A DNA stretch of 64,000 bases. Source: an uncultured Chitinophagaceae bacterium (lineage in GTDB: Bacteria > Bacteroidota > Bacteroidia > Chitinophagales > Chitinophagaceae). This document shows positions 1 to 64,000 of this stretch, piece by piece. The stretch is from the NCBI GenBank assembly GCA_964580775.1, contig CAZOLW010000001.1, positions 15,021 through 79,020 on the forward strand, written 5' to 3'. Within the stretch, counting starts at the first letter, position 1. Each line of letters starts with the position of its first letter. The notes under the pieces were generated by a model. The model ran no database searches. It saw only the letters and a program-made list of their open reading frames with translations, and was not told the DNA's origin. The position numbers were made by a program, and so were the translations under genes.

Positions 1-94
1 GTCCGCCGCCTTCATAAATTTTTTTCAATCTGTTTCTCACTTCATTCAGCGAAAGTTTCATCACATCTTCATTCTTATTGAATTGAACATCCAT
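1..94 (-). CDS. Acyl-CoA carboxylase beta subunit, N-terminal fragment (truncated by window edge)
   Basis: Manual minus-strand translation from ATG at 94 gives MDVQFNKNEDVMKLSLNEVRNRLKKIYEGGG, resembling the N-terminus of Bacteroidota carboxyl transferase subunits. Not in the ORF track. Confidence 0.65.
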   Translation of the reverse strand, partial: MDVQFNKNEDVMKLSLNEVRNRLKKIYEGGG

Positions 95-412
95 AAAGCA
101 TTTGTTTAATTTTCAGCAAAACGTTCCTGCAAGTTAAGAGCAAATTCCTGTAACCATGCAAAAATGGCAAATACCATTCAGCAGTGAAAGTGTTTATGCA
201 AAAAAAATAAATGTGCATTTTTTTTATCATAACTTAAGATGGCTGCCGGCGGTTAACAGGTTTCATTTGTATACGTTGAGCAACTGGAAAAAAAATTGAA
301 AAAAATATTTTATTTTCTTTGAATTGGCTGTTTAGTTATATACCTTACTAATGCTTCGCCCCCTATCTCAACTCTACCCTCCAACTTTTTTTCACATTTA
401 AACCAACCAGAC

Positions 413-1132
413 ATGAGAAAAATTTTTCTTCTCTGTTTACTTATTCCTGTAATTGGAATAAGCCAGCCAAAAAATGTTCTAAATGCCAACCGGGTATTCC
501 CCAAAGTTGACAAAGTTCTTGAGTTTGAAAAAGCATTGGCCACCCATGCACAAAAGTACCACACCGGAGATTGGCGATGGCGTGTATTTGAAATTTCATC
601 AGGTCCGGATGCAGGCGGGTACCATATTACAGAAGGCCCAACAAGTTGGGAAGCTCTTGATGGAAGAGGAAACCTCGGAACCGAACACAACAACGACTGG
701 AACAAAAGTGTAGCGATTCATTTAACAGACAGAGGCTCCAGCAGCTATGTGGTTTTCCAAGATTCACTCAGCTCTGTTGCAATCGGTGATTATTCAGATA
801 AAATTAATATCACCCATTATTTTCCAAAACCAGGCTATGCAGGAAAAGTTTATGCAGGAATAAGAAACTTCAGAAAAGTTTGGCAGGCTGGTGGCGAATC
901 AGTAGCTGTTTATACTTCAAGCTCATCAGGTCCGGCTCAAATTACTGTAGTTACCCGATACAAACAGGGGCTTAAAGAAAGAACAATGAATTTCCGGAAA
1001 CCGGTTAAAGAACGTTATGAAGCTATTCATGGGTCTGATTCATGGGATGAGTGGATAGAAATTCAACGAAACTATCTTGACAATGTATGGTCTGAAATAC
1101 TGATGTTAAGATCAGACCTGAGTTCAAAATAA
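413..1132 (+). CDS. Secreted hypothetical protein
   Basis: 239-aa ORF with signal-peptide-like N-terminus (MRKIFLLCLLIPVIGISQ); no family recognised. Confidence 0.75.
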   Translation: MRKIFLLCLLIPVIGISQPKNVLNANRVFPKVDKVLEFEKALATHAQKYHTGDWRWRVFEISSGPDAGGYHITEGPTSWEALDGRGNLGTEHNNDWNKSVAIHLTDRGSSSYVVFQDSLSSVAIGDYSDKINITHYFPKPGYAGKVYAGIRNFRKVWQAGGESVAVYTSSSSGPAQITVVTRYKQGLKERTMNFRKPVKERYEAIHGSDSWDEWIEIQRNYLDNVWSEILMLRSDLSSK

Positions 1133-1169
1133 AACATTGATCTGTTTGTTCAAACAGGTTATACAACAA

Positions 1170-1195
1170 AAGCCCTCTGAACTTTCAGAGGGCTT
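1170..1195. terminator. Bidirectional intrinsic terminator
   Basis: AAGCCCTCTGAA-CT-TTCAGAGGGCTT hairpin between convergent genes. Confidence 0.75.
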
Positions 1196-1221
1196 CTTCT
1201 ATCTTCTAACTTCTTTTCTAT

Positions 1222-2400
1222 TTACACATTTTCAATCACCATTGCACTTGCCCCGCCGCCACCATTGCAAATTCCTGCTGCACCATATTTGGCATTATTT
1301 GCTTTTAATACATTGATGAGTGTAACAATAATTCTTGCTCCACTGCATCCCAATGCATGACCTAAGGATACGGCACCACCGTGTACATTTACTTTAGCAG
1401 GATCCAGTTTCATTCGTCTGCTGTTTTCAATTCCAACAACGGCAAATGCTTCATTCAGTTCCCAGTAAGAAATGTCTTCCATTTTCAATCCGGCTTTGGC
1501 AACTGCTTTTGGCACAGCTATAGATGGAGTTGTGGTAAACCATTCAGGTGCCTGCTCAGCATCGGCATAAGAAAGAATTTTGGCAATGGGCTTTAATCCC
1601 AGTTCATCTGCTTTTTCTTTACTCATTAATACCAGTGCAGCAGCACCATCATTCATGGTACTGGCATTAGCGGCTGTCACCGTTCCGTCTTTGATAAATG
1701 CAGGATTTAATGTGGCAATTTTATCAAACTTTACATTGTAAGGCTCTTCATCTTTCGCAAATACAACCGGCTCACCTTTACGTTGCGGAATTTCTACCGG
1801 CACAATTTCATTATCAAATAACCCTTTTTCCCAGGCGGCCTGTGAGCGTTTATAACTGTCAATTGCAAATGCATCCTGCTCTTCACGGCTGATACCACAT
1901 TCCTTTGCACATAATTCTGCTGCATTCCCCATGGCCTTACCATCATACACATCCGTTAATCCATCTTTAGCCAATCCATCGATTAAACCGGTATTTCCGT
2001 ATTTATTTCCCCAACGCAAACTGTCAACATAAAACGGAACATTACTCATGCTTTCCATACCACCTGCAATCACAATATCAGCATCGCCCAGCAAAATACT
2101 TTGCGTGGCCTGTGCAATTGCTTTCATTCCACTGGCACAAACTTTATTTACTGTTGTGCAATTCACTTCATTGGGAAGTCCGGCAAATTTTGCAGCCTGT
2201 CGTGCTGGTGCCTGTCCCAGATTGGCCTGTATTACACAACCCATTAATACATCCTGAACCTGTTCAGGTTTGATGCCCGCTTTTTGCAAAGCCCCTTTTA
2301 TAGCCGCAGCTCCTAATTGAGTGGCTGATACATTTTTTAAACTTCCGCCAAAACTACCCATGGGCGTACGAACGGCCGAAATAACATACACTTCTTTCAT
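1222..2400 (-). CDS. Acetyl-CoA C-acyltransferase (thiolase)
   Basis: NKVCASGMKA, NEAFA, GHALGCSGARI and CNGGGGASA thiolase motifs; start placed at MKEVYV (2400). Confidence 0.95.
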   Translation of the reverse strand: MKEVYVISAVRTPMGSFGGSLKNVSATQLGAAAIKGALQKAGIKPEQVQDVLMGCVIQANLGQAPARQAAKFAGLPNEVNCTTVNKVCASGMKAIAQATQSILLGDADIVIAGGMESMSNVPFYVDSLRWGNKYGNTGLIDGLAKDGLTDVYDGKAMGNAAELCAKECGISREEQDAFAIDSYKRSQAAWEKGLFDNEIVPVEIPQRKGEPVVFAKDEEPYNVKFDKIATLNPAFIKDGTVTAANASTMNDGAAALVLMSKEKADELGLKPIAKILSYADAEQAPEWFTTTPSIAVPKAVAKAGLKMEDISYWELNEAFAVVGIENSRRMKLDPAKVNVHGGAVSLGHALGCSGARIIVTLINVLKANNAKYGAAGICNGGGGASAMVIENV

Positions 2401-2805
2401 ATTGCAATATCGTTGTTGATTGAATTCCAAAGGTAACCTAAAACTACCTCCCGTACCAGCACACAAACTTGTAAACGGCTGAAAAATACAGGTGAATGAA
2501 AAACAAATAATGAATCGGTCGACAAAACGATATCATTCCAGACTGGGTATACAATAAAACAACCTTCAGCTGGCAACCTCTTCTATTGACAACAGCCCGG
2601 CACAAACTAATTATTCAGTCATCAACTATTGCGTTTATAAATAATATGTCAATACAAATCTCCCTGTTATTTTGTATTTGCTTAATCAAACTGCTTTATT
2701 CATTGGCATTTCCTGAAACAAAGATTATGAGTCTAATCATTTCCACTCATGATCTTACTCATATTGCCCTTATTTAAAAATTGCAATTTTGTGGCCCATT
2801 ATTCT

Positions 2806-4122
2806 ATGCAGCAGCAAAATCTTATCAGCAAACGGCTTCTTTCAATTGCAGTTACTCCTGCAGCCAAGCTTACTTATGTGTACCTTATCCTGAGCATAAC
2901 CTGGATCCTGCTTGGCGATTGGGCTGTTTACAAATTTGCAAGTAATGATCATAACATGCTTGAGAAATTACAGTCTTCAAAAGGATTGCTGTTTGTAGGA
3001 ATTTCTGCCACTATTTTATACCTCTTAAGCAATAAGTTTTATACCGACCTGAAAATAAGCCATCACAAAAACGAAATGATGGAACAGAGCTTTGCAGCAC
3101 TGAATGAAGCAGCACGCAGCGGTATTATTGATCTTAACCTGGTAACGGATATAGCAGCCATTAATGAAAAGATGAAATTTTTTCTCCCATCCTCTTCTGC
3201 AATGGTTGGCAATTTTATGAGCCGGTATTATGAACGTATTCATCCCAACGACAGAGAAAGGGTAAAACAGGAATTTACAGACATTTTAACTTCCCGTAAT
3301 GATATCTGGAAAACGGAATACAGTCTTCTTGCAGGCGATAATAAATATTACGACGTTGTAAACAGCATCTATATTGTACATGATAAAGAAACAGGGCAGG
3401 CCATTCAGCTGATTGGTGAAATACAGGACATCACTAAGCTAAAAAACCTGCAGGCCGATTATTATGATCAGCAACTGAAACATAAACAACGACTTGCATC
3501 CTCCATCATCAAAGCACAGGAAAATGAACGGAACCGCTGGGCAGAGGAATTGCATGACAATGTATCACAGCTTCTTTCAGTGGCCAATCTTTATCTTTCC
3601 AGTATTCAATTGAAACAGGAAGAAAATATTTCGCTCCTTACCAAAGCCAGGGAAATGGTAACAGAAGCACAGCAGGAAATCCGTTTGCTTTCATCCAGCA
3701 TTAAGCCGCCGGTTTTTTCTTATATGACATTAAACCAGGCACTCGATAAATTGATTGCCGACATCATCAGGGTAAAAAAAATCGGTTTTCACCTGAATAC
3801 AACGTACCTCGATGAGAATGAGCTGGACGATCAGCATAAATTACTGATTTACCGGGTTATTCAGGAACAACTGAATAATATTATCAAATACGCCGACGCC
3901 GGTCATATTGATATTACCATTTCAACCAGGAACAATAATGTTCACATCCGCATTTCGGATGACGGAAAAGGGTTTGATACAAAGCAGATTCAAACCGGCC
4001 TTGGCCTGCGAAATATCCAAACACGTTTGCAATTGTACAAAGGCCAGATGAACATTGACTCTTCGCCCGGCAACGGTTGTAAATTATCCGTATCATTCTC
4101 TGCCGGCCTGGTTATGAATTAA
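2806..4122 (+). CDS. Membrane sensor histidine kinase (PAS + HisKA_3 + HATPase, NarX/UhpB type)
   Basis: Two N-terminal TM segments, PAS-like region, ERNRWAEELHDNVSQ H-box, DDGKGFD and GLGL boxes. Confidence 0.9.
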   Translation: MQQQNLISKRLLSIAVTPAAKLTYVYLILSITWILLGDWAVYKFASNDHNMLEKLQSSKGLLFVGISATILYLLSNKFYTDLKISHHKNEMMEQSFAALNEAARSGIIDLNLVTDIAAINEKMKFFLPSSSAMVGNFMSRYYERIHPNDRERVKQEFTDILTSRNDIWKTEYSLLAGDNKYYDVVNSIYIVHDKETGQAIQLIGEIQDITKLKNLQADYYDQQLKHKQRLASSIIKAQENERNRWAEELHDNVSQLLSVANLYLSSIQLKQEENISLLTKAREMVTEAQQEIRLLSSSIKPPVFSYMTLNQALDKLIADIIRVKKIGFHLNTTYLDENELDDQHKLLIYRVIQEQLNNIIKYADAGHIDITISTRNNNVHIRISDDGKGFDTKQIQTGLGLRNIQTRLQLYKGQMNIDSSPGNGCKLSVSFSAGLVMN

Positions 4123-4160
4123 CCGATACATTCAGCTGCAGTTCTTTTTTGTATCTGAAA

Positions 4161-4517
4161 CTATTTTACCTTTTTCAATGCCACCCATGTCCATGCAGCT
4201 CCTAAAAGATCAATAGCACCAAATAAAATAATCATTGGCGACACATAATCCAGCAATGCAAAAGAAAAAAATGCAAGGAAGACAAACCCTCTTGTTGGAA
4301 TAGTGTGCCTGAAAAAAGCATGAATATTCTCTGCTCCGGCACGATGATAATAATAGCCGATGGCAAAAGCAAGCACGCCAACAACCCTGATCCATACTTC
4401 ATTCGTTTCTGGTAATTTCAGGGTCATTAATAAAAAATTGGGTGCAGCAATCAATGTAATTCCTACGATATACAGGTAAAAACCGAAATAATAAACAGAT
4501 TTGGCAGCAGCTGTCAT
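4161..4517 (-). CDS. Small membrane protein
   Basis: Four hydrophobic segments; start placed at MTAAAK. Confidence 0.7.
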   Translation of the reverse strand: MTAAAKSVYYFGFYLYIVGITLIAAPNFLLMTLKLPETNEVWIRVVGVLAFAIGYYYHRAGAENIHAFFRHTIPTRGFVFLAFFSFALLDYVSPMIILFGAIDLLGAAWTWVALKKVK

Positions 4518-4639
4518 GGTGGTTGGTTTTGGTGAGTTAAACAATGTTTTATGATCAAGATATTGATTAAAAATCGTTACTGCAAGGCGTTTCAGGGTGA
4601 AAACCGCCTGTCGGGCGAAACTTGTTTACCTTCGCCGCT

Positions 4640-5968
4640 ATGCAACAGAATACAGAATGGCTGGAAGAAGTGTTAGCTAACGTTAAAATCAAGGCCCTCA
4701 ACGAAATGCAGCTGGCCTCAATGGAAGCTCATTCCGCAAAAAACGACATCATTTTATTATCAGCTACCGGCTCGGGTAAAACCCTGGCTTTTTTGATACC
4801 GCTTGTTTCTATGTTACAGGCCGATCCGTCAAAAACAAAGGCCATCATTATTGTTCCGTCCCGTGAACTGGCCATGCAGATTGAACATGTGTTTAAAAGC
4901 ATGGGCTTGAACCTGAAAGTTTCCTGCTGCTATGGTGGTCATAAAAGAGAGATTGAAGAAAATAATTTAAAACAGGCTCCTGCCCTTTTGATTGGAACAC
5001 CCGGCCGTTTGGCTGATCATATCCGCAGAGGAAATATTTCAACTGCTACAATTGAAACATTGGTACTGGATGAATTTGATAAATCATTAGAACTCGGTTT
5101 CCAGGAAGAAATGTCATTCATCATTGGTTCATTACCTGCTATCAATAAAAGAGTACTCACTTCTGCAACAGAAATGGAAGAGATTCCTGATTTTGTTGGA
5201 TTGAATGAACCGGCGAAGCTTGATTTTTTAACCGGTACCGAAGATGCAGATACAGGCTTGGCGATTAAAACATTATTGAGCCCTGATAAAGATAAACTGG
5301 ATACTTTGTTTCGCTTGATCTGTATGTTGGGCAACCGTTCTACAATCGTTTTCTGTAATCACCGTGAATCGGTTGAACGCACCAGTGTACTCTTAAAAGA
5401 AAAAGACATTCTGAATGTTTTCTATCATGGCGCTATGGAGCAGCAGGAACGTGATGCTGCCTTGTGCAAATTCAGAAACGGAACATCAAACGTATTGGTA
5501 ACAACTGACCTGGCAGCAAGAGGTTTGGATATTGCACATATCCGTTACATTATTCATTATCATTTGCCGCATACAGAAGATATGTTCACTCACCGTAATG
5601 GCAGAACAGCCAGGATGGATGCAAGCGGAACAGCTATTTTAATATTAGGACCTGATGAAAAAATGCCGGCCTATATTCCAAAAGATGCTGAACCGATTGA
5701 ATTACCTGAAACAGCCATCATACCGGAGAAACCAAAATGGAGTACACTGTTTATTGCTGCAGGTAAAAAAGACAAGGTAAACAAGATTGATATTGTTGGC
5801 TTTTTGACCAACAAAGGAGAATTGAAAAAAGAAGATATTGGATTGATTGAGGTAAAAGACTTCTTCTCTTTTGTTGCCATTAAGAAAATTAAAGCAAGCA
5901 ATACACTGCAAAAAATTAAAGAACAGAAGATCAAGAATAAAAAAGTGAAGATTGCTGTGGCGAAATAA
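4640..5968 (+). CDS. dbpA: DEAD-box RNA helicase with C-terminal DbpA RNA-binding domain
   Basis: TGSGKT, DEFD (DEAD variant), SAT, ARGLD and HRNGRTAR motifs; C-terminal GKKDKV...IGLIEV domain. Confidence 0.85.
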   Translation: MQQNTEWLEEVLANVKIKALNEMQLASMEAHSAKNDIILLSATGSGKTLAFLIPLVSMLQADPSKTKAIIIVPSRELAMQIEHVFKSMGLNLKVSCCYGGHKREIEENNLKQAPALLIGTPGRLADHIRRGNISTATIETLVLDEFDKSLELGFQEEMSFIIGSLPAINKRVLTSATEMEEIPDFVGLNEPAKLDFLTGTEDADTGLAIKTLLSPDKDKLDTLFRLICMLGNRSTIVFCNHRESVERTSVLLKEKDILNVFYHGAMEQQERDAALCKFRNGTSNVLVTTDLAARGLDIAHIRYIIHYHLPHTEDMFTHRNGRTARMDASGTAILILGPDEKMPAYIPKDAEPIELPETAIIPEKPKWSTLFIAAGKKDKVNKIDIVGFLTNKGELKKEDIGLIEVKDFFSFVAIKKIKASNTLQKIKEQKIKNKKVKIAVAK

Positions 5969-6024
5969 ACCCTGTTTCAAGCCCATTCAGTCAAACACTT
6001 TATTCGCTGGCAACTTAATATGTA

Positions 6025-7002
6025 ATGGAAACAACGCATTATCCCATCATTATCATTGGAGGCGGACCAATTGGACTGGCCTGTGCAATTGAAGCAAAGA
6101 AAGCAGGCATTCCCTATCTCATACTTGAAAAAGGATGCCTGGTTAATTCAATTTATCACTACCCTTCCAACATGACTTTTTTTTCCACTTCTGAACGGCT
6201 TGAAATTGGTGATGTTCCTTTTGTGAGTAACAATCCCAAACCAACAAGATCGGAAGCACTGGAATATTACCGGAGAGTTGCTGATACATTCAAACTCAAC
6301 ATTCATTTGTTTGAAGAAGTATTGCAGACAGAAAAAACAACAGCAGGTTTTACTATCGTTACTTCAAAAAATAAGTACACAGCACGGTACATTGTTATCG
6401 CTTCGGGTTTTTATGATATCCCGTATTTGTTAAATGTACCCGGTGAAGATTTGGCCAAGGTTACACACTATTACAAAGACCCTCATTTCTACGCTTTTCA
6501 AAAAGTGCTGGTGGTTGGTGCAAATAATTCAGCTGTTGATGCAGCCCTGGAAACCTGGAGAAAAGGCGCTGATGTATCAATGGTGATCCGTGACAAAGAA
6601 ATTGGTGAACGTGTAAAATACTGGGCAAGGCCCGACATTGTGAACCGCATCAGTGAGGGTTCCATCAAAGCATATTTTGAATCAACAGTAGTTGAAATAA
6701 GAGAACAGGAAGTGGATATACAAACACCTGATGGAATTATTACACTGCCGAATGATTGGGTAATTGCTGCTACAGGCTATCAACCCAATCTTGATTTTCT
6801 GCAACGAATCGGCATTCTGCTATCGGATGACGAAGTAAGAAAACCAAGCTATGATGAACAGACGCATGAAACCAATGTAAAGAATGTATTTCTTGCAGGT
6901 GTTATTTGCGGAGGGATGAATACACATCGTTTGTTTATTGAAAATTCAAGAGAACATGCGCTGCATATTATTCACTCAATAAAAAAACGACAGATAGCAT
7001 AA
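6025..7002 (+). CDS. ypdA: YpdA-family putative bacillithiol disulfide reductase
   Basis: GGGPIG FAD motif, FFSTSERLEIG, HYYKDPH, GANNSA and FIENSREH, typical of YpdA. Confidence 0.85.
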   Translation: METTHYPIIIIGGGPIGLACAIEAKKAGIPYLILEKGCLVNSIYHYPSNMTFFSTSERLEIGDVPFVSNNPKPTRSEALEYYRRVADTFKLNIHLFEEVLQTEKTTAGFTIVTSKNKYTARYIVIASGFYDIPYLLNVPGEDLAKVTHYYKDPHFYAFQKVLVVGANNSAVDAALETWRKGADVSMVIRDKEIGERVKYWARPDIVNRISEGSIKAYFESTVVEIREQEVDIQTPDGIITLPNDWVIAATGYQPNLDFLQRIGILLSDDEVRKPSYDEQTHETNVKNVFLAGVICGGMNTHRLFIENSREHALHIIHSIKKRQIA

Positions 7003-7028
7003 GTGCTTTTCGCCTCAACATAAATAAT

Positions 7029-8213
7029 ATGAATTTATATACAACCAGTTCCACCATCACCATCACCTGTCACAAACGTGTTGCAATCTATCTTGAAAAA
7101 GAAGTACTGGAACTTGGCTTTACAGTTGATGAAACCTTTATTACCGGTGTAAAAATTACAGGAACCATTAACGATTGTATTAAACTCAATCTCAATCTGC
7201 GTTGTGCCAGCCAGGTACTGTACAGCCTCAAACAATTTGAAGCAGAAAATGCTGATGATATTTACAACAATCTCCATAATTATCAATGGGAAAATATTTT
7301 ACCCGATCCCGGATATTTTTCTGTTACAAGTAATGTAAACAACCCAACCATCAACAACAGTATGTTTGCCAACCTTCGGGTGAAAGATGCCATTGTTGAC
7401 CGCCTTCGTGACAAAAGAGGAACCCGTCCGTCAACAGGATCTGAATTAACCGGAACGGTAATTCATTTATTCTGGAAGAATGAAAACGCAGAAATTTTTA
7501 TTGATACTTCAGGCGATTCACTGGCAAGACATGGTTACCGAAAAATTCCAGGCCTTGCTCCCATGCTGGAAGGATTGGCTTCAGCAACTATTTATGCAAC
7601 CTGTTGGGATCGTGTTTCACCCTTTATCAATCCCATGTGCGGATCAGGAACCATTGCCATTGAAGCTGCATTAATTGCTACCAACAGAAGACCGGGTTTG
7701 TACAGAACGAATTATGCGTTCATGCATTTGCAGGGATATGATGAATCGGTTTACAGAAAAGAAGATGCGCTACTGGAAGAACAGATCATTGATGTTCCCG
7801 GTCTCAGAATTATTGCAACAGATTATGATTTAAAAGCTATTGAAAATTCAAAGAAAAATGCAATAGCAGCGGGTGTGCACAAGCTGATTGAATTTGCCGT
7901 TTGTGATTTTGCAGATACAGAAGTTCCTGCTGAAGGGAAAGGAATCATGATGGTAAATCCTGAATACGGTGAACGACTGGGTGATATTTCAGAACTGGAA
8001 GAAACCTACAGCCGTATTGGTGATTTCATGAAAAAAAAATGCGGTGGATATTTTGGCTATGTGTTCACCGGCAATCTTGAACTGGCTAAAAAAATAGGAT
8101 TGAAAGCTAAACGAAGGATAGAGTTTTATAACAGCACCATTGATTGCCGTTTGTTTGAATATGAATTGTATTCGGGTACAAGAAGAACTGAAATAAAACC
8201 TTCAGCAGAATAA
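7029..8213 (+). CDS. THUMP-domain class I SAM-dependent RNA methyltransferase (RlmL-like)
   Basis: DTSGDSLARHGYR, NPMCGSGT and NPEYGERL motifs. Confidence 0.9.
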   Translation: MNLYTTSSTITITCHKRVAIYLEKEVLELGFTVDETFITGVKITGTINDCIKLNLNLRCASQVLYSLKQFEAENADDIYNNLHNYQWENILPDPGYFSVTSNVNNPTINNSMFANLRVKDAIVDRLRDKRGTRPSTGSELTGTVIHLFWKNENAEIFIDTSGDSLARHGYRKIPGLAPMLEGLASATIYATCWDRVSPFINPMCGSGTIAIEAALIATNRRPGLYRTNYAFMHLQGYDESVYRKEDALLEEQIIDVPGLRIIATDYDLKAIENSKKNAIAAGVHKLIEFAVCDFADTEVPAEGKGIMMVNPEYGERLGDISELEETYSRIGDFMKKKCGGYFGYVFTGNLELAKKIGLKAKRRIEFYNSTIDCRLFEYELYSGTRRTEIKPSAE

Positions 8214-8248
8214 GAATAACCGCAGGGTTTCCTCCAACTGATTTTTAC

Positions 8249-8260
8249 TGATATATATCA
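8249..8260. promoter_or_regulatory. Crp/Fnr-like palindromic box
   Basis: Perfect palindrome TGATATATATCA, about 30 bp before TACTTTTG (-7-like, 8284-8291), upstream of the DUF2202 gene. Confidence 0.45.
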
Positions 8261-8348
8261 TACCGAAATTGTGATTGCCTGTTTACTTTTGCAACATAAG
8301 TCACATTAATTGATTTACTGTTGAATGTACTTTGCCAAAACAAGCGCA

Positions 8349-8987
8349 ATGAAACACAAACAGAAAATAACTGCCCTTCTTATTGGCAGTTTACTCTCAC
8401 TCCATTTACTTGGCAGCGGCAAAACAACTATTTCTTCCGATACCAGCATCACTGCTTTTGAAAAACAAAGTCTCTCTTTTATGCGTGAAGAAGAAAAGCT
8501 GGCTTATGATGTATACACGCTGATGTACAGCAAGTGGTCATTAATGCCGTTTCAAAATATCAGCAACAGCGAATCCAATCATATGGCGGCCGTAAAAACA
8601 TTGCTCGACAGGTATGAATTAAAAGACCCTGCACAAACAAGTGGTGTATTTGTAAACACAACATTGCAGCAGCTTTATCAAACACTTATTACACAGGGAA
8701 ACAGCGGTGAAATTGAAGCCTTGCAGGTTGGTGCTGCCATTGAAGAAATTGATATCCGTGATTTAAAGGAACAGCTTTTACAAATAAAGAAAGAAGATAT
8801 ACGCATTGTTTACGGAAACCTGATGCGGGGTTCAAGAAACCACCTGCGTGCTTTTGTTTCCAATCTTTCCATGCGGGGAATTACTTACAAACCTCAATAC
8901 CTGGGTCAGCAGGAATTTGATGAAATCATCAACAGTCCGAAAGAACGTGGAGGCATGAACGGAGGAAGAAACAATCAGAATCAATAA
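8349..8987 (+). CDS. DUF2202 ferritin-like domain protein
   Basis: MREEEKLAYDVY, SESNHM, IEEIDIRDL and GSRNHLRAF motifs. Confidence 0.85.
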   Translation: MKHKQKITALLIGSLLSLHLLGSGKTTISSDTSITAFEKQSLSFMREEEKLAYDVYTLMYSKWSLMPFQNISNSESNHMAAVKTLLDRYELKDPAQTSGVFVNTTLQQLYQTLITQGNSGEIEALQVGAAIEEIDIRDLKEQLLQIKKEDIRIVYGNLMRGSRNHLRAFVSNLSMRGITYKPQYLGQQEFDEIINSPKERGGMNGGRNNQNQ

Positions 8988-9063
8988 AATGTGTGACAGC
9001 ACTCATTGTTTTTCTGCATCCTGATAATTTACCTTTCATAAATCATTTATTCAAACAAACATT

Positions 9064-9771
9064 ATGACAACACAAACAGAAGGCATACAAATTTCAATGC
9101 CAAGAATTGGAGATGCTGCTCCATCATTCAAAGCAATTACAACACAAGGACCAATTCATTTTCCAGATGATTACAAAGGCAAATGGGTGATCTTCTTCAG
9201 CCATCCTGCCGATTTTACACCGGTTTGCACATCAGAGTTTATGACTTTTGCAAAACTGGAACCTGAATTTGCGAAACTCAATACGCAACTGGTTGGTTTA
9301 AGTGTTGATGGACTGTACAGCCATATTGCCTGGCTGCGAACCATCAAAGAAAAAATCGAGTTCAGGGACATGAAAAATATTGAAGTAAAATTCCCGCTCA
9401 TTGAAGACATCAGTATGGAAGTTGCAAAGATGTACGGTATGATTCAGCCAAACGAAAGCACAACCAAGGCTGTAAGAGCGGTATTCTTTATTGATCCCGC
9501 AGGTACCATCCGTGCAATGATCTACTATCCGCTTTCATTAGGTAGAAACTTTGATGAACTGAAGCGTGTAATTATTGGATTGCAGACTGCTGATAAACAT
9601 GCTGTGGCACTTCCTGCCGATTGGGAACCCGGTGAAGACGTCATTATTCCTCCTGCCAACAGCTGCGGTGTAGCAGCCGACCGAATGGCTGGCAAAGATG
9701 AAAACGTTTACTGCAAAGACTGGTTCTTCTGCATGAAACCATTACCAATTGAAGAGCTGGAGCTAAACTGA
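9064..9771 (+). CDS. Peroxiredoxin (Prx6-type)
   Basis: FSHPADFTPVCTSE active site; ALPADW C-terminal motif. Confidence 0.92.
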   Translation: MTTQTEGIQISMPRIGDAAPSFKAITTQGPIHFPDDYKGKWVIFFSHPADFTPVCTSEFMTFAKLEPEFAKLNTQLVGLSVDGLYSHIAWLRTIKEKIEFRDMKNIEVKFPLIEDISMEVAKMYGMIQPNESTTKAVRAVFFIDPAGTIRAMIYYPLSLGRNFDELKRVIIGLQTADKHAVALPADWEPGEDVIIPPANSCGVAADRMAGKDENVYCKDWFFCMKPLPIEELELN

Positions 9772-9805
9772 GCAGATCATTTAACATCCGCTGTATTCAA
9801 AACAT

Positions 9806-9834
9806 AAAGAATCCCCAACCGGGATTCTTTTTTT
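9806..9834 (+). terminator. Intrinsic terminator
   Basis: AAAGAATCCC-CAACC-GGGATTCTTT followed by a T run. Confidence 0.75.
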
Positions 9835-9874
9835 GTCAACCCCTTCTTCATGCAGTATATTGCCGCTGCAAAAA

Positions 9875-10714
9875 ATGTCATTATACATCACATCCCTGAA
9901 TTCGGGCAGTAACGGAAACTGCTACTATATCGGCAACGACCGGGAAGCCGTGCTCATTGATGCAGGCATCAGTTGCAGGGAAACAGAGATCAGGATGAAG
10001 CGGTTGGGTTTGGCGATGGAAAAAGTGAAGGCTGTTTTTATTTCACATGAACATAGCGATCATATTAATGGAGTGATCGTTTTATCAAAAAAACACCAGA
10101 TCCCGGTTTACATAACAGAAGCCACTCATAAGAAGGCAAGAATAAAATTGGAAAAACACCTCATCAACCGGTTTAAAGCAGATGAACCCGTACAGATAGG
10201 TGACTTAACTGTTACAGCTTTTCAGAAATGTCATGATGCACATGATCCGCATAGCTTTACCGTTTCTTCCTCAAAAGTAACAGTGGGCATTTTTACTGAT
10301 CTTGGTATTGCCTGCAAAAACCTGGTTCATCATTTTCAACAATGCCATGCGGCTTTTCTGGAAGCCAATTACGATGTGGATATGCTGGAAAACGGGAACT
10401 ACCCATTTATATTAAAGAAACGTATTACCAACGGACAGGGTCACCTGTCGAATATTCAGGCGCTGGAATTATTCAACACACACAGGCCGAAATTCATGAG
10501 TCATCTCATTCTGTCGCATTTATCAAAAAACAATAATAAGCCGGAGCTGGTAGATGAACTCTTTAGAAAACATGCAGACGGCACTGAAATTATTGTTGCT
10601 TCCCGTTATGAAGAATCCCCTGTTTTCAAAATAGAAAACGTAAATGGAGTACCGCAACTGAAACCGACGATACAAAAAAAGAAAGCAAATCAGCAGCAGC
10701 TATCCCTTTTTTGA
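9875..10714 (+). CDS. MBL-fold metallo-hydrolase (YycJ/WalJ-like)
   Basis: SGSNGNC, HEHSDH, EANYD, GHLSN and HLSKNNN motifs. Confidence 0.9.
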   Translation: MSLYITSLNSGSNGNCYYIGNDREAVLIDAGISCRETEIRMKRLGLAMEKVKAVFISHEHSDHINGVIVLSKKHQIPVYITEATHKKARIKLEKHLINRFKADEPVQIGDLTVTAFQKCHDAHDPHSFTVSSSKVTVGIFTDLGIACKNLVHHFQQCHAAFLEANYDVDMLENGNYPFILKKRITNGQGHLSNIQALELFNTHRPKFMSHLILSHLSKNNNKPELVDELFRKHADGTEIIVASRYEESPVFKIENVNGVPQLKPTIQKKKANQQQLSLF

Positions 10715-10913
10715 TTTTATCCTGTTTCGTTTACAAAACAATTCTTACATATTTTCTTCCTTTCAGAAAAAAGTATATCTTACTGAAGTCAATTAATTCC
10801 ACCCTCTGTATTTCCCTTTGAATTCTTTACTCATTACCCCTTAAGAACTAACACTCAGATGCTTGTTCAAAACAACAGGCTGCTGTTTTATTCACACACA
10901 AACCAATCGTAAC

Positions 10914-11462
10914 ATGAAAAAAATGTTCATCATTGTCTGCGCATCTTTTTTTGCTGCATGCAACAACAGCACAGATTCAAAAGAAACAAAAGAAGCGGCA
11001 ACAGAACCTGCTTCAACTGAAAAAATTGATTACGCTTACCTGCCAACCGGTCATGGACCCGACAACTGGGACCGTGGCGATCAGAAAAACATTGCAATTG
11101 TTCTTAAATCACTGAAAGGCTATGAAACAGGTAATATAGAAGAAGCGTTAGCCGGTTTTGCCGACAGCGTTTGGTGGAGCAGTGATTATTTTGATCAGCA
11201 AATTTCGAAAGACAGCCTGCGTGCTATGTTTACAGATGGATGGAAAGATTTAGCAAGTGTAAAGATTGTAATGAGCGATTACGAATCTGTAATTTCTAAA
11301 GACAAGAAAGATGAGTGGGTTACGCTCTGGTACAAGCAGATTGTAACCAATAAAAAAGGAAAAATAGACTCCATGTCAGTGGTGAATGATGTAAAAATTG
11401 AAAATGGAAAAATCACCGTACTGGACGAAAAGACCAGGAAATTTCCTTTGCCTAAAAAATAA
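10914..11462 (+). CDS. Lipoprotein, NTF2/SnoaL-like
   Basis: Lipobox FFAAC; NTF2-like pattern in the C-terminal half. Confidence 0.7.
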   Translation: MKKMFIIVCASFFAACNNSTDSKETKEAATEPASTEKIDYAYLPTGHGPDNWDRGDQKNIAIVLKSLKGYETGNIEEALAGFADSVWWSSDYFDQQISKDSLRAMFTDGWKDLASVKIVMSDYESVISKDKKDEWVTLWYKQIVTNKKGKIDSMSVVNDVKIENGKITVLDEKTRKFPLPKK

Positions 11463-11485
11463 CAGTCCTTCAACAAAAGTTTTAC

Positions 11486-11515
11486 TCCCGTCATTTTATG
11501 ACGGGATTTTTTTTT
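11486..11515 (+). terminator. Intrinsic terminator
   Basis: TCCCGTCAT-TTT-ATGACGGGA followed by a T run. Confidence 0.75.
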
Positions 11516-11706
11516 GTTTCGCTGTGATCTGTTTCATCCTTTGTATATCCTGTTTCCGTTTCAGCATTTTCAACCGGGAAAGGTTTGGCGGGATTGGGTA
11601 TTGTTCTTTACAGCCACTTTCAGTTGCAGAAAAGTTAACTGGAATAAGGAATTTCATTGACCGGCATCAGTTCTTTTCAATTGTATCTGCAGTACTTTGT
11701 CCTCCC

Positions 11707-13335
11707 ATGATTGCTTTCAGAACCTTCCTGCTGTTAATCAGTATCTCTGCCGTTACGTATGGCAATGCACAAATCCTCAGTTCTTCTAATCTTCCCATCA
11801 TCAGCATTAATACAAACGGACAAACCATTGTTGATGAACCAAAGATCAGTGCCGATATGGGTATAATTTACAATGGGGCCAATATCAGAAACAATATCAC
11901 TGATGCATTCAATCATTACAATGGAAAGATCGGGATTGAAATAAGAGGACAATCATCACAGATGTTTCCCATGAAATCGTACAGTATTGAACTGCAGGAT
12001 GCCACCGGTAATTCAGTTGATAAATCACTGTTTGGCTTACCTAAAGAAAGCGATTGGGTACTCTATGCTCCTTACACCGATAAAACACTGATGCGGAATT
12101 TTCTTGCTTACACCATGAGCAGGGAAATGGGACACTGGGCATCGAACTGCCGCTATGTGGAAGTGATGTTAAACGGACAATACATCGGCATTTATGTGTT
12201 CATGGAAAAAATAAAACGTGGAAGCGGCCGTGTAAACATCAGTAAGATTGCAGCAACAGATATAACAGGTGATGCTGTAACAGGCGGGTACCTGTTCAGT
12301 ATTGATAAAGAAGCCGACGGATGGTATTCTTCCTATACAACACCCAACAGCACATCCAATCAGCGAATCAGGTACAGTTATATTTATCCGAAAATAACGG
12401 CCTTTGTACCCGACCAAAAAAGCTACCTGAAAAATTATGTTGACAGTTTTGAAACAGCTTTATCCCATTCAACTGATCCTGAAAAAATAAATGAATGGAG
12501 AAAGTTTGCTGACGAAGCATCCTTCATTGATTTTTTTATTGTGAATGAACTGAGCCGTAATGTGGATGGATACAGGCTGAGTTCTTTTTTTTATAAAGAC
12601 CGTACAAGTAAGAACGGAAAAATATTTGCCGGACCCGTTTGGGATTATGACCTCGCTTTTCGCAATGCAAACTACTGTAATGGAAGTGATACATCGGGCT
12701 GGGCTTACAGCTTCAACAGTGTTTGTCCGCAGGATTTCTTTCAAATCCCCTTCTGGTGGAAGAACTTTATGCAGGATAAAACATTTCAATCGAACCTGCG
12801 CTGCAGATGGAAGCAACTCCGTGCAACAAGTTTAAGTTCTGCACGCATTAATACATTAATTGATTCAGTTTATACATTAACAGAAGAAGCAAGACAACGG
12901 CATTTTCAGAAATGGCCTGTTCTTGGTCAATATGTATGGCCCAATCCTGAACCAATTGCCGGTACGTACAATACTGAAATCAATTATTTAAAAGTATGGG
13001 TAGAAGCAAGGCTTGGATGGATTGACCGTTATCTTCCCAATGAAGGGCTTTGCTACGATTATCCTGCCTGGTTAAAAGAATCCATTCTTGTGAAAGGCAA
13101 TCCCAACCCGGTACTCAGCAATTACAATCTCACCATTAAATCAAGAGTGCAGCAGAAAATTGCAATCCGGGCATTTGATATGATGGGTCGTGTTGTGTAT
13201 TCCAATTCGTATACAGCAAATGCAGGATATAACCGGTTAGAGGTTGATATGATCCACTGGCAAAAAGGGATTTACATTTTTACAATGACTGCTTCATCGG
13301 GAGAAAAGAACAGACTGAAAGTAGTAAAACAATAA
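11707..13335 (+). CDS. CotH kinase family protein with T9SS C-terminal sorting domain
   Basis: GIEIRGQSS, YAPYTDKTLMRN, NVDGYRLS and GPVWDYDLAF; C-terminal GIYIFTM...LKVVKQ sorting domain; start placed at MIAFR. Confidence 0.88.
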   Translation: MIAFRTFLLLISISAVTYGNAQILSSSNLPIISINTNGQTIVDEPKISADMGIIYNGANIRNNITDAFNHYNGKIGIEIRGQSSQMFPMKSYSIELQDATGNSVDKSLFGLPKESDWVLYAPYTDKTLMRNFLAYTMSREMGHWASNCRYVEVMLNGQYIGIYVFMEKIKRGSGRVNISKIAATDITGDAVTGGYLFSIDKEADGWYSSYTTPNSTSNQRIRYSYIYPKITAFVPDQKSYLKNYVDSFETALSHSTDPEKINEWRKFADEASFIDFFIVNELSRNVDGYRLSSFFYKDRTSKNGKIFAGPVWDYDLAFRNANYCNGSDTSGWAYSFNSVCPQDFFQIPFWWKNFMQDKTFQSNLRCRWKQLRATSLSSARINTLIDSVYTLTEEARQRHFQKWPVLGQYVWPNPEPIAGTYNTEINYLKVWVEARLGWIDRYLPNEGLCYDYPAWLKESILVKGNPNPVLSNYNLTIKSRVQQKIAIRAFDMMGRVVYSNSYTANAGYNRLEVDMIHWQKGIYIFTMTASSGEKNRLKVVKQ

Positions 13336-13337
13336 AC

Positions 13338-14213
13338 TTATTCGCTTACAACTACTGTCAGCTTCGATGATTTTTTATTTACTGCAAGTCTTGTAATTCC
13401 TTTCAGCATGGCCCCATCACCTTCAATGGTAACCAACTGCCATCCGTTGTTGGCAATTACATCATACACAAACAGGTTTACGCCATCACTCATCAGTATT
13501 TTATGATCATTGAGCCAGGTTAAATGATCCTGCCCTGCTTTTGTTGCAGTAATGGTTTTGATCTTCATTGTGCGTGGATCAAATTGTTTAATCAGCAGTT
13601 CCTTCTCTGATACACGCTGTACAAAACTCATCAATCCGGTTCCGGGAATACGATGCAGGCTTCTTCCAATATTTTCTGCAAGGATGGTATCCTTCTTTAA
13701 ACGCAGATCAACATAATGCAATGTGTTGGGATGCAAACTGTCACCCAATACAAACAGCAGTAATTTATTTTTTGCAATCCATGCATGATAACCAACAATA
13801 AGGTCTTTGATCAGCACCTGTGCATCACCGCCTTTCATGGGATACTGCCCAAGGTTCTGTTCACCATTATCCCGTTGAATAATGCAGGAAATAAACTTAC
13901 TGCCGGGTGTAACTGTTGGAGAATATTCCCGTTCATGAGTAATGGTAAGGTTCTTTGTTTTATCGTCTTTGAAATTATAATACTTCAAATCGCTTCTGCC
14001 ACTGTCGTTGAACGATGAAAAATAGATCAGTGGTTTTTTAGGATGAAAGAAAGGCTGATTATCGTATCCTTTGTGGCTGGTGAAATTCCTGGCGTTCGAA
14101 ATAATAACACTGTTCTTTGATACCCGCAGATCAAACAGGATAATTTCAGAACCCGTTTGTGCTATAGCTGAAACTGAATTAAACAGCAACAGGAAATAAA
14201 ATAGTTGTTTCAT
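13338..14213 (-). CDS. Secreted TolB/PD40-like beta-propeller protein
   Basis: Signal peptide; YDNQPFF and EYSPTVTP PD40-like repeats. Confidence 0.7.
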   Translation of the reverse strand: MKQLFYFLLLFNSVSAIAQTGSEIILFDLRVSKNSVIISNARNFTSHKGYDNQPFFHPKKPLIYFSSFNDSGRSDLKYYNFKDDKTKNLTITHEREYSPTVTPGSKFISCIIQRDNGEQNLGQYPMKGGDAQVLIKDLIVGYHAWIAKNKLLLFVLGDSLHPNTLHYVDLRLKKDTILAENIGRSLHRIPGTGLMSFVQRVSEKELLIKQFDPRTMKIKTITATKAGQDHLTWLNDHKILMSDGVNLFVYDVIANNGWQLVTIEGDGAMLKGITRLAVNKKSSKLTVVVSE

Positions 14214-14639
14214 ACAGCAATGTACAGCAATAATCAGTCTGAATTGAAATGAGCAGGCAGCACTCACCCATCTTATCCGGTTCATCTGTTAAGAAAGTCT
14301 ATTTACATGTACTTGTAACCCGGTAAAGAATTAACTGAAGACACAGTATATGTGAAAATAACATGCAACATCGTTTAATGCGTAACAGGTAAAATATTTA
14401 TACTTCAAAAAGTTGACAAATATTTAATTAGCGGATTGTTTTTATCAATCATGAAAACAATGATTCTGTTTACTGGATTTTACAACTGTTAAAGAAATCT
14501 CCGGGAAACAGCATGATTTTCAGGCTTTAGTAAAAACAGCACCGTTTCCGTTAACAAATGAAAAAAACATGGCACGTTTTTCTTACATGGATAACACAAG
14601 GATATAACAACAATATTTTAAACCTGTAAATCAAACAAC

Positions 14640-15080
14640 ATGAAAAAAATTATACCCGTATTAGCACTGGTTGCTGTAATGGCATCCTGCAAAAGCAAAA
14701 CTGAACCTGTAGCAGATCAAACAAAGGTTCTATCTGCAACAGAATTCGCAGACTTCCAGGCCTTCCAGGCATGGAAAGAGCAACAGGCCGAAGCAAAAGC
14801 TATCAATAACAACCGTACTGTAAGATATGTTGAGCACAGACATACTGCAGCAGCTTCTACCCGAACTGCAAACACAAACACTACTGCAACCGCTACAAAG
14901 AAAAAAGGCTGGAGCAAAGCAGCGAAAGGTGCAGTAATTGGTGGTGTGTCCGGTGCGGTAATCGGCGGAGTAATAAGTAAGCGTAACCGTGTGGCAGGTG
15001 TTGCAATAGGAACGGTGCTTGGTGGTGGTGTTGGTTATGGTATTGGACGTTCAATTGACAAAAAAGATGGCAGATACTAA
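14640..15080 (+). CDS. Glycine-zipper lipoprotein
   Basis: Lipobox VMASC; KGWSKAAKGAVIGG...GGVGYGIGR glycine zipper. Confidence 0.85.
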   Translation: MKKIIPVLALVAVMASCKSKTEPVADQTKVLSATEFADFQAFQAWKEQQAEAKAINNNRTVRYVEHRHTAAASTRTANTNTTATATKKKGWSKAAKGAVIGGVSGAVIGGVISKRNRVAGVAIGTVLGGGVGYGIGRSIDKKDGRY

Positions 15081-15101
15081 AAGTATACTCAGATATGGAT
15101 C

Positions 15102-15143
15102 AGCGGAGTTTATAAATAATCATTTATAAAACTCCGCTTTTTT
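15102..15143 (+). terminator. Intrinsic terminator
   Basis: AGCGGAGTTTATAAAT...ATTTATAAAACTCCGCT followed by a T run. Confidence 0.7.
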
Positions 15144-15163
15144 ATTACTTTAAACAGATAGCT

Positions 15164-16105
15164 GTGAATACAGTTGATATTATTCTTTGTTTTATTATCC
15201 TTCTTGTAACATGGATCGGTTACAAAAAAGGTGCGGCAGAAACAATTCTTGACCTCGTAAAATGGACGGCAAGTATTGCATGTGGAATTCTCTTCTATTA
15301 TTACACGTTTAATTTTGCTGCGACCCGGTATCCCGGTTTAAGACAATGGTATTTCCCTGTGGTTACTATTTTTATTTTCATCATTACCTATTTATTTCTT
15401 TCCATGCTTCAGCGATGGATCGTCAGCAGGGATGAATACAGTAAACAGAAATCTTTTGCAGATAAAGTGAGTGGAATTATTCCCGGTTTACTCATGGGTA
15501 TTGTCATCAGTTCAATTACCGGCCGGTTACTCACCTTCTCTATATTTGATGCTGTAAGTAAAGAGGCAGGTAAAAGTGAAATCACTTCCACCTTTTCTCC
15601 CTATACAGAACTGGTTGAAGAGAATATATCACCACTCGTTACAACTTATTTTACACCAAAAATATCAGCTGCCACTGCACAGGAGGCAACTGAACCCGAT
15701 TTTAAAACAGAAACTTTTTTTGAACGCCCGGATCTTGAATATGAAATGTGGCTGCTGGTAAATGCAGAAAGACGCATCCATCATTTAAAACCTTTGGCGG
15801 TTGATGAGAAAATGAGAGAAGTGGCAAGAGCTCATTCTGCAGATATGTTTGTGAGGGGATATTTTGCCCATACAACACCTGATGGTGTGAACCCTTTTCA
15901 ACGGATGAAACAGGCAAAGATCAGTTACAGGAATGCCGGTGAAAATCTTGCCCTTGCCAAGACACTTGCAGAAGCTCATCAGGGATTGATGAACTCACCC
16001 AGCCACCGGGCAGCAATATTAAATCCTGCCTTTGGCCGTATTGGAATTGGAGTGCTGGATGCTGGTAAAAACGGGTTCATGATTTCACAGGAATTCAGAG
16101 ATTAA
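15164..16105 (+). CDS. CvpA (colicin V production) membrane domain fused to a CAP/SCP domain
   Basis: N-terminal MNTVDIIL...GYKKG and four TM segments; C-terminal ARAHSADM, FAH, GENLA and MNSPSHRAAIL. Confidence 0.85.
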   Translation: MNTVDIILCFIILLVTWIGYKKGAAETILDLVKWTASIACGILFYYYTFNFAATRYPGLRQWYFPVVTIFIFIITYLFLSMLQRWIVSRDEYSKQKSFADKVSGIIPGLLMGIVISSITGRLLTFSIFDAVSKEAGKSEITSTFSPYTELVEENISPLVTTYFTPKISAATAQEATEPDFKTETFFERPDLEYEMWLLVNAERRIHHLKPLAVDEKMREVARAHSADMFVRGYFAHTTPDGVNPFQRMKQAKISYRNAGENLALAKTLAEAHQGLMNSPSHRAAILNPAFGRIGIGVLDAGKNGFMISQEFRD

Positions 16106-16356
16106 TAAACGAAATACTTTTTTACGTAAGTCTCCGGTCGAAAAATCGATGGAATGATTTTTTGCAACCAACAGGTTTATTTTGCTTAAAAACAACCAAA
16201 ACAAAGAGTAAAAAAAGCAGAACAGCAGTTATTTTTTGCATAAATACAATTTATACCTGCAGATTCTGTTTTCTGATTCCGTAAGAAAGCTGTCATTTAT
16301 GTCCTCTTTCTGTTGCAGTTAACAGAAGTTATGTACATTTGTGCCAACCGAATATT

Positions 16357-16737
16357 ATGAACATTTTTGTAGCAGGCTTACCTTACGATCTCGATGACGC
16401 AGAACTGGAAGAAATTTTTGAAAAGTTTGGACCCGTTGTATCTGCCAAAGTATCCATTGACCGCAATACCGGCAAGAGCCGTGGTTTTGGATTTGTAACA
16501 ATGAAAAATGCAGAAGATGGTAAAGATGCCATTGAACTGCTGAACGATATTACCCTTGGCCGTAATAAAAAACCGTTGGTGGTTAAAGAAGCTGAAGACC
16601 GCAACAGTGGTGGTGGTGGAGGCGGCGGCTACAGAGGTGGCGGCGGAGGTGGTGGTTACAGTGGTGGCGGAGGCGGCTACAGAGGTGGCGGCGGAGGCGG
16701 TGGTTACAGTGGTGGTGGCGGAGGCGGCTACAGATAA
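16357..16737 (+). CDS. RRM RNA-binding protein with Gly-rich tail
   Basis: RNP2 IFVAGL, RNP1 RGFGFV; tail of G(n)YR/G(n)YS repeats. Confidence 0.95.
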   Translation: MNIFVAGLPYDLDDAELEEIFEKFGPVVSAKVSIDRNTGKSRGFGFVTMKNAEDGKDAIELLNDITLGRNKKPLVVKEAEDRNSGGGGGGGYRGGGGGGGYSGGGGGYRGGGGGGGYSGGGGGGYR

Positions 16738-16975
16738 CCCATTCTTACAAAGACCTAACCTTTACTTAATACTGTATTTACCTTAACTAAACACTGACAG
16801 TGTATCTCTGCAGCATGAAAACACAAGACATTTCTCTGAAGGCAATAACCATTTATGCGTTATTGTTTATCCTCATATACCTCAGTTCGCTTTAAGCAAA
16901 TCATCTTTGGTTTCTGTGGCTGTTTCGTTAACTTAGTGATGAATATATGATTACTCACCACTAAAACGAAATGAC

Positions 16976-17176
16976 ATGCCTATTGTAAAAATTATTGAAG
17001 TAATTGCCTCTTCTGAAAAAGGAATTGATGATGCCATCCGCCAGGCAGTGGAAGAAGCATCTAAAACCATCCGCAATATTGATTCAGTATATGTGCAGGA
17101 TATTAAAGCACATGTAAAGGATGGCAAAGTAACCACCTTCGGATGTGTATGCAAGATTTCTTTCAGGCTTGAATAA
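16976..17176 (+). CDS. Dodecin family protein
   Basis: KIIEVIASSEKGIDDAIRQAVEEASKTIRNI pattern, 66 aa. Confidence 0.88.
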   Translation: MPIVKIIEVIASSEKGIDDAIRQAVEEASKTIRNIDSVYVQDIKAHVKDGKVTTFGCVCKISFRLE

Positions 17177-17196
17177 GAAATGGATCACTGAATGAT

Positions 17197-17228
17197 AAAA
17201 AAGCGATGCTGTTCAGCATCGCTTTTTT
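17197..17228 (+). terminator. Intrinsic terminator
   Basis: AAAAAAGCGATGCTG...CAGCATCGCTTTTTT. Confidence 0.8.
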
Positions 17229-17299
17229 ATTGTTTGAAAGTATGCGCAAACGTTTACAGTTGTTTATACACAGCTAACTTGAAATTGTATTTCAAATCC

Positions 17300-17359
17300 C
17301 CGGTTCGTGTCTCACGAACCGGAAAAGTTATGTGTGCTTGGTTCGTGAGACACAAACCA
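17300..17359. repeat. Pair of REP-like palindromes in inverted arrangement
   Basis: CCGGTTCGTG-TCT-CACGAACCGG (17300-17322) and TGGTTCGTG-AGA-CACAAACCA (17339-17359). Confidence 0.75.
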
Positions 17360-17497
17360 TGGCACAGAGAACCATACCAAAATGGCGAAGATTAAATACG
17401 TGATTTTCAATTCTGGGTTTTTGAATGAGTGGCGTATATTTAAGTATTGTCATGCAATGCAGACTGTGTAATAACCGGTTCAATAATATAATTTGAA

Positions 17498-18562
17498 ATG
17501 ACATTAGAAGACCTGGGATATGATGATAAACTTGAAGCGTTCAGAATTGAACATAACCTGACTGATTTTGATATTGGAAGAGTTATATCGGAACACAGAG
17601 AACGGTATATTGTCAGAACAATCAAAGGAGAATTTGAAAGCGAAATAACCGGTAATATGCGTTTCTCAGCAAAAAGCCGGGAAGATTTTCCGGCTGTGGG
17701 TGATTGGGTTGCGCTGGCAACATATGGATCTGATTTTGCCATCATTCATAAAATACTGCCGAGATTCTCAATCATTAAAAGACAGGCTGTCGGACAATTT
17801 GGAGAGATTCAGATAATAGCAACCAATATTGATTGTGCATTTTTAGTACAGGCCGTTGACAGGGATTTTAATATCAACAGACTCGAAAGGTATCTGACCA
17901 TCTGTAATTCATCTAACGTCAGTCCGGTAGTTATTTTAACCAAAACTGATTTAATAAATGAACTTCGGCTTACTGAAATTTTGAACAGTATAAAATCAAG
18001 AATTAAACATGTTCCAATTATTCCGGTAAGTAATGAAACGCAGAACGGATATGAAGCAATAAATGCATTTATCAGGAAAGGAAAAACCTATTGTATGCTT
18101 GGTTCTTCAGGTGTTGGAAAATCCACTCTGTTGAATAATCTTTCCGGCGAAACCCTGATGAAGACCGATCGTATAAGCACAAGTACAAACAAAGGAAAAC
18201 ACATTACAAGTCACAGGGAATTAATTGTAATTAAAAAAGGTGGTATTTTAATTGATAACCCGGGAATGAGAGAAGTAGGTATTGCAGACACAGCAAGCGG
18301 ACTTGAAATTACCTTTGACGCAATTATCAGACTTTCCAAAGATTGTAAATTTAAAGATTGCACTCATACGAATGAAATTGGCTGCCGTGTTATTGAAGCA
18401 GTTGAAAAGGGAGAAATAGATATCGCCTCTTACGAAAATTATCTTAAAATGGAAAAAGAGAAAGCCTATTTTGAATCAACAATTGCAGAGAGACGGAAAA
18501 AAGACAAAGACTTCGGAAAAATGATTAAGAATTACAAAAAGGACATCAATCGAAAAAAGTGA
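17498..18562 (+). CDS. rsgA: Ribosome small subunit-dependent GTPase A (long type)
   Basis: AVGDWV, LTKTD, GSSGVGKST, GKHIT, DNPGMRE and the zinc finger CKFKDCTHTNEIGC. Confidence 0.93.
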   Translation: MTLEDLGYDDKLEAFRIEHNLTDFDIGRVISEHRERYIVRTIKGEFESEITGNMRFSAKSREDFPAVGDWVALATYGSDFAIIHKILPRFSIIKRQAVGQFGEIQIIATNIDCAFLVQAVDRDFNINRLERYLTICNSSNVSPVVILTKTDLINELRLTEILNSIKSRIKHVPIIPVSNETQNGYEAINAFIRKGKTYCMLGSSGVGKSTLLNNLSGETLMKTDRISTSTNKGKHITSHRELIVIKKGGILIDNPGMREVGIADTASGLEITFDAIIRLSKDCKFKDCTHTNEIGCRVIEAVEKGEIDIASYENYLKMEKEKAYFESTIAERRKKDKDFGKMIKNYKKDINRKK

Positions 18563-18576
18563 CATTCAAATCATCT

Positions 18577-18685
18577 TTCTTCGCAGGCAACATTTCCTGA
18601 AAGGGAGATTGCGAAACCAAAGACATCATTAGCTTACACAAGGTCCTCATCCAACACCAGACAATAAGAGAAATGTTGCTGAGAA
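18577..18685. repeat. Gene-boundary hairpin element, copy E1
   Basis: Arms GCAACATTTC (18587-96) and GAAATGTTGC (18670-79); shares CCAACACCAGACAATAAGAGA (18651-71) with 28539-59. Confidence 0.7.
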
Positions 18686-18854
18686 ACAGTTGTTCTAAAC
18701 TCCGGTTTTTAGCTATATATTTAGCTTTACTACCTGCATGACTCAGTCAGACAGAAATTCCGGGCGGACGGCTGGCCAATTCTCCACATACACAAGGACC
18801 CGGATGTTAGAAGTTATTCAAGGCAACCAGAATAGTTAAACCAAATAAATTAAA

Positions 18855-19841
18855 ATGAAAGCTTTTACAAAAACAAAATACGGCGGACCGGAGATACTTC
18901 AGTTGGAAGAGATAGAAAAGCCCTCATTGAAAGATGGTCACATACTGGTTAAAGTCGCAGCAAATTCGGCTAATCCTGCTGATTGGCATATTCTTCGGGG
19001 AAAACCATTTTTTGCACGGTTCACATTCGGATTATTCAAACCAAAAGATAAAATACCCGGAACTGATTTTGCAGGCGTTGTAGAAGAGGTTGGAACCGAT
19101 GCTTCGTATTTCAAAGTGGGAGACCGTGTATTTGGAGCAACACTGAAAGGAGGAACTTTTGCTGAATACACTTGCGTGCCGGCGAATGTTTGTGCCCTGA
19201 TGCCGGAAAATACAGATTTTCCTGAAATGGCAAGCGTGCCGATAGCAGGAGTAACGGCTTTACAGGCGCTCACCACGCATGGACAGCTCAAAGAAGGGGA
19301 ATCGGTTTTGATCAACGGTTCTTCAGGAGGTGTCGGTCATTTTGCTGTGCAAATTGCAAAAGCCTATGGCGCCAGCGTAACTGCTGTCTGTTCCGGTAAA
19401 AACATTGACTTTGTAAAGACATTAGGTGCCGACCAGGTTATTGCATACGATCAAGAAAGCATTCATCAACATAATGGAAAATACGACCTCATTATTGATA
19501 CGAATGGCAATCTTTCGCATAATGACTACAAACGTATGGGACAGCGGGGTGTCATAGTAGGTTTTACATCGATGGGGCATATGATGCTGTTACTTTTAAA
19601 AAGATCTTTCAGCAAATTCCCCCTGGTTCAATTTACAGCTGAAACCAACACAAAAGATTTGGAGACGTTAGCATCGTTGATTCAAAACAGGAACATTAAA
19701 GTTCAGATAGAAAAAATCTATTCGTATAAAAATATTCCGGAAGCCATAAACTATATTGAAGCCATGCACACGAAAGGAAAAGTGGCAATGGTTTGGAATA
19801 ACATTGGCGGCACGGAAGAAGAAAAAAGCTCAAACCGCTGA
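18855..19841 (+). CDS. NAD(P)-dependent MDR-family oxidoreductase (quinone reductase-like)
   Basis: NPADWH, GTDFAG, NGSSGGVGHFAVQIAK and GKVA motifs. Confidence 0.92.
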   Translation: MKAFTKTKYGGPEILQLEEIEKPSLKDGHILVKVAANSANPADWHILRGKPFFARFTFGLFKPKDKIPGTDFAGVVEEVGTDASYFKVGDRVFGATLKGGTFAEYTCVPANVCALMPENTDFPEMASVPIAGVTALQALTTHGQLKEGESVLINGSSGGVGHFAVQIAKAYGASVTAVCSGKNIDFVKTLGADQVIAYDQESIHQHNGKYDLIIDTNGNLSHNDYKRMGQRGVIVGFTSMGHMMLLLLKRSFSKFPLVQFTAETNTKDLETLASLIQNRNIKVQIEKIYSYKNIPEAINYIEAMHTKGKVAMVWNNIGGTEEEKSSNR

Positions 19842-19972
19842 CATGAGTATTGATGCAAGTGGTGCCAGACGTTGGCAGCATCGGCAGCAGTTCTCTCTTC
19901 TCAGCAACAATTTCTATATTACCGGCACATTATTAGTTTGAAGAAAGTATTGGAAACAACAAAACAGAAATT

Positions 19973-20092
19973 ATGAACAAATTAGTAAGAGGTCTTATCG
20001 CAGCTTATGGTGCAAAGAAATTAGGTGGTGGCTGTTTAGGAACCATTTTAGTTTTCATCATTATCTGGGTGGCATTGGGTACATGCAGTTAA
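19973..20092 (+). CDS. 39-aa small membrane protein (below ORF-track cutoff)
   Basis: Manual translation MNKLVRGLIAAYGAKKLGGGCLGTILVFIIIWVALGTCS; A-rich start context. Confidence 0.7.
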   Translation: MNKLVRGLIAAYGAKKLGGGCLGTILVFIIIWVALGTCS

Positions 20093-20260
20093 CATTTCTT
20101 CGCAGCAATATCTCTTTTATTGCCTTTGTGCCGGCTGATGACCTTGCTCCTGATCTTTTTGTTCCCGGTTACCCAACGTCCCTTTCAGGAGACGTTGGTG
20201 AGAAACGAGTAATCTATTTCGCTGGTGGAAACGCCAGCAATAACTTCGTAAAACAGTCAA

Positions 20261-21679
20261 CTACTTTTTTATTACTTTAAAACTAAAGCTTTGTTTAGCA
20301 TTGCTTACCCTGAGAAGATAAGTGCCCGGGCTTGTATTTTCTTTCAGTACTAATTTATACTGTCCGCCATTGAGGATATTCAGTTTACCACTCTGTATAA
20401 ACTGTCCGTTCACCGAAGTAATACTGTAATCAAACATTCCCTTCAGGCTTTGAGAAGCCATCAAAAAAATGTATTCCTTCACCGGGTTTATCAGCAAGCT
20501 CAATAAAGCACCTGTACTGATATCACTCACAGGTATAACCTGTGAAAATTTTTCTTTACTGTTGTTATCAATGTAACGGAGACGGTAATAAGCAATACCA
20601 TTGATGGCCCTGTCATCACGGTCTGTATACTTTTCTGTGTTACCGGTGTTACGGGCTGCCATCTCTCCTATTGTATAGAAATGAATATTGTCATCGCTGC
20701 GTTCTGTTACAAACCGGTTCATATTAAATTCTCCGGTTGTTATCCATGCAAGCTGTGTACTATGATCCTGTCTTTTTGCAGTAAACAGTAAGTCTGTTAA
20801 GGGAAGAATAAAAGAGCTGCTGCCAAACGTAAACATGTTGAATGTTGAAACGCTGCCCGATGTTACAATACCTGTGCTTGCAGTACTTCCACTTGCCGGA
20901 CCTCCATTGGCTACCCAGCGGGTTCCATCATAGCCTGCCACCTGTATATCCAGCGTGGCCCAATTGGGAAAATACACTTTGCTTTGATCCCAGTTCAACG
21001 TTACGGTTGCAGTGCCTCCGGATATTTTGTTAACAGTCCAGTATTCTGTATCATCAATATCCCAAAAAGGGCTTTGCATCTGATTGGAAAAAGGAGTCAT
21101 TGCAGAATACCTGGCATTGAATTCACCCGAAACAGAAAGACTGCCTAATGCAATTTTCCGTTCTACTGTACCATTGCCTACCGGGAAACTGAAATTGGAG
21201 GAACCGATTTTTTTCACCCAGCCATTTACATGCCTTGCATCCCCATCACCGTTATAAGAAGCTCCTGCTTCGTAGATGAGGTAATTGGGAGCAGCAGATG
21301 TAGTAATGATGCCATTGCTGAAAGTATGCGTATTGCTGATACTTAAATTATTATTGAGCGTAATACCTGTACTGTTATCAGAAACAAGATTGAATGTATG
21401 AAACGATTCTGTTCCGTTAAGAGACTGGGTACTGCTGCCGTTCAAATACAAAGTACCTGTACCGTTTGCCATGGATGCTTCGCTGTTACTGATATTACCT
21501 TTTACATAAAGACTGCCTTTGTTTACCAGCACTCCCGATGATGAGTTGGTAAAACTTCCAAAACCCGATACAGATGCACCTGTATGAATTTGCAGGTTAC
21601 CATTGTTGGTAAATGACTGCTGTGCGTTTGAAAGCATGTATACAAAAGAAAATATAACAGGCAGGGAGATCCTTTTCAT
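20261..21679 (-). CDS. T9SS type A sorting domain-containing protein
   Basis: Signal peptide, beta-rich body, YYRLRYID Ig-like module, C-terminal GTYLLRV...FKVIKK. Confidence 0.85.
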   Translation of the reverse strand: MKRISLPVIFSFVYMLSNAQQSFTNNGNLQIHTGASVSGFGSFTNSSSGVLVNKGSLYVKGNISNSEASMANGTGTLYLNGSSTQSLNGTESFHTFNLVSDNSTGITLNNNLSISNTHTFSNGIITTSAAPNYLIYEAGASYNGDGDARHVNGWVKKIGSSNFSFPVGNGTVERKIALGSLSVSGEFNARYSAMTPFSNQMQSPFWDIDDTEYWTVNKISGGTATVTLNWDQSKVYFPNWATLDIQVAGYDGTRWVANGGPASGSTASTGIVTSGSVSTFNMFTFGSSSFILPLTDLLFTAKRQDHSTQLAWITTGEFNMNRFVTERSDDNIHFYTIGEMAARNTGNTEKYTDRDDRAINGIAYYRLRYIDNNSKEKFSQVIPVSDISTGALLSLLINPVKEYIFLMASQSLKGMFDYSITSVNGQFIQSGKLNILNGGQYKLVLKENTSPGTYLLRVSNAKQSFSFKVIKK

Positions 21680-21772
21680 GAGAATTACTTAATCGGTTTT
21701 TCTGCTGAACAGTTCATCGGTAATCGTTTAAATTAACAGCAGGATGTTTCACTTCTTTACAAACTCTTTTTA

Positions 21773-23545
21773 TTATTGAGTGGTTGCCAGCCATTGAATA
21801 TCCTGGATTTTTACTACGTCGCCGCTGTTTGCTGACGTATAATATATTTCAAAGTAATCATTTGGACCTATGTCTTCGAGGAATACCACAAATGAAAACT
21901 GAAAGGGCTGGTTAGGGGTTGTAATCCTGAGTGTTGTTTCTCCAAACTTCGTTGTGGTTAACCCGTTTTTTACAATACAAATTGAAATGTTCCTGTTTGA
22001 TTGATTAACTGAAAGATTTCCTGCAATTGTAAATATGCCGTTTCTTTTATTTGTTGGCTGAAAAGTTATCCTGTTATTACCTATTGTCCATTTACAGGTT
22101 GTTGCATCAGTATTTGTACCCCAGTCGGCTTTGTACCATGTATTGGCATTGGTGATTGTTTTATTGGTTGAACTGTTGAGCACATTAATAAAACAGTAAG
22201 GCTTTTTATCGCCCAGTCCTGCATTCGCTTCCACTTTGGCATTGGCATCTCTCTGATCAGACCTGGTAAAATCAAAGCCTTCAATATATCCGCCAACATT
22301 GTTCCATGAATTACCGGTTATTGCGATTGTATTATATAAAAAAGAAGCAGGTTGATAAAGTATGGCCGTATCAGTTGCATTGTAATTATAATAACCACCA
22401 CTGGCGAATTGAATGGTGGCCTCGGAAGCTTTACTGAGATTGATTCCATATTTACAACCGATGAAATCTGTTTCTGCCACTTTTACGGTTACTCCCGCAA
22501 CATTGCCATGAATCAGTATACCATTTTTTTGTGCATTGTATATATCCGTTTCAAACACCCACAGTTCAGCATTGGTTGAATCGAGTATGGCATTATAAAA
22601 CCCGTCAAACGAACAATCTTTGATTTCATTATACGTGTCGCTTCCAACAAAGCGTATAGCATCTTCACCTGCAAGAGTTCCATAACCTGCTAATGTACCT
22701 GCATCAAACTGAAGCATTTTGAAATAGCATTCACTTACACACCTGAACATTGGTTTATTGGTAAGTCCGCCGGCTGCTTCAATGGCAACACTTCCATATG
22801 ACATACCCTGGATTGTAAGCGAATAAGGAAGATCAATTGTTATAGTAGCATCAATAGGAAAAGTTTCATCAGCCAGCCTGATCACTGTTGGTGCAGTCAT
22901 ATGCAACTCCAGAAAATCAATCGCTTCCTGTATGGTTGTCCAGCTGCTGTTCTCGTCAATTTCCATGAAATGATCTTCAATAGCATGCTTGCCGCTTTGC
23001 AGTACCCAGTTTCCGCCCGATGCAACAAATGTTTTTGCAAAAAAACGTGTAAGGGTTGAACTGGCTAACTCATCAATAGTTGCTCCGCTGTTTCCCTGTA
23101 CTGTAACAAGGTCGGTGTGGGTGCCGTTATTTTTCACTGTAATGGCCAGTCCGTTATCGGAAGCTGTAACCACAGGAAGTGTAATGGTAATATCGTTGAT
23201 TGCTAAAACAAAGGTTTCTGTTTTCAGTATAGTGGCATTGACTGCTTTGGAAACCACATTGTATCCCGATGTTGCTATCAGTTTCCATTGCGTACCGTTC
23301 CAGTAATAATATCCATCTGCTAAAGTACCCCCTGTGCTGTACACAAGCATGCCGGAAGGAACTGTACCTGTAAGCGGAGCAATTGAAGCAGCGTCGTTCA
23401 ATGTTACCCTTGGAGGAAGGAATCCCTTGTTTGTACTTTCAAGCTCTAATAATGAATTGGAATTGATGGCGGATGGATTATCACCAATTTTAACCTGCGC
23501 ATTAACCTGCACGGCAAGCAGGAGCATAAGAATAATTAATCTCAT
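21773..23545 (-). CDS. Secreted fibre/adhesin-like protein with beta-helix core
   Basis: Signal peptide then QVKIGDNP...LLELESTNKGFLPPRV domain; repeating beta-helix-like central region; C-terminal jelly-roll-like region. Start placed at MRLII. Confidence 0.7.
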   Translation of the reverse strand: MRLIILMLLLAVQVNAQVKIGDNPSAINSNSLLELESTNKGFLPPRVTLNDAASIAPLTGTVPSGMLVYSTGGTLADGYYYWNGTQWKLIATSGYNVVSKAVNATILKTETFVLAINDITITLPVVTASDNGLAITVKNNGTHTDLVTVQGNSGATIDELASSTLTRFFAKTFVASGGNWVLQSGKHAIEDHFMEIDENSSWTTIQEAIDFLELHMTAPTVIRLADETFPIDATITIDLPYSLTIQGMSYGSVAIEAAGGLTNKPMFRCVSECYFKMLQFDAGTLAGYGTLAGEDAIRFVGSDTYNEIKDCSFDGFYNAILDSTNAELWVFETDIYNAQKNGILIHGNVAGVTVKVAETDFIGCKYGINLSKASEATIQFASGGYYNYNATDTAILYQPASFLYNTIAITGNSWNNVGGYIEGFDFTRSDQRDANAKVEANAGLGDKKPYCFINVLNSSTNKTITNANTWYKADWGTNTDATTCKWTIGNNRITFQPTNKRNGIFTIAGNLSVNQSNRNISICIVKNGLTTTKFGETTLRITTPNQPFQFSFVVFLEDIGPNDYFEIYYTSANSGDVVKIQDIQWLATTQ

Positions 23546-23764
23546 AGTAATATGGACTTGGATATTGGAATTAAAAGCAAGTACATACAAATAAAAATAC
23601 CATAGCACTAAGTGCAACAGTTAATTTACAGTTTAAGCATTAATTTTTTTTCGGGTAAGCAGAAACCTTTACTATCTTTTTAGCAGCATCTTCTGCAAAC
23701 ACTTAGCTGCCACATCCGTTGATCAACAAAACAGCGGTCTGAACGATTTGTTCAACTGCAGGAT

Positions 23765-23817
23765 AAACCTCCGGGGTTTTAGTACTGACTCGTCCCGGTT
23801 CGTGAGCCACGAACCGG
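23765..23817. repeat. REP-like palindromes
   Basis: AAACCTCCGGGGTTT (23765-79) and CCGGTTCGTG-AGC-CACGAACCGG (23795-817), the latter with the same arms as 17300. Confidence 0.75.
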
Positions 23818-24030
23818 AAGTCGTTGTTTAGAATTGCTTAACTCCTTTTCTGCAGTTTACTTTTTTTCGCTTTAATAAACAGCTGCTTTTTCTTTTGAGA
23901 AGTTGCAGCGGGCAACAAACACCATCTCTTCAACCAACCTGGCGGCATCCAGTCATCTTACACCATTTTTAAACAACGAAGCAAAACGGAATTGTTTGCA
24001 GTGATTATTTTCAATGAATCTTTCTTACTC

Positions 24031-24061
24031 CCATAGGATTTGAATATGCATCGTTGTCAAA
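24031..24061 (+). promoter_or_regulatory. Putative ECF sigma promoter, copy 1
   Basis: CCATAGGAT-N16-GTCAAA; same motif at 26662 and 27255. Confidence 0.6.
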
Positions 24062-24133
24062 ACAAATGACAGGATTGCTTCCATCAGTACCGGGAAGCAG
24101 TAAACAAAATCTTTACAATTAAAATAAACCACT

Positions 24134-24568
24134 ATGAAAAAGATGGTTTTTATACTTGCATCATTCTTACTGATAGCAGGTACAGGATTTGCACAGGATC
24201 AAACCCAACAAAAAGACAAACTTCAAAAGCGTGACCGTATTCACCAGGAAGACCACCTGATGCTGAAGGATGGAAAACTTTACCAGGTAAAACAGGGAGT
24301 GCAATCACAGGTGCAGGCACAGATTACGTTAAACAACGGCCTTATCTGTAACCCTGATGGAAGTTACCGGTTAAAAGACCGCACCCAATTACGTTTACAT
24401 GATGGTGAATGTTTAGACATGGAAGGAAACAGGTATCTGAATCAGAACAGGTTCAATAACCGGAAAACAATGAGCCAGGGCCAGATACAAAGATCACAAA
24501 ACAGAAGCATGAACAGAAACCGCCCTTCAACACAGGGAACAGGCAACAGAAAACGGAGTGTCAACTGA
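24134..24568 (+). CDS. DUF6799-like secreted protein
   Basis: Signal peptide; LMLKDGK...LNNG...PDGSY...LHDGECLDMEG; Q/R/N-rich tail. Confidence 0.7.
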   Translation: MKKMVFILASFLLIAGTGFAQDQTQQKDKLQKRDRIHQEDHLMLKDGKLYQVKQGVQSQVQAQITLNNGLICNPDGSYRLKDRTQLRLHDGECLDMEGNRYLNQNRFNNRKTMSQGQIQRSQNRSMNRNRPSTQGTGNRKRSVN

Positions 24569-24681
24569 CATTTACAGTCATCAATTGCTGAATAAAAATT
24601 AACGGAGTTACAATCACCGGCAGACCCTCGTTTTTCTGAAGGGGTGTAACTCCTTTTTCAGCTCATTAAAAAAAATATTTC

Positions 24682-25575
24682 ATGAACACTGTCTTACAAA
24701 AACTGTATGTTTTTTTGCTGCTGTTTTATTCAACGCTTCAAAACCTGCCTGCACAATCAGCAACAACCGATACGGCAAAACCGGCATCAGAAATAAATAA
24801 TTCGTATGCGGAAGCAGGCATTCAGTATATCAGCAATATTGTATTTGCGGGGAGAAAGGATTCAGTTGCTGTTCCATACCTGAGTCCTTCCATCGGCTAT
24901 TCGCACAAATCAGGTGTATTTGTAAAAGGGTCGCTCTCCTGGCTCACATCAGCAAAAGAAAGCAGGGTTGATCTGTACACACTTACTGCAGGTTATGTGT
25001 ACAGCAAAAATAATTTTATTGCAGGCGTTGATGCAACAAAATATTTTTTCAACAGCAGCAGTACGAATGTACAATCAGAAATAAGCGGCTATGCTGCCCT
25101 GTTTTCCGGTTACAGCTTTAAAGATATCATTACAGTATATGTTGATGGAATGATCAGCTTCAGTTCAAAACCCGATTTTATTCTTGGTTCAGAATTGAAC
25201 CATACATTTTATGCTGTCCGTGATCAGTTGAAAATTACACCAACCATTTATGTAAACTTTGGTACGCAGAATTATTACAATGAATATTACACGTATAAAC
25301 GCTCTGGTTCCGGTGCCGGTGGAGGTTATGGAAATGGTGGTGGAGGCGGCATACAAACCACAACAGTTACTGCAGCTGAATCAACAAAGTTTCAGTTACT
25401 GGATTATGAGTTCAGTTTACCGGTGAGTTACACTTACAAAAAGCTGACAGTTTTCTGCACGCCGGTTTTTGCAATACCCGTTAATCCATCTTTAATCACA
25501 ATAGATGGGCAAACAACCAGGGAAGTACTAAGTAATTCCTTTTTCTGGTCGGCAGGTATTGCGTACAGGTTTTAA
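24682..25575 (+). CDS. Hypothetical outer-membrane beta-barrel-like protein
   Basis: Signal peptide, alternating aromatic beta pattern, C-terminal GIAYRF. Confidence 0.65.
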   Translation: MNTVLQKLYVFLLLFYSTLQNLPAQSATTDTAKPASEINNSYAEAGIQYISNIVFAGRKDSVAVPYLSPSIGYSHKSGVFVKGSLSWLTSAKESRVDLYTLTAGYVYSKNNFIAGVDATKYFFNSSSTNVQSEISGYAALFSGYSFKDIITVYVDGMISFSSKPDFILGSELNHTFYAVRDQLKITPTIYVNFGTQNYYNEYYTYKRSGSGAGGGYGNGGGGGIQTTTVTAAESTKFQLLDYEFSLPVSYTYKKLTVFCTPVFAIPVNPSLITIDGQTTREVLSNSFFWSAGIAYRF

Positions 25576-25668
25576 GAATTGACAGGATTGCTCAATACTG
25601 TATATAACTGCTCCGGTAACAGCAGCATCTGTAATGCAAAGGATTTAATTGTTTCATTTTCCTGTTTG

Positions 25669-25680
25669 TGATCTGGATCA
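25669..25680. promoter_or_regulatory. Crp/Fnr-like box
   Basis: TGAT-CTGG-ATCA, same TGAT-N4-ATCA architecture as 8249. Confidence 0.4.
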
Positions 25681-25732
25681 TAGAACACACCGTTTTAAAC
25701 AAAGACCTTGAACAGGATTTAATATTTTTCTT

Positions 25733-26149
25733 ATGACAGGCAAACACAACATTTCATGGGGGCTCATGTTTCTTGCCGTATTTATGTTATACGGGTTCCT
25801 GTTAATTTACCTGCGTGATTTTGCACCTGGTAAAGAACAATGGATAAATGAATATTCCACGGGTAAACATTTTGAATCGAGACTGGCGCATGTGCACGGG
25901 AATCTTTTTGCCTTTCTCAATATTCTGATTGGTTATTTACTGCTCAAATTTGACATACCATTAAAGACAAAAAAAGTAATTTCCTTTCTTGCCTTAACCG
26001 GTATGCTGATGCCCACAGGCATTGTACTTGAAATTTACCTGGGTGCCCCACCTTATTTTGTTCTTGTTGGTGCCATTATGGAAATAGCAGCAGTTTTTCT
26101 GCTGGGGTTCAACATCTTTCAACTCAAAAACCTGAAACAACATGTATAA
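25733..26149 (+). CDS. Hypothetical membrane protein
   Basis: Four TM segments; RLAHVHGNL His motif. Confidence 0.75.
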   Translation: MTGKHNISWGLMFLAVFMLYGFLLIYLRDFAPGKEQWINEYSTGKHFESRLAHVHGNLFAFLNILIGYLLLKFDIPLKTKKVISFLALTGMLMPTGIVLEIYLGAPPYFVLVGAIMEIAAVFLLGFNIFQLKNLKQHV

Positions 26150-26528
26150 GATCCTTTTAGCAAGTTTAGTAACAGTACTCCTCAGTACATATTCTTACGG
26201 ACAGGCAACTTTAAAAAAAGACAGTATGAACATTGATAAATTTATGCTGGCAGGTCAGGTTGATTACAACGACGCAGCGTTTAATAACAAAGTGATCTTT
26301 ACAGGAGACAGTTATAAAATCATTCTTTTTGCATTAAAAGCCGGGCAGGAAGTGAAGCCTCATTCCACTCCTGTGAATGCTTTTTTAACAATCCTGGAAG
26401 GCGAAGGGAAAATAAAAATCGGAGAAACTGTTTATACACTGAAACAGGGAGAAAGTATACTGCTTCCAAAAGACATTCCTCACCATATATGGGCTCATCA
26501 GGCATTTAAAATGATGCTGATTAAATAA
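26142..26528 (+). CDS. Cupin domain protein
   Basis: GQEVKPHSTP...LEGEG...PKDIPHHI; overlaps the upstream stop. Confidence 0.85.
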   Translation: MYKILLASLVTVLLSTYSYGQATLKKDSMNIDKFMLAGQVDYNDAAFNNKVIFTGDSYKIILFALKAGQEVKPHSTPVNAFLTILEGEGKIKIGETVYTLKQGESILLPKDIPHHIWAHQAFKMMLIK

Positions 26529-26661
26529 CCGGCGCATCTGACACTATCTCTAAACGGTCATATACCGGAAGTGACATTGATTACATGTCATGCCCTGTTC
26601 ATTACCTACCTTTTCACTTTCAAACAGTGAGAAGAATTTATTCATTTTTTTCTGCTGCACC

Positions 26662-26691
26662 CCATAGGATAAATGAAAAGATACCGTCTAA
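26662..26691 (+). promoter_or_regulatory. Putative ECF sigma promoter, copy 2 (autoregulatory)
   Basis: CCATAGGAT-N15-GTCTAA, 20 bp before the sigma factor ATG. Confidence 0.62.
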
Positions 26692-26711
26692 AATAATCAA
26701 CAGGCAGGTGC

Positions 26712-27260
26712 ATGAATGAAATTGAACTGATACATCGTATTCTTGAAGGTAATCAACAGGATTTTGCACTTTTGATTAAAAAGTATGAAACAAATGTATT
26801 TCGCACAGCCATTGGCCTTGTACACAGCAAAGAGGATGCAGAAGAAATTACACAGGATGTTTTTGTAAAAGTTTACCGTTCACTTTCATCGTTCAGCGGC
26901 AAGTCGGCCTTTTCTACATGGCTGTATCGCATTACAGTAAACAGCAGTTTAAATTTTTTACGGAAAAAGAAACGCAGTGGCTTCTGGGTTGGCCTGTCTG
27001 ATCTGCTGCAGATAGCATCAAAGGACAGGGCGGCGGAAACAATCATGACAGAAAAATCGGAAAAAGCAGTTATTCAGCAGGCAATTAACAGCCTGCCCGA
27101 AAAACAAAGACTGGCTTTTGTGCTTGCAAAATATGAAGAGTTGCCGCAAAAGCAGGTGGCTGAAATTATGAACCTGAGCGAAGGTGCAGTTGAACAGCTG
27201 ATTCTGCGGGCCAAAAACAACCTCAAAAAAAAATTAGAAAAAGAACTGGAAGAGCCATAA
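26712..27260 (+). CDS. ECF RNA polymerase sigma factor
   Basis: DAEEITQDVF, FSTWLYRITVN (region 2); LPEKQRLAF...VAEIMNLSEGAV (region 4). Confidence 0.93.
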   Translation: MNEIELIHRILEGNQQDFALLIKKYETNVFRTAIGLVHSKEDAEEITQDVFVKVYRSLSSFSGKSAFSTWLYRITVNSSLNFLRKKKRSGFWVGLSDLLQIASKDRAAETIMTEKSEKAVIQQAINSLPEKQRLAFVLAKYEELPQKQVAEIMNLSEGAVEQLILRAKNNLKKKLEKELEEP

Positions 27261-27285
27261 GATTTTTATACATCTGCTTGTCTAA
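27255..27285 (+). promoter_or_regulatory. Putative ECF sigma promoter, copy 3
   Basis: CCATAAGAT-N16-GTCTAA overlapping the sigma gene stop codon. Confidence 0.6.
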
Positions 27286-27304
27286 CAATTAAACCGTTTG
27301 GGTT

Positions 27305-27613
27305 ATGACTACCAAGAAAAATATACATCAGTTACTTGAAGACTTCATAAAGGAGGAGCGGAACACAGAACCCAATCCTTTTTTATCAACCCGCATAATG
27401 TCGGCAATTGAGAAGAAGGAGAATGAACAGCTGATGCAGGTTTCACCGGTATGGAAAACAGCTGTGGTTGCAGTCGGCCTGTTTGTGGCGGTATTCTCCG
27501 GCATTGCAGCCGGCAATCTGTATCAATCAAATACCAATGCAGCAGATGTGGTTTTGATTAATGACGGGAGTATGGAAAACTTTGGATTATATAATCAAAT
27601 TGGAAATGAATAA
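27305..27613 (+). CDS. Putative anti-sigma factor (single TM)
   Basis: Directly follows the ECF sigma; PFLSTRIM motif then one TM helix. Confidence 0.7.
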   Translation: MTTKKNIHQLLEDFIKEERNTEPNPFLSTRIMSAIEKKENEQLMQVSPVWKTAVVAVGLFVAVFSGIAAGNLYQSNTNAADVVLINDGSMENFGLYNQIGNE

Positions 27614-27621
27614 CTGTTGAT

Positions 27622-28143
27622 ATGATGCGTAAAACACAAATATTAACCTGGCTGGTGGTTTTACTTGTAGTGATGAATGCGGTAACAATTGGAACCATCC
27701 TCTATCATAACTACAGGGAAAAGCAAATCAATGATAACATCGCTATCAATTCCGGTCAGGGTGGAAATATGCTGAATGGCAGATTCCTGAAACAAACGCT
27801 TGGCTTCAATAACGAACAAATGGATGCTTTCCGTGATGCCAATCAGCAGTTCCGTCCTTTTGCAATGGATGTAACCTATGAGATTGATTCATTGAAAACA
27901 GAAATGTTTACGGAGTTGCAAAAAGCAGCACCGGATACTGTACGATTGAATGGAATTTCGAAACAGATTGGTGACTTGCATGGCAGGTTAAAGTATGAAA
28001 CGTATAAATTTTATTTAAACATAAAAAAACTGTGCACTCCGGAACAGATGAAGGAACTCGAAAAAGCATTTCAACCTCTCTTTAAAAATGAAGGAAACAT
28101 CTCTCCCGGAAACCAGCATAGAAGGGGCTGGAACAGAAACTGA
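27622..28143 (+). CDS. Spy/CpxP/ZraP-like periplasmic protein
   Basis: N-terminal TM, helical body, LGFNNEQ and C-terminal CTPEQ (LTPEQ-like) motif. Confidence 0.75.
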   Translation: MMRKTQILTWLVVLLVVMNAVTIGTILYHNYREKQINDNIAINSGQGGNMLNGRFLKQTLGFNNEQMDAFRDANQQFRPFAMDVTYEIDSLKTEMFTELQKAAPDTVRLNGISKQIGDLHGRLKYETYKFYLNIKKLCTPEQMKELEKAFQPLFKNEGNISPGNQHRRGWNRN

Positions 28144-28169
28144 TTTTTATAACAATTAAATACTAAACA

Positions 28170-28463
28170 ATGAAAAAGATGATTCTTGCAGCAATCTTCA
28201 TGGTTGCTATTGGCGGAGCTTTGTCTGCGCAAACAACTAAACCGGGTAACGGCACACCCGGAACAAACAAAAACAGTCCAGCCTATGTTGATGCCAATAA
28301 AAACAACATCTGCGATAATTATGAAAATAACACAAGGCCTGCTAATGTTAACAGGGGCCAGGGACAGCAGGGACGCAGAGGCGGTGGATATGGCATGGGC
28401 AACAGGCAGGGACGCTCTAATATGCAATGCGGCAGAAACGGTGGTGGAAGAAGATCATGGTAA
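28170..28463 (+). CDS. Small secreted Gly/Arg-rich protein
   Basis: Signal peptide; YVDANKNNICDN motif; GRRGGG tail. Confidence 0.7.
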   Translation: MKKMILAAIFMVAIGGALSAQTTKPGNGTPGTNKNSPAYVDANKNNICDNYENNTRPANVNRGQGQQGRRGGGYGMGNRQGRSNMQCGRNGGGRRSW

Positions 28464-28467
28464 TTCT

Positions 28468-28570
28468 TTCTTCTCAATAACGTCTCCTCAAAGGGTCGTT
28501 GCTTAACCGGAGGTAAATAGCAGGCGCAAAGTCGCCAGCCAACACCAGACAATAAGAGAGGTTGCTGAAA
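28468..28570. repeat. Gene-boundary hairpin element, copy E2
   Basis: Left arm TTCTTCTCAATAACGTCTC, right arm GAGAGGTTGCTGAAA; 21-bp identity with E1. Confidence 0.65.
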
Positions 28571-28605
28571 AACAAAGGCAGCTACCTTTCGGCTATAAAG
28601 ATTGG

Positions 28606-28641
28606 ATGGGCAGTTTCAGAGATGGCTGCCCATTTTTTTTT
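28606..28641 (+). terminator. Intrinsic terminator
   Basis: ATGGGCAG...CTGCCCAT followed by a T run. Confidence 0.65.
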
Positions 28642-28726
28642 ATACTCTTTTAGATATGATGAACCTCCGGATTTTCAGTTCGGTTCTTATTACTGCTGGC
28701 AGATCGTTTCAAACTCTATTACCGCA

Positions 28727-28782
28727 GGCGAGTCAGGCACCCCATACACAAAGCCATTGCCAAGACTCGCCTGAGAACTAAG
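28727..28782 (+). repeat. 56-bp direct repeat, left copy
   Basis: GGCGAGTCAGGCACCCCATACACAAAGCCATTGCCAAGACTCGCCTGAGAACTAAG, identical to 37441-37496. Confidence 0.92.
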
Positions 28783-28915
28783 GTTATTTAAGACTGTTCA
28801 TTTCCCAACCATTTCAGAACTTTTGAGATACTGACGTATATTTAAGCACTGACATTAAAACCAAAAACACAACGAACTGCAACAGCTTAACAGGCTGGTA
28901 AAAAAAAGAATACAC

Positions 28916-31300
28916 ATGAGCCTATATGAAAAATTACAGCTGGCCAGAAGTGAAGAAGATGTGAAAGACGCTTATATAAAAGCACTCGGGTTAAAAGGCT
29001 ATTCAAAAAACTTAATTGATATACAAACCAAAGAAATCTGGTTTGAAGCAAAAGACACCGACAGAAACTCAACCTATGCAATGTTTACACAGCTGATGCA
29101 TTATGTGCAGCAGGCATTAAACAAAGGCGATGAAGTTCCTCCCTTTTTATGTGTAATTGATACAAAGAAAGCCGCCATTATGAAAAGCGAGGATGTAATT
29201 CCCTTCCTTGCTAAAAAAACAATTAAATGGGGTAAGTCGGCCAGTAGCTATACACAAGATGCATTAGATGCCATCTCCGCCCATATCGGTACACACTTTG
29301 TTTCGTTTAAAATAGAAACGCATGAAGATGAGTTTATCAGCACCATTAAAAATGCAATTAAGAATGGTGATATCATCCGCACACAGATTACACCCGATAA
29401 CCTGAAACAGGTATTTGATAAATGGGTAACCATGATAGGGCGTGAAATAAAAGACATGCCTGAAGAAAATTATGCACTCCTGTTTTTTGCTGATATTATG
29501 CACGATGGTACCACATCTACCCATGATTATCTTACCGCTGCACTGATGCATAAAAACGGTGCTCCTGTATTCAGTTTAGAAGGCAAAGTGTATGAACTGG
29601 GAAACAAAGAAGGTTACCGACAGTTCTGGGCCATTTATCATAAACCGCCAAAGCAGGAATACAGAAATTATTTACTGGAAAGGCGTGACAGTTTAATACC
29701 CTTAGATGAACGCAGTTTTAAAGGAGCCTACTATACACCGCTGGCAGTAGTTGATAAAGCTTACGATAAACTAACCGAAACTCTCGGTAAAAACTGGCAG
29801 AAAGAATACATCGTGTGGGATATGTGTTGCGGCGTTGGTAACCTCGAAGTAAAGCATAGTAACCCACGCAATATTTACATGAGTACTTTAGACAGTGAAG
29901 ATGTAGATGTAATGAAAGCCACCAAAACCTGTGTATCTGCGCAACGTTTTCAATACGATTACCTGAATGATGATATTACTGATGACGGTAACATAGATTA
30001 TACACTTACCAATAAAGTACCCGAAGGTTTACGCAAAGCCATTGCAGAAGGAAAAAAGATTTTAGTGCTGATTAATCCGCCTTATGCGGAATCAGGCGAA
30101 GGAATAGGTGGTGGAAATAAAGAAAAAGTTGCTAAAACAAAGTTTGCTACCACTGCTATGACGAATTATGGCAAAGCAAGCAATGAACTATTTACTCAAT
30201 TTGTAGCTCGTATTTTTCAAGAAATTCCTACTGCTACTTTAGCAATGTTTAGTAAACTGAAATATATTAATGCTCCAAATTTTGAAAGATTCAGACAAGT
30301 TTGGAATGCAAAGTATTTAGGGGGCTTTATTGTTCACAGTAAAGCGTTTGATGGATTAAAAGGTAATTTCCCGATTGGGTTTTTACTTTGGGACACTAAA
30401 AATAATGATGATAAAAAAACACCTATTACTGAGATTACAACTGATGTGTTAGATAAGAAGGCACAACCGATTGGTGAAAAAGTATTTTATAACTTACAAA
30501 ATAGTACCTTTTTGAATGGCTGGACTATCAGACCGAAAACAAATAAAACAGATGTTATTGCTCTGAAAAATGCAGTTTCGCCATCAGCAACAAAACCAGT
30601 TGTAACAACATGGTCTGATTATGCTTTGTGCTATATGCTCTGCGATAGTAATGATATGCAACATGCTGGTCAAACTGCAATATTTTCATCAGTTTACAGA
30701 GTTGGCCATGATGGAGGCTTTTATGTCAATCCAGAAAACCTCAGTCATGCCGCAGTTGTTTTTTCTGCAAGACGTTTAGTAAAACCAACGTGGATTAACG
30801 ATAGGGATCAATTCTTACAACCCACTGAACCTTTAACAGATAAATTTAAAACTGATTGTTTAATCTGGATGTTATTTAACGGCAGCAATTTAACAGCCAG
30901 TGCCAATGATCTTGAATGGAACGGTAAAACATGGAGTATCGTTAATCATTTTATTCCTTACACTGAAGAAGAAGTAAATGCACCCGATCGTTTTGAAAGT
31001 GATTTTATGGTGCAGTATTTAGCGGGTAAAACATTGAGCGCTGAAGCACAGGCCGTACTAAACGAAGGAAAGAAATTATGGCAGGCATACTTTGCACATA
31101 CTGATGTAAGAACGGTAAGAGATGAATTAAAACTCAACCGTGCCGATGTGGGTTGGTATCAAATACGCAAAGCTTTACAGGCACGCAATGCCAGCAGCGA
31201 TTTTGCGCCCGTAAGTTTTAAACCGTTTGAAGATGCGTACAAAGCTTTAACAGAAAAGTTACAGCCAATGGTATATGAGCTGGGCTTTTTGAAAGTGTAA
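28916..31300 (+). CDS. Single-chain restriction endonuclease/amino-methyltransferase (Type IIG/IIL-like)
   Basis: N-terminal EEDV...ID...WFEAK PD-(D/E)xK-like motif; WDMCCGVGN motif I; INPPY motif IV; C-terminal TRD-like region. Confidence 0.75.
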   Translation: MSLYEKLQLARSEEDVKDAYIKALGLKGYSKNLIDIQTKEIWFEAKDTDRNSTYAMFTQLMHYVQQALNKGDEVPPFLCVIDTKKAAIMKSEDVIPFLAKKTIKWGKSASSYTQDALDAISAHIGTHFVSFKIETHEDEFISTIKNAIKNGDIIRTQITPDNLKQVFDKWVTMIGREIKDMPEENYALLFFADIMHDGTTSTHDYLTAALMHKNGAPVFSLEGKVYELGNKEGYRQFWAIYHKPPKQEYRNYLLERRDSLIPLDERSFKGAYYTPLAVVDKAYDKLTETLGKNWQKEYIVWDMCCGVGNLEVKHSNPRNIYMSTLDSEDVDVMKATKTCVSAQRFQYDYLNDDITDDGNIDYTLTNKVPEGLRKAIAEGKKILVLINPPYAESGEGIGGGNKEKVAKTKFATTAMTNYGKASNELFTQFVARIFQEIPTATLAMFSKLKYINAPNFERFRQVWNAKYLGGFIVHSKAFDGLKGNFPIGFLLWDTKNNDDKKTPITEITTDVLDKKAQPIGEKVFYNLQNSTFLNGWTIRPKTNKTDVIALKNAVSPSATKPVVTTWSDYALCYMLCDSNDMQHAGQTAIFSSVYRVGHDGGFYVNPENLSHAAVVFSARRLVKPTWINDRDQFLQPTEPLTDKFKTDCLIWMLFNGSNLTASANDLEWNGKTWSIVNHFIPYTEEEVNAPDRFESDFMVQYLAGKTLSAEAQAVLNEGKKLWQAYFAHTDVRTVRDELKLNRADVGWYQIRKALQARNASSDFAPVSFKPFEDAYKALTEKLQPMVYELGFLKV

Positions 31301-31366
31301 AGTCAGGCCACTCAAAGCGGCCAGACCGGCAAACAGAAACAGCGCCGGCAACAACAACACTATACA

Positions 31367-31546
31367 ATGAAAAAAGAAATCAATCCTTTCGCTGCAAAAG
31401 ACGGGGCTCCGATAGAAGGAAAAGAACCTGAATTTTTTAAGTGGGAAATAAAAAAAGCGAAAAAGGAACTTTCTTTACTTCCCAAAGAAGAGCAAAAGAA
31501 AATAATTGCATCACAAAAAGCACTGGCAAAAAGAATGAACAGTTAA
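31367..31546 (+). CDS. 59-aa hypothetical protein (below ORF-track cutoff)
   Basis: Manual translation MKKEINPFAAKDGAPIEGKEPEFFKWEIKKAKKELSLLPKEEQKKIIASQKALAKRMNS. Confidence 0.55.
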   Translation: MKKEINPFAAKDGAPIEGKEPEFFKWEIKKAKKELSLLPKEEQKKIIASQKALAKRMNS

Positions 31547-31646
31547 GCAATATCTTTCATCCATGCGCAACAGAAAACCCAGCCCCATTCATACACACCG
31601 CAAGGCAGAATTCAACGCTCTGCATCTGAGTCCTGTTCAATATTAT

Positions 31647-32003
31647 ATGGAGGAAGAACTATCAATGGAAGAAGTAGCAGAAAAAATCATTGACTGCAGC
31701 GGAGAACATTTTTTTGAATTATTTAAACAGTACAACAAAAACTTTTTCAAACAAGGAAGGTTTAACGGTGTTTATTTTTATGAAAGTCATTTCTCTACGA
31801 TGTTCCTGTTTTTTAATGAAGCGTTTTACGAAACATATAAACACGGTTCTTTCTACGCATTGCCTTCTTCACTTTCGGGCATAAATAGTTTTTTAATCAA
31901 AGAACATTACCCCAACGAAACAGAATACCTGAAAACAGCGGCCTATCTTGAAGGGATCAGTAATTTTAAAGAAGGCAGTTTGCTGATGGAGTTTATGTAT
32001 TAA
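31647..32003 (+). CDS. Hypothetical protein (118 aa)
   Basis: In-frame ATG at MEEELS; aromatic-rich, no family recognised. Confidence 0.55.
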   Translation: MEEELSMEEVAEKIIDCSGEHFFELFKQYNKNFFKQGRFNGVYFYESHFSTMFLFFNEAFYETYKHGSFYALPSSLSGINSFLIKEHYPNETEYLKTAAYLEGISNFKEGSLLMEFMY

Positions 32004-32042
32004 GTTCTGTGGGATGTTGAATAGTTTTGTTGGCCACAAATG

Positions 32043-32063
32043 GCGCAAGCGTCTCCCTTGCGC
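32043..32063. repeat. REP-like hairpin
   Basis: GCGCAAG-CGTCTCC-CTTGCGC in an intergenic region. Confidence 0.45.
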
Positions 32064-32222
32064 TATCTACGGCAGAGAACTTGTACGACCGGTAATGCTA
32101 TTCGGCATAATGCAGGCTGGTTTATATTTAGGTTAAGAGTAATAGTTATATGGAACTGATATTTTTTGCAACAGTCCAAATTGAAAAAGAAAGTAAAAGC
32201 TGAATACAGGCTTACTGAAAAA

Positions 32223-33782
32223 TCAGAACCCAAAATCCTCCACCTTTACTTTTTTTCCTTCTTTTTCTTCTGTCACTTTAGCCTGCTGGTGCACCGGGTT
32301 GCCCTCTACATAAATAGCCAGGTAGGGGCGTACCGGGCAGATATACTCGCAGCCACCACAACCAACACAAAGTTCATTGTTGATGGTTGGTATAGTAAGA
32401 TTGCCTTTGTAAGGCTGCATGCTTACTGCCTGTGTGGGACAGTGTTCGGCGCATGCACCGCAGTTAGTGCCATCAGTAACTACTACGCAATTTTCCTTTA
32501 TAAAATGTACCAACCCTATCTGTAATGTTTTCTTTTCCTTTTCTGAAATTTCTACGATTGCTTTTGAAGGACAAATCTCAGAACATAAAGTGCAATGATA
32601 ATTACAATAACCATGTTTGAAACTCATAGCAGGTTGCATCATACCAATGATGCCATACTCTGTAAATGTGGGTTGCAGCACTTGTGAAGGACATTTGCTT
32701 ACACAGAGCTGGCAGGCGGTACAGGAATCATTAAACCTGTTTACATTCACCGAGCCGGGAGGTGTAATGGGATGCTTTTTTTTGAAAGGAACATTGTGAG
32801 AGGTGTAAATGACGTTGATCTTATTAGCAGAATCTTTATCTTTTCCTGCAAATACTTTTTGAATAGCAGCCAGCCCCAGCAGGATAGAAGCGGAAAGAAA
32901 TTTACGTTTTGTAGCATCATAACCATTACGATCAGGTTCAATAGTGTGCGGCTTTTTGGGCGACCAACCCGAAAATTGATACGAAATGGCATTTCTCTTA
33001 CATACCTCCACGCAATTAAAACACGTAACACAACGGCTATAATCAATCTCTTTTATTTCTGCATCGATACAGGAGGCTTTACATTTCATTTCGCATAAAC
33101 CACAACTATTGCAACCTTCGCTGCCAATCTTTATTTTTAAGAGTGAAAATTTGGCTAAGAAGCCAAGAACTGTGCCAACAGGACAAATAGTGTTGCAATA
33201 CAAACGACCATATTTGTACGAGAGAAAACCTATTATCAATAAGGTGAATACGGCTGTTACCAAAGAGCTCATACTTGCAATAAAAATATTCATTTCATAA
33301 AAACGATAATTATTGAAGTGATTACCTGCTGCTGCCACCAGATTGTTGATGGCTAAATAAACCGGTTTAAAAATGTTAGTGGCTATGCGTCCATATGCAC
33401 TGTAAGGATCAAGAAGGTTGAGTAGCAGATGAAAGCCACCTGTAAATGCCAAAACTATCAGGGCTACTATTGACCAGCGCAGGATTCTTTGTTCTTTAAG
33501 GTGAGGGTATTTCTTTTTACGGTGAAAACGTTTCGCTAACCAATCAGCCATATCCTGTAAAATACCCATTGGACATAGAGAAGAGCAATAAATTCTTCCA
33601 AATAAAAGCGTGATAACTGCCAGGGAAATCAATACCACCATATTCATAGCCAGTAATGCCGGTATGAATTGCCATCTCATCAATCCATGCAATTGTTGCG
33701 GCAACAAATCAGCAAAGTCTAAAAAATAGAATGTAATTAAACTAAACAGGAACAGCGATATCACTATTCGAACTTTCTTCAT
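32223..33782 (-). CDS. Membrane 4Fe-4S binding protein (NapH-like TM part plus NapF-like polyferredoxin)
   Basis: CSSLCP and CNTICP motifs; multiple CxxCxxCxxxC(P) clusters. Confidence 0.9.
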   Translation of the reverse strand: MKKVRIVISLFLFSLITFYFLDFADLLPQQLHGLMRWQFIPALLAMNMVVLISLAVITLLFGRIYCSSLCPMGILQDMADWLAKRFHRKKKYPHLKEQRILRWSIVALIVLAFTGGFHLLLNLLDPYSAYGRIATNIFKPVYLAINNLVAAAGNHFNNYRFYEMNIFIASMSSLVTAVFTLLIIGFLSYKYGRLYCNTICPVGTVLGFLAKFSLLKIKIGSEGCNSCGLCEMKCKASCIDAEIKEIDYSRCVTCFNCVEVCKRNAISYQFSGWSPKKPHTIEPDRNGYDATKRKFLSASILLGLAAIQKVFAGKDKDSANKINVIYTSHNVPFKKKHPITPPGSVNVNRFNDSCTACQLCVSKCPSQVLQPTFTEYGIIGMMQPAMSFKHGYCNYHCTLCSEICPSKAIVEISEKEKKTLQIGLVHFIKENCVVVTDGTNCGACAEHCPTQAVSMQPYKGNLTIPTINNELCVGCGGCEYICPVRPYLAIYVEGNPVHQQAKVTEEKEGKKVKVEDFGF

Positions 33783-33930
33783 TTCAAATCAATTATTAAA
33801 ATCATTGCTCCATCAAAGGATAGACGAAACGTTTTTAAATGGAATTGCATCCATTCGCCTGCAAACTCAGGCGGACATTATTTTTCGCAACTATTACCGG
33901 ACTATTAACCATTGACTGCAGCCATCTGCC

Positions 33931-34869
33931 TTATATTTTTATACGTTTTATGTTTAACTTTTCCAGTTGGGTGGTGCCTAATTTTAAAGCCTCGCCTTTA
34001 CCAATATGTTCTACCATCTCAAGTGGCATTGCAGAAACCTGGTTAAAGAATTTAGTAGCGGCCGTATCCACTGCAATAATATCTGTGGAGATGAATAGCC
34101 CTTTCGATGTAACTACATCGCCTAATGATTTACCCTGTGGCCCATTGGATTTCATCAAACGATAAGCATCTACCACATTGAGGGTGGGCTTTTTGTCCAG
34201 GGTGCTGCAGTCGGCAATACATTGTTGTAAATTATGGTTATGAAAAAACCTTCTGTCCCATACTATGCCCATCAGGTTTTTCATAGCGATAGACATTTTT
34301 GCTCCTCCATGATTTTTTAAAATGGGCACGTTAATCCATACATCCGAATCAAGTATAGCCTGGTGAATTTTTACAGTTTTAAGGTTTACTGCCCTGGGTA
34401 AATTAATTTCACGGTAATAAGATTCATCGTGTCCGGGAATCATTTTTCCACCTGCTGCAATTACTGCATCCTCAATACCACTGTTCTTATAACATTTTCT
34501 CCAGTCGTCGCAGGTATGGTCAAATACAATTACTTCTTTTGCACCGGCTTTCAAACATTGTTTTATAATTTCACTTACCAACAGCGGGTTGGTATTGGCT
34601 GCCAATTCGGGGTTTCTGTCCCATCCTATATTGGGTTTGATGGTTACTTTATTACCGGGTTTCACATACTTACCTATGCCACCCATTTCAGTAATGGCTC
34701 TGCGAAACATTTGATCCGGTTCTCCTCCCATTACTGCCACCATATCATATCCAATAGATGCGGCAGTAGATATTGATTTTTGCGCCAGTACTTCGAAACC
34801 ATCCACCATTTTTAGAGTGGAAGCAACACCTGTAAGTGCCACTGCTTTCAGAAAAAATCTTCTTTTCAT
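33931..34869 (-). CDS. DUF362 domain protein with Tat signal
   Basis: MKRRFFLK Tat motif; VTIKPNIGW, PILKNHGG and MKNLMG. Confidence 0.88.
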   Translation of the reverse strand: MKRRFFLKAVALTGVASTLKMVDGFEVLAQKSISTAASIGYDMVAVMGGEPDQMFRRAITEMGGIGKYVKPGNKVTIKPNIGWDRNPELAANTNPLLVSEIIKQCLKAGAKEVIVFDHTCDDWRKCYKNSGIEDAVIAAGGKMIPGHDESYYREINLPRAVNLKTVKIHQAILDSDVWINVPILKNHGGAKMSIAMKNLMGIVWDRRFFHNHNLQQCIADCSTLDKKPTLNVVDAYRLMKSNGPQGKSLGDVVTSKGLFISTDIIAVDTAATKFFNQVSAMPLEMVEHIGKGEALKLGTTQLEKLNIKRIKI

Positions 34870-34931
34870 TTGTTATTTATTTATAAATGAATAATAGTTC
34901 TGATCGGTTTATGCAGCAATTGCTTCATTGT

Positions 34932-35330
34932 TCATACTATCCAGGGGAAGGTGAAGCAGGTTTCATCAAATAGTGAATAATCTGCTTTGCCATTTACTGC
35001 AAAGGTTTTTACCAGTGCTGCCCCGGATAATAATTCTTTAGCATATTGCAAAGTGGCACCCGTTTTTACACGGTCTTCAACCAGTAATATTGTTTTGCCG
35101 GTTACGTTAAAATGAATCTCTTCCATCAATTTAGGAACATCGTATATGGGTTTTTGCTGTGCATTGCGAAAGCTTAGTTTCAGCAGTTCTATTCTTAGCT
35201 GTAAACGTTGATTGATTAATGCAGCCGGTATAATGCCGCCATTGGCAATAGCCACTATCAGGTCAAAAGTTTCTGCAAAATCCATAGTGCGGATTTTACC
35301 TGCTATTTCCTCCCATGATTTAGAATTCAT
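34932..35330 (-). CDS. Phosphoribosyltransferase-domain protein
   Basis: AIANGGIIPA and ILLVEDRVKTGATL PRPP-binding loop. Confidence 0.85.
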   Translation of the reverse strand: MNSKSWEEIAGKIRTMDFAETFDLIVAIANGGIIPAALINQRLQLRIELLKLSFRNAQQKPIYDVPKLMEEIHFNVTGKTILLVEDRVKTGATLQYAKELLSGAALVKTFAVNGKADYSLFDETCFTFPWIV

Positions 35331-35841
35331 AATGGGCCAGTTTTTTTAATAAAATCCAACCGCCAAAAACCTGGATAAGCATACCTGGTATGCCTATGGT
35401 AAGGTCCTGCATTGCTTTTGCAAAGCTTTGTGTGATACCCCATTCTGCCAATGAACCTGCTATCTGATAGGCTAATACCACCATCAATAAATGGATAACA
35501 GAAACTTTTTTGAATGTGGTAGCTACATATGCAGCAGCTATTGCCAAAAGGCACGATTTCAGCAGAATCACGGGTAATACTTCCATTGGCGGCATTCCTG
35601 TTAAAACAGAATTAAGCAATGGAGAACAGATGGCGGTGAGTAACCCTGCTTTAAGTCCGAATTTATAAGAAGCAATCAGCGTAAAAAAATAAACTGGTAA
35701 AAATATAAGTCCGCCGGAGGGGATGAGATGACACAATTGTGGCAATACCAGGTTGCCTGCTGCAAACAGGAATACAAACAGGTAAGTGCGTGTATCTAAC
35801 CATTTCAGATTCAGGGGATGAAAAGTTGTTGTTGATGTCAT
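35320..35841 (-). CDS. ECF transporter S-component-like membrane protein
   Basis: About six TM segments, LPQLCH...FLPVYFFTLIA pattern; overlaps the PRTase start. Confidence 0.7.
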   Translation of the reverse strand: MTSTTTFHPLNLKWLDTRTYLFVFLFAAGNLVLPQLCHLIPSGGLIFLPVYFFTLIASYKFGLKAGLLTAICSPLLNSVLTGMPPMEVLPVILLKSCLLAIAAAYVATTFKKVSVIHLLMVVLAYQIAGSLAEWGITQSFAKAMQDLTIGIPGMLIQVFGGWILLKKLAHYEF

Positions 35842-36222
35842 AAGTGGGGAATTTTTTGTTGTTAATAATTTTTACATACTGCAGTAAAGCAATGGGGGTA
35901 TCTCCCTGGCCGTGTCTCTACTCCTGGCCTTGTTTTCATTGAAATTTCTTTATATACCCTTGCATTAAGGCGATAGTTAATAAAGTACTACTCCGGGTGA
36001 TAAATAAAATATTTTTTCGTACAATTTTTAAGAGAATGCCTTTTTAAAAATAGGTTAATCATCAGGTTACAGAAATGACTGTCGTTATCATATTCAATGA
36101 ATATTGTCATAAAATTATTTTTAAGCAGTTGCTGCTGTTCCAGGAAAAATGATCCAACTTCTATAACCCATCTGGCACATGTGTTCCACAGGATCAACTG
36201 GTGCCGTTTAGTACTCTGTCGG

Positions 36223-36377
36223 CCCGGGGTCTGGCCACCGACCCCGGGAGTTAGTACTTATTAGAACTTATCACCTAAATAGATTGATGATGAAAGACCT
36301 GCTGCAGTAGCTGAAATCCCGGGGTCGGCATTGGCATTATTTATAATTTAAATTTTTTATATAGCCAGACCCCAGGG
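36223..36377. repeat. Cluster of CCCGGGGTC palindromic elements
   Basis: CCCGGGGTC-N8-GACCCCGGG (36223-48); CCCGGGGTCGGC (36318) paired with GCCAGACCCCAGGG (36364-77). Confidence 0.7.
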
Positions 36378-36503
36378 CGACAGAAACTGCCACGAAAAAA
36401 AGTCGCCATGAAAAACGGGACTGTGAACCGAGCGTGGCAACAGACGATGCGGTCTGGGTCAGAGACATAAATGATACAGCTGGTAACATAATTCTTTTTG
36501 CCT

Positions 36504-36563
36504 TTCCTTCGCAGCAACGTCATCGGCCAACACGCAGGCTATAAGAGTGACGTTGTTGAGAAG
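36504..36563. repeat. Gene-boundary hairpin element, copy E3
   Basis: CTTCGCAGCAACGTCA...TGACGTTGTTGAGAAG; loop contains CCAACAC and ATAAGAG as in E1/E2. Confidence 0.65.
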
Positions 36564-36576
36564 TAAGCAGTGTCAA

Positions 36577-37281
36577 TTAATAAAACAGCTCCGCATAGTT
36601 TTTTGCAAAAGTCTGCCAGAGGGTAGTATCACGTAATTGCCAAAGCACAGAGCCGATGAGTAATACCAGAAAAACGGTGAGGAATGGTTTATAGTTTTTC
36701 TTTCTGTACACATCAATACCCAACAATATGCCCACGATCACCAGATCCAGCACATCAGTAATGGTGAGGGCATCCCATACGGTCAATCCAAAACTTGCGC
36801 TCAGTCCCCGTCCTACGCCGGGCCCGATGGCCAGAATTCCGGTGGCGATCATATACCGCATATGCGAGTCAGGCGTTTTGCGGGTGATCATTGCCAGTGC
36901 CCAGAAAATGGCAAAGGTTAAAAAGCCCCGCATATCAAGCACAATGAAATTACGCATTACCTCTACTGGCTCATTTGCCTCAAGCCCTCTTGCATAACCT
37001 CCCCGGCCAATGAGGAACAGCGAAATAATAATGAGCGGCCCCAGTACCCAGGAAACTTTTCCGATTGTTCTGTGCAGGGCTGCCCGGCCCGATTGGATGA
37101 GTAAAGGCTGTGCGATGAGCAACAGCATCCACGTCATAAGCAAAGCCCCATGAATATGGATGAGCGTGGTTGCATTTTTAAATTTCGGGAATTGGCTGGT
37201 GTACGTTTGATAAAACCCCCACTGAATGCCGATTAAAATGAGGAATATAAAAATGGCTGTGTTGCGATACACTTTTAGCAT
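36577..37281 (-). CDS. Hypothetical multi-pass membrane protein
   Basis: About seven TM segments; HIHG, LHRTIG and HMRYM His motifs; visibly GC-richer than neighbours. Confidence 0.8.
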   Translation of the reverse strand: MLKVYRNTAIFIFLILIGIQWGFYQTYTSQFPKFKNATTLIHIHGALLMTWMLLLIAQPLLIQSGRAALHRTIGKVSWVLGPLIIISLFLIGRGGYARGLEANEPVEVMRNFIVLDMRGFLTFAIFWALAMITRKTPDSHMRYMIATGILAIGPGVGRGLSASFGLTVWDALTITDVLDLVIVGILLGIDVYRKKNYKPFLTVFLVLLIGSVLWQLRDTTLWQTFAKNYAELFY

Positions 37282-37440
37282 GGTTGGTTTTTTTATGTGT
37301 GGAAATTGAGTAAGTTGAAACTACCTATTTCCTGTAACATTTGCAACCACTGTTCTTTTATCTCAGGCGATTCTCTTCCTTGAGCCTGAGCATAGCTGCC
37401 CCACTCGCCGTAATCAGAAGATATACATGCAACTTAGCAC

Positions 37441-37496
37441 GGCGAGTCAGGCACCCCATACACAAAGCCATTGCCAAGACTCGCCTGAGAACTAAG
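37441..37496 (+). repeat. 56-bp direct repeat, right copy
   Basis: Identical to 28727-28782. Confidence 0.92.
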
Positions 37497-37826
37497 CCAC
37501 GATAAAAATTACTAAAACAAAAAAAAGGGCTTGGATAAAAATCCAGCCCGTATTAAATCCAATATCCGATAAAACCGACACGAAGATAAAAGCATGTTAC
37601 AAAATAGCCGTTACACTATTATGGTAAAAAATTATATAATTCACACATATTTTATTGCTCATGTTGGTGTTCCGCCAACATGAGCAATAGAAAAGAAACA
37701 GCAACCCGCAGTACATACTGAAACAAACCTTCTGACATTCATTGTGCTTTATGCAAATCTTCAGCTTATTCTTTCTATATTCAGATCGGGATCATCATAC
37801 ATCTTTTAACAAACAATACCAATCAA

Positions 37827-38318
37827 ATGACAAAATTCACATTAACTGTCCTCCCCTTTATTTTTGTTTTGCTGCTTGCAGGTTGCATTAATGCAGACAA
37901 TTCAAAAGCCACAGCAGAAAAAGAAACAGATGCACCTGAGTATTTCAACCTGCGGCCCAAACTGGAAAAAGAATACGGCTATTCACACGCAGTAAAAATT
38001 GGTAACGACCTTAAGATTTCAGGAGCAGTAAGTATGAACGATTCGGGAATGATTGTAGCTCCCGGTAACATGGAACAGCAGATGAAAAATTGCTACAGCG
38101 ATTTAGAAAAAATCTTACAGCACTACGGTTATACCTTCGATGATGTGGTGGCGGAGAATATTTATACAACCAGTATGGCCGGTTTTATAAAAGTATCGGG
38201 CTTCCGTAATTCCATTTATAAAAAACAATTCCCTACTGGCACCTGGCTCGAAGTAAAAGGGTTAGCAGTGGAAGGACAGTTGATTGAAATAGATATGGAA
38301 GCACATAAGTCAAAATAA
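37827..38318 (+). CDS. RidA/YjgF family protein with lipoprotein signal
   Basis: LLAGC lipobox; YSHAVKIGN...ISGAV; LIEIDMEA. Confidence 0.85.
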   Translation: MTKFTLTVLPFIFVLLLAGCINADNSKATAEKETDAPEYFNLRPKLEKEYGYSHAVKIGNDLKISGAVSMNDSGMIVAPGNMEQQMKNCYSDLEKILQHYGYTFDDVVAENIYTTSMAGFIKVSGFRNSIYKKQFPTGTWLEVKGLAVEGQLIEIDMEAHKSK

Positions 38319-38387
38319 TAACCACTTTACAATTACAAGGCATGGGTTTGTGAAACAGAACCTGTGCCGCATTTTTAAATTGAATCT

Positions 38388-38954
38388 ATGAAAAGAAATA
38401 AATTTATCGCCGCACTTGCAGCCATTGCAACAGCTCCCCTTGTCTCTGTTGCTCAACTTCATCAGGTGATTAAAGAAAGAAGGAAAGGCTTTAAAATAAA
38501 TGCAGGTGAAGGAAGAATCCACGGGCATATTAAACTCAAAGGAGTTAACTCGAATGTTCTTGATGTAAAAATTTCAGGAACTGATACTGATGGAGACCTG
38601 GCTATTTTTGAACAAACCTCACTCTCGCAGGGAAAGGGTACACCTTTACACATTCATCCAAACCAGGATGAAGTTTTTTACGTGCTTGAAGGTTCTTATT
38701 ATTTCCAGGTTGGTGATGATAAATTTAAGCTGACTGCAGGCGACAGTATTTTTTTACCACGCAAAGTTGCACATGCATGGACGCAGGCATCTGAAAAAGG
38801 AAAGATGACGGTTATTCTGCAACCGGCAGGTAAGCTGGAAAACTTCTTTGTTACTGTAGCAGCCTTAGATCATGAGCCAACACCCATAGAAATGCAAAAG
38901 ATATTTGCAGATAATGATATGCAGGTTGTTGGGCCTCCATTGAAAATTGACTGA
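38388..38954 (+). CDS. Cupin domain protein (quercetin dioxygenase-like)
   Basis: GTPLHIHPNQDEVFYVLEG and PRKVAHAW; Tat-like MKRNKF leader. Confidence 0.85.
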   Translation: MKRNKFIAALAAIATAPLVSVAQLHQVIKERRKGFKINAGEGRIHGHIKLKGVNSNVLDVKISGTDTDGDLAIFEQTSLSQGKGTPLHIHPNQDEVFYVLEGSYYFQVGDDKFKLTAGDSIFLPRKVAHAWTQASEKGKMTVILQPAGKLENFFVTVAALDHEPTPIEMQKIFADNDMQVVGPPLKID

Positions 38955-39045
38955 CTCTTCTTCCCGGCAGCATCTGCTGAAAGGTATGCTGCATAGAAAC
39001 AATATATCTGCAAAACAGTTAAGTTTGCAGCCTGCAAATAAAACT

Positions 39046-40143
39046 ATGCTGCTAACAATCTACTTTCTCGTACTCCTGTTTCTTTTTGTATTTATTTTTC
39101 TGCAGCTTCCGCAGTTTGGAAAATTGCCGGGTGGTAAGCGGCTGGAAAAGATCAGGCAGTCACCCAACTATAAAAACGGGTCTTTTCAAAATCTCCGTCA
39201 CACTCCAAGCTTAACGGAAGGTGCGAGTTATTCAAAAGTGTTGAAGCAATTCTTTTTTGAAAAGAAAGAAAGGCGTTTACCTCTTGATATCATCCCTTCT
39301 GTAAAAACCAATTTAAAAAACTTAAACAGTACGGAAGATGTGCTGGTATGGTTTGGTCATTCTTCCTACTTTATGCAGATAGAAGGAAAGCGCATACTGG
39401 TTGATCCGGTGTTCAGCGGTTCTGCTTCTCCCCTTCCTGTGGGAACAAAAGCGTTCAGGGGAACAGATATTTATACAGCAGCAGATATTCCGGAGATTGA
39501 TTATTTGTTTATTACGCATGATCACTGGGATCATCTTGATTACACAACCATTCAGCAGTTGAAACCAAAAATCAAAACGGTTATCTGCGGACTTGGCGTG
39601 GGCGAACATTTTGAACACTGGGGTTATGATACATCGATCATTATTGAAAAAGACTGGAACGAAGAATTTATACCTGACAATGGTTTTATCATAAACACTT
39701 TTCCTGCAAGACATTTTTCGGGAAGAGGGCTTGCCAGGAACAAAGCTCTCTGGCTTTCCTATATTCTGAAAACAGAAACACTGAACATTTTTATTGGAGG
39801 CGACAGTGGTTATGATACACACTTTGCAGAAGCAGGTGAACAATTCGGGCCCTTTGATTTAGCGATTCTTGAAAACGGGCAGTACGATGACAAATGGCGC
39901 TATATTCATTTACTGCCCAATGAAATTTTACAGGCAGCAAAAGAATTAAAGGCAAAAAAAATATTCCCTGTTCATTCGTCTAAGTTTGCGTTGGGCAATC
40001 ATGAATGGGATGAACCGCTGGAAAAAATTATTCAAAACAATGCAGCAGAAAAACTTGCTGTAATAACCCCCATGATTGGCGAAAAAGTAATGCTGAAACA
40101 AAACGATCAGTCTTTTACGCACTGGTGGAAGAATGTGCGTTAA
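39046..40143 (+). CDS. MBL-fold metallo-hydrolase (RomA/NAPE-PLD-like)
   Basis: WFGHSS, THDHWDHLD, PARHFSGR and GGDSGY; start placed at MLLTIY. Confidence 0.9.
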   Translation: MLLTIYFLVLLFLFVFIFLQLPQFGKLPGGKRLEKIRQSPNYKNGSFQNLRHTPSLTEGASYSKVLKQFFFEKKERRLPLDIIPSVKTNLKNLNSTEDVLVWFGHSSYFMQIEGKRILVDPVFSGSASPLPVGTKAFRGTDIYTAADIPEIDYLFITHDHWDHLDYTTIQQLKPKIKTVICGLGVGEHFEHWGYDTSIIIEKDWNEEFIPDNGFIINTFPARHFSGRGLARNKALWLSYILKTETLNIFIGGDSGYDTHFAEAGEQFGPFDLAILENGQYDDKWRYIHLLPNEILQAAKELKAKKIFPVHSSKFALGNHEWDEPLEKIIQNNAAEKLAVITPMIGEKVMLKQNDQSFTHWWKNVR

Positions 40144-40212
40144 CAGGAAGTAGAAATACAAAGAGGGTTTGGTTGGCCATACTTAAAAATTCAGAATCAT
40201 AATTTACTTATT

Positions 40213-40695
40213 ATGTTTTTACGTATTGAAACAATCTCCGAAAAAAAATTAGCAGGCAAAAGTCTGAAGATGTCTTTTGTGAATAACAGAACAGGAGAAC
40301 TTTGGAAAAGCTTTATGCCCTTGCGGAAAACAATTCAGCAACAGGTATCCACCAATTTATTTTCTGTACAGCAGTATGCTGAAGTATTCAACATTCAGCA
40401 GTTGAATCCCCACCTGGAGTTTATGAAATGGGCAGCAGTTGAGGTAAGCAGCTTCAGTGTTCTTCCTGATGGCATTGAACCGTTTATACTGCCCGGAGGA
40501 TTGTATGCGGTTTTTTTACACAAAGGTGATGCTGCTGATAACAAAACATTTCAATACATTTTCCAGGAATGGATCCCGGCTTCTGCTTATGTACCCGATA
40601 ACCGTCCGCATTTTGAACTGCTTGGCGAAAAATATAAAAACGATCATCCCGATTCAGAAGAAGAAATCTGGATTCCCATCAAAGCAAAATTGTAA
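40213..40695 (+). CDS. GyrI-like small-molecule-binding protein
   Basis: GGLYAVFLHKG, DNRPHFE and EEEIWIPI. Confidence 0.88.
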   Translation: MFLRIETISEKKLAGKSLKMSFVNNRTGELWKSFMPLRKTIQQQVSTNLFSVQQYAEVFNIQQLNPHLEFMKWAAVEVSSFSVLPDGIEPFILPGGLYAVFLHKGDAADNKTFQYIFQEWIPASAYVPDNRPHFELLGEKYKNDHPDSEEEIWIPIKAKL

Positions 40696-40761
40696 CCCTG
40701 CATCACTGCCCTGCTTTTCTCCGTACCTTGTATGAAGCTTCTTCATTAAAAATTTTATGCC

Positions 40762-41013
40762 ATGAAAGCAGATCATGCTACTGAACCGGTTGAAATTTAT
40801 GCAGGCGATATGATGCAGGCAGGTTTACTCAAAAGTTTGCTTGAAAATGCAGAGATAAAAGCTTACCTCAAAGATGAAATTATGGGTACTTTAAATGCAT
40901 GGGTTGCATCACCCGGTGGAGCAGGTGCAATAAAAGTACTTGTTGCAGGTGAGGATGAAGAAAGAGCAAAGGCAGTTGTGGAAGAATTTGAAAAGAACAC
41001 GAAGTACGAATAA
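40762..41013 (+). CDS. DUF2007 putative signal-transducing protein
   Basis: AGLLKSLLENAEI...IKVLV pattern. Confidence 0.75.
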   Translation: MKADHATEPVEIYAGDMMQAGLLKSLLENAEIKAYLKDEIMGTLNAWVASPGGAGAIKVLVAGEDEERAKAVVEEFEKNTKYE

Positions 41014-41222
41014 ATAAATTCCACTTTCTTTCAAACAATAACTTCAACCATAGTCCGGTAACAGTTATCCGGCTTTTGGAATTGTATTCGGATTATACTG
41101 GTTTTATATTACTGCTGCCAATTACATTTCACAAAGCTCAATTTACCTGTAACTGACAAACAGTTTATCAGCAAACTTAGCTTTGGCACGATTTTTTGAC
41201 TCTCCTGTTAAAATATAACAAC

Positions 41223-41735
41223 ATGAAAAAAACAATCCTTGCCTTTGCCGTACTTTTACTTACATCAGCTGTCGTATTTACAGCCTGCAAAAAAAATAAG
41301 GAAACAACCAAACTGGATATCCAGTTAACAGACAATCCTTATAATGCGCAGGAGGTGAATGTGGACATTAAAGAAGTCCGTGTCAACTTCAGCGATGATT
41401 CAAGTGGCTGGGTAACCCTGAATACGTATGCAGGTGTTTACAACCTGCTTGGCTTACAAAACGGTCTGGATACATTGATTGCATCGGCCATTGTTACAAC
41501 AGGTACAGTAAAAGAAATCCGTTTTGTATTAGGCAGTAATAACAGTATTAAAATCAATAATGTGGTATATCCTTTAACAATACCCAGCGGCAGTGAAAGT
41601 GGGCTGAAAATAAAAGTGAACAAAAGACTGGCCGTTGGTTTTGATTCCTTACTCATTGACTTTGATGCAGCGCTTTCCATTTTCCAGAATGGAACTGCAG
41701 ACTTTCACTTAAAACCTGTGTTGAAACTGAAATAA
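41223..41735 (+). CDS. DUF4382 domain lipoprotein
   Basis: FTAC lipobox; LTDNP...VNVDI; PSGSESGLKI; IDFDAALS. Confidence 0.85.
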   Translation: MKKTILAFAVLLLTSAVVFTACKKNKETTKLDIQLTDNPYNAQEVNVDIKEVRVNFSDDSSGWVTLNTYAGVYNLLGLQNGLDTLIASAIVTTGTVKEIRFVLGSNNSIKINNVVYPLTIPSGSESGLKIKVNKRLAVGFDSLLIDFDAALSIFQNGTADFHLKPVLKLK

Positions 41736-42072
41736 GAAGATCCTTACTGAAGATAAATGAAGCGATGCCGCATGGTGTCGCTTTTTTTGTTGTTTGCCAC
41801 CTGCTTTAGCTTCATGCAGCTTACAAACAATACAGCAGGATTTTTGCTGATCATACTCACGCTCATTCATTTGTTCTGATTTTTTCACAGAATGATGAAG
41901 ATCATTGAAAGCTCTCCATTTTTCAGTTACCTTTAGAACAAACTTTGATATCTGCATCCGATATCTGCAATTATCCTGCCCCGGCAAACTTATTTAATGG
42001 CAGCCGTTCATTCGTCCTTATTGCAAAGCCACTAAAAAACAGGATGATCATATTAACCGAAAGCTGTTAACG

Positions 42073-42633
42073 TTGAAACTCTACATAAAATACATGGTCA
42101 GCATCCGTTGCAAAATGATTGTAAAGGAGGAATTGGCAAAGCTTGGCCTGCATTATATATTTGTTGAACTGGGTGTGGTGGATATTAAGGAAGAGCTTAC
42201 TGCTGAACAGCTTGAACAATTCAGGGCCGGTTTACTGAAATCGGGGCTTGAGCTGATGGAAGACCATAAAGCACAACTGATTGAAAAGATCAAGAACGTA
42301 ATTGTGGAAATGATTCATTATGCTGATGAACTGCCCAGGATAAAAAACTCAGACTATATCAGCCAGAAGCTGAATCATGATTATACCTATCTCGCCAACC
42401 TGTTTTCAGAATCAACAGGTACAACCATTGAACACTACATCATTGCACATAAAATAGAAAAAGTAAAGGAACTGCTTTTATACGATGAACTCAATCTTAC
42501 CGAAATATCTTACCGGCTCAATTACAGCAGTGTAGCTCATTTATCGAACCAGTTTAAGAAAGTAACCGGTCTTACCCCCACCTTCTTTAAACAGCTCCAG
42601 GAGAAAAGACGTGTCACACTCGAAGATGTGTGA
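42073..42633 (+). CDS. AraC-family regulator 1 (short N-terminal domain + HTH_18)
   Basis: TTG start; IKYMVSIRC N-terminus; HDYTYLANLFSE and YSSVAHLSNQFKKVTGLTP. Confidence 0.92.
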   Translation: MKLYIKYMVSIRCKMIVKEELAKLGLHYIFVELGVVDIKEELTAEQLEQFRAGLLKSGLELMEDHKAQLIEKIKNVIVEMIHYADELPRIKNSDYISQKLNHDYTYLANLFSESTGTTIEHYIIAHKIEKVKELLLYDELNLTEISYRLNYSSVAHLSNQFKKVTGLTPTFFKQLQEKRRVTLEDV

Positions 42634-42663
42634 ATGATGTAACTTATTTCTGCAATTGTGTAA
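42629..42663 (+). promoter_or_regulatory. 35-bp regulon motif, site 1
   Basis: TGTGAATGATGTAACTTATTTCTGCAATTGTGTAA; -7-like CATCTTTG ends 29 bp later. Confidence 0.8.
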
Positions 42664-42718
42664 GTGCAGCCTTTTGAACAAAGGCATCTTTGTGTATATA
42701 CCCTTTAAAAAAATCAAC

Positions 42719-43327
42719 TTGAAGCTATTTATCAAATACATGGTCAGTAACCGCTGCAAAATGGTTGTAAAGGAAGAGTTGAAAAAACTCGGCCTTCACT
42801 TTGTTGTTGTTGACCTGGGCGAAGTGGATATCATGGAAACTATTGCCCCCGAACAGCGGATTGAGCTGAAAGAAGCCTTACTTGCTTCCGGCCTTGAACT
42901 GATGGATGATAAACGGTCCATGCTGATTGAAAAAATTAAGAATGCCATCGTTGAAATGGTTCACTATTCAGACGAACAGATTAAAATCAATTTTTCAGAT
43001 TTTCTGAGCAGTAAATTAAATCACGACTATACTTACCTTGCCAACCTGTTTTCAGAAGTACAGGGCACTACCATTGAGCAGTTCATCATCAACCATAAAA
43101 TTGAACGCATTAAAGAACTCATTATTTATGGCGAACTGAACATTACAGAAATAGCCTGGAAAATGAATTACAGCAGTGTGGCGCATTTATCGAACCAGTT
43201 TAAAAAGAATACGGGGCTCACACCTTCGCATTTTAAACAAATGAAAGATAAACGGAGAAGTCCGCTTGAAGAAATAGGGAACCAACCTGAAATAAACGGG
43301 ATCAAAAAAACTCCCTTCGTTTTGTAA
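42719..43327 (+). CDS. AraC-family regulator 2 (paralogue of regulator 1)
   Basis: TTG start at 42719 aligns with regulator 1; the two HTH recognition segments are identical. Confidence 0.92.
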   Translation: MKLFIKYMVSNRCKMVVKEELKKLGLHFVVVDLGEVDIMETIAPEQRIELKEALLASGLELMDDKRSMLIEKIKNAIVEMVHYSDEQIKINFSDFLSSKLNHDYTYLANLFSEVQGTTIEQFIINHKIERIKELIIYGELNITEIAWKMNYSSVAHLSNQFKKNTGLTPSHFKQMKDKRRSPLEEIGNQPEINGIKKTPFVL

Positions 43328-43389
43328 TTGTGAATGATCTAAAATAAAGTAATCAGTATAAAAATAATTGAACCCATACTTAAATTAAC

Positions 43390-46300
43390 GTGAATACAGG
43401 CAACCCAATAAATGAAAAATTGGCCAAATCAACCAACCTCTTCCCCGTGGTTGGCATTGGTGCGTCGGCAGGCGGACTCGGTGCTTTTAAAAAATTATTG
43501 AAAGCCATACCGGAAAATTCGGGCATGGCTTATGTGCTGGTACAGCATCTTGACCCCAACCACGAAAGCCTGTTACCCGAAATACTGCAAAAAGTTACCC
43601 GTATACCGGTATTAGAAATTACGGATGATATTAAAGTGATGCCTGATCACATTTATGTTATCCCCAGCAATAAAATGATGATGGCTACGGATGGCATTTT
43701 AATGCTTGCCCCCAGGCCTGCAAAAAGTAAAACCGAACGCAACCTGCCTATTGACCTTTTCTTTGCTTCGCTGGCTGAAGTGCATCAGGAACATGCCATA
43801 GGAGTTGTGTTATCGGGCACTGCATCTGATGGCACACTGGGATTAAAAGCCATTAAAGAACAGGGAGGCATCACTTTTGCGCAGGACGAAGCATCGGCAG
43901 AATATGAAAGCATGCCCCATAGTGCTGTAGAGGCAGGTGTGGTAGATTTTATTTTGCCACCGGAAGATATACCGAAAAAACTGCTGGAAGTAACCAGTAA
44001 AACAATACTGAGTGATGAAGCACTGCAAAACATTCCAAAGCAGGATGAAGATGTTTTTAAACAGATCCTTTCATTGCTGCGCATCCGCAAAGGGGTTGAT
44101 TTTACGTATTACAAACAAACTACCATACGCCGCAGAATATTACGCAGGATGGTGGTAAATAAAAACGAAGAACCGGCCGACTATCTCAAATTTTTAAGAG
44201 CAAACGCAGCCGAGCAGGATTTGCTGTACCAGGATATGCTGATACCGGTAACATCCTTTTTTCGTGATAAAAAAACCTTTGAGAATTTATGCAACCATGT
44301 TTTTCCTGCTATTTTAAAAAATAAAATCCCCGGCGAAATAACACGGATATGGGTTGCGGGCTGCAGTACGGGCCAGGAAGTGTACTCTTTTGCAATATGC
44401 TTTAAAGAATTTTTAGGCGATGCGCATGAAAAAATACAGATTTTTGGCACCGACCTCAGCGAACCGGCCATTACAAAAGCCCGTAGCGGCATGTATGAAA
44501 AAAGTGAAGTAGAAGATTCCGTGTCGCCACAGCGCCTGAAGGAGTATTTCACAAAAAACAGTGGCGGTTACCAGGTAAATAAAAGCATCCGGGATATGTG
44601 TGTGTTTGCCCACCACAATTTTTTAAAGGACCCGCCCTTTGGCAAGATGGATTGTATAAGCTGCCGCAATGTGCTTATTTATATGGAGCCTTACCTGCAA
44701 AAAAAGGCGTTAACTACTTTTCATTATGCACTGAACCCTAAAGGATTTTTATTACTCGGCAAATCAGAAACTACCGGCGGTGTACCCGATCTGTTTGCTG
44801 CTGTAGAAAAAAATGACAAGCTATACACCCGTAAAGATGTGCCCGGCAGGTTTATACAGGTAACAAGCCAGCGAAGCGAACAAATTTTGAGAAATGTAAA
44901 TGTCTCTTCCAAAAGTGAGAACATCCGTACTGACTTTCAAAAAACAGCTGATGATATTTTGCTTACGAAGTATACCCCGGCCGGTGTAATAGTAAATGAA
45001 GCCATGGACATTGTTCATTTTCGTGGTAACTCAGCAAACTATTTAGAACAGGCCCCCGGCAAACCCAGCCATAATTTATTATTGATGGCAAAAAACGGTT
45101 TAGGTTTTGAGCTGCGCAATATTTTGCACAAAGCAAAAACTGATAAGCTACCGGTGGTAAAAGAAAATATTCCACTGAGTGTAAATGGCAACCTGCGCAA
45201 TATTTCTATTGAAGCAATTCCGCTGCCCAACACATTGGAGCCGTATTATTTGATCCTCTTTCACGATAATAATTTAACTGATACCGATGGATCGGTCATA
45301 AGCAATAAGAAAAAAGTTTCGTCTAAAACAAAAAAAGACGAAACAGATATTCGCATACAACTGTTAGAACAGGAACTGGCACAGGCCCGTGAAGATATGC
45401 GGAGTATTACAGAAGACCAGGAAGCAAGCAACGAAGAACTGCAAAGTGCCAACGAGGAACTGCTTAGTGGCAGCGAAGAATTGCAGAGCCTGAACGAAGA
45501 ACTGGAAACCAGCAAGGAAGAATTGCAAAGTACCAACGAAGAACTCACCGTTTTAAATCATGAATTAGTTAACCTGAACGAGCAGGTTACAGATGCAAGA
45601 AATTATTCCGAATCCATCGTGGCCACCCTTTATCAACCGCTGCTGGTGCTGGATAAACACCTGCGGGTAAAAACGGCCAACAAGGCTTTTTATAAAACAT
45701 TTCAAGTAAATGAACAGGAAACAGAAGGTGTGTTGGTGTACGACCTTGGTAACCGGCAATGGAATATCCCCGAACTGCGGAACATGCTGGAAGAAATTTT
45801 GCCGCAAAAAACACAGGTCACCAATTTTGAAGTAACACACAACTTTTCATCAATTGGAGAAAGAGTAATTCTATTGAGTGCCCTGGAATTAAGAAGAGAG
45901 AAAAAGGAAGAAAAACTGATCCTTCTCTCCATTGAGGATATTACCGAACGGAAAAAATCGGAAGTAATCATAAAAAAAAGCAGTGAGCACTTCAGGCGGC
46001 TTGTTAAGGATCTGCCGGCGGCAGTTTATTCCTGCGATCAAACTGGCCTTATAAATTTTTATAACGATGCTGCTGTAAAAATATGGGGCCGCAAGCCCGA
46101 AATTGGAAAAGAGCTTTGGAGTGGTTCGTATAAAATGTTTACACCCGATGGTTCAGTATTAGCTCCGGAAAAAAGTCCCATGGCAATGGCGTTGAAAGAA
46201 GCCCGTTTTATTCCCGGTGAAGAAATTATTATTGAACGGCCCGATGGCAGCCGTTCTTTTGTACGTGTATATCCACAACCTGAATTTAATGCGTCAGGTG

Positions 46301-49218
46301 AATTAATCGGTGCAATCAATATGGGTTTTGATGTTACCGAACAGGTGATTGCCCGGAAAAAAATAGAAGAAAGCGAAACAAAGTTTCGAACCCTGCTTGA
46401 AGATGCACCTGTAGCAACCTGCTTATTTGCCGGAAGAGAAATGATTATAGAAATGGCCAATGAACTGATGATAGGTTATTGGGGTAAAGATAAAAATGTA
46501 ATAGGAAAACCATTAAAAGATGCTGTTCCGGAATTAAGAGAGCAGCCATTTCTTAACATATTAGATGAGGTATTTACAACAGGCAAAACCTACGAGGCGA
46601 AGAATGAACTTGCACAACTTGTGGTAAACGGTGTATCAGGCAATTACTATTTTGATTATACGTATAAACCCATTCACAATGCTTCAGGCGAAGTGTATGG
46701 CATTATTAATATGGCAGTAGATGTAACAGAGCAGGTAATTGCCCGCAAAAAAATTGAAGAAAGTGAAAAACAATTCAGGTTGATGGCAGAATTGATGCCG
46801 CAAAAAGTATGGACCACTGATGCAGAAGGAAACAAAAACTATTTCAATCAAACATTGCTTGACTATGCAGGTTATACATTTGAAGAATTAAAAGGCGATG
46901 GATGGTCAAAAATTATTCATCCGGAAGATTGGGAAAAGAATAAAATACCATGGGAAGAATCCGTGAGAACAGGAAAGGATTATGAAGCAGAAAACAGGCT
47001 GCTCCGTAAAGACGGAATCTACTTATGGCATCTTACAAGAGCAGTTGCTTTAAAAGATGATGATGGCAACATAAAAATGTGGGTAGGTTCTAAAACTGAA
47101 ATACAGGAGCAACGTGAACAGAAAGAAGAATTGGAAAGATCAGTAGCAGAGCGAACACATGAATTACGAAAAGCGAATCTTGAGCTGGAAGAAAAACACC
47201 ATGAATTGTTTATCACCAAGGAAAAATTGCTTACTGAATATTCACGCAGTTTAATTGAAGCCAGTCTCGATCCGCTTGTTACCATCAACCCGGAAGGAAA
47301 GATCACTGATATGAATCTTGCCACAGAGAAAATAACCGGTCTGTCGAAGGAAAAACTGATTGGCTCTGATTTCTTTACTTATTTTACTGAACCCGAAAAA
47401 GCAAGTAAAGTATACGAAGAAGTATTTCAAAAAGGATCGGTTATAAACGCTCCTCTTATTCTCCGTCATGCAGATGGAACATTGACTGATGTACTTTTAA
47501 ATGGGTCGGTTTATAAAGATGGCAAAAATAATGTACTGGGCGTGGTGCTGGTTGCAAGGGATGTTACCGATGAAAAAAGAATTGAAAGGGAATTAACAGA
47601 GGCCATTGTATTTGCCGAACTGGCAACGGGGCTTGCAGAAGATGCAAAAATGAAAGCAGAAAATGCTGCACTGATTGCTGAGGATGCGGTAAAAGCAAAA
47701 CAGCAGTTTTTAAGCAATATGAGTCATGAAATACGCACACCAATGAATGCAATCATTGGCTTTACAAAAGTGGTATTGAAAACAGATCTTACTGCCAAAC
47801 AACGGGAATATTTAACGGCCATAAAACTCAGTGGTAATTCATTAATTGTTCTCATCAATGATATTCTTGACCTGGCGAAAGTGGATGCTGGAAAAATGTC
47901 CTTTGAAGAAATCCCCTTTAAACTGTCATCTTCCATCTCAGCCATGATGCATTTGTTTGAAGCCAAGTTCCAGGAAAAGAATTTAGAACTGGTAAAGGAA
48001 TATGATAACAGTATCCCTGATGTATTGCTGGGCGATCCGGTTCGTTTGCACCAGATTATTTTAAACCTGATGAGTAATGCAGTAAAATTTACATCAGCAG
48101 GAAAAATAACAGTGAGCCTTCACCTGCTGCGGGAGGATGAACAAAAGGTTGAGATTGAATTTTCAATTGCTGATACAGGAACAGGAATTCCTGAAAATAA
48201 AACAGAGCAGATCTTCGAAAAATTTCACCAGGCATCGAGTGACACCTCCAGGTTATATGGCGGAACAGGATTAGGGCTTGCCATTGTTAAACAACTGGTG
48301 GAATCGCAGGGAGGAACCATTCGTGTTAAAAGTGAAATGGGTGTTGGTTCTGTGTTCAGTTTTACATTGCCCTTTAAGAAAACAAACCAACCGGTTGAAT
48401 CGGAAATTGAACTGCTGAAATTTGATACTGATAACAAAAACATCAAAGTACTGGTGGTGGAAGATATTGCACTCAACCAGTTACTGATGAAAACATTGCT
48501 GGATGATTTCGGCTTTGAACGGGAGATGGCTGAAAATGGAAAAATTGCCATTGAAAAACTGAAAGCAAAAAACTACGACATTATTCTCATGGATCTGCAA
48601 ATGCCTGAAATGAACGGGTTTGAAGCAACAGAATATATCCGCAAAACCATGAAATCAAAAATTCCCATCATTGCATTAACAGCCGATGTTACAACGGTTG
48701 ACCTGGCAAAATGCAAAGCAGTTGGCATGAACGATTACATTGCCAAGCCCGTTGATGAGCGGTTGCTGTACAGCAAAATAGTGGGACTGGTAAAAAAACC
48801 TCTGCATGAGAAAAAAAATGAAACCCGGAAAACGGTAAAGGCTGATGCTGCAAATACAAAATGCATCAATCTTGATTATTTAAACCAGCGCACAAAATCA
48901 AATCCTGTATTGATGATGGAGATGATTTCGCTGTATTTAGAACAAACCCCTCCCCTTGTGAGCCTGATGAAGCAGAGCTTTCTTGATAATAACAGGGAAC
49001 TGCTGTATGAAGCTGCACATAAAATAATTCCTTCTTTTACCATCATGGGCATCAGTAAAGATTTTGAAACGATGACAAAAAAAATAAAAGACTACGCCCG
49101 CTCACAACAGGAGGCAACTGGAATAAACGAGCTGATACTGCAGGTTGAAAATATTTGTACACAGGCATGTATTGAATTAAAAGAAGAGTACACAGCCATT
49201 AAAAATTATAACACATGA
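43390..49218 (+). CDS. CheB-CheR-PAS(x5)-HisKA-HATPase-REC-HPt hybrid histidine kinase
   Basis: CheB GASAGG/QHLD/SDG triad; CheR GCSTGQE and SCRNVLIY; EELQS coiled coil; multiple PAS; FLSNMSHEIRTP; DLQMP; AAHK HPt. Confidence 0.92.
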   Translation: MNTGNPINEKLAKSTNLFPVVGIGASAGGLGAFKKLLKAIPENSGMAYVLVQHLDPNHESLLPEILQKVTRIPVLEITDDIKVMPDHIYVIPSNKMMMATDGILMLAPRPAKSKTERNLPIDLFFASLAEVHQEHAIGVVLSGTASDGTLGLKAIKEQGGITFAQDEASAEYESMPHSAVEAGVVDFILPPEDIPKKLLEVTSKTILSDEALQNIPKQDEDVFKQILSLLRIRKGVDFTYYKQTTIRRRILRRMVVNKNEEPADYLKFLRANAAEQDLLYQDMLIPVTSFFRDKKTFENLCNHVFPAILKNKIPGEITRIWVAGCSTGQEVYSFAICFKEFLGDAHEKIQIFGTDLSEPAITKARSGMYEKSEVEDSVSPQRLKEYFTKNSGGYQVNKSIRDMCVFAHHNFLKDPPFGKMDCISCRNVLIYMEPYLQKKALTTFHYALNPKGFLLLGKSETTGGVPDLFAAVEKNDKLYTRKDVPGRFIQVTSQRSEQILRNVNVSSKSENIRTDFQKTADDILLTKYTPAGVIVNEAMDIVHFRGNSANYLEQAPGKPSHNLLLMAKNGLGFELRNILHKAKTDKLPVVKENIPLSVNGNLRNISIEAIPLPNTLEPYYLILFHDNNLTDTDGSVISNKKKVSSKTKKDETDIRIQLLEQELAQAREDMRSITEDQEASNEELQSANEELLSGSEELQSLNEELETSKEELQSTNEELTVLNHELVNLNEQVTDARNYSESIVATLYQPLLVLDKHLRVKTANKAFYKTFQVNEQETEGVLVYDLGNRQWNIPELRNMLEEILPQKTQVTNFEVTHNFSSIGERVILLSALELRREKKEEKLILLSIEDITERKKSEVIIKKSSEHFRRLVKDLPAAVYSCDQTGLINFYNDAAVKIWGRKPEIGKELWSGSYKMFTPDGSVLAPEKSPMAMALKEARFIPGEEIIIERPDGSRSFVRVYPQPEFNASGELIGAINMGFDVTEQVIARKKIEESETKFRTLLEDAPVATCLFAGREMIIEMANELMIGYWGKDKNVIGKPLKDAVPELREQPFLNILDEVFTTGKTYEAKNELAQLVVNGVSGNYYFDYTYKPIHNASGEVYGIINMAVDVTEQVIARKKIEESEKQFRLMAELMPQKVWTTDAEGNKNYFNQTLLDYAGYTFEELKGDGWSKIIHPEDWEKNKIPWEESVRTGKDYEAENRLLRKDGIYLWHLTRAVALKDDDGNIKMWVGSKTEIQEQREQKEELERSVAERTHELRKANLELEEKHHELFITKEKLLTEYSRSLIEASLDPLVTINPEGKITDMNLATEKITGLSKEKLIGSDFFTYFTEPEKASKVYEEVFQKGSVINAPLILRHADGTLTDVLLNGSVYKDGKNNVLGVVLVARDVTDEKRIERELTEAIVFAELATGLAEDAKMKAENAALIAEDAVKAKQQFLSNMSHEIRTPMNAIIGFTKVVLKTDLTAKQREYLTAIKLSGNSLIVLINDILDLAKVDAGKMSFEEIPFKLSSSISAMMHLFEAKFQEKNLELVKEYDNSIPDVLLGDPVRLHQIILNLMSNAVKFTSAGKITVSLHLLREDEQKVEIEFSIADTGTGIPENKTEQIFEKFHQASSDTSRLYGGTGLGLAIVKQLVESQGGTIRVKSEMGVGSVFSFTLPFKKTNQPVESEIELLKFDTDNKNIKVLVVEDIALNQLLMKTLLDDFGFEREMAENGKIAIEKLKAKNYDIILMDLQMPEMNGFEATEYIRKTMKSKIPIIALTADVTTVDLAKCKAVGMNDYIAKPVDERLLYSKIVGLVKKPLHEKKNETRKTVKADAANTKCINLDYLNQRTKSNPVLMMEMISLYLEQTPPLVSLMKQSFLDNNRELLYEAAHKIIPSFTIMGISKDFETMTKKIKDYARSQQEATGINELILQVENICTQACIELKEEYTAIKNYNT

Positions 49219-49311
49219 AATATCCATAAAAATTATCAAGCTAATTTACGCAGGCAGCGATGATAATTTTTATGGATATACTATGTGGCCAAAAAAAATA
49301 AAAATGAACAC

Positions 49312-49746
49312 ATGAAAAACGAAAACAAAATATCCCTTTTCCTGGTAGATGATGATGCTGTGTTTTTAAAACTCCTGGAAATTGAGCTGCTGCAGCATGC
49401 TGATTTTACTATTACAACCTTTTCATCAGGAGAGTTGTGCCTTGAACAACTGTCGCAAAACCCCGATGTAATCATTTTAGATTATCACCTAGATGGCATC
49501 AATAAAAATGCAATGAACGGGCTGGAAACCCTTGACAGAATAAAAGCAGCCAATGCCGATATTCCCGTTGTAATGCTGTCATCACAGGACAGTATTGATG
49601 TGGCCATCAACTGTATGCATCACAGAGCATTGGATTATGTGGTGAAAAGCGAAACAGCCTTTCTGCGCCTGCAGAAAATTATCACCACTCTTTTCAGTTA
49701 TAAAAAAATGGAGAAAGAGCTGAACTGGTATATGGACAGAATGTAA
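49312..49746 (+). CDS. Receiver-only response regulator
   Basis: VDDD, ILDYHL and YVVK; no output domain. Confidence 0.9.
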   Translation: MKNENKISLFLVDDDAVFLKLLEIELLQHADFTITTFSSGELCLEQLSQNPDVIILDYHLDGINKNAMNGLETLDRIKAANADIPVVMLSSQDSIDVAINCMHHRALDYVVKSETAFLRLQKIITTLFSYKKMEKELNWYMDRM

Positions 49747-49772
49747 GCCCCTTCCTTTGCAGGATAGAAACA

Positions 49773-49807
49773 TGTGAATTGTGTAAGTTATTTCAATAGT
49801 TGTGTAA
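49773..49807 (+). promoter_or_regulatory. 35-bp regulon motif, site 2
   Basis: TGTGAATTGTGTAAGTTATTTCAATAGTTGTGTAA; CAATTTTA ends 29 bp later. Confidence 0.8.
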
Positions 49808-49916
49808 CAAATGCAGCAGAAATAGCTTCAATTTTACATACTATTGATTTAATCATTCTATCTAAAATCCAACTGGAGAATTAACCTAAAGCAGATCTTC
49901 AGAAAAACATTGTGAA

Positions 49917-50378
49917 ATGAATCAACCGCATACCCCGCTCAACATACTGCTTGCAGATGATGATATTGACGACCGTTTTTTCTTTGATAAAGCATTAAAG
50001 GAAATAAAGGTGGCATCCAACCTGGTAACTGTGAGCAATGGAGAGCTCCTGATGAAATATCTTACAGAACGTTTACTGCAGCTTCCTGATATTCTTTTTC
50101 TTGATTTAAGTATGCCCCGTAAAACCGGGTTTGAATGCCTGGCCGAAATAAAAGAGAATGACCAATTAAAAGATCTTCCCGTCATTATTTTCACTACTTC
50201 CTTTACAAGGGGTATTGACTTTGAAGATAACCTCAAAAAAACATTCAGCAAAATGGGTGCTGAAGGCTATATACGCAAGCCGGGCGATTTTGAAGAACTC
50301 AAAGAGGTAATTCATCAAACACTGCTGAAGATGATGAACAGAAACAATCCTGTGGAAACCCAAACGGACCGGCAATAA
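49917..50378 (+). CDS. Receiver-only response regulator
   Basis: LADDD, FLDLSMP and YIRKP. Confidence 0.92.
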   Translation: MNQPHTPLNILLADDDIDDRFFFDKALKEIKVASNLVTVSNGELLMKYLTERLLQLPDILFLDLSMPRKTGFECLAEIKENDQLKDLPVIIFTTSFTRGIDFEDNLKKTFSKMGAEGYIRKPGDFEELKEVIHQTLLKMMNRNNPVETQTDRQ

Positions 50379-50451
50379 TGCCAGCCCTTACATTCAATAT
50401 AAGAGAACTCAAACAAGTATTCTGTAACAACCTGTTTAAAACAACTCAATC

Positions 50452-50895
50452 ATGACTTCAAAGAAATTACAAATACTCCTGGCCGATGATGATATTGATG
50501 ATTGTCATTTCTTTACTGAAGCTCTGGAAGTGTTGCCTGTAGATACAAAACTTAAAATTGTGAATGATGGAGTTGAACTGATGGATTATCTCTCAGAAAA
50601 TACAGAACAGCTTCCGCATGTACTTTTTCTTGATATTAATATGCCACGCAAAAACGGGTTTGAATGCCTGTCGGAAATTAAGCATCACGAACAGATGAAA
50701 GACCTTCCTGTTATAATGTTTTCTACATCCAACGAACGGGATAAAATAAATATTCTTTTCAAAAACGGGGCAGATGTATATATCCGCAAGCCAAGCAATT
50801 TTGCACAGTTGGTACAGGTTATTAATCACGCTTTACCGATGGCAGCCGAAAATATATTTTCGAATGGTAAATTAAAGTATATCCTCAACGCATGA
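50452..50895 (+). CDS. Receiver-only response regulator
   Basis: LADDD, FLDINMP and YIRKP. Confidence 0.92.
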   Translation: MTSKKLQILLADDDIDDCHFFTEALEVLPVDTKLKIVNDGVELMDYLSENTEQLPHVLFLDINMPRKNGFECLSEIKHHEQMKDLPVIMFSTSNERDKINILFKNGADVYIRKPSNFAQLVQVINHALPMAAENIFSNGKLKYILNA

Positions 50896-51365
50896 ACATG
50901 AATCAGCTAACGATCCTGCTTGCTGATGATGATACAGACGATTGTCTCTTTTTTGCTGAAGCGATAGAAGAATGGATTCCTTCTGCAAACTTTACCTTCG
51001 TACACGATGGAGAAGAACTCATGGATTTGCTTACTCAGAAAACAGGTAAGCTTCCGGGTATTCTTTTTCTTGATTTGAATATGCCCCGTAAAAACGGGTT
51101 TGAATGTCTTGCTGAAATAAAACAGAATGAAAAATTGAAAGCAGTTCCTGTGGTTATTTTTTCCACTTCGCTTGAACAGGAGGTGGTAAATCTTCTGTAC
51201 AATACAGGAGCACAGTATTTTATCAGGAAGCCTTCTGAATTTGCATTGTTTAAAAAAATAATTCTGTATACGCTTACGCTGATTATGCAAAACAATATTA
51301 TCCAGCCGGCAAGAGAATATTTTGTACTGACAGTAGAAAACACTCCGGTAACACAGGGAATTTAA
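50892..51365 (+). CDS. Receiver-only response regulator
   Basis: LADDD, FLDLNMP and FIRKP; ATGA overlap with the upstream gene. Confidence 0.92.
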   Translation: MNMNQLTILLADDDTDDCLFFAEAIEEWIPSANFTFVHDGEELMDLLTQKTGKLPGILFLDLNMPRKNGFECLAEIKQNEKLKAVPVVIFSTSLEQEVVNLLYNTGAQYFIRKPSEFALFKKIILYTLTLIMQNNIIQPAREYFVLTVENTPVTQGI

Positions 51366-51369
51366 AAAA

Positions 51370-52569
51370 ATGAACATGGCTAAAACCATCGAAACAGACG
51401 AAGACAAGTTAAGCATTGCCAACAAAGAGCTTCTTTTTCAAAATAAAGAAAAAGAAAAAAGAGCAGCTGAACTGATTGTTGCAAATAAAGAACTCGTGTT
51501 TCAAAACGAAGAAAAAGAAAAACGGGCGGCAGAGCTCAGCATTGCCAACAAAGAACTGCTATTTCAAAATGAAGAAAAAGAAAAAAGAGCAGCTGAGTTA
51601 ATCATTGCAAACAAAGAGCTGGCCTTTCAAAACGACGAAAAAGAAAAACGGGCAGCAGAATTAATCATTGCCAATAAAGAACTGGCTTTTCAGAATGACG
51701 AGAAAGAAAAACGGGCAGCTGAACTGATCATTGCCAATAAAGAGCTGGCGTTTCAAAATGAAGAAAAAGAAAAAAGAGCGGCTGAATTAATTATTGCCAA
51801 TAAAGAACTTGCTTTTCAAAATGAAGAAAAAGAAAAACGGGCAGCAGAGTTGGTGATAGCCAATAAAGAGTTACTGGCATTTACGTATATCTCCAGTCAT
51901 GACCTGCAGGAACCGCTGCGGAAAATACAAACTTTTGTTACCATCATTCTTGAAAATGAAAATGAAAATCTCTCAGAAAAAGGGAAATATAATTTTCAGC
52001 GCATGCAGATTGCTGCCAGCAGAATGCAGCAGCTGATTGATGACCTGCTTGCTTTCTCCCGTATCAACGCAACCGATCTTCAATTTGAAACTACCGACCT
52101 CAACCAAATTATAGAAGAAGCTAAAAATGAACTCAGAGATACAATCCTGGAAAAGCACGCAATAATTGAAGTAACAGAAATCTGCCCTGTTAATATCATT
52201 TCATTTCAGTTTCGGCAACTGATGTACAACCTGCTGAGCAATGCGCTTAAGTTTTCACACCCCGACAGGCCATCACATATCATTATAAAGAGCAGCAATG
52301 TGAAAGGAAGTAAATTAAACAGTCTGAATCTATCGCCTGAAAAAACATATTGTCATATCACATTTACAGACAATGGTATTGGCTTTGAACCGCATTTCAG
52401 TGAACGCATTTTTGGTGTGTTTCAAAAACTGCACAGCAAAGAAGTATATGAAGGCACCGGCATAGGGCTTGCTATTGTAAAAAAAATTGTGGAGAACCAT
52501 AATGGTATCATCATCGCAACCGGTGAATTAAACAAAGGCGCTCAGTTTGATATTTATATACCGGCATAA
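51370..52569 (+). CDS. Cytoplasmic histidine kinase with 21-aa tandem coiled-coil repeat and no sensor domain
   Basis: 7 repeats then ISSHDLQEPLRK H-box, NALKF, DNGIGF and GTGIGL. Confidence 0.92.
   Translation: MNMAKTIETDEDKLSIANKELLFQNKEKEKRAAELIVANKELVFQNEEKEKRAAELSIANKELLFQNEEKEKRAAELIIANKELAFQNDEKEKRAAELIIANKELAFQNDEKEKRAAELIIANKELAFQNEEKEKRAAELIIANKELAFQNEEKEKRAAELVIANKELLAFTYISSHDLQEPLRKIQTFVTIILENENENLSEKGKYNFQRMQIAASRMQQLIDDLLAFSRINATDLQFETTDLNQIIEEAKNELRDTILEKHAIIEVTEICPVNIISFQFRQLMYNLLSNALKFSHPDRPSHIIIKSSNVKGSKLNSLNLSPEKTYCHITFTDNGIGFEPHFSERIFGVFQKLHSKEVYEGTGIGLAIVKKIVENHNGIIIATGELNKGAQFDIYIPA
51418..51873 (+). repeat. 63-bp coding tandem repeat, 7 full units plus a partial unit
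   Basis: Unit ANKELxFQNxEKEKRAAELxI; synonymous codons vary between units. Confidence 0.95.
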
Positions 52570-52676
52570 ATAATTTTGCCGGGTTGCCCTAATTAATTGA
52601 GCCCGAATAGTAAGGTAATTGAAATGCTTATCAACTTTTCTCTTTGCCTTTGTATTTCCTCCTTGCCTCCGCCTCT

Positions 52677-52736
52677 GCCTTGTTGCCTTTGCCTCCGCCT
52701 TGTTGCCTTTGTCTCAGCCTTGTTGCCTTAGTGCCT
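52677..52736. repeat. Three 20-bp tandem repeats
   Basis: GCCTTGTTGCCTT core at 52677, 52697 and 52717. Confidence 0.8.
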
Positions 52737-52752
52737 TCTCCCCCACCCAACG

Positions 52753-52787
52753 TGTGAATCTTACAACTGTTTCCCCGAATTGTGTAA
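52753..52787 (+). promoter_or_regulatory. 35-bp regulon motif, site 3
   Basis: TGTGAATCTTACAACTGTTTCCCCGAATTGTGTAA; CCAACTTA ends 29 bp later. Confidence 0.78.
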
Positions 52788-52837
52788 CGGTTTTCCTGTA
52801 AAATATCCCCAACTTACTGTTCTAAAACAAACAGATT

Positions 52838-53197
52838 ATGAAAGGGAAAACAAACAGCAACAAACTGCATGTAAAGCAGATCAGCAACAACGCATTAACC
52901 AGTGAAATGGAATATCCACTTTACCCCGTTAATGAAGACATCTATAATCAATTGCTGCGGGAAGAATTAGTTGATCCCGAATATTTTGCTGCAGAAAAAA
53001 CCTATGGCCCGGCTGTTAAAAACGGTGATGTTTCCCAAACTGATTTTATAATTGCTATCTCAGGCAAAGACCTCGATATTCCGGGATCTGAACTGGATGA
53101 TGAGCAGGAAAAAATTGGCAGCGAAGATGAAGAGAATAATTACTACAGTGTAGGTGGTGACAATCATACAAACCTGGAAGAAGAGAAAGGAGAATAA
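52838..53197 (+). CDS. Acidic hypothetical protein
   Basis: C-terminal DLDIPGSELDDEQEKIGSEDEENNYYSVGGD. Confidence 0.75.
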   Translation: MKGKTNSNKLHVKQISNNALTSEMEYPLYPVNEDIYNQLLREELVDPEYFAAEKTYGPAVKNGDVSQTDFIIAISGKDLDIPGSELDDEQEKIGSEDEENNYYSVGGDNHTNLEEEKGE

Positions 53198-53253
53198 ACA
53201 AAGAAACAACAGATGCTGTGGGTTTAAAAGAACCCTTTGATAAAATAAACCGT

Positions 53254-53724
53254 ATGAAAAAGGTATTAATTGCACTTGATTATTTCCCCTCTGCACAACA
53301 GGTGGCGAATGATGGTTTTGCATTGGCAAAATCAATGAAAGCCGAAGTGGTGCTGCTGCATGTGGTAACTGATCCGGTGTATTATTCTTCAACTGCCTAC
53401 TCTCCCATTATGGGGTTTGGCAGTTATTCAGATATTGATTTAATGCAACTCGATATTGATGATGGCTTAAGAAAAGCATCACAGGATTTTCTGGATGAAA
53501 CAAAAAACCATCTTGACAGTACGTCGATTAAAACCATGGTAGAAGAAGGCGATGTAGCAGATTCAATTTTAGAAGCTTCAAAAAAGATAAATGCAGATCT
53601 GATAGTGATGGGATCGCATAGCAGGAAATGGCTGGAAGAGGTGATTATGGGCAGTGTTACGGCAAAAGTGTTACATCATACAGCCATTCCTGTTTATATT
53701 ATTCCTGTGAAAAGCAAAAACTAA
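53254..53724 (+). CDS. Universal stress protein
   Basis: KKVLIALD, LLHVV, ADLIVMGSHS and GSVTAKVL. Confidence 0.93.
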   Translation: MKKVLIALDYFPSAQQVANDGFALAKSMKAEVVLLHVVTDPVYYSSTAYSPIMGFGSYSDIDLMQLDIDDGLRKASQDFLDETKNHLDSTSIKTMVEEGDVADSILEASKKINADLIVMGSHSRKWLEEVIMGSVTAKVLHHTAIPVYIIPVKSKN

Positions 53725-54072
53725 CCGGGTGTTTAATATCCCTGTTATGAAAAAAAATCAGTTCGTTACTTCTGTCAGCATTATATAACCAATTAAAACT
53801 ACTTACAATGATGAAACTTATATCCATCTTTCTTTTTTTCAATGAGCAGGAAAAGCCTAAAAAAAGAAAAAAACATTACAGGGTATTGACGATCTGTAAA
53901 AAACCAAATACATAAACACTTTCTTCACCACTTTTTAAGAATTACTGCATACAACATTTTATGTCTGCATGCTTAAGAAACTATTTTCCTGTCTCTGCCA
54001 ACTATATTAACGGCTGTACACGGCAGCTGCAACTTCGTTTTCATTTACACATTTCTGTTCTTTTTTAATATG

Positions 54073-54107
54073 TGAGAATCTTGCAACTCTTTCTGATAAT
54101 TGTGTAA
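54073..54107 (+). promoter_or_regulatory. 35-bp regulon motif, site 4
   Basis: TGAGAATCTTGCAACTCTTTCTGATAATTGTGTAA; GAACTTTG ends 30 bp later. Confidence 0.78.
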
Positions 54108-54163
54108 TACATCAGGAACCGAAAGCGATGAACTTTGCATTTCATTAACTTAACAAAGACATC

Positions 54164-55624
54164 ATGAAAAAATTATTACTCTTAGCAATCTGCACTGCTT
54201 TTGCCTTTATGACAAATGCACAAACAGAAGATAAGAAATGGAACATTGGAGTATTTGGAGGTGCCACACAATACAGAGGCGATCTTGGAAATGACTGGTA
54301 TAAAACCGATATGGCCTTTTATGGCTTAGGCGGTGTTTCTGTTTCAGCCTACCTGGCAAAACATTTTGATATTACCCTGATGGCAGCCAGAGGAGAGATT
54401 GGTTATAACCGCACAAATGGCAGATTCTTAAATCGTGTAACAACTTCTTCACTGAATTTAAAGTTACATCTGCTCGGACCGCAATTTATTGTACGCCCCT
54501 ATGCATTTGTTGGTGTTGGCGCAATGTTGTATGATGATAACCCGGCCATTTCAAAAAGATTTGATTTAGCTGCTCCAACAACAGGTGCAGGATTTAACAT
54601 TAAACTTGGCCCTTCAGTAATGCTTAACCTGCAGGAAACATTTATGTTCACCCGCACAGATAACAGAGACGGAGTTACCGGCGGCAAGAATGATTCATAT
54701 CTGTCGCACACTGCAGGTCTCTCGGTTAATTTCGGTAAGAAAAAAGATGCTGATAATGATGGTGTAGCTGATCGTTTGGATAAATGCCCTAACACACCTC
54801 CTGCAGTAGCTGTTGATAAAACAGGTTGCCCGCTTGATATGGATAAAGATGGTGTAGCAGATTATTTAGATGCATGCCCTGATGTTGCCGGCCTGGTTAC
54901 ATTAAGTGGCTGTCCTGATAAGGATGGTGATGGTATTGCCGATAAAGATGACCGCTGCCCTGATGTAGCAGGAACTTCAGCCTTTAAAGGTTGTCCTGAT
55001 ACAGATAATGATGGCGTTCCTGATATTGATGATCGTTGTCCTGATACAAAAGCAGGCTACAAAGTAGATGCAGCCGGTTGTGCAATGGATAATGATAAAG
55101 ATGGTATTATGAACGAAGACGACCGTTGCCCTGATATGGCAGGCCCTGTAAGTTTAAGAGGTTGTCCTGATACAGATGGCGATGGTGTGGCAGATATTGA
55201 TGACCGTTGTCCGGCTATTAAAGGTACAATCACCAATAAAGGTTGCCCTGAAATTACACCGGAAGTGGAACTGAAAATTACGCAGATTGCCAATAAGATT
55301 TTCTTTGAAACAAACAGTGATAAACTGAAAGTTGCCTCACTGGAACAGTTAGATCAACTGGTAGTAATATTGAAAGAGTATGAAACAGCTAACCTGTCTA
55401 TTGGCGGACATACAGACAGCCAGGGATCTGATGCATTCAATATCACTCTTTCACAAAAGCGTACAGAGTCCGTTAGACTTTACCTCATCAGCAAAGGAAT
55501 TTCAGAATCACGCTTAACAGCAACCGGTTATGGTGAAGGAACACCGATAGCTGATAATAAAACAGCTGCCGGACGTGCAAAAAACAGAAGAGTTGAATTA
55601 AAAACATCTTATACAAACAAGTAA
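54164..55624 (+). CDS. OmpA-family protein (beta-barrel + thrombospondin type 3 repeats + OmpA C-domain)
   Basis: DxDxDGVxDxxDxCP repeats; GHTDSQG and NRRVE. Confidence 0.93.
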   Translation: MKKLLLLAICTAFAFMTNAQTEDKKWNIGVFGGATQYRGDLGNDWYKTDMAFYGLGGVSVSAYLAKHFDITLMAARGEIGYNRTNGRFLNRVTTSSLNLKLHLLGPQFIVRPYAFVGVGAMLYDDNPAISKRFDLAAPTTGAGFNIKLGPSVMLNLQETFMFTRTDNRDGVTGGKNDSYLSHTAGLSVNFGKKKDADNDGVADRLDKCPNTPPAVAVDKTGCPLDMDKDGVADYLDACPDVAGLVTLSGCPDKDGDGIADKDDRCPDVAGTSAFKGCPDTDNDGVPDIDDRCPDTKAGYKVDAAGCAMDNDKDGIMNEDDRCPDMAGPVSLRGCPDTDGDGVADIDDRCPAIKGTITNKGCPEITPEVELKITQIANKIFFETNSDKLKVASLEQLDQLVVILKEYETANLSIGGHTDSQGSDAFNITLSQKRTESVRLYLISKGISESRLTATGYGEGTPIADNKTAAGRAKNRRVELKTSYTNK

Positions 55625-55655
55625 GATTTTAGTATGGTTTGGTTTTACTTTGGAC

Positions 55656-55687
55656 AAGGGCTGTTGTTTTCAACAGCCCTTTTTTTA
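55656..55687 (+). terminator. Intrinsic terminator
   Basis: AAGGGCTGTTG-TTTT-CAACAGCCCTT followed by a T run. Confidence 0.8.
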
Positions 55688-55745
55688 GTTGCTGATTGAT
55701 CGAAATACTCCGCCGGAAGTAAGAGGAGAAACACCCGATTCAATG

Positions 55746-55780
55746 TGTGAATGTTGTAACTTATTACAGAAGTTGTGTAA
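55746..55780 (+). promoter_or_regulatory. 35-bp regulon motif, site 5
   Basis: TGTGAATGTTGTAACTTATTACAGAAGTTGTGTAA; CATCTTTA ends 30 bp later. Confidence 0.8.
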
Positions 55781-55849
55781 TGCTTACACAGCTCAAAATA
55801 ACCATCTTTACCTCCTGAGAAAATTCATTCACAACTTAAATTACACAAG

Positions 55850-56548
55850 GTGAAATACCTGATAACCGAACGCTTTTCAACAACGCTGCAGATTGTTGCA
55901 CTTATTTGTTTGATCAGCTATTCCGGTTTTACAGCCAACCGGGATTCACAAATGAAATCAATGGCTGATTCAACAGCTGTAAAACAGACTGCATTGGAGC
56001 TTACAATTAATATGCACACCCTCTGGGATGACAATGCCACCTGGACCAGAACTGTATTACTCTGTTTTATTGATGATCTTCCGGGTAAAGAACAGGCAAC
56101 AAAACGCCTGCTGCAGAACCAGGCAGACATTGGCAACTCCATGAAACCTTATTATGGCCTGGAAGCAGGCAGGAAACTGACACTGTTACTGAACAAACAT
56201 ATACAGATCTCAGCCGAAATGGTATACGCAGCTAAATCAAAAAACAAATCGTTACTGGAAGCTGCCAATGAACAGTGGCATGAGAATGCTGATGAAATTT
56301 CTGCATTCCTCAGTAAAAGAAACCCTGATTGGGTTCTGCAGGATATGAAGGAAATGATGGATCAGCAGATCAAACTGATTACTGACCAGGTGCAGCAGAG
56401 AATGAACAAAAACTATGATGAAGACATCATTGCTTATGATAAAGCGCATGCTGAAATATTGAAAATGTCGGTAATTATCTCAAAAGGGATCATCAAACAG
56501 TTCCCTGAGAAATTTTTACCACAGGTAACGGCAACAGTTTATAAATAA
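55850..56548 (+). CDS. Secreted all-helical hypothetical protein
   Basis: GTG start, signal-like N-terminus, LWDDNATWTR...RLLQNQADIG...PYYG helical domain. Confidence 0.7.
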   Translation: MKYLITERFSTTLQIVALICLISYSGFTANRDSQMKSMADSTAVKQTALELTINMHTLWDDNATWTRTVLLCFIDDLPGKEQATKRLLQNQADIGNSMKPYYGLEAGRKLTLLLNKHIQISAEMVYAAKSKNKSLLEAANEQWHENADEISAFLSKRNPDWVLQDMKEMMDQQIKLITDQVQQRMNKNYDEDIIAYDKAHAEILKMSVIISKGIIKQFPEKFLPQVTATVYK

Positions 56549-56553
56549 TCGAC

Positions 56554-57225
56554 ATGAAAGAACATCTCGTTAAACTGATATCAATTGAAAAGCTGACACA
56601 TGATGTGCTGAGGATTGTTACAGAAAAACCTGAAGGGTTTAGCTTCACACCAGGGCAGGCTGCAGAACTATCCATTAATAAAGATGAATGGAAAGAAGAA
56701 AAAAGGCCATTTACCTTTACCTGTTTACCGGAAGATGATTACCTCGAGTTTACGATTAAAACATACCCGTTACACAAAGGCGTAACCAACCAGCTTTTTT
56801 CATTGAAGCCTTCTGATGAATTAATTCTGCATGAAGTATTTGGAGCCATTCAATATAGGGGCGAAGGTATTTTTATTGCCGGCGGTGCAGGAGTAACGCC
56901 ATTCATTTCCATCTTCCGTTACCTGAAATCAACAGGTAAAACAGGAAATAACAAACTCATTTTTGCCAATAAAACAAAAGCTGATATTATTCTTGAACAG
57001 GAATTCAGAAAGCAGCTGGGAAATAATTTCATCAACATTTTATCCGAAGAAAAAGCAGCAGGTTATGAAAATGGAATGATCAGTGAAGACTTCATTGAGG
57101 CACACAGCAGCGGAACAGATCAGCTGTTTTATATATGCGGTCCCAAACCAATGATGGAAGCAGTTGAGAAACAACTGGCCGCCCTGCATGTAAAAGAAGA
57201 ATCGATCATTAAAGAAGCCATCTGA
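56554..57225 (+). CDS. FAD-binding oxidoreductase (ferredoxin/flavodoxin-NADP reductase-like)
   Basis: FTPGQ, RPFTFT, AGGAGVTPF and YICGP. Confidence 0.9.
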   Translation: MKEHLVKLISIEKLTHDVLRIVTEKPEGFSFTPGQAAELSINKDEWKEEKRPFTFTCLPEDDYLEFTIKTYPLHKGVTNQLFSLKPSDELILHEVFGAIQYRGEGIFIAGGAGVTPFISIFRYLKSTGKTGNNKLIFANKTKADIILEQEFRKQLGNNFINILSEEKAAGYENGMISEDFIEAHSSGTDQLFYICGPKPMMEAVEKQLAALHVKEESIIKEAI

Positions 57226-57306
57226 CTTTCACCAAATCATTGCATCCGTTATCATTTTACCGGATGCCTTCATTTAATATAAACGAAAAACAAAAACGAT
57301 TCAATC

Positions 57307-57780
57307 ATGAAAGCAAATATTGGTATCTCTGAAAAACATACAGACAGTATAACATCTCTCCTTTCTGTATTATTAGCTGATGAAATGATTCTATATGTTA
57401 AAACAAGAAAATTTCACTGGAATGTAAGCGGTGAAAGCTTTATGGAATTACATAAGCTGTTTGAAGGCCAGTACAAGCAGCTGGAAGAATATATTGATGA
57501 AGTTGCTGAACGCATTAATAAGCTGGGCGAAAAAACGATTGGCACATTGTTTGAATTCAGTGCTCTGGCCACACTGAAAGAAGCACCCGGTAAATATCCA
57601 TCACAAAAAAATATCCTCCAGGAATTACTGAGCGACCATGAAACACTTACCAGGCAGTTGAGAAAATATGTTACTGAATGCAGCGAGAAATACAAAGATG
57701 CCGGCACTGCTGACTTTTTAACCGGTCTTATGGAACAGCATGAAACTGCAGCATGGGTATTACGCAGATATCTTAATTAA
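57307..57780 (+). CDS. dps: DNA starvation/stationary phase protection protein
   Basis: KTRKFHWNVSG, LHKLFE, DEVAERI and HETAAW. Confidence 0.95.
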   Translation: MKANIGISEKHTDSITSLLSVLLADEMILYVKTRKFHWNVSGESFMELHKLFEGQYKQLEEYIDEVAERINKLGEKTIGTLFEFSALATLKEAPGKYPSQKNILQELLSDHETLTRQLRKYVTECSEKYKDAGTADFLTGLMEQHETAAWVLRRYLN

Positions 57781-57798
57781 ACAACAATTGCTTTTATC

Positions 57799-58665
57799 AT
57801 GTTAAGCAAAAGCATTCAAGAAATCAAAAACCTGAAGCCCATTGTTAAAGCAAAAGGTTTTGCCACAAAGCAATCAATAAGGCTTAGTGATAAAACACTG
57901 GCCAAAACAAAAGAGGCCAATAACTTTTTAACGGATATTGCTGATGTTGTTCTGTTCATACAAAGCATCATCAGGGAAACATTTTCAGGAGGCTTTGAAT
58001 GGAGAGAATTTTTCCGTCAATGTTTTCAAACAGGCTATAAAACATTGCCGTTAATTTCAGTAACCGGAACTATTATGGGTCTTGTACTCACTATTCAATC
58101 AAGACCGGTACTGGTAGATTTTGGTGCAGTAACCATGCTGCCCGGAATGGTAGCCGTATCACTCATCAGGGAAATGGGTCCTGTTATTACAGCCCTCATC
58201 TGCGCAGGAAAAATCAGTTCAGGCATTGGTGCAGAACTGGGCTCCATGAAAGTAACGGAACAGATTGATGCAATGGAAGTTTCTTCCACCAATCCCATCA
58301 AATTCTTAGTAGTAACAAGAGTGCTTGCTGCTACACTGATGATTCCATTACTGATCTTATATGCTGATGGACTGGGTATTCTGGCCAGTTGGGCAGGTGC
58401 CAATATGAAAGGCGATGTAACTCTTTCCTTATATTTTTCACAGGCTTTTAGCCAGGTTGGATTTATCGATCTGATACCTGCAGTCATTAAGTCTTTTTTC
58501 TTTGGAGCGGTCATTGGATTGGTAGGCAGCTATAAAGGTTACAATGCCGGACGTGGAACAGAAAGTGTTGGTGTTGCAGCCAACTCGGCGGTTGTAACCG
58601 CATCGCTGTGGGTATTGATTGTAGATATGATTGCCGTACAAATTACAGATATGATGATATCATGA
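57799..58665 (+). CDS. mlaE: MlaE-family ABC permease
   Basis: REMGPVITALICAGKISSGIGAELGSMKVTEQIDAM. Confidence 0.92.
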   Translation: MLSKSIQEIKNLKPIVKAKGFATKQSIRLSDKTLAKTKEANNFLTDIADVVLFIQSIIRETFSGGFEWREFFRQCFQTGYKTLPLISVTGTIMGLVLTIQSRPVLVDFGAVTMLPGMVAVSLIREMGPVITALICAGKISSGIGAELGSMKVTEQIDAMEVSSTNPIKFLVVTRVLAATLMIPLLILYADGLGILASWAGANMKGDVTLSLYFSQAFSQVGFIDLIPAVIKSFFFGAVIGLVGSYKGYNAGRGTESVGVAANSAVVTASLWVLIVDMIAVQITDMMIS

Positions 58666-59435
58666 TAACAGAACAAACAAACATATCAGTTGAGCAAAAA
58701 AATTCTGCTGAACCGGTGATTGAAATCAGCAACCTGAAAAAAACATTTGGCGAACAGGAAGTGCTGAGCAATGTTAGCTTATCGCTTCTCAATGGTGAAA
58801 ACCTGGTTGTACTTGGAAAATCCGGATCGGGCAAATCTGTTTTAATTAAATGTATTGCAGGCTTACTCGCTGCTGATAGCGGAACAATAAAAGTGTTTGG
58901 CGAAACAGTATCAACCATGAACCGGAAAGAAATGGCTGAAATGAGAAAGAAAATCGGTTTCCTTTTTCAGTTGGGTGCATTGTATGATTCCATGACAGTT
59001 AAAGAAAACATTGAATTTCCGTTGCAGAGAATCAGGAAAGATCTTTCAAAAAAACAACGGGAAGAAAAAGTACTGGAAGCATTGGAAAATGTTGACCTCG
59101 CAGATTCAATTGACAAAATGCCTTCCCAGCTTTCGGGTGGTATGAAGAAAAGAATCAGCCTGGCAAGAACAATTGCAGTAGATCCCATGATCATGCTGTA
59201 CGATGAGCCAACAACCGGTCTCGATCCTGTTACCTCGTATGAAATAAGCGAATTGATTAATCGTGTGCAGAAAAAATATAAAACATCTTCCATCATTATC
59301 ACCCATGATATTAAATGTGCGCTGCATACAGCCAACCGGATGATGATGATCAAAGATGGCGAAGTGTACAAAGAGGGCAAAAAAGAAGAATTTGAACAGT
59401 CAGATGATCCTTTGATTCAATCGTTCTTTCAATAA
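58662..59435 (+). CDS. mlaF: MlaF-family ABC ATPase
   Basis: GKSGSGKS, LSGGMKKR and DEPTTGLDP; ATGA overlap with mlaE. Confidence 0.92.
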   Translation: MITEQTNISVEQKNSAEPVIEISNLKKTFGEQEVLSNVSLSLLNGENLVVLGKSGSGKSVLIKCIAGLLAADSGTIKVFGETVSTMNRKEMAEMRKKIGFLFQLGALYDSMTVKENIEFPLQRIRKDLSKKQREEKVLEALENVDLADSIDKMPSQLSGGMKKRISLARTIAVDPMIMLYDEPTTGLDPVTSYEISELINRVQKKYKTSSIIITHDIKCALHTANRMMMIKDGEVYKEGKKEEFEQSDDPLIQSFFQ

Positions 59436-59514
59436 ACAGTTAACCGGTTATGCATTGAAGTATTATTATTTTTCAAGCAATACTCATTTTATAAAACGTA
59501 TATAAAACACATTT

Positions 59515-60261
59515 ATGGCAACGCATTCACAAAACTTTAAAATCAGGCTGGGTCTGTTTGTAGCAGGTGGACTGGCACTGTTTATTGCCGCTGTATTTAT
59601 CATTGGCAAACAGAAGAACCTGTTTGATCCCGTGTTTAAACTTACAGCAACTTTTAACAATGTAAGCGGGCTGCAGGTAGGAAATAATATCCGTTTTGCC
59701 GGTATTACTGTGGGCACTGTTGACAATATCGTTATCATCAACGATTCAACTGTAAGAGTGGATATGCTGCTCAGGAAAACGGTGAAGAAATTTATCCGGA
59801 CAGATTGTGAAGTAGCCATTGGATCAGAAGGAATTATCGGGGATCGCCTGGTGGTTATTTCACAGGGAACTGCAGAAGCCCCACTCGTAAAAGAAGGACA
59901 AGCGCTTACATCAACAGAGCCTGTTGAAACAGATGCCATCATGGCCAGCTTACAGGTAACAGCCGGTAATGCTGAAATCATTACAGAGCAGCTTGCAGAA
60001 ATCACCGTTAAAATCAACAGCGGCAAAGGAACATTGGGACGGTTGATATCGGATCCAACCATTGCCAACAACCTGAGCCAGTCAATGACGAATATTAAAG
60101 AAAGCAGCGAAGGGTTAAGTGAAAATATGGAAGCCGCTAAAGACAATTTTCTGTTGAGAGGATATTACAAACGAAAAGCAAAAGCAGCAGAGAAGAAGGC
60201 AGCTGATAAAAAAGCAGCTGAACAAAAAGCAGCTGAGCAGAAAGAAAAGAATAAGCAGTAA
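59515..60261 (+). CDS. mlaD: MlaD/MCE-family protein
   Basis: Single TM; FNNVSGLQVGNNIRFAGITVG; SEGIIGD. Confidence 0.92.
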   Translation: MATHSQNFKIRLGLFVAGGLALFIAAVFIIGKQKNLFDPVFKLTATFNNVSGLQVGNNIRFAGITVGTVDNIVIINDSTVRVDMLLRKTVKKFIRTDCEVAIGSEGIIGDRLVVISQGTAEAPLVKEGQALTSTEPVETDAIMASLQVTAGNAEIITEQLAEITVKINSGKGTLGRLISDPTIANNLSQSMTNIKESSEGLSENMEAAKDNFLLRGYYKRKAKAAEKKAADKKAAEQKAAEQKEKNKQ

Positions 60262-60394
60262 CAGCAACATTCAGTTTAAAACAACCTTATATAATTATCA
60301 TCTGTTGCTGTATACATAAGCTGGTGCAACTGTACTCTCAAATACACACAACCCAACTTCATACGGGTATACACTTAATTAACACTTACTGACA

Positions 60395-60429
60395 TGTGAA
60401 CTATGCAATTCTTACATACAATTGTGTAA
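60395..60429 (+). promoter_or_regulatory. 35-bp regulon motif, site 6
   Basis: TGTGAACTATGCAATTCTTACATACAATTGTGTAA; CAACTTCG ends 30 bp later. Confidence 0.75.
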
Positions 60430-60514
60430 GGCTTTAGAGTTGCAAAGAAATCAACTTCGCCATGTGAAAATTCTTTCACATCTGACCCGCCATTTACGGG
60501 AAAAAACTTCTTGA

Positions 60515-62524
60515 ATGAAAACTAATTTACGTTTAACGACACTGCTGATTCTAACAGCTTTTGTATTTGCCAGTTGCGAGAAAGACACGTTCGTCGAAAA
60601 AGTGGGTATATGCCCTGAGGTGGTTTCAAACACACCTGCCAATGCTGCAACAGGCGTGCCTCTTAACCAGGTTCTTACAGCAACCTTTAACCAGGAAATG
60701 AATCCTCAAACAATCAACAGCACATCTTTTACATTAATGGGTGCAACAGCTGTAACAGGAACTGTTTCTTACAGTGGAACAACTGCAACATTTGCTCCGT
60801 CAACTCCTCTTACAGCAAATACTACGTATACTGCAAGAGTTTCAACATTGGCAAAAGATTTAATGGGTAATGCATTACAGGCAGATTATACATGGACATT
60901 CAGCACTGGTGCAACCGTTTCACCAATGGTAATTACAACTGACCCGATCAGCAATGCAACAGGAGTTGTGCTGAATAAACTGGTGAAAGCAACCTTCAGT
61001 GTACCCATGAATCCACTGAGCATTACTGCACAAACCTATACCTTAAAACAAGGCACTGTACCTGTTGCAGGAACCGTGTCTTACAGTGGTTCAACAGCAA
61101 CATTCACTCCTACAACAGCATTACTGCCGAATACCATTTATACTGCCACCATCACCATTGGTGCAGCAAATGTTGCAGGTACTACACTTGCCAATAATTA
61201 TGTATGGACATTTACTACAGGTACTCTAAATGGTCCTACAGTTCTTTCAACAGATCCAGCAAACAATGCAACAGGAGTTGTACTGAATAAACTGATTAGT
61301 GCAACCTTCAGCACACCCATGGATGCATTAACCATTACAACAACCACCTTTACAGTAAAGCAGGGCACAACATCAGTAGCCGGAACAGTTACCTATTCAG
61401 GTTCTGTTGCAACCTTCACTCCCGCTGCGCCGCTTTTACTGAATACAGTTTATACAGCTACCATTACAAACGGAGCAAAAAATGTTGCAGGCACAGCGCT
61501 TACAAATGATTATGTATGGTCATTTACAACAGAAAGTATTCTCACTCCTGTTGTAGTATCAACTGATCCTGCAAACAATGCAACCGGAGTTGTTCTGAAT
61601 AAAGTTATTAAAGCAACCTTCAGTATGCCAATGGATGCGTTAACGATTACTGCTGCAACTTTTACATTGAAGCAAGGCACAACATCCATAGCAGGAACAA
61701 TTACCTATTCGGGTTTAACTGCAAGCTTTACTCCGCTTCTGCCGCTTATTACAAACATGCCGTATACTGCCACCATAACAACGGGTGCAAAAAATGCAGC
61801 AGGTATTTCATTATCGAACAATTATGTGTGGAATTTTTCTACAGCAGCCATTTTAAATGTAACAGGTGTTGATCTTAAAACTGTTGGACGTTTTGGAATC
61901 ATTGCCGGTGTTGGTGTAAGTAACAATGCAGGCTTCAGTGAAATTCATGATATGGATGTTGGTATCAGCCCCGGTGTTCGTTCTTCTATTACCGGTTTCC
62001 CACCTGCTATAATAGTAAATGGAGCAATCTATGCTTCTGATGATATTGCACCTCCGGGAATACCTGCAATGTTAATCCAGGCAAAACAGGATTTAACCGA
62101 TGCATATCTTTTTGCAGAAGGAGCAGTTTCACCTGCACCTGCAACTGTTGCCGGTGATCTTGGCGGACAAACGCTTGCTCCGGGAATTTATAAATCAACT
62201 TCAACCTTGATGATACAATCAGGTAACCTTACACTGGATGCTCAGGGCGATGTAAATGCTGTATGGATTTTCCAGATAGCTGCAGGCTTTACAACTGTAG
62301 GCGGTGCAGGTGGAAGTGTTATTCTCAGCGGTGGTGCACAGGCGAAGAATGTGTTTTGGCAAACAGGAAGTTCTGCTACCATTGGAGACTTTACAGCGTT
62401 TAAAGGAACCATCTTAGCATTAACCTCCATTACCATGAATTCAGGAGCAACTGCCCAGGGCAGAATGCTTGCAAGAAATGGTTCAGTTGTTTTAACCAGC
62501 ACAAATATTATTACTAAGCCGTAA
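60515..62524 (+). CDS. Lipoprotein with four Ig-like (Big_5) repeats and a C-terminal DUF3494 ice-binding-like domain
   Basis: FASC lipobox; four P..NATGV.LN..I.ATFS...Y.W.F.T units; TLAPGIY, WIFQIA, VFWQTGSSAT and GRMLA. Confidence 0.9.
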   Translation: MKTNLRLTTLLILTAFVFASCEKDTFVEKVGICPEVVSNTPANAATGVPLNQVLTATFNQEMNPQTINSTSFTLMGATAVTGTVSYSGTTATFAPSTPLTANTTYTARVSTLAKDLMGNALQADYTWTFSTGATVSPMVITTDPISNATGVVLNKLVKATFSVPMNPLSITAQTYTLKQGTVPVAGTVSYSGSTATFTPTTALLPNTIYTATITIGAANVAGTTLANNYVWTFTTGTLNGPTVLSTDPANNATGVVLNKLISATFSTPMDALTITTTTFTVKQGTTSVAGTVTYSGSVATFTPAAPLLLNTVYTATITNGAKNVAGTALTNDYVWSFTTESILTPVVVSTDPANNATGVVLNKVIKATFSMPMDALTITAATFTLKQGTTSIAGTITYSGLTASFTPLLPLITNMPYTATITTGAKNAAGISLSNNYVWNFSTAAILNVTGVDLKTVGRFGIIAGVGVSNNAGFSEIHDMDVGISPGVRSSITGFPPAIIVNGAIYASDDIAPPGIPAMLIQAKQDLTDAYLFAEGAVSPAPATVAGDLGGQTLAPGIYKSTSTLMIQSGNLTLDAQGDVNAVWIFQIAAGFTTVGGAGGSVILSGGAQAKNVFWQTGSSATIGDFTAFKGTILALTSITMNSGATAQGRMLARNGSVVLTSTNIITKP

Positions 62525-62535
62525 AAGATTATTAT

Positions 62536-64000
62536 ATGAAATCAAACATTATTTTAAAAAAGAGATCATGCACTGCATGGTCTCTTTACAACCTCCGTAT
62601 CAAAACTCTTACTGCCTTCATTTTTATTTTAACCGCTACAGGAACTCTGCAGGCACAGGTTACTGATTACACAAAACCATCCTGGTGGTTTGGTGCAGCA
62701 GCTGCTGCAAACATTAACCTGTACAGCGGTTCAACACAGCAATTAAATTCTGGCTTAACTGTGCCCACAGCATTTCATAAAGGAAGTGGAGCAGGGTTAT
62801 ATGTTGCACCACTGGTAGAATATCACCGTGCCGATACAAGATTTGGATTTACGCTTCAGTTAGGATATGACAGCCGCAGAGCATCATTTAATGAAGTTAC
62901 TACAGCTTGTAACTGTCCGGCTGACCTGTCAACAAAGCTTAGTTATTTCACTGTTGAACCAAGCTTACGTATTGCACCATTTAAATCTGATTTCTATTTG
63001 TATGTGGGGCCACGTGTAGCGTTTAATCTCAACAAATCGTTTACGTATCAGTTAGGGGTTAATCCTGATATTCCAGCTCAAACAAAAAGTGCAGAAGTAA
63101 AAGGCGATTTCAGTAATATCAACAGCACCATTTTTTCCATGCAGGTTGGTGCAGGATATGATATAGCTCTTTCAGCAAAAGACAAACAGACACAGACAGT
63201 ACTTTCTCCCTTTGTTTCATTTCACCCGTACTTTGGTCAATCACCACGTACTATAGAAACATGGAATGTAACAACAGTAAGAGCAGGTATGGCTATTAAG
63301 TTTGGCCGTGGACGTAAAGTTGCAGCAGTTGCAACAACCCCATTACCAACAGAAACAGCAGTAATTGAACCCGCTGTAAAATTTTCTGTAACAGCTCCAA
63401 AAAATATTGCTGTTGAACGCAGGGTAAGAGAAATTTTCCCTCTTCGTAACTATGTATTTTTTGATCTTGGCTCAACTGAAATACCCGGCAGATATAAATT
63501 ACTGAAAAAAGAACAGGTAGCTGATTTTAAAGAAGATCAGGTTGCATTAGTTACACCGCAAAATCTTTCAGGCCGTTCAGGCAGGCAGATGATTGTTTAC
63601 TATAACATCATCAATATCCTTGGAGACCGCATGGGCAAAAACCCAACTGCTTCAATCACATTGGTAGGATCATCAGAGACTGGTTCAGATGATGGAAAAG
63701 CAATGGCAGAATCAATCAAACAATACCTTGTTACTGTTTTTGGAATTAATTCTGCAAGAATAAATATTGAAGGAAGAAATAAACCAAAGATCCCTTCTGA
63801 ACAACCAGGTGGAACAAATGAATTGGTACTCTTACGTGAAGGCGATCGCAGAGTATCGATTGAAAGCAGTTCAGCACCTTTACTAATGGAGTTTCAGAGT
63901 GGGCCGGATGCTCCATTGAAACCGGTAGAAATTTTAGCTCTGCAACAGGAGCCGCTTGACAGTTATGTTTCATTTAATGCTGAAGGAGCAACTGAAGCAT
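62536..64000 (+). CDS. Outer-membrane beta-barrel/OmpA-like protein (truncated at window end)
   Basis: Manual translation MKSNIILKK...QVTDYTKPSWWFGAAAAAN...FPLRNYVFFDLGS..., open to the window end. Absent from the ORF track because it has no stop. Confidence 0.8.
   Translation, partial: MKSNIILKKRSCTAWSLYNLRIKTLTAFIFILTATGTLQAQVTDYTKPSWWFGAAAAANINLYSGSTQQLNSGLTVPTAFHKGSGAGLYVAPLVEYHRADTRFGFTLQLGYDSRRASFNEVTTACNCPADLSTKLSYFTVEPSLRIAPFKSDFYLYVGPRVAFNLNKSFTYQLGVNPDIPAQTKSAEVKGDFSNINSTIFSMQVGAGYDIALSAKDKQTQTVLSPFVSFHPYFGQSPRTIETWNVTTVRAGMAIKFGRGRKVAAVATTPLPTETAVIEPAVKFSVTAPKNIAVERRVREIFPLRNYVFFDLGSTEIPGRYKLLKKEQVADFKEDQVALVTPQNLSGRSGRQMIVYYNIINILGDRMGKNPTASITLVGSSETGSDDGKAMAESIKQYLVTVFGINSARINIEGRNKPKIPSEQPGGTNELVLLREGDRRVSIESSSAPLLMEFQSGPDAPLKPVEILALQQEPLDSYVSFNAEGATEA

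Follow-up and report, generated by a model that had tools for sequence, protein, structure and literature searches.

A shared promoter motif links AraC proteins, a phosphorelay and protective genes in a candidate general-stress switch, apparently undescribed, of environmental Bacteroidota

What ties together the signalling genes and the stress and envelope genes that lie side by side in this uncultured Chitinophagaceae bacterium, and what might switch them on? We analysed a window of 64,000 nucleotides, and the question concerns positions 42073 to 64000. The original prediction, made from the sequence alone, described this part as an island of plus-strand genes. Our Pfam search of the window agreed: 19 of 19 genes carry the domains named for them, and all of the genes in 42073-64000 are on the plus strand. 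The AraC proteins hold the only DNA-binding domains that Pfam finds there, as had been claimed; the receivers match Response_reg only, and the two small AraC proteins each match HTH_18 only. The proposed Ig/DUF3494 lipoprotein matches four Big_5 domains and Ice_binding (formerly DUF3494). The Dps protein of the operator-5 operon is ferritin-like according to Pfam, and the 232-aa protein of that operon has no Pfam match. The last protein, an OMP_b-brl_2 protein by Pfam, is cut by the window edge (its gene runs 575 nt past 64000). One start codon needed correction: the start given for AraC2, 42656, falls within the promoter motif, and we place the start at a TTG at 42719.

Table 1. Features of the window, with positions counted from its first nucleotide.
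Feature	Position	Strand	Remark
Membrane protein, multi-pass, 234 aa, no Pfam match	36577..37281	-	First ORF after the minus-strand motif copy
Motif copy TGTGAATTATATAATTTTTTACCATAATAGTGTAA, one mismatch, then -7 box TATCTTCG	37611..37645	-	PWM 38.1 bits
AraC1, 186 aa, HMA-like N-domain (MVSIRC) and AraC DNA-binding domain	42073..42633	+	
Operator 1, top-scoring site of the genome, 49 bits; -7 box CATCTTTG at 42685-42692	42629..42663	+	
AraC2, TTG start (MKLFIKYMVSNRC...; MKLFIKYMVSN...): HMA-like domain, linker helix, AraC DNA-binding domain; heads the motif-driven AraC2-kinase-REC1 operon	42719..43327	+	
Hybrid kinase, 1942 aa: CheB, CheR, coiled coil, about 5 PAS, HisKA, HATPase, REC, putative divergent HPt	43390..49218	+	
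REC1, stand-alone receiver, third gene of the conserved triad	49285..49746	+	
Operator 2	49773..49807	+	Pattern and PWM
REC2, REC3, REC4, three stand-alone receivers	49917..51365	+	Pfam Response_reg
Repeat kinase, 399 aa: coiled-coil repeats, HisKA, HATPase; closes the operator-2 operon	51370..52569	+	
Operator 3	52753..52787	+	Pattern and PWM
Acidic 119-aa protein (no Pfam match) and universal stress protein (Usp)	52838..53724	+	
Operator 4	54073..54107	+	Pattern and PWM
OmpA-family outer-membrane protein with thrombospondin type 3 (TSP_3) repeats	54164..55624	+	Pfam
Operator 5	55746..55780	+	Pattern and PWM
Operon: 232-aa helical protein, FAD/NAD reductase, Dps, MlaE, MlaF-like ATPase, MlaD	55850..60261	+	
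Operator 6	60395..60429	+	Pattern and PWM
Lipoprotein (four Big_5 and an ice-binding-like domain), then OMP beta-barrel protein	60515..64000	+	

A shared promoter motif had been said to join the signalling genes to the effector genes, and it does. Six exact plus-strand copies head six operons, which include all of the genes but AraC1. The motif is TGTGAATnATGTAAC-N6-nnnAATTGTGTAA, with a fixed length of 35 bp. Searching the window with the pattern TGWGAA-N7-A-N13-TTGTGTAA gave 7 matches, versus 0.07 expected from shuffled sequences: the six exact copies in 42073-64000 (operators 1 to 6 in Table 1) and a seventh, with a single mismatch, on the minus strand. The membrane protein behind this seventh copy is a member of the regulon that lies beyond the part of the window that had been described.

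Within the motif, two copies of AATnnTGTAA form a direct repeat that has a period of 21 bp, and TGTG lies upstream of them. A -7 box (nAnnTTTr) follows 21-22 nt after the end of the motif, at a fixed spacing, and the start codon lies 50-110 nt beyond each plus-strand copy. These promoters have a recognisable Bacteroidota -7 box and no usable -33 element, so they would depend on a bound activator. This layout is the one expected of class II activator sites for AraC proteins, and we predict the motif to be such a site. No motif precedes AraC1, whose TGA stop codon falls within operator 1.

We built a position weight matrix (PWM) from the clear sites and scanned the genome. The gap in scores is clean, because the weakest of 29 sites has 26.6 bits and the next best has 18 bits. 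Of these 29 promoters, 14 form a 34-kb cluster extending past the end of the window (eight further motif promoters lie within 8 kb past 64000), and the other 15 are on other contigs. So the system is not encoded as a single island; rather, the locus in the window is the core of a genome-wide regulon. Its genes encode two CsbD proteins, Dps, Usp, YceI, DJ-1/PfpI, cupins, two OmpA-TSP3 proteins, a Gly-zipper OmpA protein, outer-membrane barrels, FA_desaturase_2, an AI-2E transporter, an alpha/beta hydrolase and MlaEFD. Motif-driven genes in other lineages include BON, DUF892, Dps, CsbD, SOUL and P-type ATPase genes. OmpA-TSP3 orthologues are motif-driven in three other genomes (G010, G017 and G049), and the gene order of the operator-5 operon is repeated behind a motif in G010. 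In G054, an orthologue of the acidic protein follows a motif copy at a distance of about 1 kb, with another gene between.

Hallmark protective genes (of the Dps, CsbD, Usp, OsmY/BON and YciF/DUF892 types) are present in the regulon in this genome and in G100, G175, G019 and G054. The proposed general-stress and envelope character fits the gene set, both in this genome and in more distant relatives (CsbD, Dps, Usp, YceI, DJ-1, BON and DUF892). Instead of general stress, the regulon might serve a specialised programme, such as remodelling the envelope during cold, freezing, desiccation or osmotic stress. We consider this possible but rather doubtful. The ice-binding-like lipoprotein, the acyl-ACP desaturase, MlaEFD and several OmpA-type proteins would suit such a programme, as would BON and DUF748 proteins in relatives, but Dps, Usp, CsbD, YceI, DJ-1, DUF892 and cupins typify multi-stress and stationary-phase regulons. 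Also, there are several PAS domains in the hybrid kinase and three kinases in the cluster, which suggests several inputs.

Which protein reads the motif? The sequence data make AraC1 and AraC2 the best candidates, because the motif and this family co-occur within a genus and because the motif overlaps or precedes AraC genes. Among 31 relatives, the number of motif sites tracks the identity of the AraC2 orthologue: there are 34, 25, 10, 11, 5 and 4 sites in genomes whose orthologues are 88, 95, 82, 84, 78 and 66% identical, respectively. Relatives whose best AraC is at most 54% identical have 0-1 sites, and a control with the reversed pattern also gave 0-1. In 1.3 Mb around AraC genes from 80 species, 113 of 124 sites with at least 24 bits are on the AraC strand. 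The motif lies over the stop codon of 27 AraC1-type genes and 20-200 nt upstream of 15 AraC2-type genes, and these 42 cases are from dozens of genomes of different families. In a sample of the phylum, 10 of the 22 genomes with an AraC of at least 60% identity gave no match to the strict pattern; the operator may have diverged in these genomes. The AraC pair of the original prediction is not obligatory: the motif is present both in G019, where the AraC1 type stands alone, and in G100, where the AraC2 type does.

Both proteins contain an AraC/XylS DNA-binding domain (HTH_18, E = 2e-16 and 3e-16 in the two proteins). In an AlphaFold2 model of the AraC protein (pLDDT 85.5), this domain resembles those of MarA, SoxS, AraC, YesN and AdpA (TM about 0.7-0.84); by sequence, the nearest solved domains are 12aw (a hybrid two-component system protein), 3lsg (YesN) and 6swi (AraT). 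The presumed DNA-contacting segments, HDYTYLANLFSE and YSSVAHLSNQFKK, are near-identical between AraC1 and AraC2. The N-terminal 62 residues have no Pfam match, and the model predicts a beta-alpha-beta-beta-alpha-beta fold that resembles the HMA domains of Atx1, GolB and ZiaA. This differs from the cupin, or other ligand-binding and dimerisation N-domain, of about 170 residues that is found in AraC, RhaS and XylS. Nor is the canonical HMA metal site (MxCxxC) present: AraC1 and AraC2 have MVS(I/N)RC, so the second Cys alone remains. This residue (Cys13) is invariant in 87 sequences, and R12-C13 is at the position of the metal-binding loop. More distant AraC paralogues keep MVCxRC, and in the regulon-linked clade the first Cys of CxxC is replaced by Ser.

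The 1942-aa kinase is a hybrid kinase, with Pfam matches to CheB_methylest, CheR_N/CheR, about five PAS domains, HisKA (3e-19), HATPase_c (6e-31) and Response_reg (2e-26). A coiled coil (EELQSxNEEL) with Glu/Gln-rich heptads adjoins the fused CheR and CheB. No periplasmic domain is predicted, only the CheB/CheR and PAS modules. Conservation across the phylum is limited to residues from about 1262 to the end. The C-terminal tail, which the original prediction missed, is a putative, divergent HPt with an invariant His at about residue 1877: Pfam's Hpt matches 14 of 18 orthologous kinase tails (best E = 1.3e-5), and H-K-x-x-P-S-F-x-I-x-G is invariant in the orthologous tails. (The window kinase's own tail has no sequence match in Pfam or the PDB.) In REC1, Asp66 (the phospho-acceptor), Ser98 and Lys120 are invariant in 24 orthologues, and the acidic pair is at least 90% conserved. 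In the repeat kinase, seven or eight 21-aa repeats precede HisKA/HATPase. Lineage-specific parts are the CheB-CheR module, which occurs in some Chitinophagales lineages only, together with receivers 2-4 and the repeat kinase. Outside the genus, REC2-REC4 rarely adjoin the system.

At the level of gene order, the claimed link between AraC and a phosphorelay holds up. In 28 of 28 loci, a hybrid kinase (PAS-HisKA-HATPase-REC-HPt) is directly 3' of the AraC2-like gene, and REC1 follows in every locus whose contig reaches past the kinase; the stop codon of one gene and the start codon of the next often overlap. This order spans Flavobacterium, Chitinophagaceae and metagenome-assembled Bacteroidales genomes, and G100 has the triad in two tandem copies. 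The idea that the phosphorelay might control AraC post-translationally, as originally proposed, draws its support from this conserved operon linkage only.

It is unlikely, in our view, that AraC drives the regulon and that the kinases and receivers are mere members of it, as stress-induced signalling capacity, feedback, or phosphate sinks that act on other targets. The activity of AraC would then be set by its HMA-like domain (for instance, if Cys13 senses redox state or a ligand) or by its abundance, and the invariant R12-C13 in the HMA-like fold would suit this. Every signalling kinase and receiver gene, in both signalling operons, lies behind a motif promoter, so these proteins could be outputs or feedback instead of inputs. 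There are no REC-AraC fusions of this subfamily among the best 120 relatives, and only a few residues set the kinase-linked clade apart, without clustering on the AraC N-domain. In G019, one AraC1-type gene, with no second family copy of the AraC2 type, accompanies the motif and its CsbD/cupin targets, so the regulon can exist in the absence of the phosphorelay. On the other hand, an overlapping or near-abutting gene order in 28 of 28 loci is an unusual linkage for merely co-regulated targets, and the Ser in place of the first Cys of CxxC also argues against this explanation.

That the 35-bp element is read by some other factor (an alternative sigma factor or a different regulator), with AraC genes as frequent neighbours or targets, is very improbable: three genomes of one family (G044, G049 and G054) do have 2-4 strong motif copies each, before orthologous targets, with no close AraC1/2 orthologue (the closest family member is only 34-43% identical and not adjacent), and our genome has two sigma-A-like paralogues, but those three genomes hold one AraC family member with related recognition helices, direct repeats with a 21-bp period that end at about -35 suit AraC-type dimers and not -35/-10 sigma elements, the -7 box is normal for Bacteroidota and at a fixed distance, and both the tracking of motif and AraC orthologue within one genus and the 42 cases described above point to AraC. 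As for an alternative sigma factor as the master regulator, the cluster contains no sigma gene, and the promoters keep a housekeeping-type -7 box. The genome has no match above the RpoS family cut-off, and its only two genes of this kind are sigma-A-like.

Overall, the best explanation, which we consider probable, is an activator-dependent stress regulon with an HMA-like/AraC activator and phosphorelay input. The sigma-A-type Bacteroidota promoter would need an activator on the 35-bp operator, at about -69 to -35, and this activator would be a dimer or two adjacent copies of AraC1 and AraC2. AraC1, made from its own motif-less promoter, would be the basal activator. AraC2 is behind the strongest operator, so it would be co-induced with the regulon, giving positive feedback. 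AraC2 is probably co-translated with the kinase and REC1, and phosphate might flow from the kinase to its own REC, to the HPt and then to REC1. Lacking an output domain, REC1 would modulate AraC2 by protein-protein contact, probably via the HMA-like domain. The CheB-CheR methylation module would be a lineage-specific addition to the kinase, and the second motif-driven operon (REC2-4 and the repeat kinase) might provide further inputs or phosphate sinks. The output would be a general-stress and envelope programme: Dps, Usp, CsbD, YceI, DJ-1 and cupins, along with OmpA-type proteins, Mla lipid transport, the acyl-ACP desaturase and the ice-binding-like lipoprotein. We found no description of such an AraC/motif/phosphorelay system in the literature. 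Taken together, the motif, AraC, kinase and receiver suggest a general-stress switch of environmental Bacteroidota that appears not to have been described.

How does this compare with known systems? In Bacillus cereus RsbK-RsbM-RsbY, the general stress response is governed by a hybrid sensor kinase that ends in a receiver, a dedicated methyltransferase methylates its signalling helix, and the output runs through a PP2C response regulator and an anti-sigma partner switch to sigma-B (PMC4574943). The window kinase similarly has CheR and CheB, fused and beside a heptad coiled coil, but the CheB-CheR module is confined to some lineages of Chitinophagales and no alternative sigma factor is involved here. 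In PhyR-NepR-EcfG of alphaproteobacteria, kinases and single-domain receivers feed a master stress regulator through a sigma/anti-sigma partner switch. Several kinases, stand-alone receivers, and Dps and CsbD targets are common to both, but PhyR-NepR-EcfG has no HMA-like AraC and no conserved AraC-kinase-receiver operon. These are also lacking in MarA/SoxS/Rob and GadX/GadW of E. coli, in which AraC-family proteins run stress regulons (Gad with a paralogous pair); MarA and SoxS, single-domain monomers that bind a single 20-bp box, are regulated through their abundance.

The Bacteroides hybrid two-component systems and the YesN/AraT-type response regulators, in which a REC is fused to the AraC domain, have the closest solved AraC DNA-binding domains by sequence, and there too kinase and receiver are genetically tied to AraC. 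Our system is not of the Bacteroides hybrid type, in which sensor, kinase, receiver and AraC are one polypeptide: here there are three separate genes, with a putative HPt step and no periplasmic sensor, and AraC carries no receiver, so any coupling must go via protein-protein contact. Finally, AraC at araI1-araI2 (araBAD) of E. coli, RhaS/RhaR, XylS and MelR are class II activators that bind tandem direct repeats near -35. The proteins here share their double helix-turn-helix, and the predicted sites share two direct-repeat half-sites (21-bp period) that reach the -35 region, at promoters that, like class II AraC/XylS targets, have no good -35/-33 element. Unlike those activators, AraC1 and AraC2 have a modelled 62-residue HMA/ferredoxin-like N-domain instead of a sugar-binding cupin, they would act on about 29 stress and envelope promoters instead of one catabolic operon, and the family is conserved across a phylum (77-93% identity among the best 120 clusters).

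The original prediction that a shared promoter motif ties this region together was upheld: a search for the pattern TGWGAA-N7-A-N13-TTGTGTAA found seven occurrences in the window, versus 0.07 expected from shuffled sequences. Six of these copies are exact, each with a start codon 50-110 nt after it, and the six operons that they head cover all of the genes of the region except AraC1. An alignment of all good copies in the genome gave the consensus aaAtGTGTGAATnaTGTAAnt..Tt.c...AATTgTGTAAca, followed, across 21-22 unconserved bases, by an A..TTT box. The housekeeping -7 box of Bacteroidota is TAnnTTTG, and the A..TTT box matches it. Since the -7 box is at a fixed spacing after the motif, the motif would span roughly -69 to -35, in place of the -33 element. 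Positions 5-14 and 26-35 of the motif form a direct repeat, AATnnTGTAA, with a period of 21 bp, or two helical turns. Judging from the sequence, such a geometry fits a class II AraC-type activator, whose dimer would occupy tandem half-sites, as at araI1-I2. An ECF-type promoter was rejected, as it is at odds with the spacing and with there being a -7 box. We also rejected a mobile repeat or MITE: the copies are alike at conserved motif positions only, their spacers differ, and nearly all of them precede a gene that is read in the same direction.

All 19 genes in 42073-64000 are on the plus strand, and the annotations that had been made there by eye were each borne out by Pfam. No DNA-binding domain other than those of the AraC proteins was found in 42073-64000, as had been claimed. 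One start codon was corrected. A mechanical ORF call puts the start of AraC2 at a TTG that is spanned by the first motif copy, which also spans the stop codon of AraC1. According to the alignment of orthologues and the sequence itself, the real start is another TTG (MKLFIKYMVSN), 55 nt past the motif. About 105 nt 5' of the start of AraC1, GATATCTGCA is present twice as a direct repeat, with 3 nt between the copies. This could be the operator of AraC1's motif-less promoter; the relatives that we checked have no such repeat at the corresponding position. Separately, a C/T-rich imperfect tandem repeat, with several copies of units like GCCTTGTTGCCTTTG, lies just 5' of operator 3 (the third exact motif copy), within a 268-bp intergenic region.

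Features of the system. Positions are in the window unless a contig (C), locus (L), or genome (G) is named.
Feature	Position	Strand	Remarks
Direct repeat GATATCTGCA	41947-41969		5' of AraC1
AraC1	42073-42633	+	small AraC protein
AraC2	42719-43327	+	small AraC protein; mechanical call starts at 42656
Operators 1-6	42629, 49773, 52753, 54073, 55746, 60395		exact motif copies
Hybrid kinase, 1942 aa	43390-49218	+	CheB, CheR, multiple PAS, HisKA, HATPase, REC
REC1	49285-49746	+	receiver domain only
REC2-4	49917-51365	+	receiver domain only (three proteins)
Repeat kinase, 399 aa	51370-52569	+	kinase behind 21-aa repeats
C/T-rich repeat	52640-52740		5' of operator 3
Acidic protein, then Usp		+	Pfam search
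OmpA protein (OmpA-TSP3)		+	thrombospondin repeats
Helical protein		+	no Pfam match
FAD/NAD reductase; Dps		+	Pfam
MlaE, ABC ATPase, MlaD		+	Pfam
Lipoprotein		+	four Big_5 and an ice-binding-like (formerly DUF3494) domain
Beta-barrel protein		+	cut by window end
Cupin-like gene and 488-aa kinase	L023:4336-6318 = C1:83356-85338	-	past window end
Motif copy without ORF	L023:2785-2819 = C1:81805-81839	-
Motif copy without ORF	C2:133178-133212	-
Motif copy without ORF	C18:77116-77150	+
Sigma-A-like gene	C6:75349-76155	-	group 1-like
Sigma-A-like gene	C20:56904-57707	+	group 1-like
Tandem triads of G100	L119, G100:C11:95000-112999		each after a weaker motif copy

Contrary to the original prediction, the system is not a single island. 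We built a position weight matrix from the clear motif copies and ran it on the 4.7-Mb draft genome, where 29 sites scored at least 26.6 bits and the next best scored 18. The 14 sites on contig C1 lie at 52.6-86.4 kb, that is, from 37.6 kb in the window to 7.4 kb past its end; the other 15 are on eight further contigs (C2, C10, C12, C18, C19, C21, C24, and C43). The first genes behind the sites encode two CsbD proteins, YceI, DJ-1/PfpI, two cupins, a second OmpA-TSP3 protein, a glycine-zipper OmpA lipoprotein, an outer membrane barrel, an acyl-ACP desaturase, an AI-2E-family transporter, an alpha/beta hydrolase, DUF2846, and several small or unknown proteins. Together with the window's Dps, Usp, and Mla, this is the kind of set that is found in sigma-B, sigma-S, or EcfG regulons. 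Past the end of the window, a motif-driven cupin-like gene is followed by a PAS-HisKA_3-HATPase kinase, the third kinase of the regulon cluster.

Three good copies have no ORF of at least 35 aa within several hundred nucleotides downstream, and Rfam had no matches at these sites. The copy on C2 is conserved in two relatives (G007 and G009), together with some 300 nt that follow it; the conservation extends to its unusual spacer, AGTGGAAGG. These copies may drive small RNAs, small peptides, or an antisense transcript.

The comparative evidence makes it very probable that this AraC family reads the motif. Among about 30 relatives, the number of motif sites tracks the presence of a close AraC2 orthologue within the genus: there are 25 sites in G009 (orthologue 95% identical), 34 in G007 (88%), 11 in G013 (84%), 10 in G010 (82%), and 5 in G017 (78%). 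G019, from a different family, has a 66% identical orthologue and 4 sites, and genomes whose best family member is at most 54% identical have 0-1. A reversed-pattern control gave 0-1 sites throughout.

More broadly, relatives of the AraC proteins, at least 550 of them, turned up across Bacteroidota in a back-translated pattern search of one-per-species genomes, with carriers in Chitinophagaceae, Flavobacterium, Chryseobacterium, Myroides, Algoriphagus, Cytophagales, Prolixibacteraceae, Saprospiraceae, and Balneolaceae. Flavobacterium fluvii DSM 19978 (L092) and F. suncheonense DSM 17707 (L070) are carriers that can be cultured. In the 80 best AraC loci (1.3 Mb), the source genome's own matrix found 124 sites of at least 24 bits; these are in 44 of the loci, and 113 of the 124 are on the AraC strand. 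A tree of the AraC proteins (186 columns) was too poorly resolved for two clean orthologous clades, so we used gene context to assign the AraC1 and AraC2 types. For 27 AraC1-type genes, the motif starts within the gene's last codons, and for 15 AraC2-type genes, it is 20-200 nt upstream. Motif-driven neighbours at other AraC loci include CsbD, the same coiled-coil lipoprotein, AI-2E transporters, MlaEFD, OmpA, Dps, and Usp; more distant genomes add a BON-domain protein, DUF892, a SOUL protein, and a P-type ATPase.

The strict pattern is present in 18 of 201 complete genomes sampled across the phylum, and in 12 of the 22 sampled genomes whose AraC is at least 60% identical. Three genomes of one family (G044, G049, and G054; loci L115-L117) have 2-4 good copies each, which precede OmpA-TSP3, SOUL, and DUF748 genes. 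One copy is directly before an OmpA-TSP3 orthologue, and about 1 kb 3' of one copy there is an orthologue of the acidic 119-aa protein. These three genomes have no close orthologue of AraC1 or AraC2; the best member is 34-43% identical, is of the IFIKNMVCPRC type, and is located elsewhere. The sites in this family would be read either by that diverged member or by another factor.

In an AlphaFold2 model of the regulator (87 sequences, pLDDT 85.5), residues 1-62 form a beta-alpha-beta-beta-alpha-beta domain, which is followed by a linker helix and a seven-helix AraC domain. The predicted N-terminal domain resembles the HMA copper chaperones Atx1, GolB, and ZiaA (TM of about 0.7). The metal loop of HMA domains, MxCxxC, reads MVS(I/N)RC here: the second cysteine is invariant, and the first is serine in the regulon-linked clade and cysteine in more distant paralogues. 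The DNA-binding domain matches AraC-family domains; by sequence, response regulators and a hybrid two-component system protein have the closest ones. The best 120 of at least 8000 clusters of relatives are 77-93% identical and are all annotated only as AraC family regulators. These 120 have an AraC domain only, are about 179-281 aa long (mostly about 190-230), and include no REC-AraC fusion of the subfamily. Kinase-linked and orphan AraC proteins are distinguished by just six positions, which say little about an interface because most of them are in the C-terminal tail that overlaps the operator.

The original prediction placed both kinases and all four receivers in one signalling half. Our synteny survey across Bacteroidota retained the order AraC2, hybrid kinase, REC1: the kinase is directly 3' of an AraC2-like gene in 28 of 28 loci, followed by a REC1 orthologue in every locus whose contig reaches past the kinase, with gaps of a few bases or overlapping stop and start codons. 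REC2-4 and the repeat kinase seldom accompany the system elsewhere, and the CheB-CheR N-terminal half of the kinase is limited to this genus and two metagenome-assembled Chitinophagales genomes (L059 and L088). The conserved unit is thus AraC2, a hybrid kinase with a probable HPt, and REC1, behind the strongest operator. In G100, two complete triads are in tandem; this genome has 11 strict motif matches and lacks a separate AraC1-type gene.

Across loci, the kinase is anywhere from about 670 to 2090 aa long. The conserved part runs from about residue 1262 of the window's kinase to its end, and comprises one PAS, HisKA, HATPase, REC, and the probable HPt. A scan of orthologous tails suggests that the last 140 residues are a divergent HPt domain: the window kinase's own tail has no match in Pfam or PDB, but Pfam's Hpt matches 14 of 18 orthologous tails, and His-Lys-x-x-Pro-Ser-Phe-x-Ile-x-Gly is invariant in the tails, with the HPt His at about residue 1877 of the window's kinase. 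REC1's phospho-acceptor Asp (D66), as well as its Ser and Lys, are kept in 24 of 24 orthologues. CheR and the first PAS are separated by a heptad coiled coil (residues 655-735, approximately) in which EELQSxNEEL units abound. It could be a substrate of the kinase's own CheB and CheR domains, as an analogue of the adaptation helices of chemoreceptors and of the S-helix of RsbK.

These gene arrangements make a good case that the AraC proteins and the phosphorelay are functionally connected, in one direction or the other. An obligatory role for the phosphorelay as the input is disfavoured, because G019 has the motif (with CsbD and cupin genes behind it) and one AraC1-type gene, with no second, AraC2-type copy, and because the signalling genes here are all members of the regulon themselves.

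The analysis shows the architecture of the promoters, the regulon, the conserved triad, and that motif and AraC genes co-occur and physically overlap; from this we infer a mechanism. AraC1 and AraC2 would bind the two half-sites and recruit RNA polymerase to promoters that lack a -33 element. AraC1 would provide a basal level of activator, and AraC2, the kinase, and the receiver would form a signal-gated amplifier with positive feedback. Phosphate would pass from the kinase to its REC, to HPt, and to REC1, which would modulate AraC2 by contact. In some lineages, the Glu/Gln-rich coiled coil of the kinase would also be methylated via CheB/CheR.

A more ambitious reading, which we consider possible but rather unlikely, is that this is the master general-stress switch of environmental Bacteroidota, with no alternative sigma factor. 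A near-invariant HMA-like/AraC protein would be toggled by contact with a phosphorylated stand-alone receiver, which would be fed by the PAS hybrid kinase via HPt; in some lineages, the kinase would be tuned as well by CheB/CheR methylation, a built-in function that acts on the kinase's own coiled coil. The contact between receiver and activator would then amount to a mechanism akin to a partner switch, with an AraC protein as its target. If this is true, a programme like that of sigma-B or sigma-S can be organised around an AraC-type activator in a phylum, and a transcription factor without its own receiver may be controlled by a single-domain receiver.

[quoted passage not shown] Full-text searches on Bacteroidota stress responses, AraC, CheB-CheR kinases, and HMA yielded no description of this system. 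The candidate offers a defined 35-bp operator, a short and extremely conserved regulator, a conserved three-gene signalling module, and a regulon whose members can be recognised directly from the sequences of hundreds of species. The operator could become a stress-responsive promoter part for Bacteroidota genetics.

Compared to known systems, this one matches none of the stress systems that are based on sigma factors. No RpoS in the genome scores above the family cut-off (378.7 bits); two sigma-A-like genes of about 290 aa score 258 and 244 bits, and neither is near a motif site. The system does not belong to the sugar-type AraC group, because its N-terminal domain differs, and its separate proteins set it apart from hybrid two-component systems. 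The proposed CheB/CheR methylation of the window kinase's coiled coil recalls the sigma-B pathway of Bacillus cereus, in which RsbM methylates the hybrid kinase RsbK (PMC4574943). Overall, the system would work like class II AraC activator regulons, and its output resembles that of general stress responses.

Follow-up and report, generated by a model that had tools for sequence, protein, structure and literature searches.

The window (the whole stretch of DNA analysed, 64,000 nt) carries genes for two small AraC-family regulators, a large hybrid kinase and receiver-only proteins, followed by units for stress and envelope proteins. The features considered here are given below, with PWM scores in bits.

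36577-37281: 234-aa membrane protein, the nearest long ORF past the seventh module, 329 nt downstream of it
37580..37647, - strand: seventh promoter module, with the 35-mer at 37611-37645 and an in-register -7 box TATCTTCG; 43.7 bits; contig coordinate C1:52665, - strand, in the genome scan
42094..42633, + strand: AraC1, small AraC-family regulator, 179 aa from the ATG (MVSIRCKM...); Pfam HTH_18/HTH_AraC
42627..42694, + strand: module 1, at the conserved autoregulatory position, heading AraC2, the kinase and REC_a; 50.3 bits
42629-42663, + strand: operator of module 1, repeats TGTGAATGATGTAAC / CTGCAATTGTGTAAG
42685-42692, + strand: -7 box of module 1, CATCTTTG
42740..43327, + strand: AraC2, 195 aa, the proposed binder; HMA-like N-domain, linker helix and two-HTH AraC domain
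43329..43363, + strand: candidate half-site TGTGAATGATCTAA, rejected as a copy (PWM -0.6; no TT at positions 62-63)
43390..49218, + strand: hybrid kinase, 1942 aa; CheB-CheR-PAS(xN)-HisKA-HATPase-REC with an HPt-like tail
49285..49746, + strand: REC_a, receiver-only, third conserved member of the core operon; found in 61/80 loci
49771..49838, + strand: module 2 (operator 49773-49807), 45.1 bits
49917-52569, + strand: REC_b, REC_c, REC_d and the histidine kinase HK399, headed by module 2
52751..52818, + strand: module 3 (operator 52753-52787), 44.7 bits; heads a 119-aa hypothetical protein (52838-53197) and Usp (53218-53724)
54071..54138, + strand: module 4 (operator 54073-54107), 40.3 bits
54164-55624: OmpA/thrombospondin-repeat outer-membrane protein, headed by module 4
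55656..55681, + strand: intrinsic-terminator-like hairpin (11 pairs, then a T run), closing the OmpA unit ahead of module 5
55744..55811, + strand: module 5 (operator 55746-55780), 46.0 bits
55850-60261: 232-aa hypothetical protein, FNR-like reductase, Dps and MlaE-MlaF-MlaD, headed by module 5
60393..60460, + strand: module 6 (operator 60395-60429), 36.7 bits; heads a Big_5/ice-binding-like protein (60515-62524) and an OMP beta-barrel gene (62536 and beyond)

The sequence-only reading had described six ungapped copies of a 35-bp operator in this island. An exact pattern search recovered every one of them: TGWGAA-N3-TRYAA-N13-TTGTGTAA matched at 42629, 49773, 52753, 54073, 55746 and 60395, always on the + strand, and gave 0 matches in 100 dinucleotide-preserving shuffles, that is, a chance expectation of 0. 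One more full copy, the seventh, had been overlooked; it lies on the - strand at 37645 and scores 43.7 bits. When the source genome was scanned with the PWM, 29 sites scored at least 20 bits and almost none fell in the 10-20 bit range. The score distribution was cleanly bimodal, with about 29 copies in the genome, including eight just beyond the window end. The earlier view that the operator heads the transcription units of the island holds for the six module-headed units, but the regulon is genome-wide and not limited to the island. The half-site proposed at 43329, before the kinase, was discarded: it scored -0.6 bits, and it had neither a proximal repeat nor an in-register -7 box. Duplication of the AraC gene probably left it behind as a relic.

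The copies were always intergenic and in the same orientation as the gene about 74 nt downstream, the median distance between the motif end and the ATG being 74 nt (interquartile range, 66-89). The GTG at 55850, start of the 232-aa hypothetical protein, agrees with this median. The clustering of many copies in one island might suggest a MITE-like mobile or selfish repeat with no regulatory role. However, conservation was confined to the recognition positions, with variable spacers (positions 16-25 and 37-57) and flanks, and the same positions were conserved across classes ahead of orthologous genes. The intergenic, co-oriented placement also speaks against such a repeat, as does the result of an Rfam search, which gave no match anywhere in the 64,000-nt window. 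A dispersed mobile repeat was ruled out because spacers and flanks vary freely, and we give this origin a negligible probability. A known RNA element was likewise ruled out by the absence of Rfam matches in the window.

The 35-bp boxes are the upstream half of a promoter module of about 70 bp that is found across the phylum Bacteroidota. The element is built from a pair of direct repeats of 15 bp, TGTGAATnATGTAAC and nnnnARTTRTRTAAC, with a spacing of 21 bp. When half-site columns were compared at offsets of 15-24, the only similarity peak was at offset 21 (0.575 versus 0.23-0.34 at the others), which confirmed the 21-bp spacing claimed for the two halves. Two asymmetric direct half-sites of about 15-17 bp with this spacing are what is expected of an AraC/XylS class II operator. 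A Crp/Fnr-type site (TGTGA half-site) was ruled out because there was no dyad symmetry and only the 21-bp direct repeat stood out. The motif is wider than the 35 bp first described: it reaches out to -2, where A is invariant, and includes G at 0 and C at 36. The A at -2 and the TT at 62-63 were each present in 29/29 genome copies, although neither position was in the seed, and the TT was kept in 206-207/207 copies from other genomes.

This TT belongs to a -7-like box. Among the 207 sites, the box had A59 in 183, T62 in 206, T63 in 207, T64 in 165 and G65 in 123, and its first position was C in 109 and T in only 29. The resulting CAyCTTTG is a degenerate form of the Bacteroidota -7 consensus TAnnTTTG, which the source organism uses in its promoters. 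The box was at register 0 in 158 sites and at register -1 in 30, so its distance is fixed to within 1 bp; the earlier claim of a -7-like element that ends 29-30 bp past each site was upheld. Counted from the end of TGTAAC, the box followed after 21-22 nt in 188/207 sites. Nearly all sites had AAC(a) at positions 34-37, not the TTTG of a housekeeping -33 element, which is expected some 19-21 nt ahead of the -7 box.

ECF -35 elements typically hold an AAC core. The AAC here, the spacing from TGTAAC to the -7-like box, which varies by no more than 1 bp over 200-plus sites, and the C that consistently departs from consensus at the start of the box (109/207) would fit a promoter for an alternative sigma factor, with TGTAAC as a -35-like element, CAyCTTTG as a -10-like element and the distal repeat as an accessory. 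However, 21-22 nt is too long a distance for ECF sigmas, the box retains A, TTT and G as in the housekeeping -7 element, and no sigma gene is conserved in the module. Such a promoter would also leave unexplained the distal direct repeat (at about -69 to -55), which is conserved as strongly as the proximal one. We regard a sigma promoter as very unlikely.

The Bacteroidota -7 box has been reported at -12 to -5 (PMC9723704). With the box set there, the proximal repeat would lie at about -48 to -34 and the distal repeat at about -69 to -55, relative to a start deduced from the box. By this deduced start, the proximal repeat sits in the expected place of the -33 element, abutting or overlapping the core promoter as in class II activation. 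Some AraC-family proteins repress, and a repressor or dual regulator of the AraC family could in principle use the same site. Against this, the whole site (about -72 to -34) precedes the -7 box and takes the place of the missing -33 element, and its pairing with a weakened -7 box is an activator-dependent layout rather than that of an operator that blocks polymerase. Repression thus appears highly improbable, and we infer that the bound protein activates.

We then considered AraC2 as the binder. AraC2 is 78-86% identical across Flavobacterium, Lutibacter, Chitinophagaceae, Prolixibacteraceae, Bacteroidales and Ignavibacteria, and its DNA-binding domain is almost invariant among orthologues. 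It has an extra N-domain of about 60 aa and a linker helix; the HMA-like N-domain contains S-x-x-C, with Cys6 as the single conserved cysteine. According to Foldseek, the C-terminal domain of the predicted fold resembles MarA, SoxS, Rob and AdpA (1bl0, 7w5w and 1d5y), and a search of the PDB by sequence returned generic AraC domains only.

Loci from other whole genomes were analysed with a sequence-only covariance model (R1). In 80 AraC2-orthologue loci, 209 sites were found, compared with 2 in the reversed-sequence control. A site stood 70-86 nt upstream of the AraC start codon in 58/80 loci, and in about 14 further loci it was farther upstream or before one intervening gene (linkage, 58-72/80); eight loci beyond the 58 had the order site-hyp172-AraC. 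In the source genome, module 1 stands 76 nt before the AraC2 ATG. The conserved core of the 80 loci was AraC (80), the kinase (66) and a receiver-only protein (61). In its C-terminal part, the hybrid kinase shares 60-73% identity with the kinase found behind AraC in 66/80 loci, and with a gap of 62 nt between them in the source genome, the kinase is predicted from gene arrangement to be co-transcribed with AraC2. Two genomes (G350 and G354) had AraC and sites with the close kinase absent. No other DNA-binding gene was conserved in the 80 loci, and a LytTR- or OmpR-type binder was ruled out because no such gene was conserved among them.

AraC1 and AraC2 are paralogues, 63% identical. As had been noted before, a copy precedes AraC2 and none precedes AraC1: site 1 scored 50.3 bits, while no operator was found upstream of AraC1, where the best PWM score was -9.7 bits. 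The AraC1 stop codon (TGA) falls inside site 1. The site is physically connected with two separate AraC lineages: it precedes genes of the AraC2 type and overlaps the stop codon of those of the AraC1 type. The tandem pair is an exception, found in about 6-7/80 loci, and AraC1-type genes in tandem genomes never had an upstream site. The suggested feed-forward from AraC1 could apply in these tandem genomes, but it is confined to them; elsewhere, the conserved logic is positive autoregulation, because the unit found phylum-wide is site-AraC2-hybrid kinase-receiver and the tandem pair is rare.

The motif and the AraC2 orthologue were gained and lost together within the genus. All 8 genomes with an orthologue at E<=1e-74 held 4-29 motif matches, and 16/17 genomes without one held 0-1 (p=8e-6, with genomes that are phylogenetically non-independent). 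In a 401-genome sample of the phylum, Fisher 2x2 counts were 22/17/11/351 (p=7e-18) in one comparison and 29/34/4/334 (p=2e-22) in another, each with zero control matches and with genomes that are not phylogenetically independent. Co-occurrence of this kind is also expected from any regulator travelling with the island.

An AraC-family protein that is linked to and co-occurs with the site, as expected of the cognate regulator in class II, was found with the exception of family f37. Members of this family (G055, G060 and G065) have 1-3 genuine sites and only a 37-39% identical HMA-AraC homologue, in which both recognition helices differ in residues and which has no site nearby; no regulator was found next to the f37 sites, nor a close kinase. 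Motif presence in f37 tracked an intact distant "MVCPRC" HMA-AraC homologue, in five genomes only. Conversely, 13/17 genomes with a 61-75% identical AraC homologue, mostly of family f45, had no motif, even by the profile model. Because of f37 and these motif-less homologues, sequence identity does not cleanly delimit orthology or specificity. In Flavobacterium orthologues with S101/S152, A replaced G at positions 11 and 32, which are homologous positions in the two repeats, and in the same group G replaced C at motif position 36. Since all of these come from one AT-rich clade, the covariation of recognition helix and operator is a hint only.

These exceptions bear on whether another transcription factor, encoded elsewhere, binds the operator, the AraC-kinase operon being merely its most conserved target. 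The genuine sites of f37 without a close AraC2 orthologue, and the several genomes with an AraC homologue but no sites, would agree with such a factor, and co-occurrence cannot tell a regulator from a co-inherited target. However, no further DNA-binding gene was conserved in the 80 loci, no transcription factor was found among the genes downstream of sites in the source genome, and the 21-bp direct-repeat geometry is a signature of AraC domains. In addition, AraC2-type and AraC1-type lineages are both physically joined to the site, and even in f37 the motif follows an intact distant homologue, although in five genomes only. A separate factor therefore seems unlikely, if less so than a sigma promoter or a repressor. 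The earlier proposal that the neighbouring AraC proteins bind this site, as direct repeats spaced 21 bp and placed at the upstream promoter element, is supported by co-occurrence, by linkage in 58/80 loci, by AraC being the sole conserved DNA-binding gene, and by 21-bp repeats being predicted for AraC domains of this phylum. Assignment to the AraC/XylS-type class II activator operators is, on these comparisons, supported but not proven.

Taken together, the copies are probably the upstream half of an activator-dependent promoter of about 70 bp, which AraC2 would bind and which the housekeeping polymerase would use at the regulator's own operon and at some 30 stress promoters. The two DNA-binding domains of a small HMA-like/AraC regulator would occupy both 15-bp repeats on one helix face. 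We infer that this regulator is AraC2, alone in most genomes and here possibly joined by its paralogue AraC1. The proximal repeat (TGTAAC) would stand in for the missing -33 element, and the -7 box is weakened, with CAyCTTTG in place of TAnnTTTG. Because of the missing -33 and the weakened -7, housekeeping RNA polymerase would fire only with a bound activator, and activation would be of class II, as in AraC I1-I2 or XylS-Pm. The regulator would switch on its own operon (AraC2, the PAS hybrid kinase and the receiver), giving positive feedback, and would also activate the promoters of about 30 stress and envelope genes. The kinase and receiver may in turn control AraC, with the receiver-only protein or the single conserved Cys6 of the HMA-like domain as a possible relay.

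Genes downstream of the sites encode Usp, Dps, CsbD, OmpA, DJ-1/PfpI, YceI, ice-binding, MlaEFD, receiver-only and desaturase proteins, and the same families recur behind sites in other genomes; the orthologue of the OmpA-like gene behind module 4 bears the same site in f37. The site is upstream of the regulator's own gene both in the source genome and in the orthologue loci. This arrangement, about 29 predicted promoters ahead of stress genes together with an apparently autoregulated regulator, has the layout of a general stress regulon. To our knowledge, Bacteroidota have no RpoS, sigma-B or EcfG. It is conceivable, and we put it forward tentatively, that their general stress response depends, throughout the phylum, on a transcription activator and not on a sigma factor, the HMA-like/AraC protein re-targeting the housekeeping polymerase. 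In such a response, this near-invariant protein would receive its input from a relay of PAS hybrid kinase, receiver and CheB/CheR, possibly also through its conserved cysteine, and would act on a fixed cassette of about 70 bp before some 30 stress and envelope genes and its own operon.

The kind of element is familiar, an AraC/XylS-type tandem-repeat activator site. XylS-Pm of the TOL plasmid and AraC araI1-araI2 of pBAD have direct half-sites of 15-17 bp with a 21-bp period at about -70 to -35. The site described here shares with them asymmetric direct half-sites on one helix face, the proximal one overlapping the upstream promoter hexamer, as well as a cognate protein with a two-HTH AraC domain; autoregulation is common in both. 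In contrast, the core promoter here is of the Bacteroidota -33/-7 type, with -33 absent and C instead of T at the first -7 position; the regulator has a short HMA-like N-domain rather than a cupin or sugar-binding domain; and it appears to share an operon with a hybrid kinase and to serve about 30 stress genes instead of one catabolic operon. MarA, SoxS and Rob have the same two-HTH fold and stress regulons of dozens of promoters, and marboxes are also asymmetric, their orientation and distance to the core promoter being important. However, a marbox is a single 20-bp site for a monomer that is made up of the DNA-binding domain by itself or in fusion. The site described here has a pair of repeats, conserved to the same degree, with a 21-bp spacing, and its proposed regulator has an additional N-domain.

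Within the phylum, Ravcheev et al. 2013 (PMC3878776) predicted that the AraC-type domains of Bacteroides hybrid two-component systems (HTCS) use direct repeats, each 12-16 bp long, whose centres are on average 21 bp apart. The DNA-binding domain type, the predicted repeat architecture and the coupling of kinase signalling to an AraC domain are thus similar. HTCS combine sensor, kinase, receiver and AraC in one protein, whereas AraC1 (179 aa) and AraC2 (195 aa) have no receiver or kinase domain and the kinase is a separate gene. Furthermore, HTCS act on a local polysaccharide-utilisation locus, and the regulon here is dispersed, stress-related and conserved across classes.

In gene content, it resembles the regulons of sigma-B (Bacillus), RpoS and EcfG/PhyR, with CsbD, YtxH-like, Dps, Usp, OmpA-like and DJ-1/PfpI proteins and small membrane proteins. 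A putative positively autoregulated regulator operon and a CheB/CheR hybrid kinase above the output are further likenesses. In B. cereus, RsbK-RsbY-RsbM, in which a hybrid kinase with CheR-type methylation is used, controls sigma-B. This RsbKY system is named in PMC9912610. Unlike in these sigma-run regulons, the output here appears to be an activator working with housekeeping polymerase, and there are no partner-switching proteins.

A full-text literature search found no description of the motif, the regulator, the circuit or a master stress regulator of the phylum. What is unusual is the reach of the element: the same operator, spacing and weakened -7 box, with a regulator about 80% identical, occur from Flavobacterium to Chitinophagaceae, Prolixibacteraceae, Bacteroidales and Ignavibacteria, and the genes behind the sites are those that define general stress regulons elsewhere. 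If the stress-response interpretation is true, stress control in Bacteroidota would have a named regulator, a signalling module made up of a PAS hybrid kinase, a receiver-only protein and CheB/CheR, and an operator precise enough for regulon prediction in any Bacteroidota genome. In Bacteroidota genetics, the promoter cassette could be used to report stress or to drive inducible expression, and the coordination of stress, dormancy and freeze protection would become directly testable. Ice-binding genes bear the site in 10 other loci.

The pattern TGWGAA-N3-TRYAA-N13-TTGTGTAA, which the sequence-only reading had proposed as an operator, matched exactly and ungapped on the plus strand at all six claimed positions (42629, 49773, 52753, 54073, 55746 and 60395). 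No match was found in 100 dinucleotide-preserving shuffles. Each copy belongs to a predicted promoter module of about 70 bp, made of a two-repeat operator and a -7-like box, and lies 50 to 109 nt before the next start codon (module 5 counted to GTG 55850). The OmpA unit headed by module 4 ends in a strong terminator hairpin just 5' of module 5. The modules, and the two neighbouring regulator genes at the first of them, are as follows.

42094-42633: AraC1, small AraC-family protein
42740-43327: AraC2, small AraC-family protein
Module 1, 42627-42694, plus strand: heads AraC2, the hybrid kinase and the receiver-only gene REC_a
Module 2, plus strand: heads three receiver-only genes and a histidine kinase
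Module 3, plus strand: heads a hypothetical gene and Usp
Module 4, plus strand: heads an OmpA/thrombospondin-repeat outer-membrane protein
Module 5, plus strand: heads a hypothetical gene, an FNR-like reductase, Dps and MlaEFD
Module 6, plus strand: heads a Big_5/ice-binding protein with an OMP barrel

The window spans C1:15021-79020 in the source genome (4.7 Mb, 84 contigs), which contained 12 matches to the strict pattern. Genome-wide extension, one of the checks proposed with the motif, gave 29 sites of at least 20 bits with a weight matrix made from the genome's own copies. Across the genome the range of 10 to 20 bits was almost empty, and the motif family is therefore sharply bounded. One of these sites, on the minus strand at 37645, made a seventh full copy within the window, outside the stretch (42629-60429) for which the motif had been described. 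The other 22 lay outside it, eight directly past its end and the rest on nine other contigs.

37580-37647, minus strand: seventh operator and -7 box, 43.7 bits by weight matrix
C1:79687-86344 (L001 688-7345): eight copies past the window end
C2, C10, C12, C18, C19, C21, C24 and C43: other contigs listed with copies

Past the window end, the genes led by modules include CsbD, a PAS kinase, a cupin, an OMP barrel and DJ-1/PfpI; some copies form divergent pairs, as at 86252 (minus) and 86344 (plus). For modules elsewhere in the genome, sequence inspection labelled the downstream products as a YceI-like protein, an alpha/beta hydrolase, two further proteins of the OmpA family, an acyl-ACP desaturase-like protein, an AI-2E transporter and a membrane protein of 61 aa. 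Gene calls outside the window were simple ORF calls. Apart from AraC2, no transcription factor was found among the genes downstream of modules in the source genome. The next long ORF after the seventh copy encodes a 234-aa membrane protein (36577-37281) and starts 329 nt downstream. The intervening ORFs are all of 40 aa or less, and the transcript may therefore include a long leader, encode a small protein or contain an sRNA.

The anatomy of the module was deduced from two alignments, one of 29 genome copies over 80 nt and one of 207 copies from other genomes, and the two agreed. Position -2 was A in 29/29 and 196/207 copies, respectively, and position 0 was G. The distal repeat reads TGTGAAT at 1 to 7, then n-A, then T-G/A-T/C-A-A-C at 10 to 15. 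After a T-rich spacer, the proximal repeat has A-R-T-T-R-T-G/A-T-A-A-C at 26 to 36. When the columns of positions 1 to 15 were compared with a shifted copy, similarity showed a single peak at an offset of 21 bp (0.575 versus 0.23 to 0.34). The operator is therefore a pair of 15-bp direct repeats separated by two turns of the helix. The spacers and flanks of the copies varied across the alignments, and this lack of conservation ruled out a mobile repeat.

The -7-like box (58 to 65) lies 21 to 22 nt after C36 and has A59, T62, T63, T64 and G65. The TT at 62-63, positions outside every search pattern, was present in 29/29 genome copies and in 206 to 207 of the 207 others. The register of the box was 0 in 158 of the 207 sites and -1 in 30. 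Its first base, position 58, was C in 109/207 and T in only 29/207; the box is thus CAyCTTTG and not the Bacteroidota housekeeping consensus TAnnTTTG. Judged from its sequence, the source genome does use the latter as a promoter consensus: TAnnTTTG was enriched 5- to 8-fold over its reverse complement at -40 to -20 before start codons. The C at position 58 may reflect selection for an activator-dependent promoter with low basal activity, or a specific contact. The flavobacterial -7 box is reported at -12 to -5 (PMC9723704). If the box of the module is taken to lie there, the repeats would be at about -69 to -55 and -48 to -34. The proximal TGTAAC would then occupy the -33 place, where no TTTG was found.

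AraC1 and AraC2 are 63% identical. In the AlphaFold model of AraC2 (mean pLDDT, 79.5), a long linker helix joins a short N-domain of beta-alpha-beta-beta-alpha order to a seven-helix C-terminal domain. The modeled C-domain resembles AraT, AdpA, MarA, SoxS and Rob (TM, 0.65 to 0.79 on target), and the N-domain matches the CopA metal-binding (HMA) domain weakly. AraC2 orthologues carry S3-x-x-C6, and paralogues carry C-x-x-C at the same place. Searches of NCBIfam gave only subthreshold matches, to generic AraC models, and those of the PDB gave generic AraC domains only. The PAS hybrid kinase has a HisKA-HATPase-REC organization with an HPt-like tail.

We then compared the occurrence of the motif with that of AraC2, the proposed operator binder. 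Within the genus, all eight genomes with an AraC2 orthologue at E<=1e-74 had 4 to 29 matches to a relaxed pattern, and 16 of the 17 genomes lacking one had 0 or 1; the lone exception was an assembly 75% complete (Fisher p=8e-6, genomes treated as independent). Across the phylum, we examined the best 80 loci of more than 554 AraC2 relatives, encoding proteins 78 to 86% identical to AraC2, from Flavobacterium, Lutibacter, Chitinophagaceae, Prolixibacteraceae, Cytophagales, Bacteroidales, Paludibacter and Ignavibacteria. In these loci (1.26 Mb), the weight matrix found 209 sites, 191 co-oriented with the AraC gene and 18 opposite; the reversed-sequence control gave 2, and a sequence-only Infernal model gave 206. 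A strong site lay 70 to 86 nt 5' of the AraC start in 58 of the 80. In 8 more, a single small gene for a secreted protein stood between the site and AraC, and in about 6 more the site was 100 to 360 nt upstream. Motif ends lay a median of 74 nt before the ATG.

In the same 80 loci, the AraC gene is followed after about 30 to 100 nt by a PAS hybrid kinase, 60 to 73% identical to the C-terminal part of the window kinase, and next by a receiver-only gene. Clustering recovered AraC in 80 loci, together with the kinase in 66 of them and a receiver in 61, and revealed no other recurring DNA-binding family. The recurrent families downstream of sites were AraC itself (53), an ice-binding-like protein (15), a secreted 150-aa protein (14), YtxH-like (10) and CsbD (9), together with receivers, small membrane proteins, OMP barrels, Dps and OmpA. 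The general logic, as predicted from these arrangements, is positive autoregulation of an AraC-kinase-receiver operon. In the window, the kinase carries CheB and CheR fused at its N terminus (43390-44800), and in 19 Flavobacterium loci (L077, L082 and others) the two are encoded separately, 3' of the kinase gene, which looks like gene fusion within one signaling module.

A sample of 401 genomes of the phylum was searched with a 63-nt pattern including TT62-63, which matched 33 genomes; the reversed control pattern matched none. An AraC2 homologue at E<=1e-66 was present in 39 genomes, 22 of which had the motif (p=7e-18), and the 63 homologue genomes at E<=1e-58 covered 29 of the 33 motif genomes (p=2e-22), genomes being treated as independent in both cases. 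In most genomes with both, the site was on AraC's contig, within a few kilobases. One exception, G238, had an orthologue truncated at a contig end. In several genomes (G241, G353 and G354; G014, G021, G025 and G034 of the first set), a 59 to 68% identical AraC has its stop codon overlapped or immediately followed by the site, the same arrangement as that of site 1 and AraC1 in the window. The two arrangements, upstream of one AraC and at the stop codon of another, thus physically join two AraC lineages to the same operator. The AraC1-type stop codon lies inside or against the distal repeat (…GAT GTG TGA ATG…) at 42631-42633 in the window and also in L009, L010, L011 and L013, an arrangement conserved across families.

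The main exception to the motif-AraC pairing is family f37. Three of its genomes (G055, G060 and G065; loci L112-L115) have 1 to 3 unmistakable sites (29 to 40 bits, -7 box in register) preceding an orthologue of the window OmpA protein (OmpA-TSP3), a SOUL-family protein and a DUF748-BrkB-AI-2E operon. Their sole AraC2 homologue is a 37 to 39% identical "MVCPRC" HMA-AraC that differs in both putative recognition helices and has no operator site nearby; no close kinase was found in the three genomes. Among the five f37 genomes examined, the motif was present in 3/3 with an intact homologue and absent both from the genome without it and from the one with two in-frame TGA codons in it. This pattern leans, if thinly, towards the distant homologue as the f37 binder. 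Conversely, the motif was absent, even by profile model, from 13 of 17 genomes with a 61 to 75% identical homologue, mostly of family f45, and G350 and G354 have no close kinase despite having AraC and sites.

The absence of a copy upstream of AraC1 was borne out, the best score there being -9.7 bits, nor did seven other tandem loci have a site upstream of their AraC1-type paralogues. The proposed feed-forward input of AraC1 to an autoregulated AraC2 is therefore tenable in tandem genomes. Such pairs are rare (about 6 to 7 of the best 80 loci). The "half-site" claimed at 43329 scored -0.6 bits with no box in register and is not a site. It overlaps the end of AraC2 as site 1 overlaps that of AraC1, and is probably a relic of AraC duplication.

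We propose that two AraC DNA-binding domains would bind, one per repeat, with the two sub-boxes of each 15-bp repeat, about 8 to 10 bp apart, matching the pair of helix-turn-helix units in a single domain. The subunit on the proximal repeat would substitute for the missing -33 contact and recruit the housekeeping polymerase to a -7 box that is weak by design. AraC2 has no receiver domain. The hybrid kinase, the receiver-only proteins and CheB/CheR might act on it through contact of a phosphorylated receiver with the HMA-like domain, or control might involve metal or redox chemistry at Cys6, the one conserved cysteine; both are speculative. XylS at Pm and AraC at araI1-I2 use a two-repeat geometry, the one proposed here for the module. 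For the AraC-type outputs of Bacteroides hybrid two-component systems, direct repeats spaced 21 bp apart on average have been predicted, the same geometry (PMC3878776). Full-text literature searches found no description of the operator, regulator or regulon. We rate the element as a putative AraC/XylS tandem-repeat activator operator. Its unusual interest lies in its phylum-wide conservation and the stress-regulon content.

In the 80 loci, Flavobacterium AraC2 orthologues with Ser at 101 and 152 have A replacing G at the homologous positions 11 and 32 and G replacing C at position 36, a covariation confounded by clade and AT content. Between divergent HMA-AraC paralogues at C24:4473-4669, we found ATTATATACAA-N10-AATCATATAACAA and, about 20 nt on, TTACTTTG. 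This single instance is possibly a related tandem-repeat operator, serving a regulator paralogous to AraC2, and it hints at a tandem-repeat architecture throughout the family of small HMA-AraC proteins.
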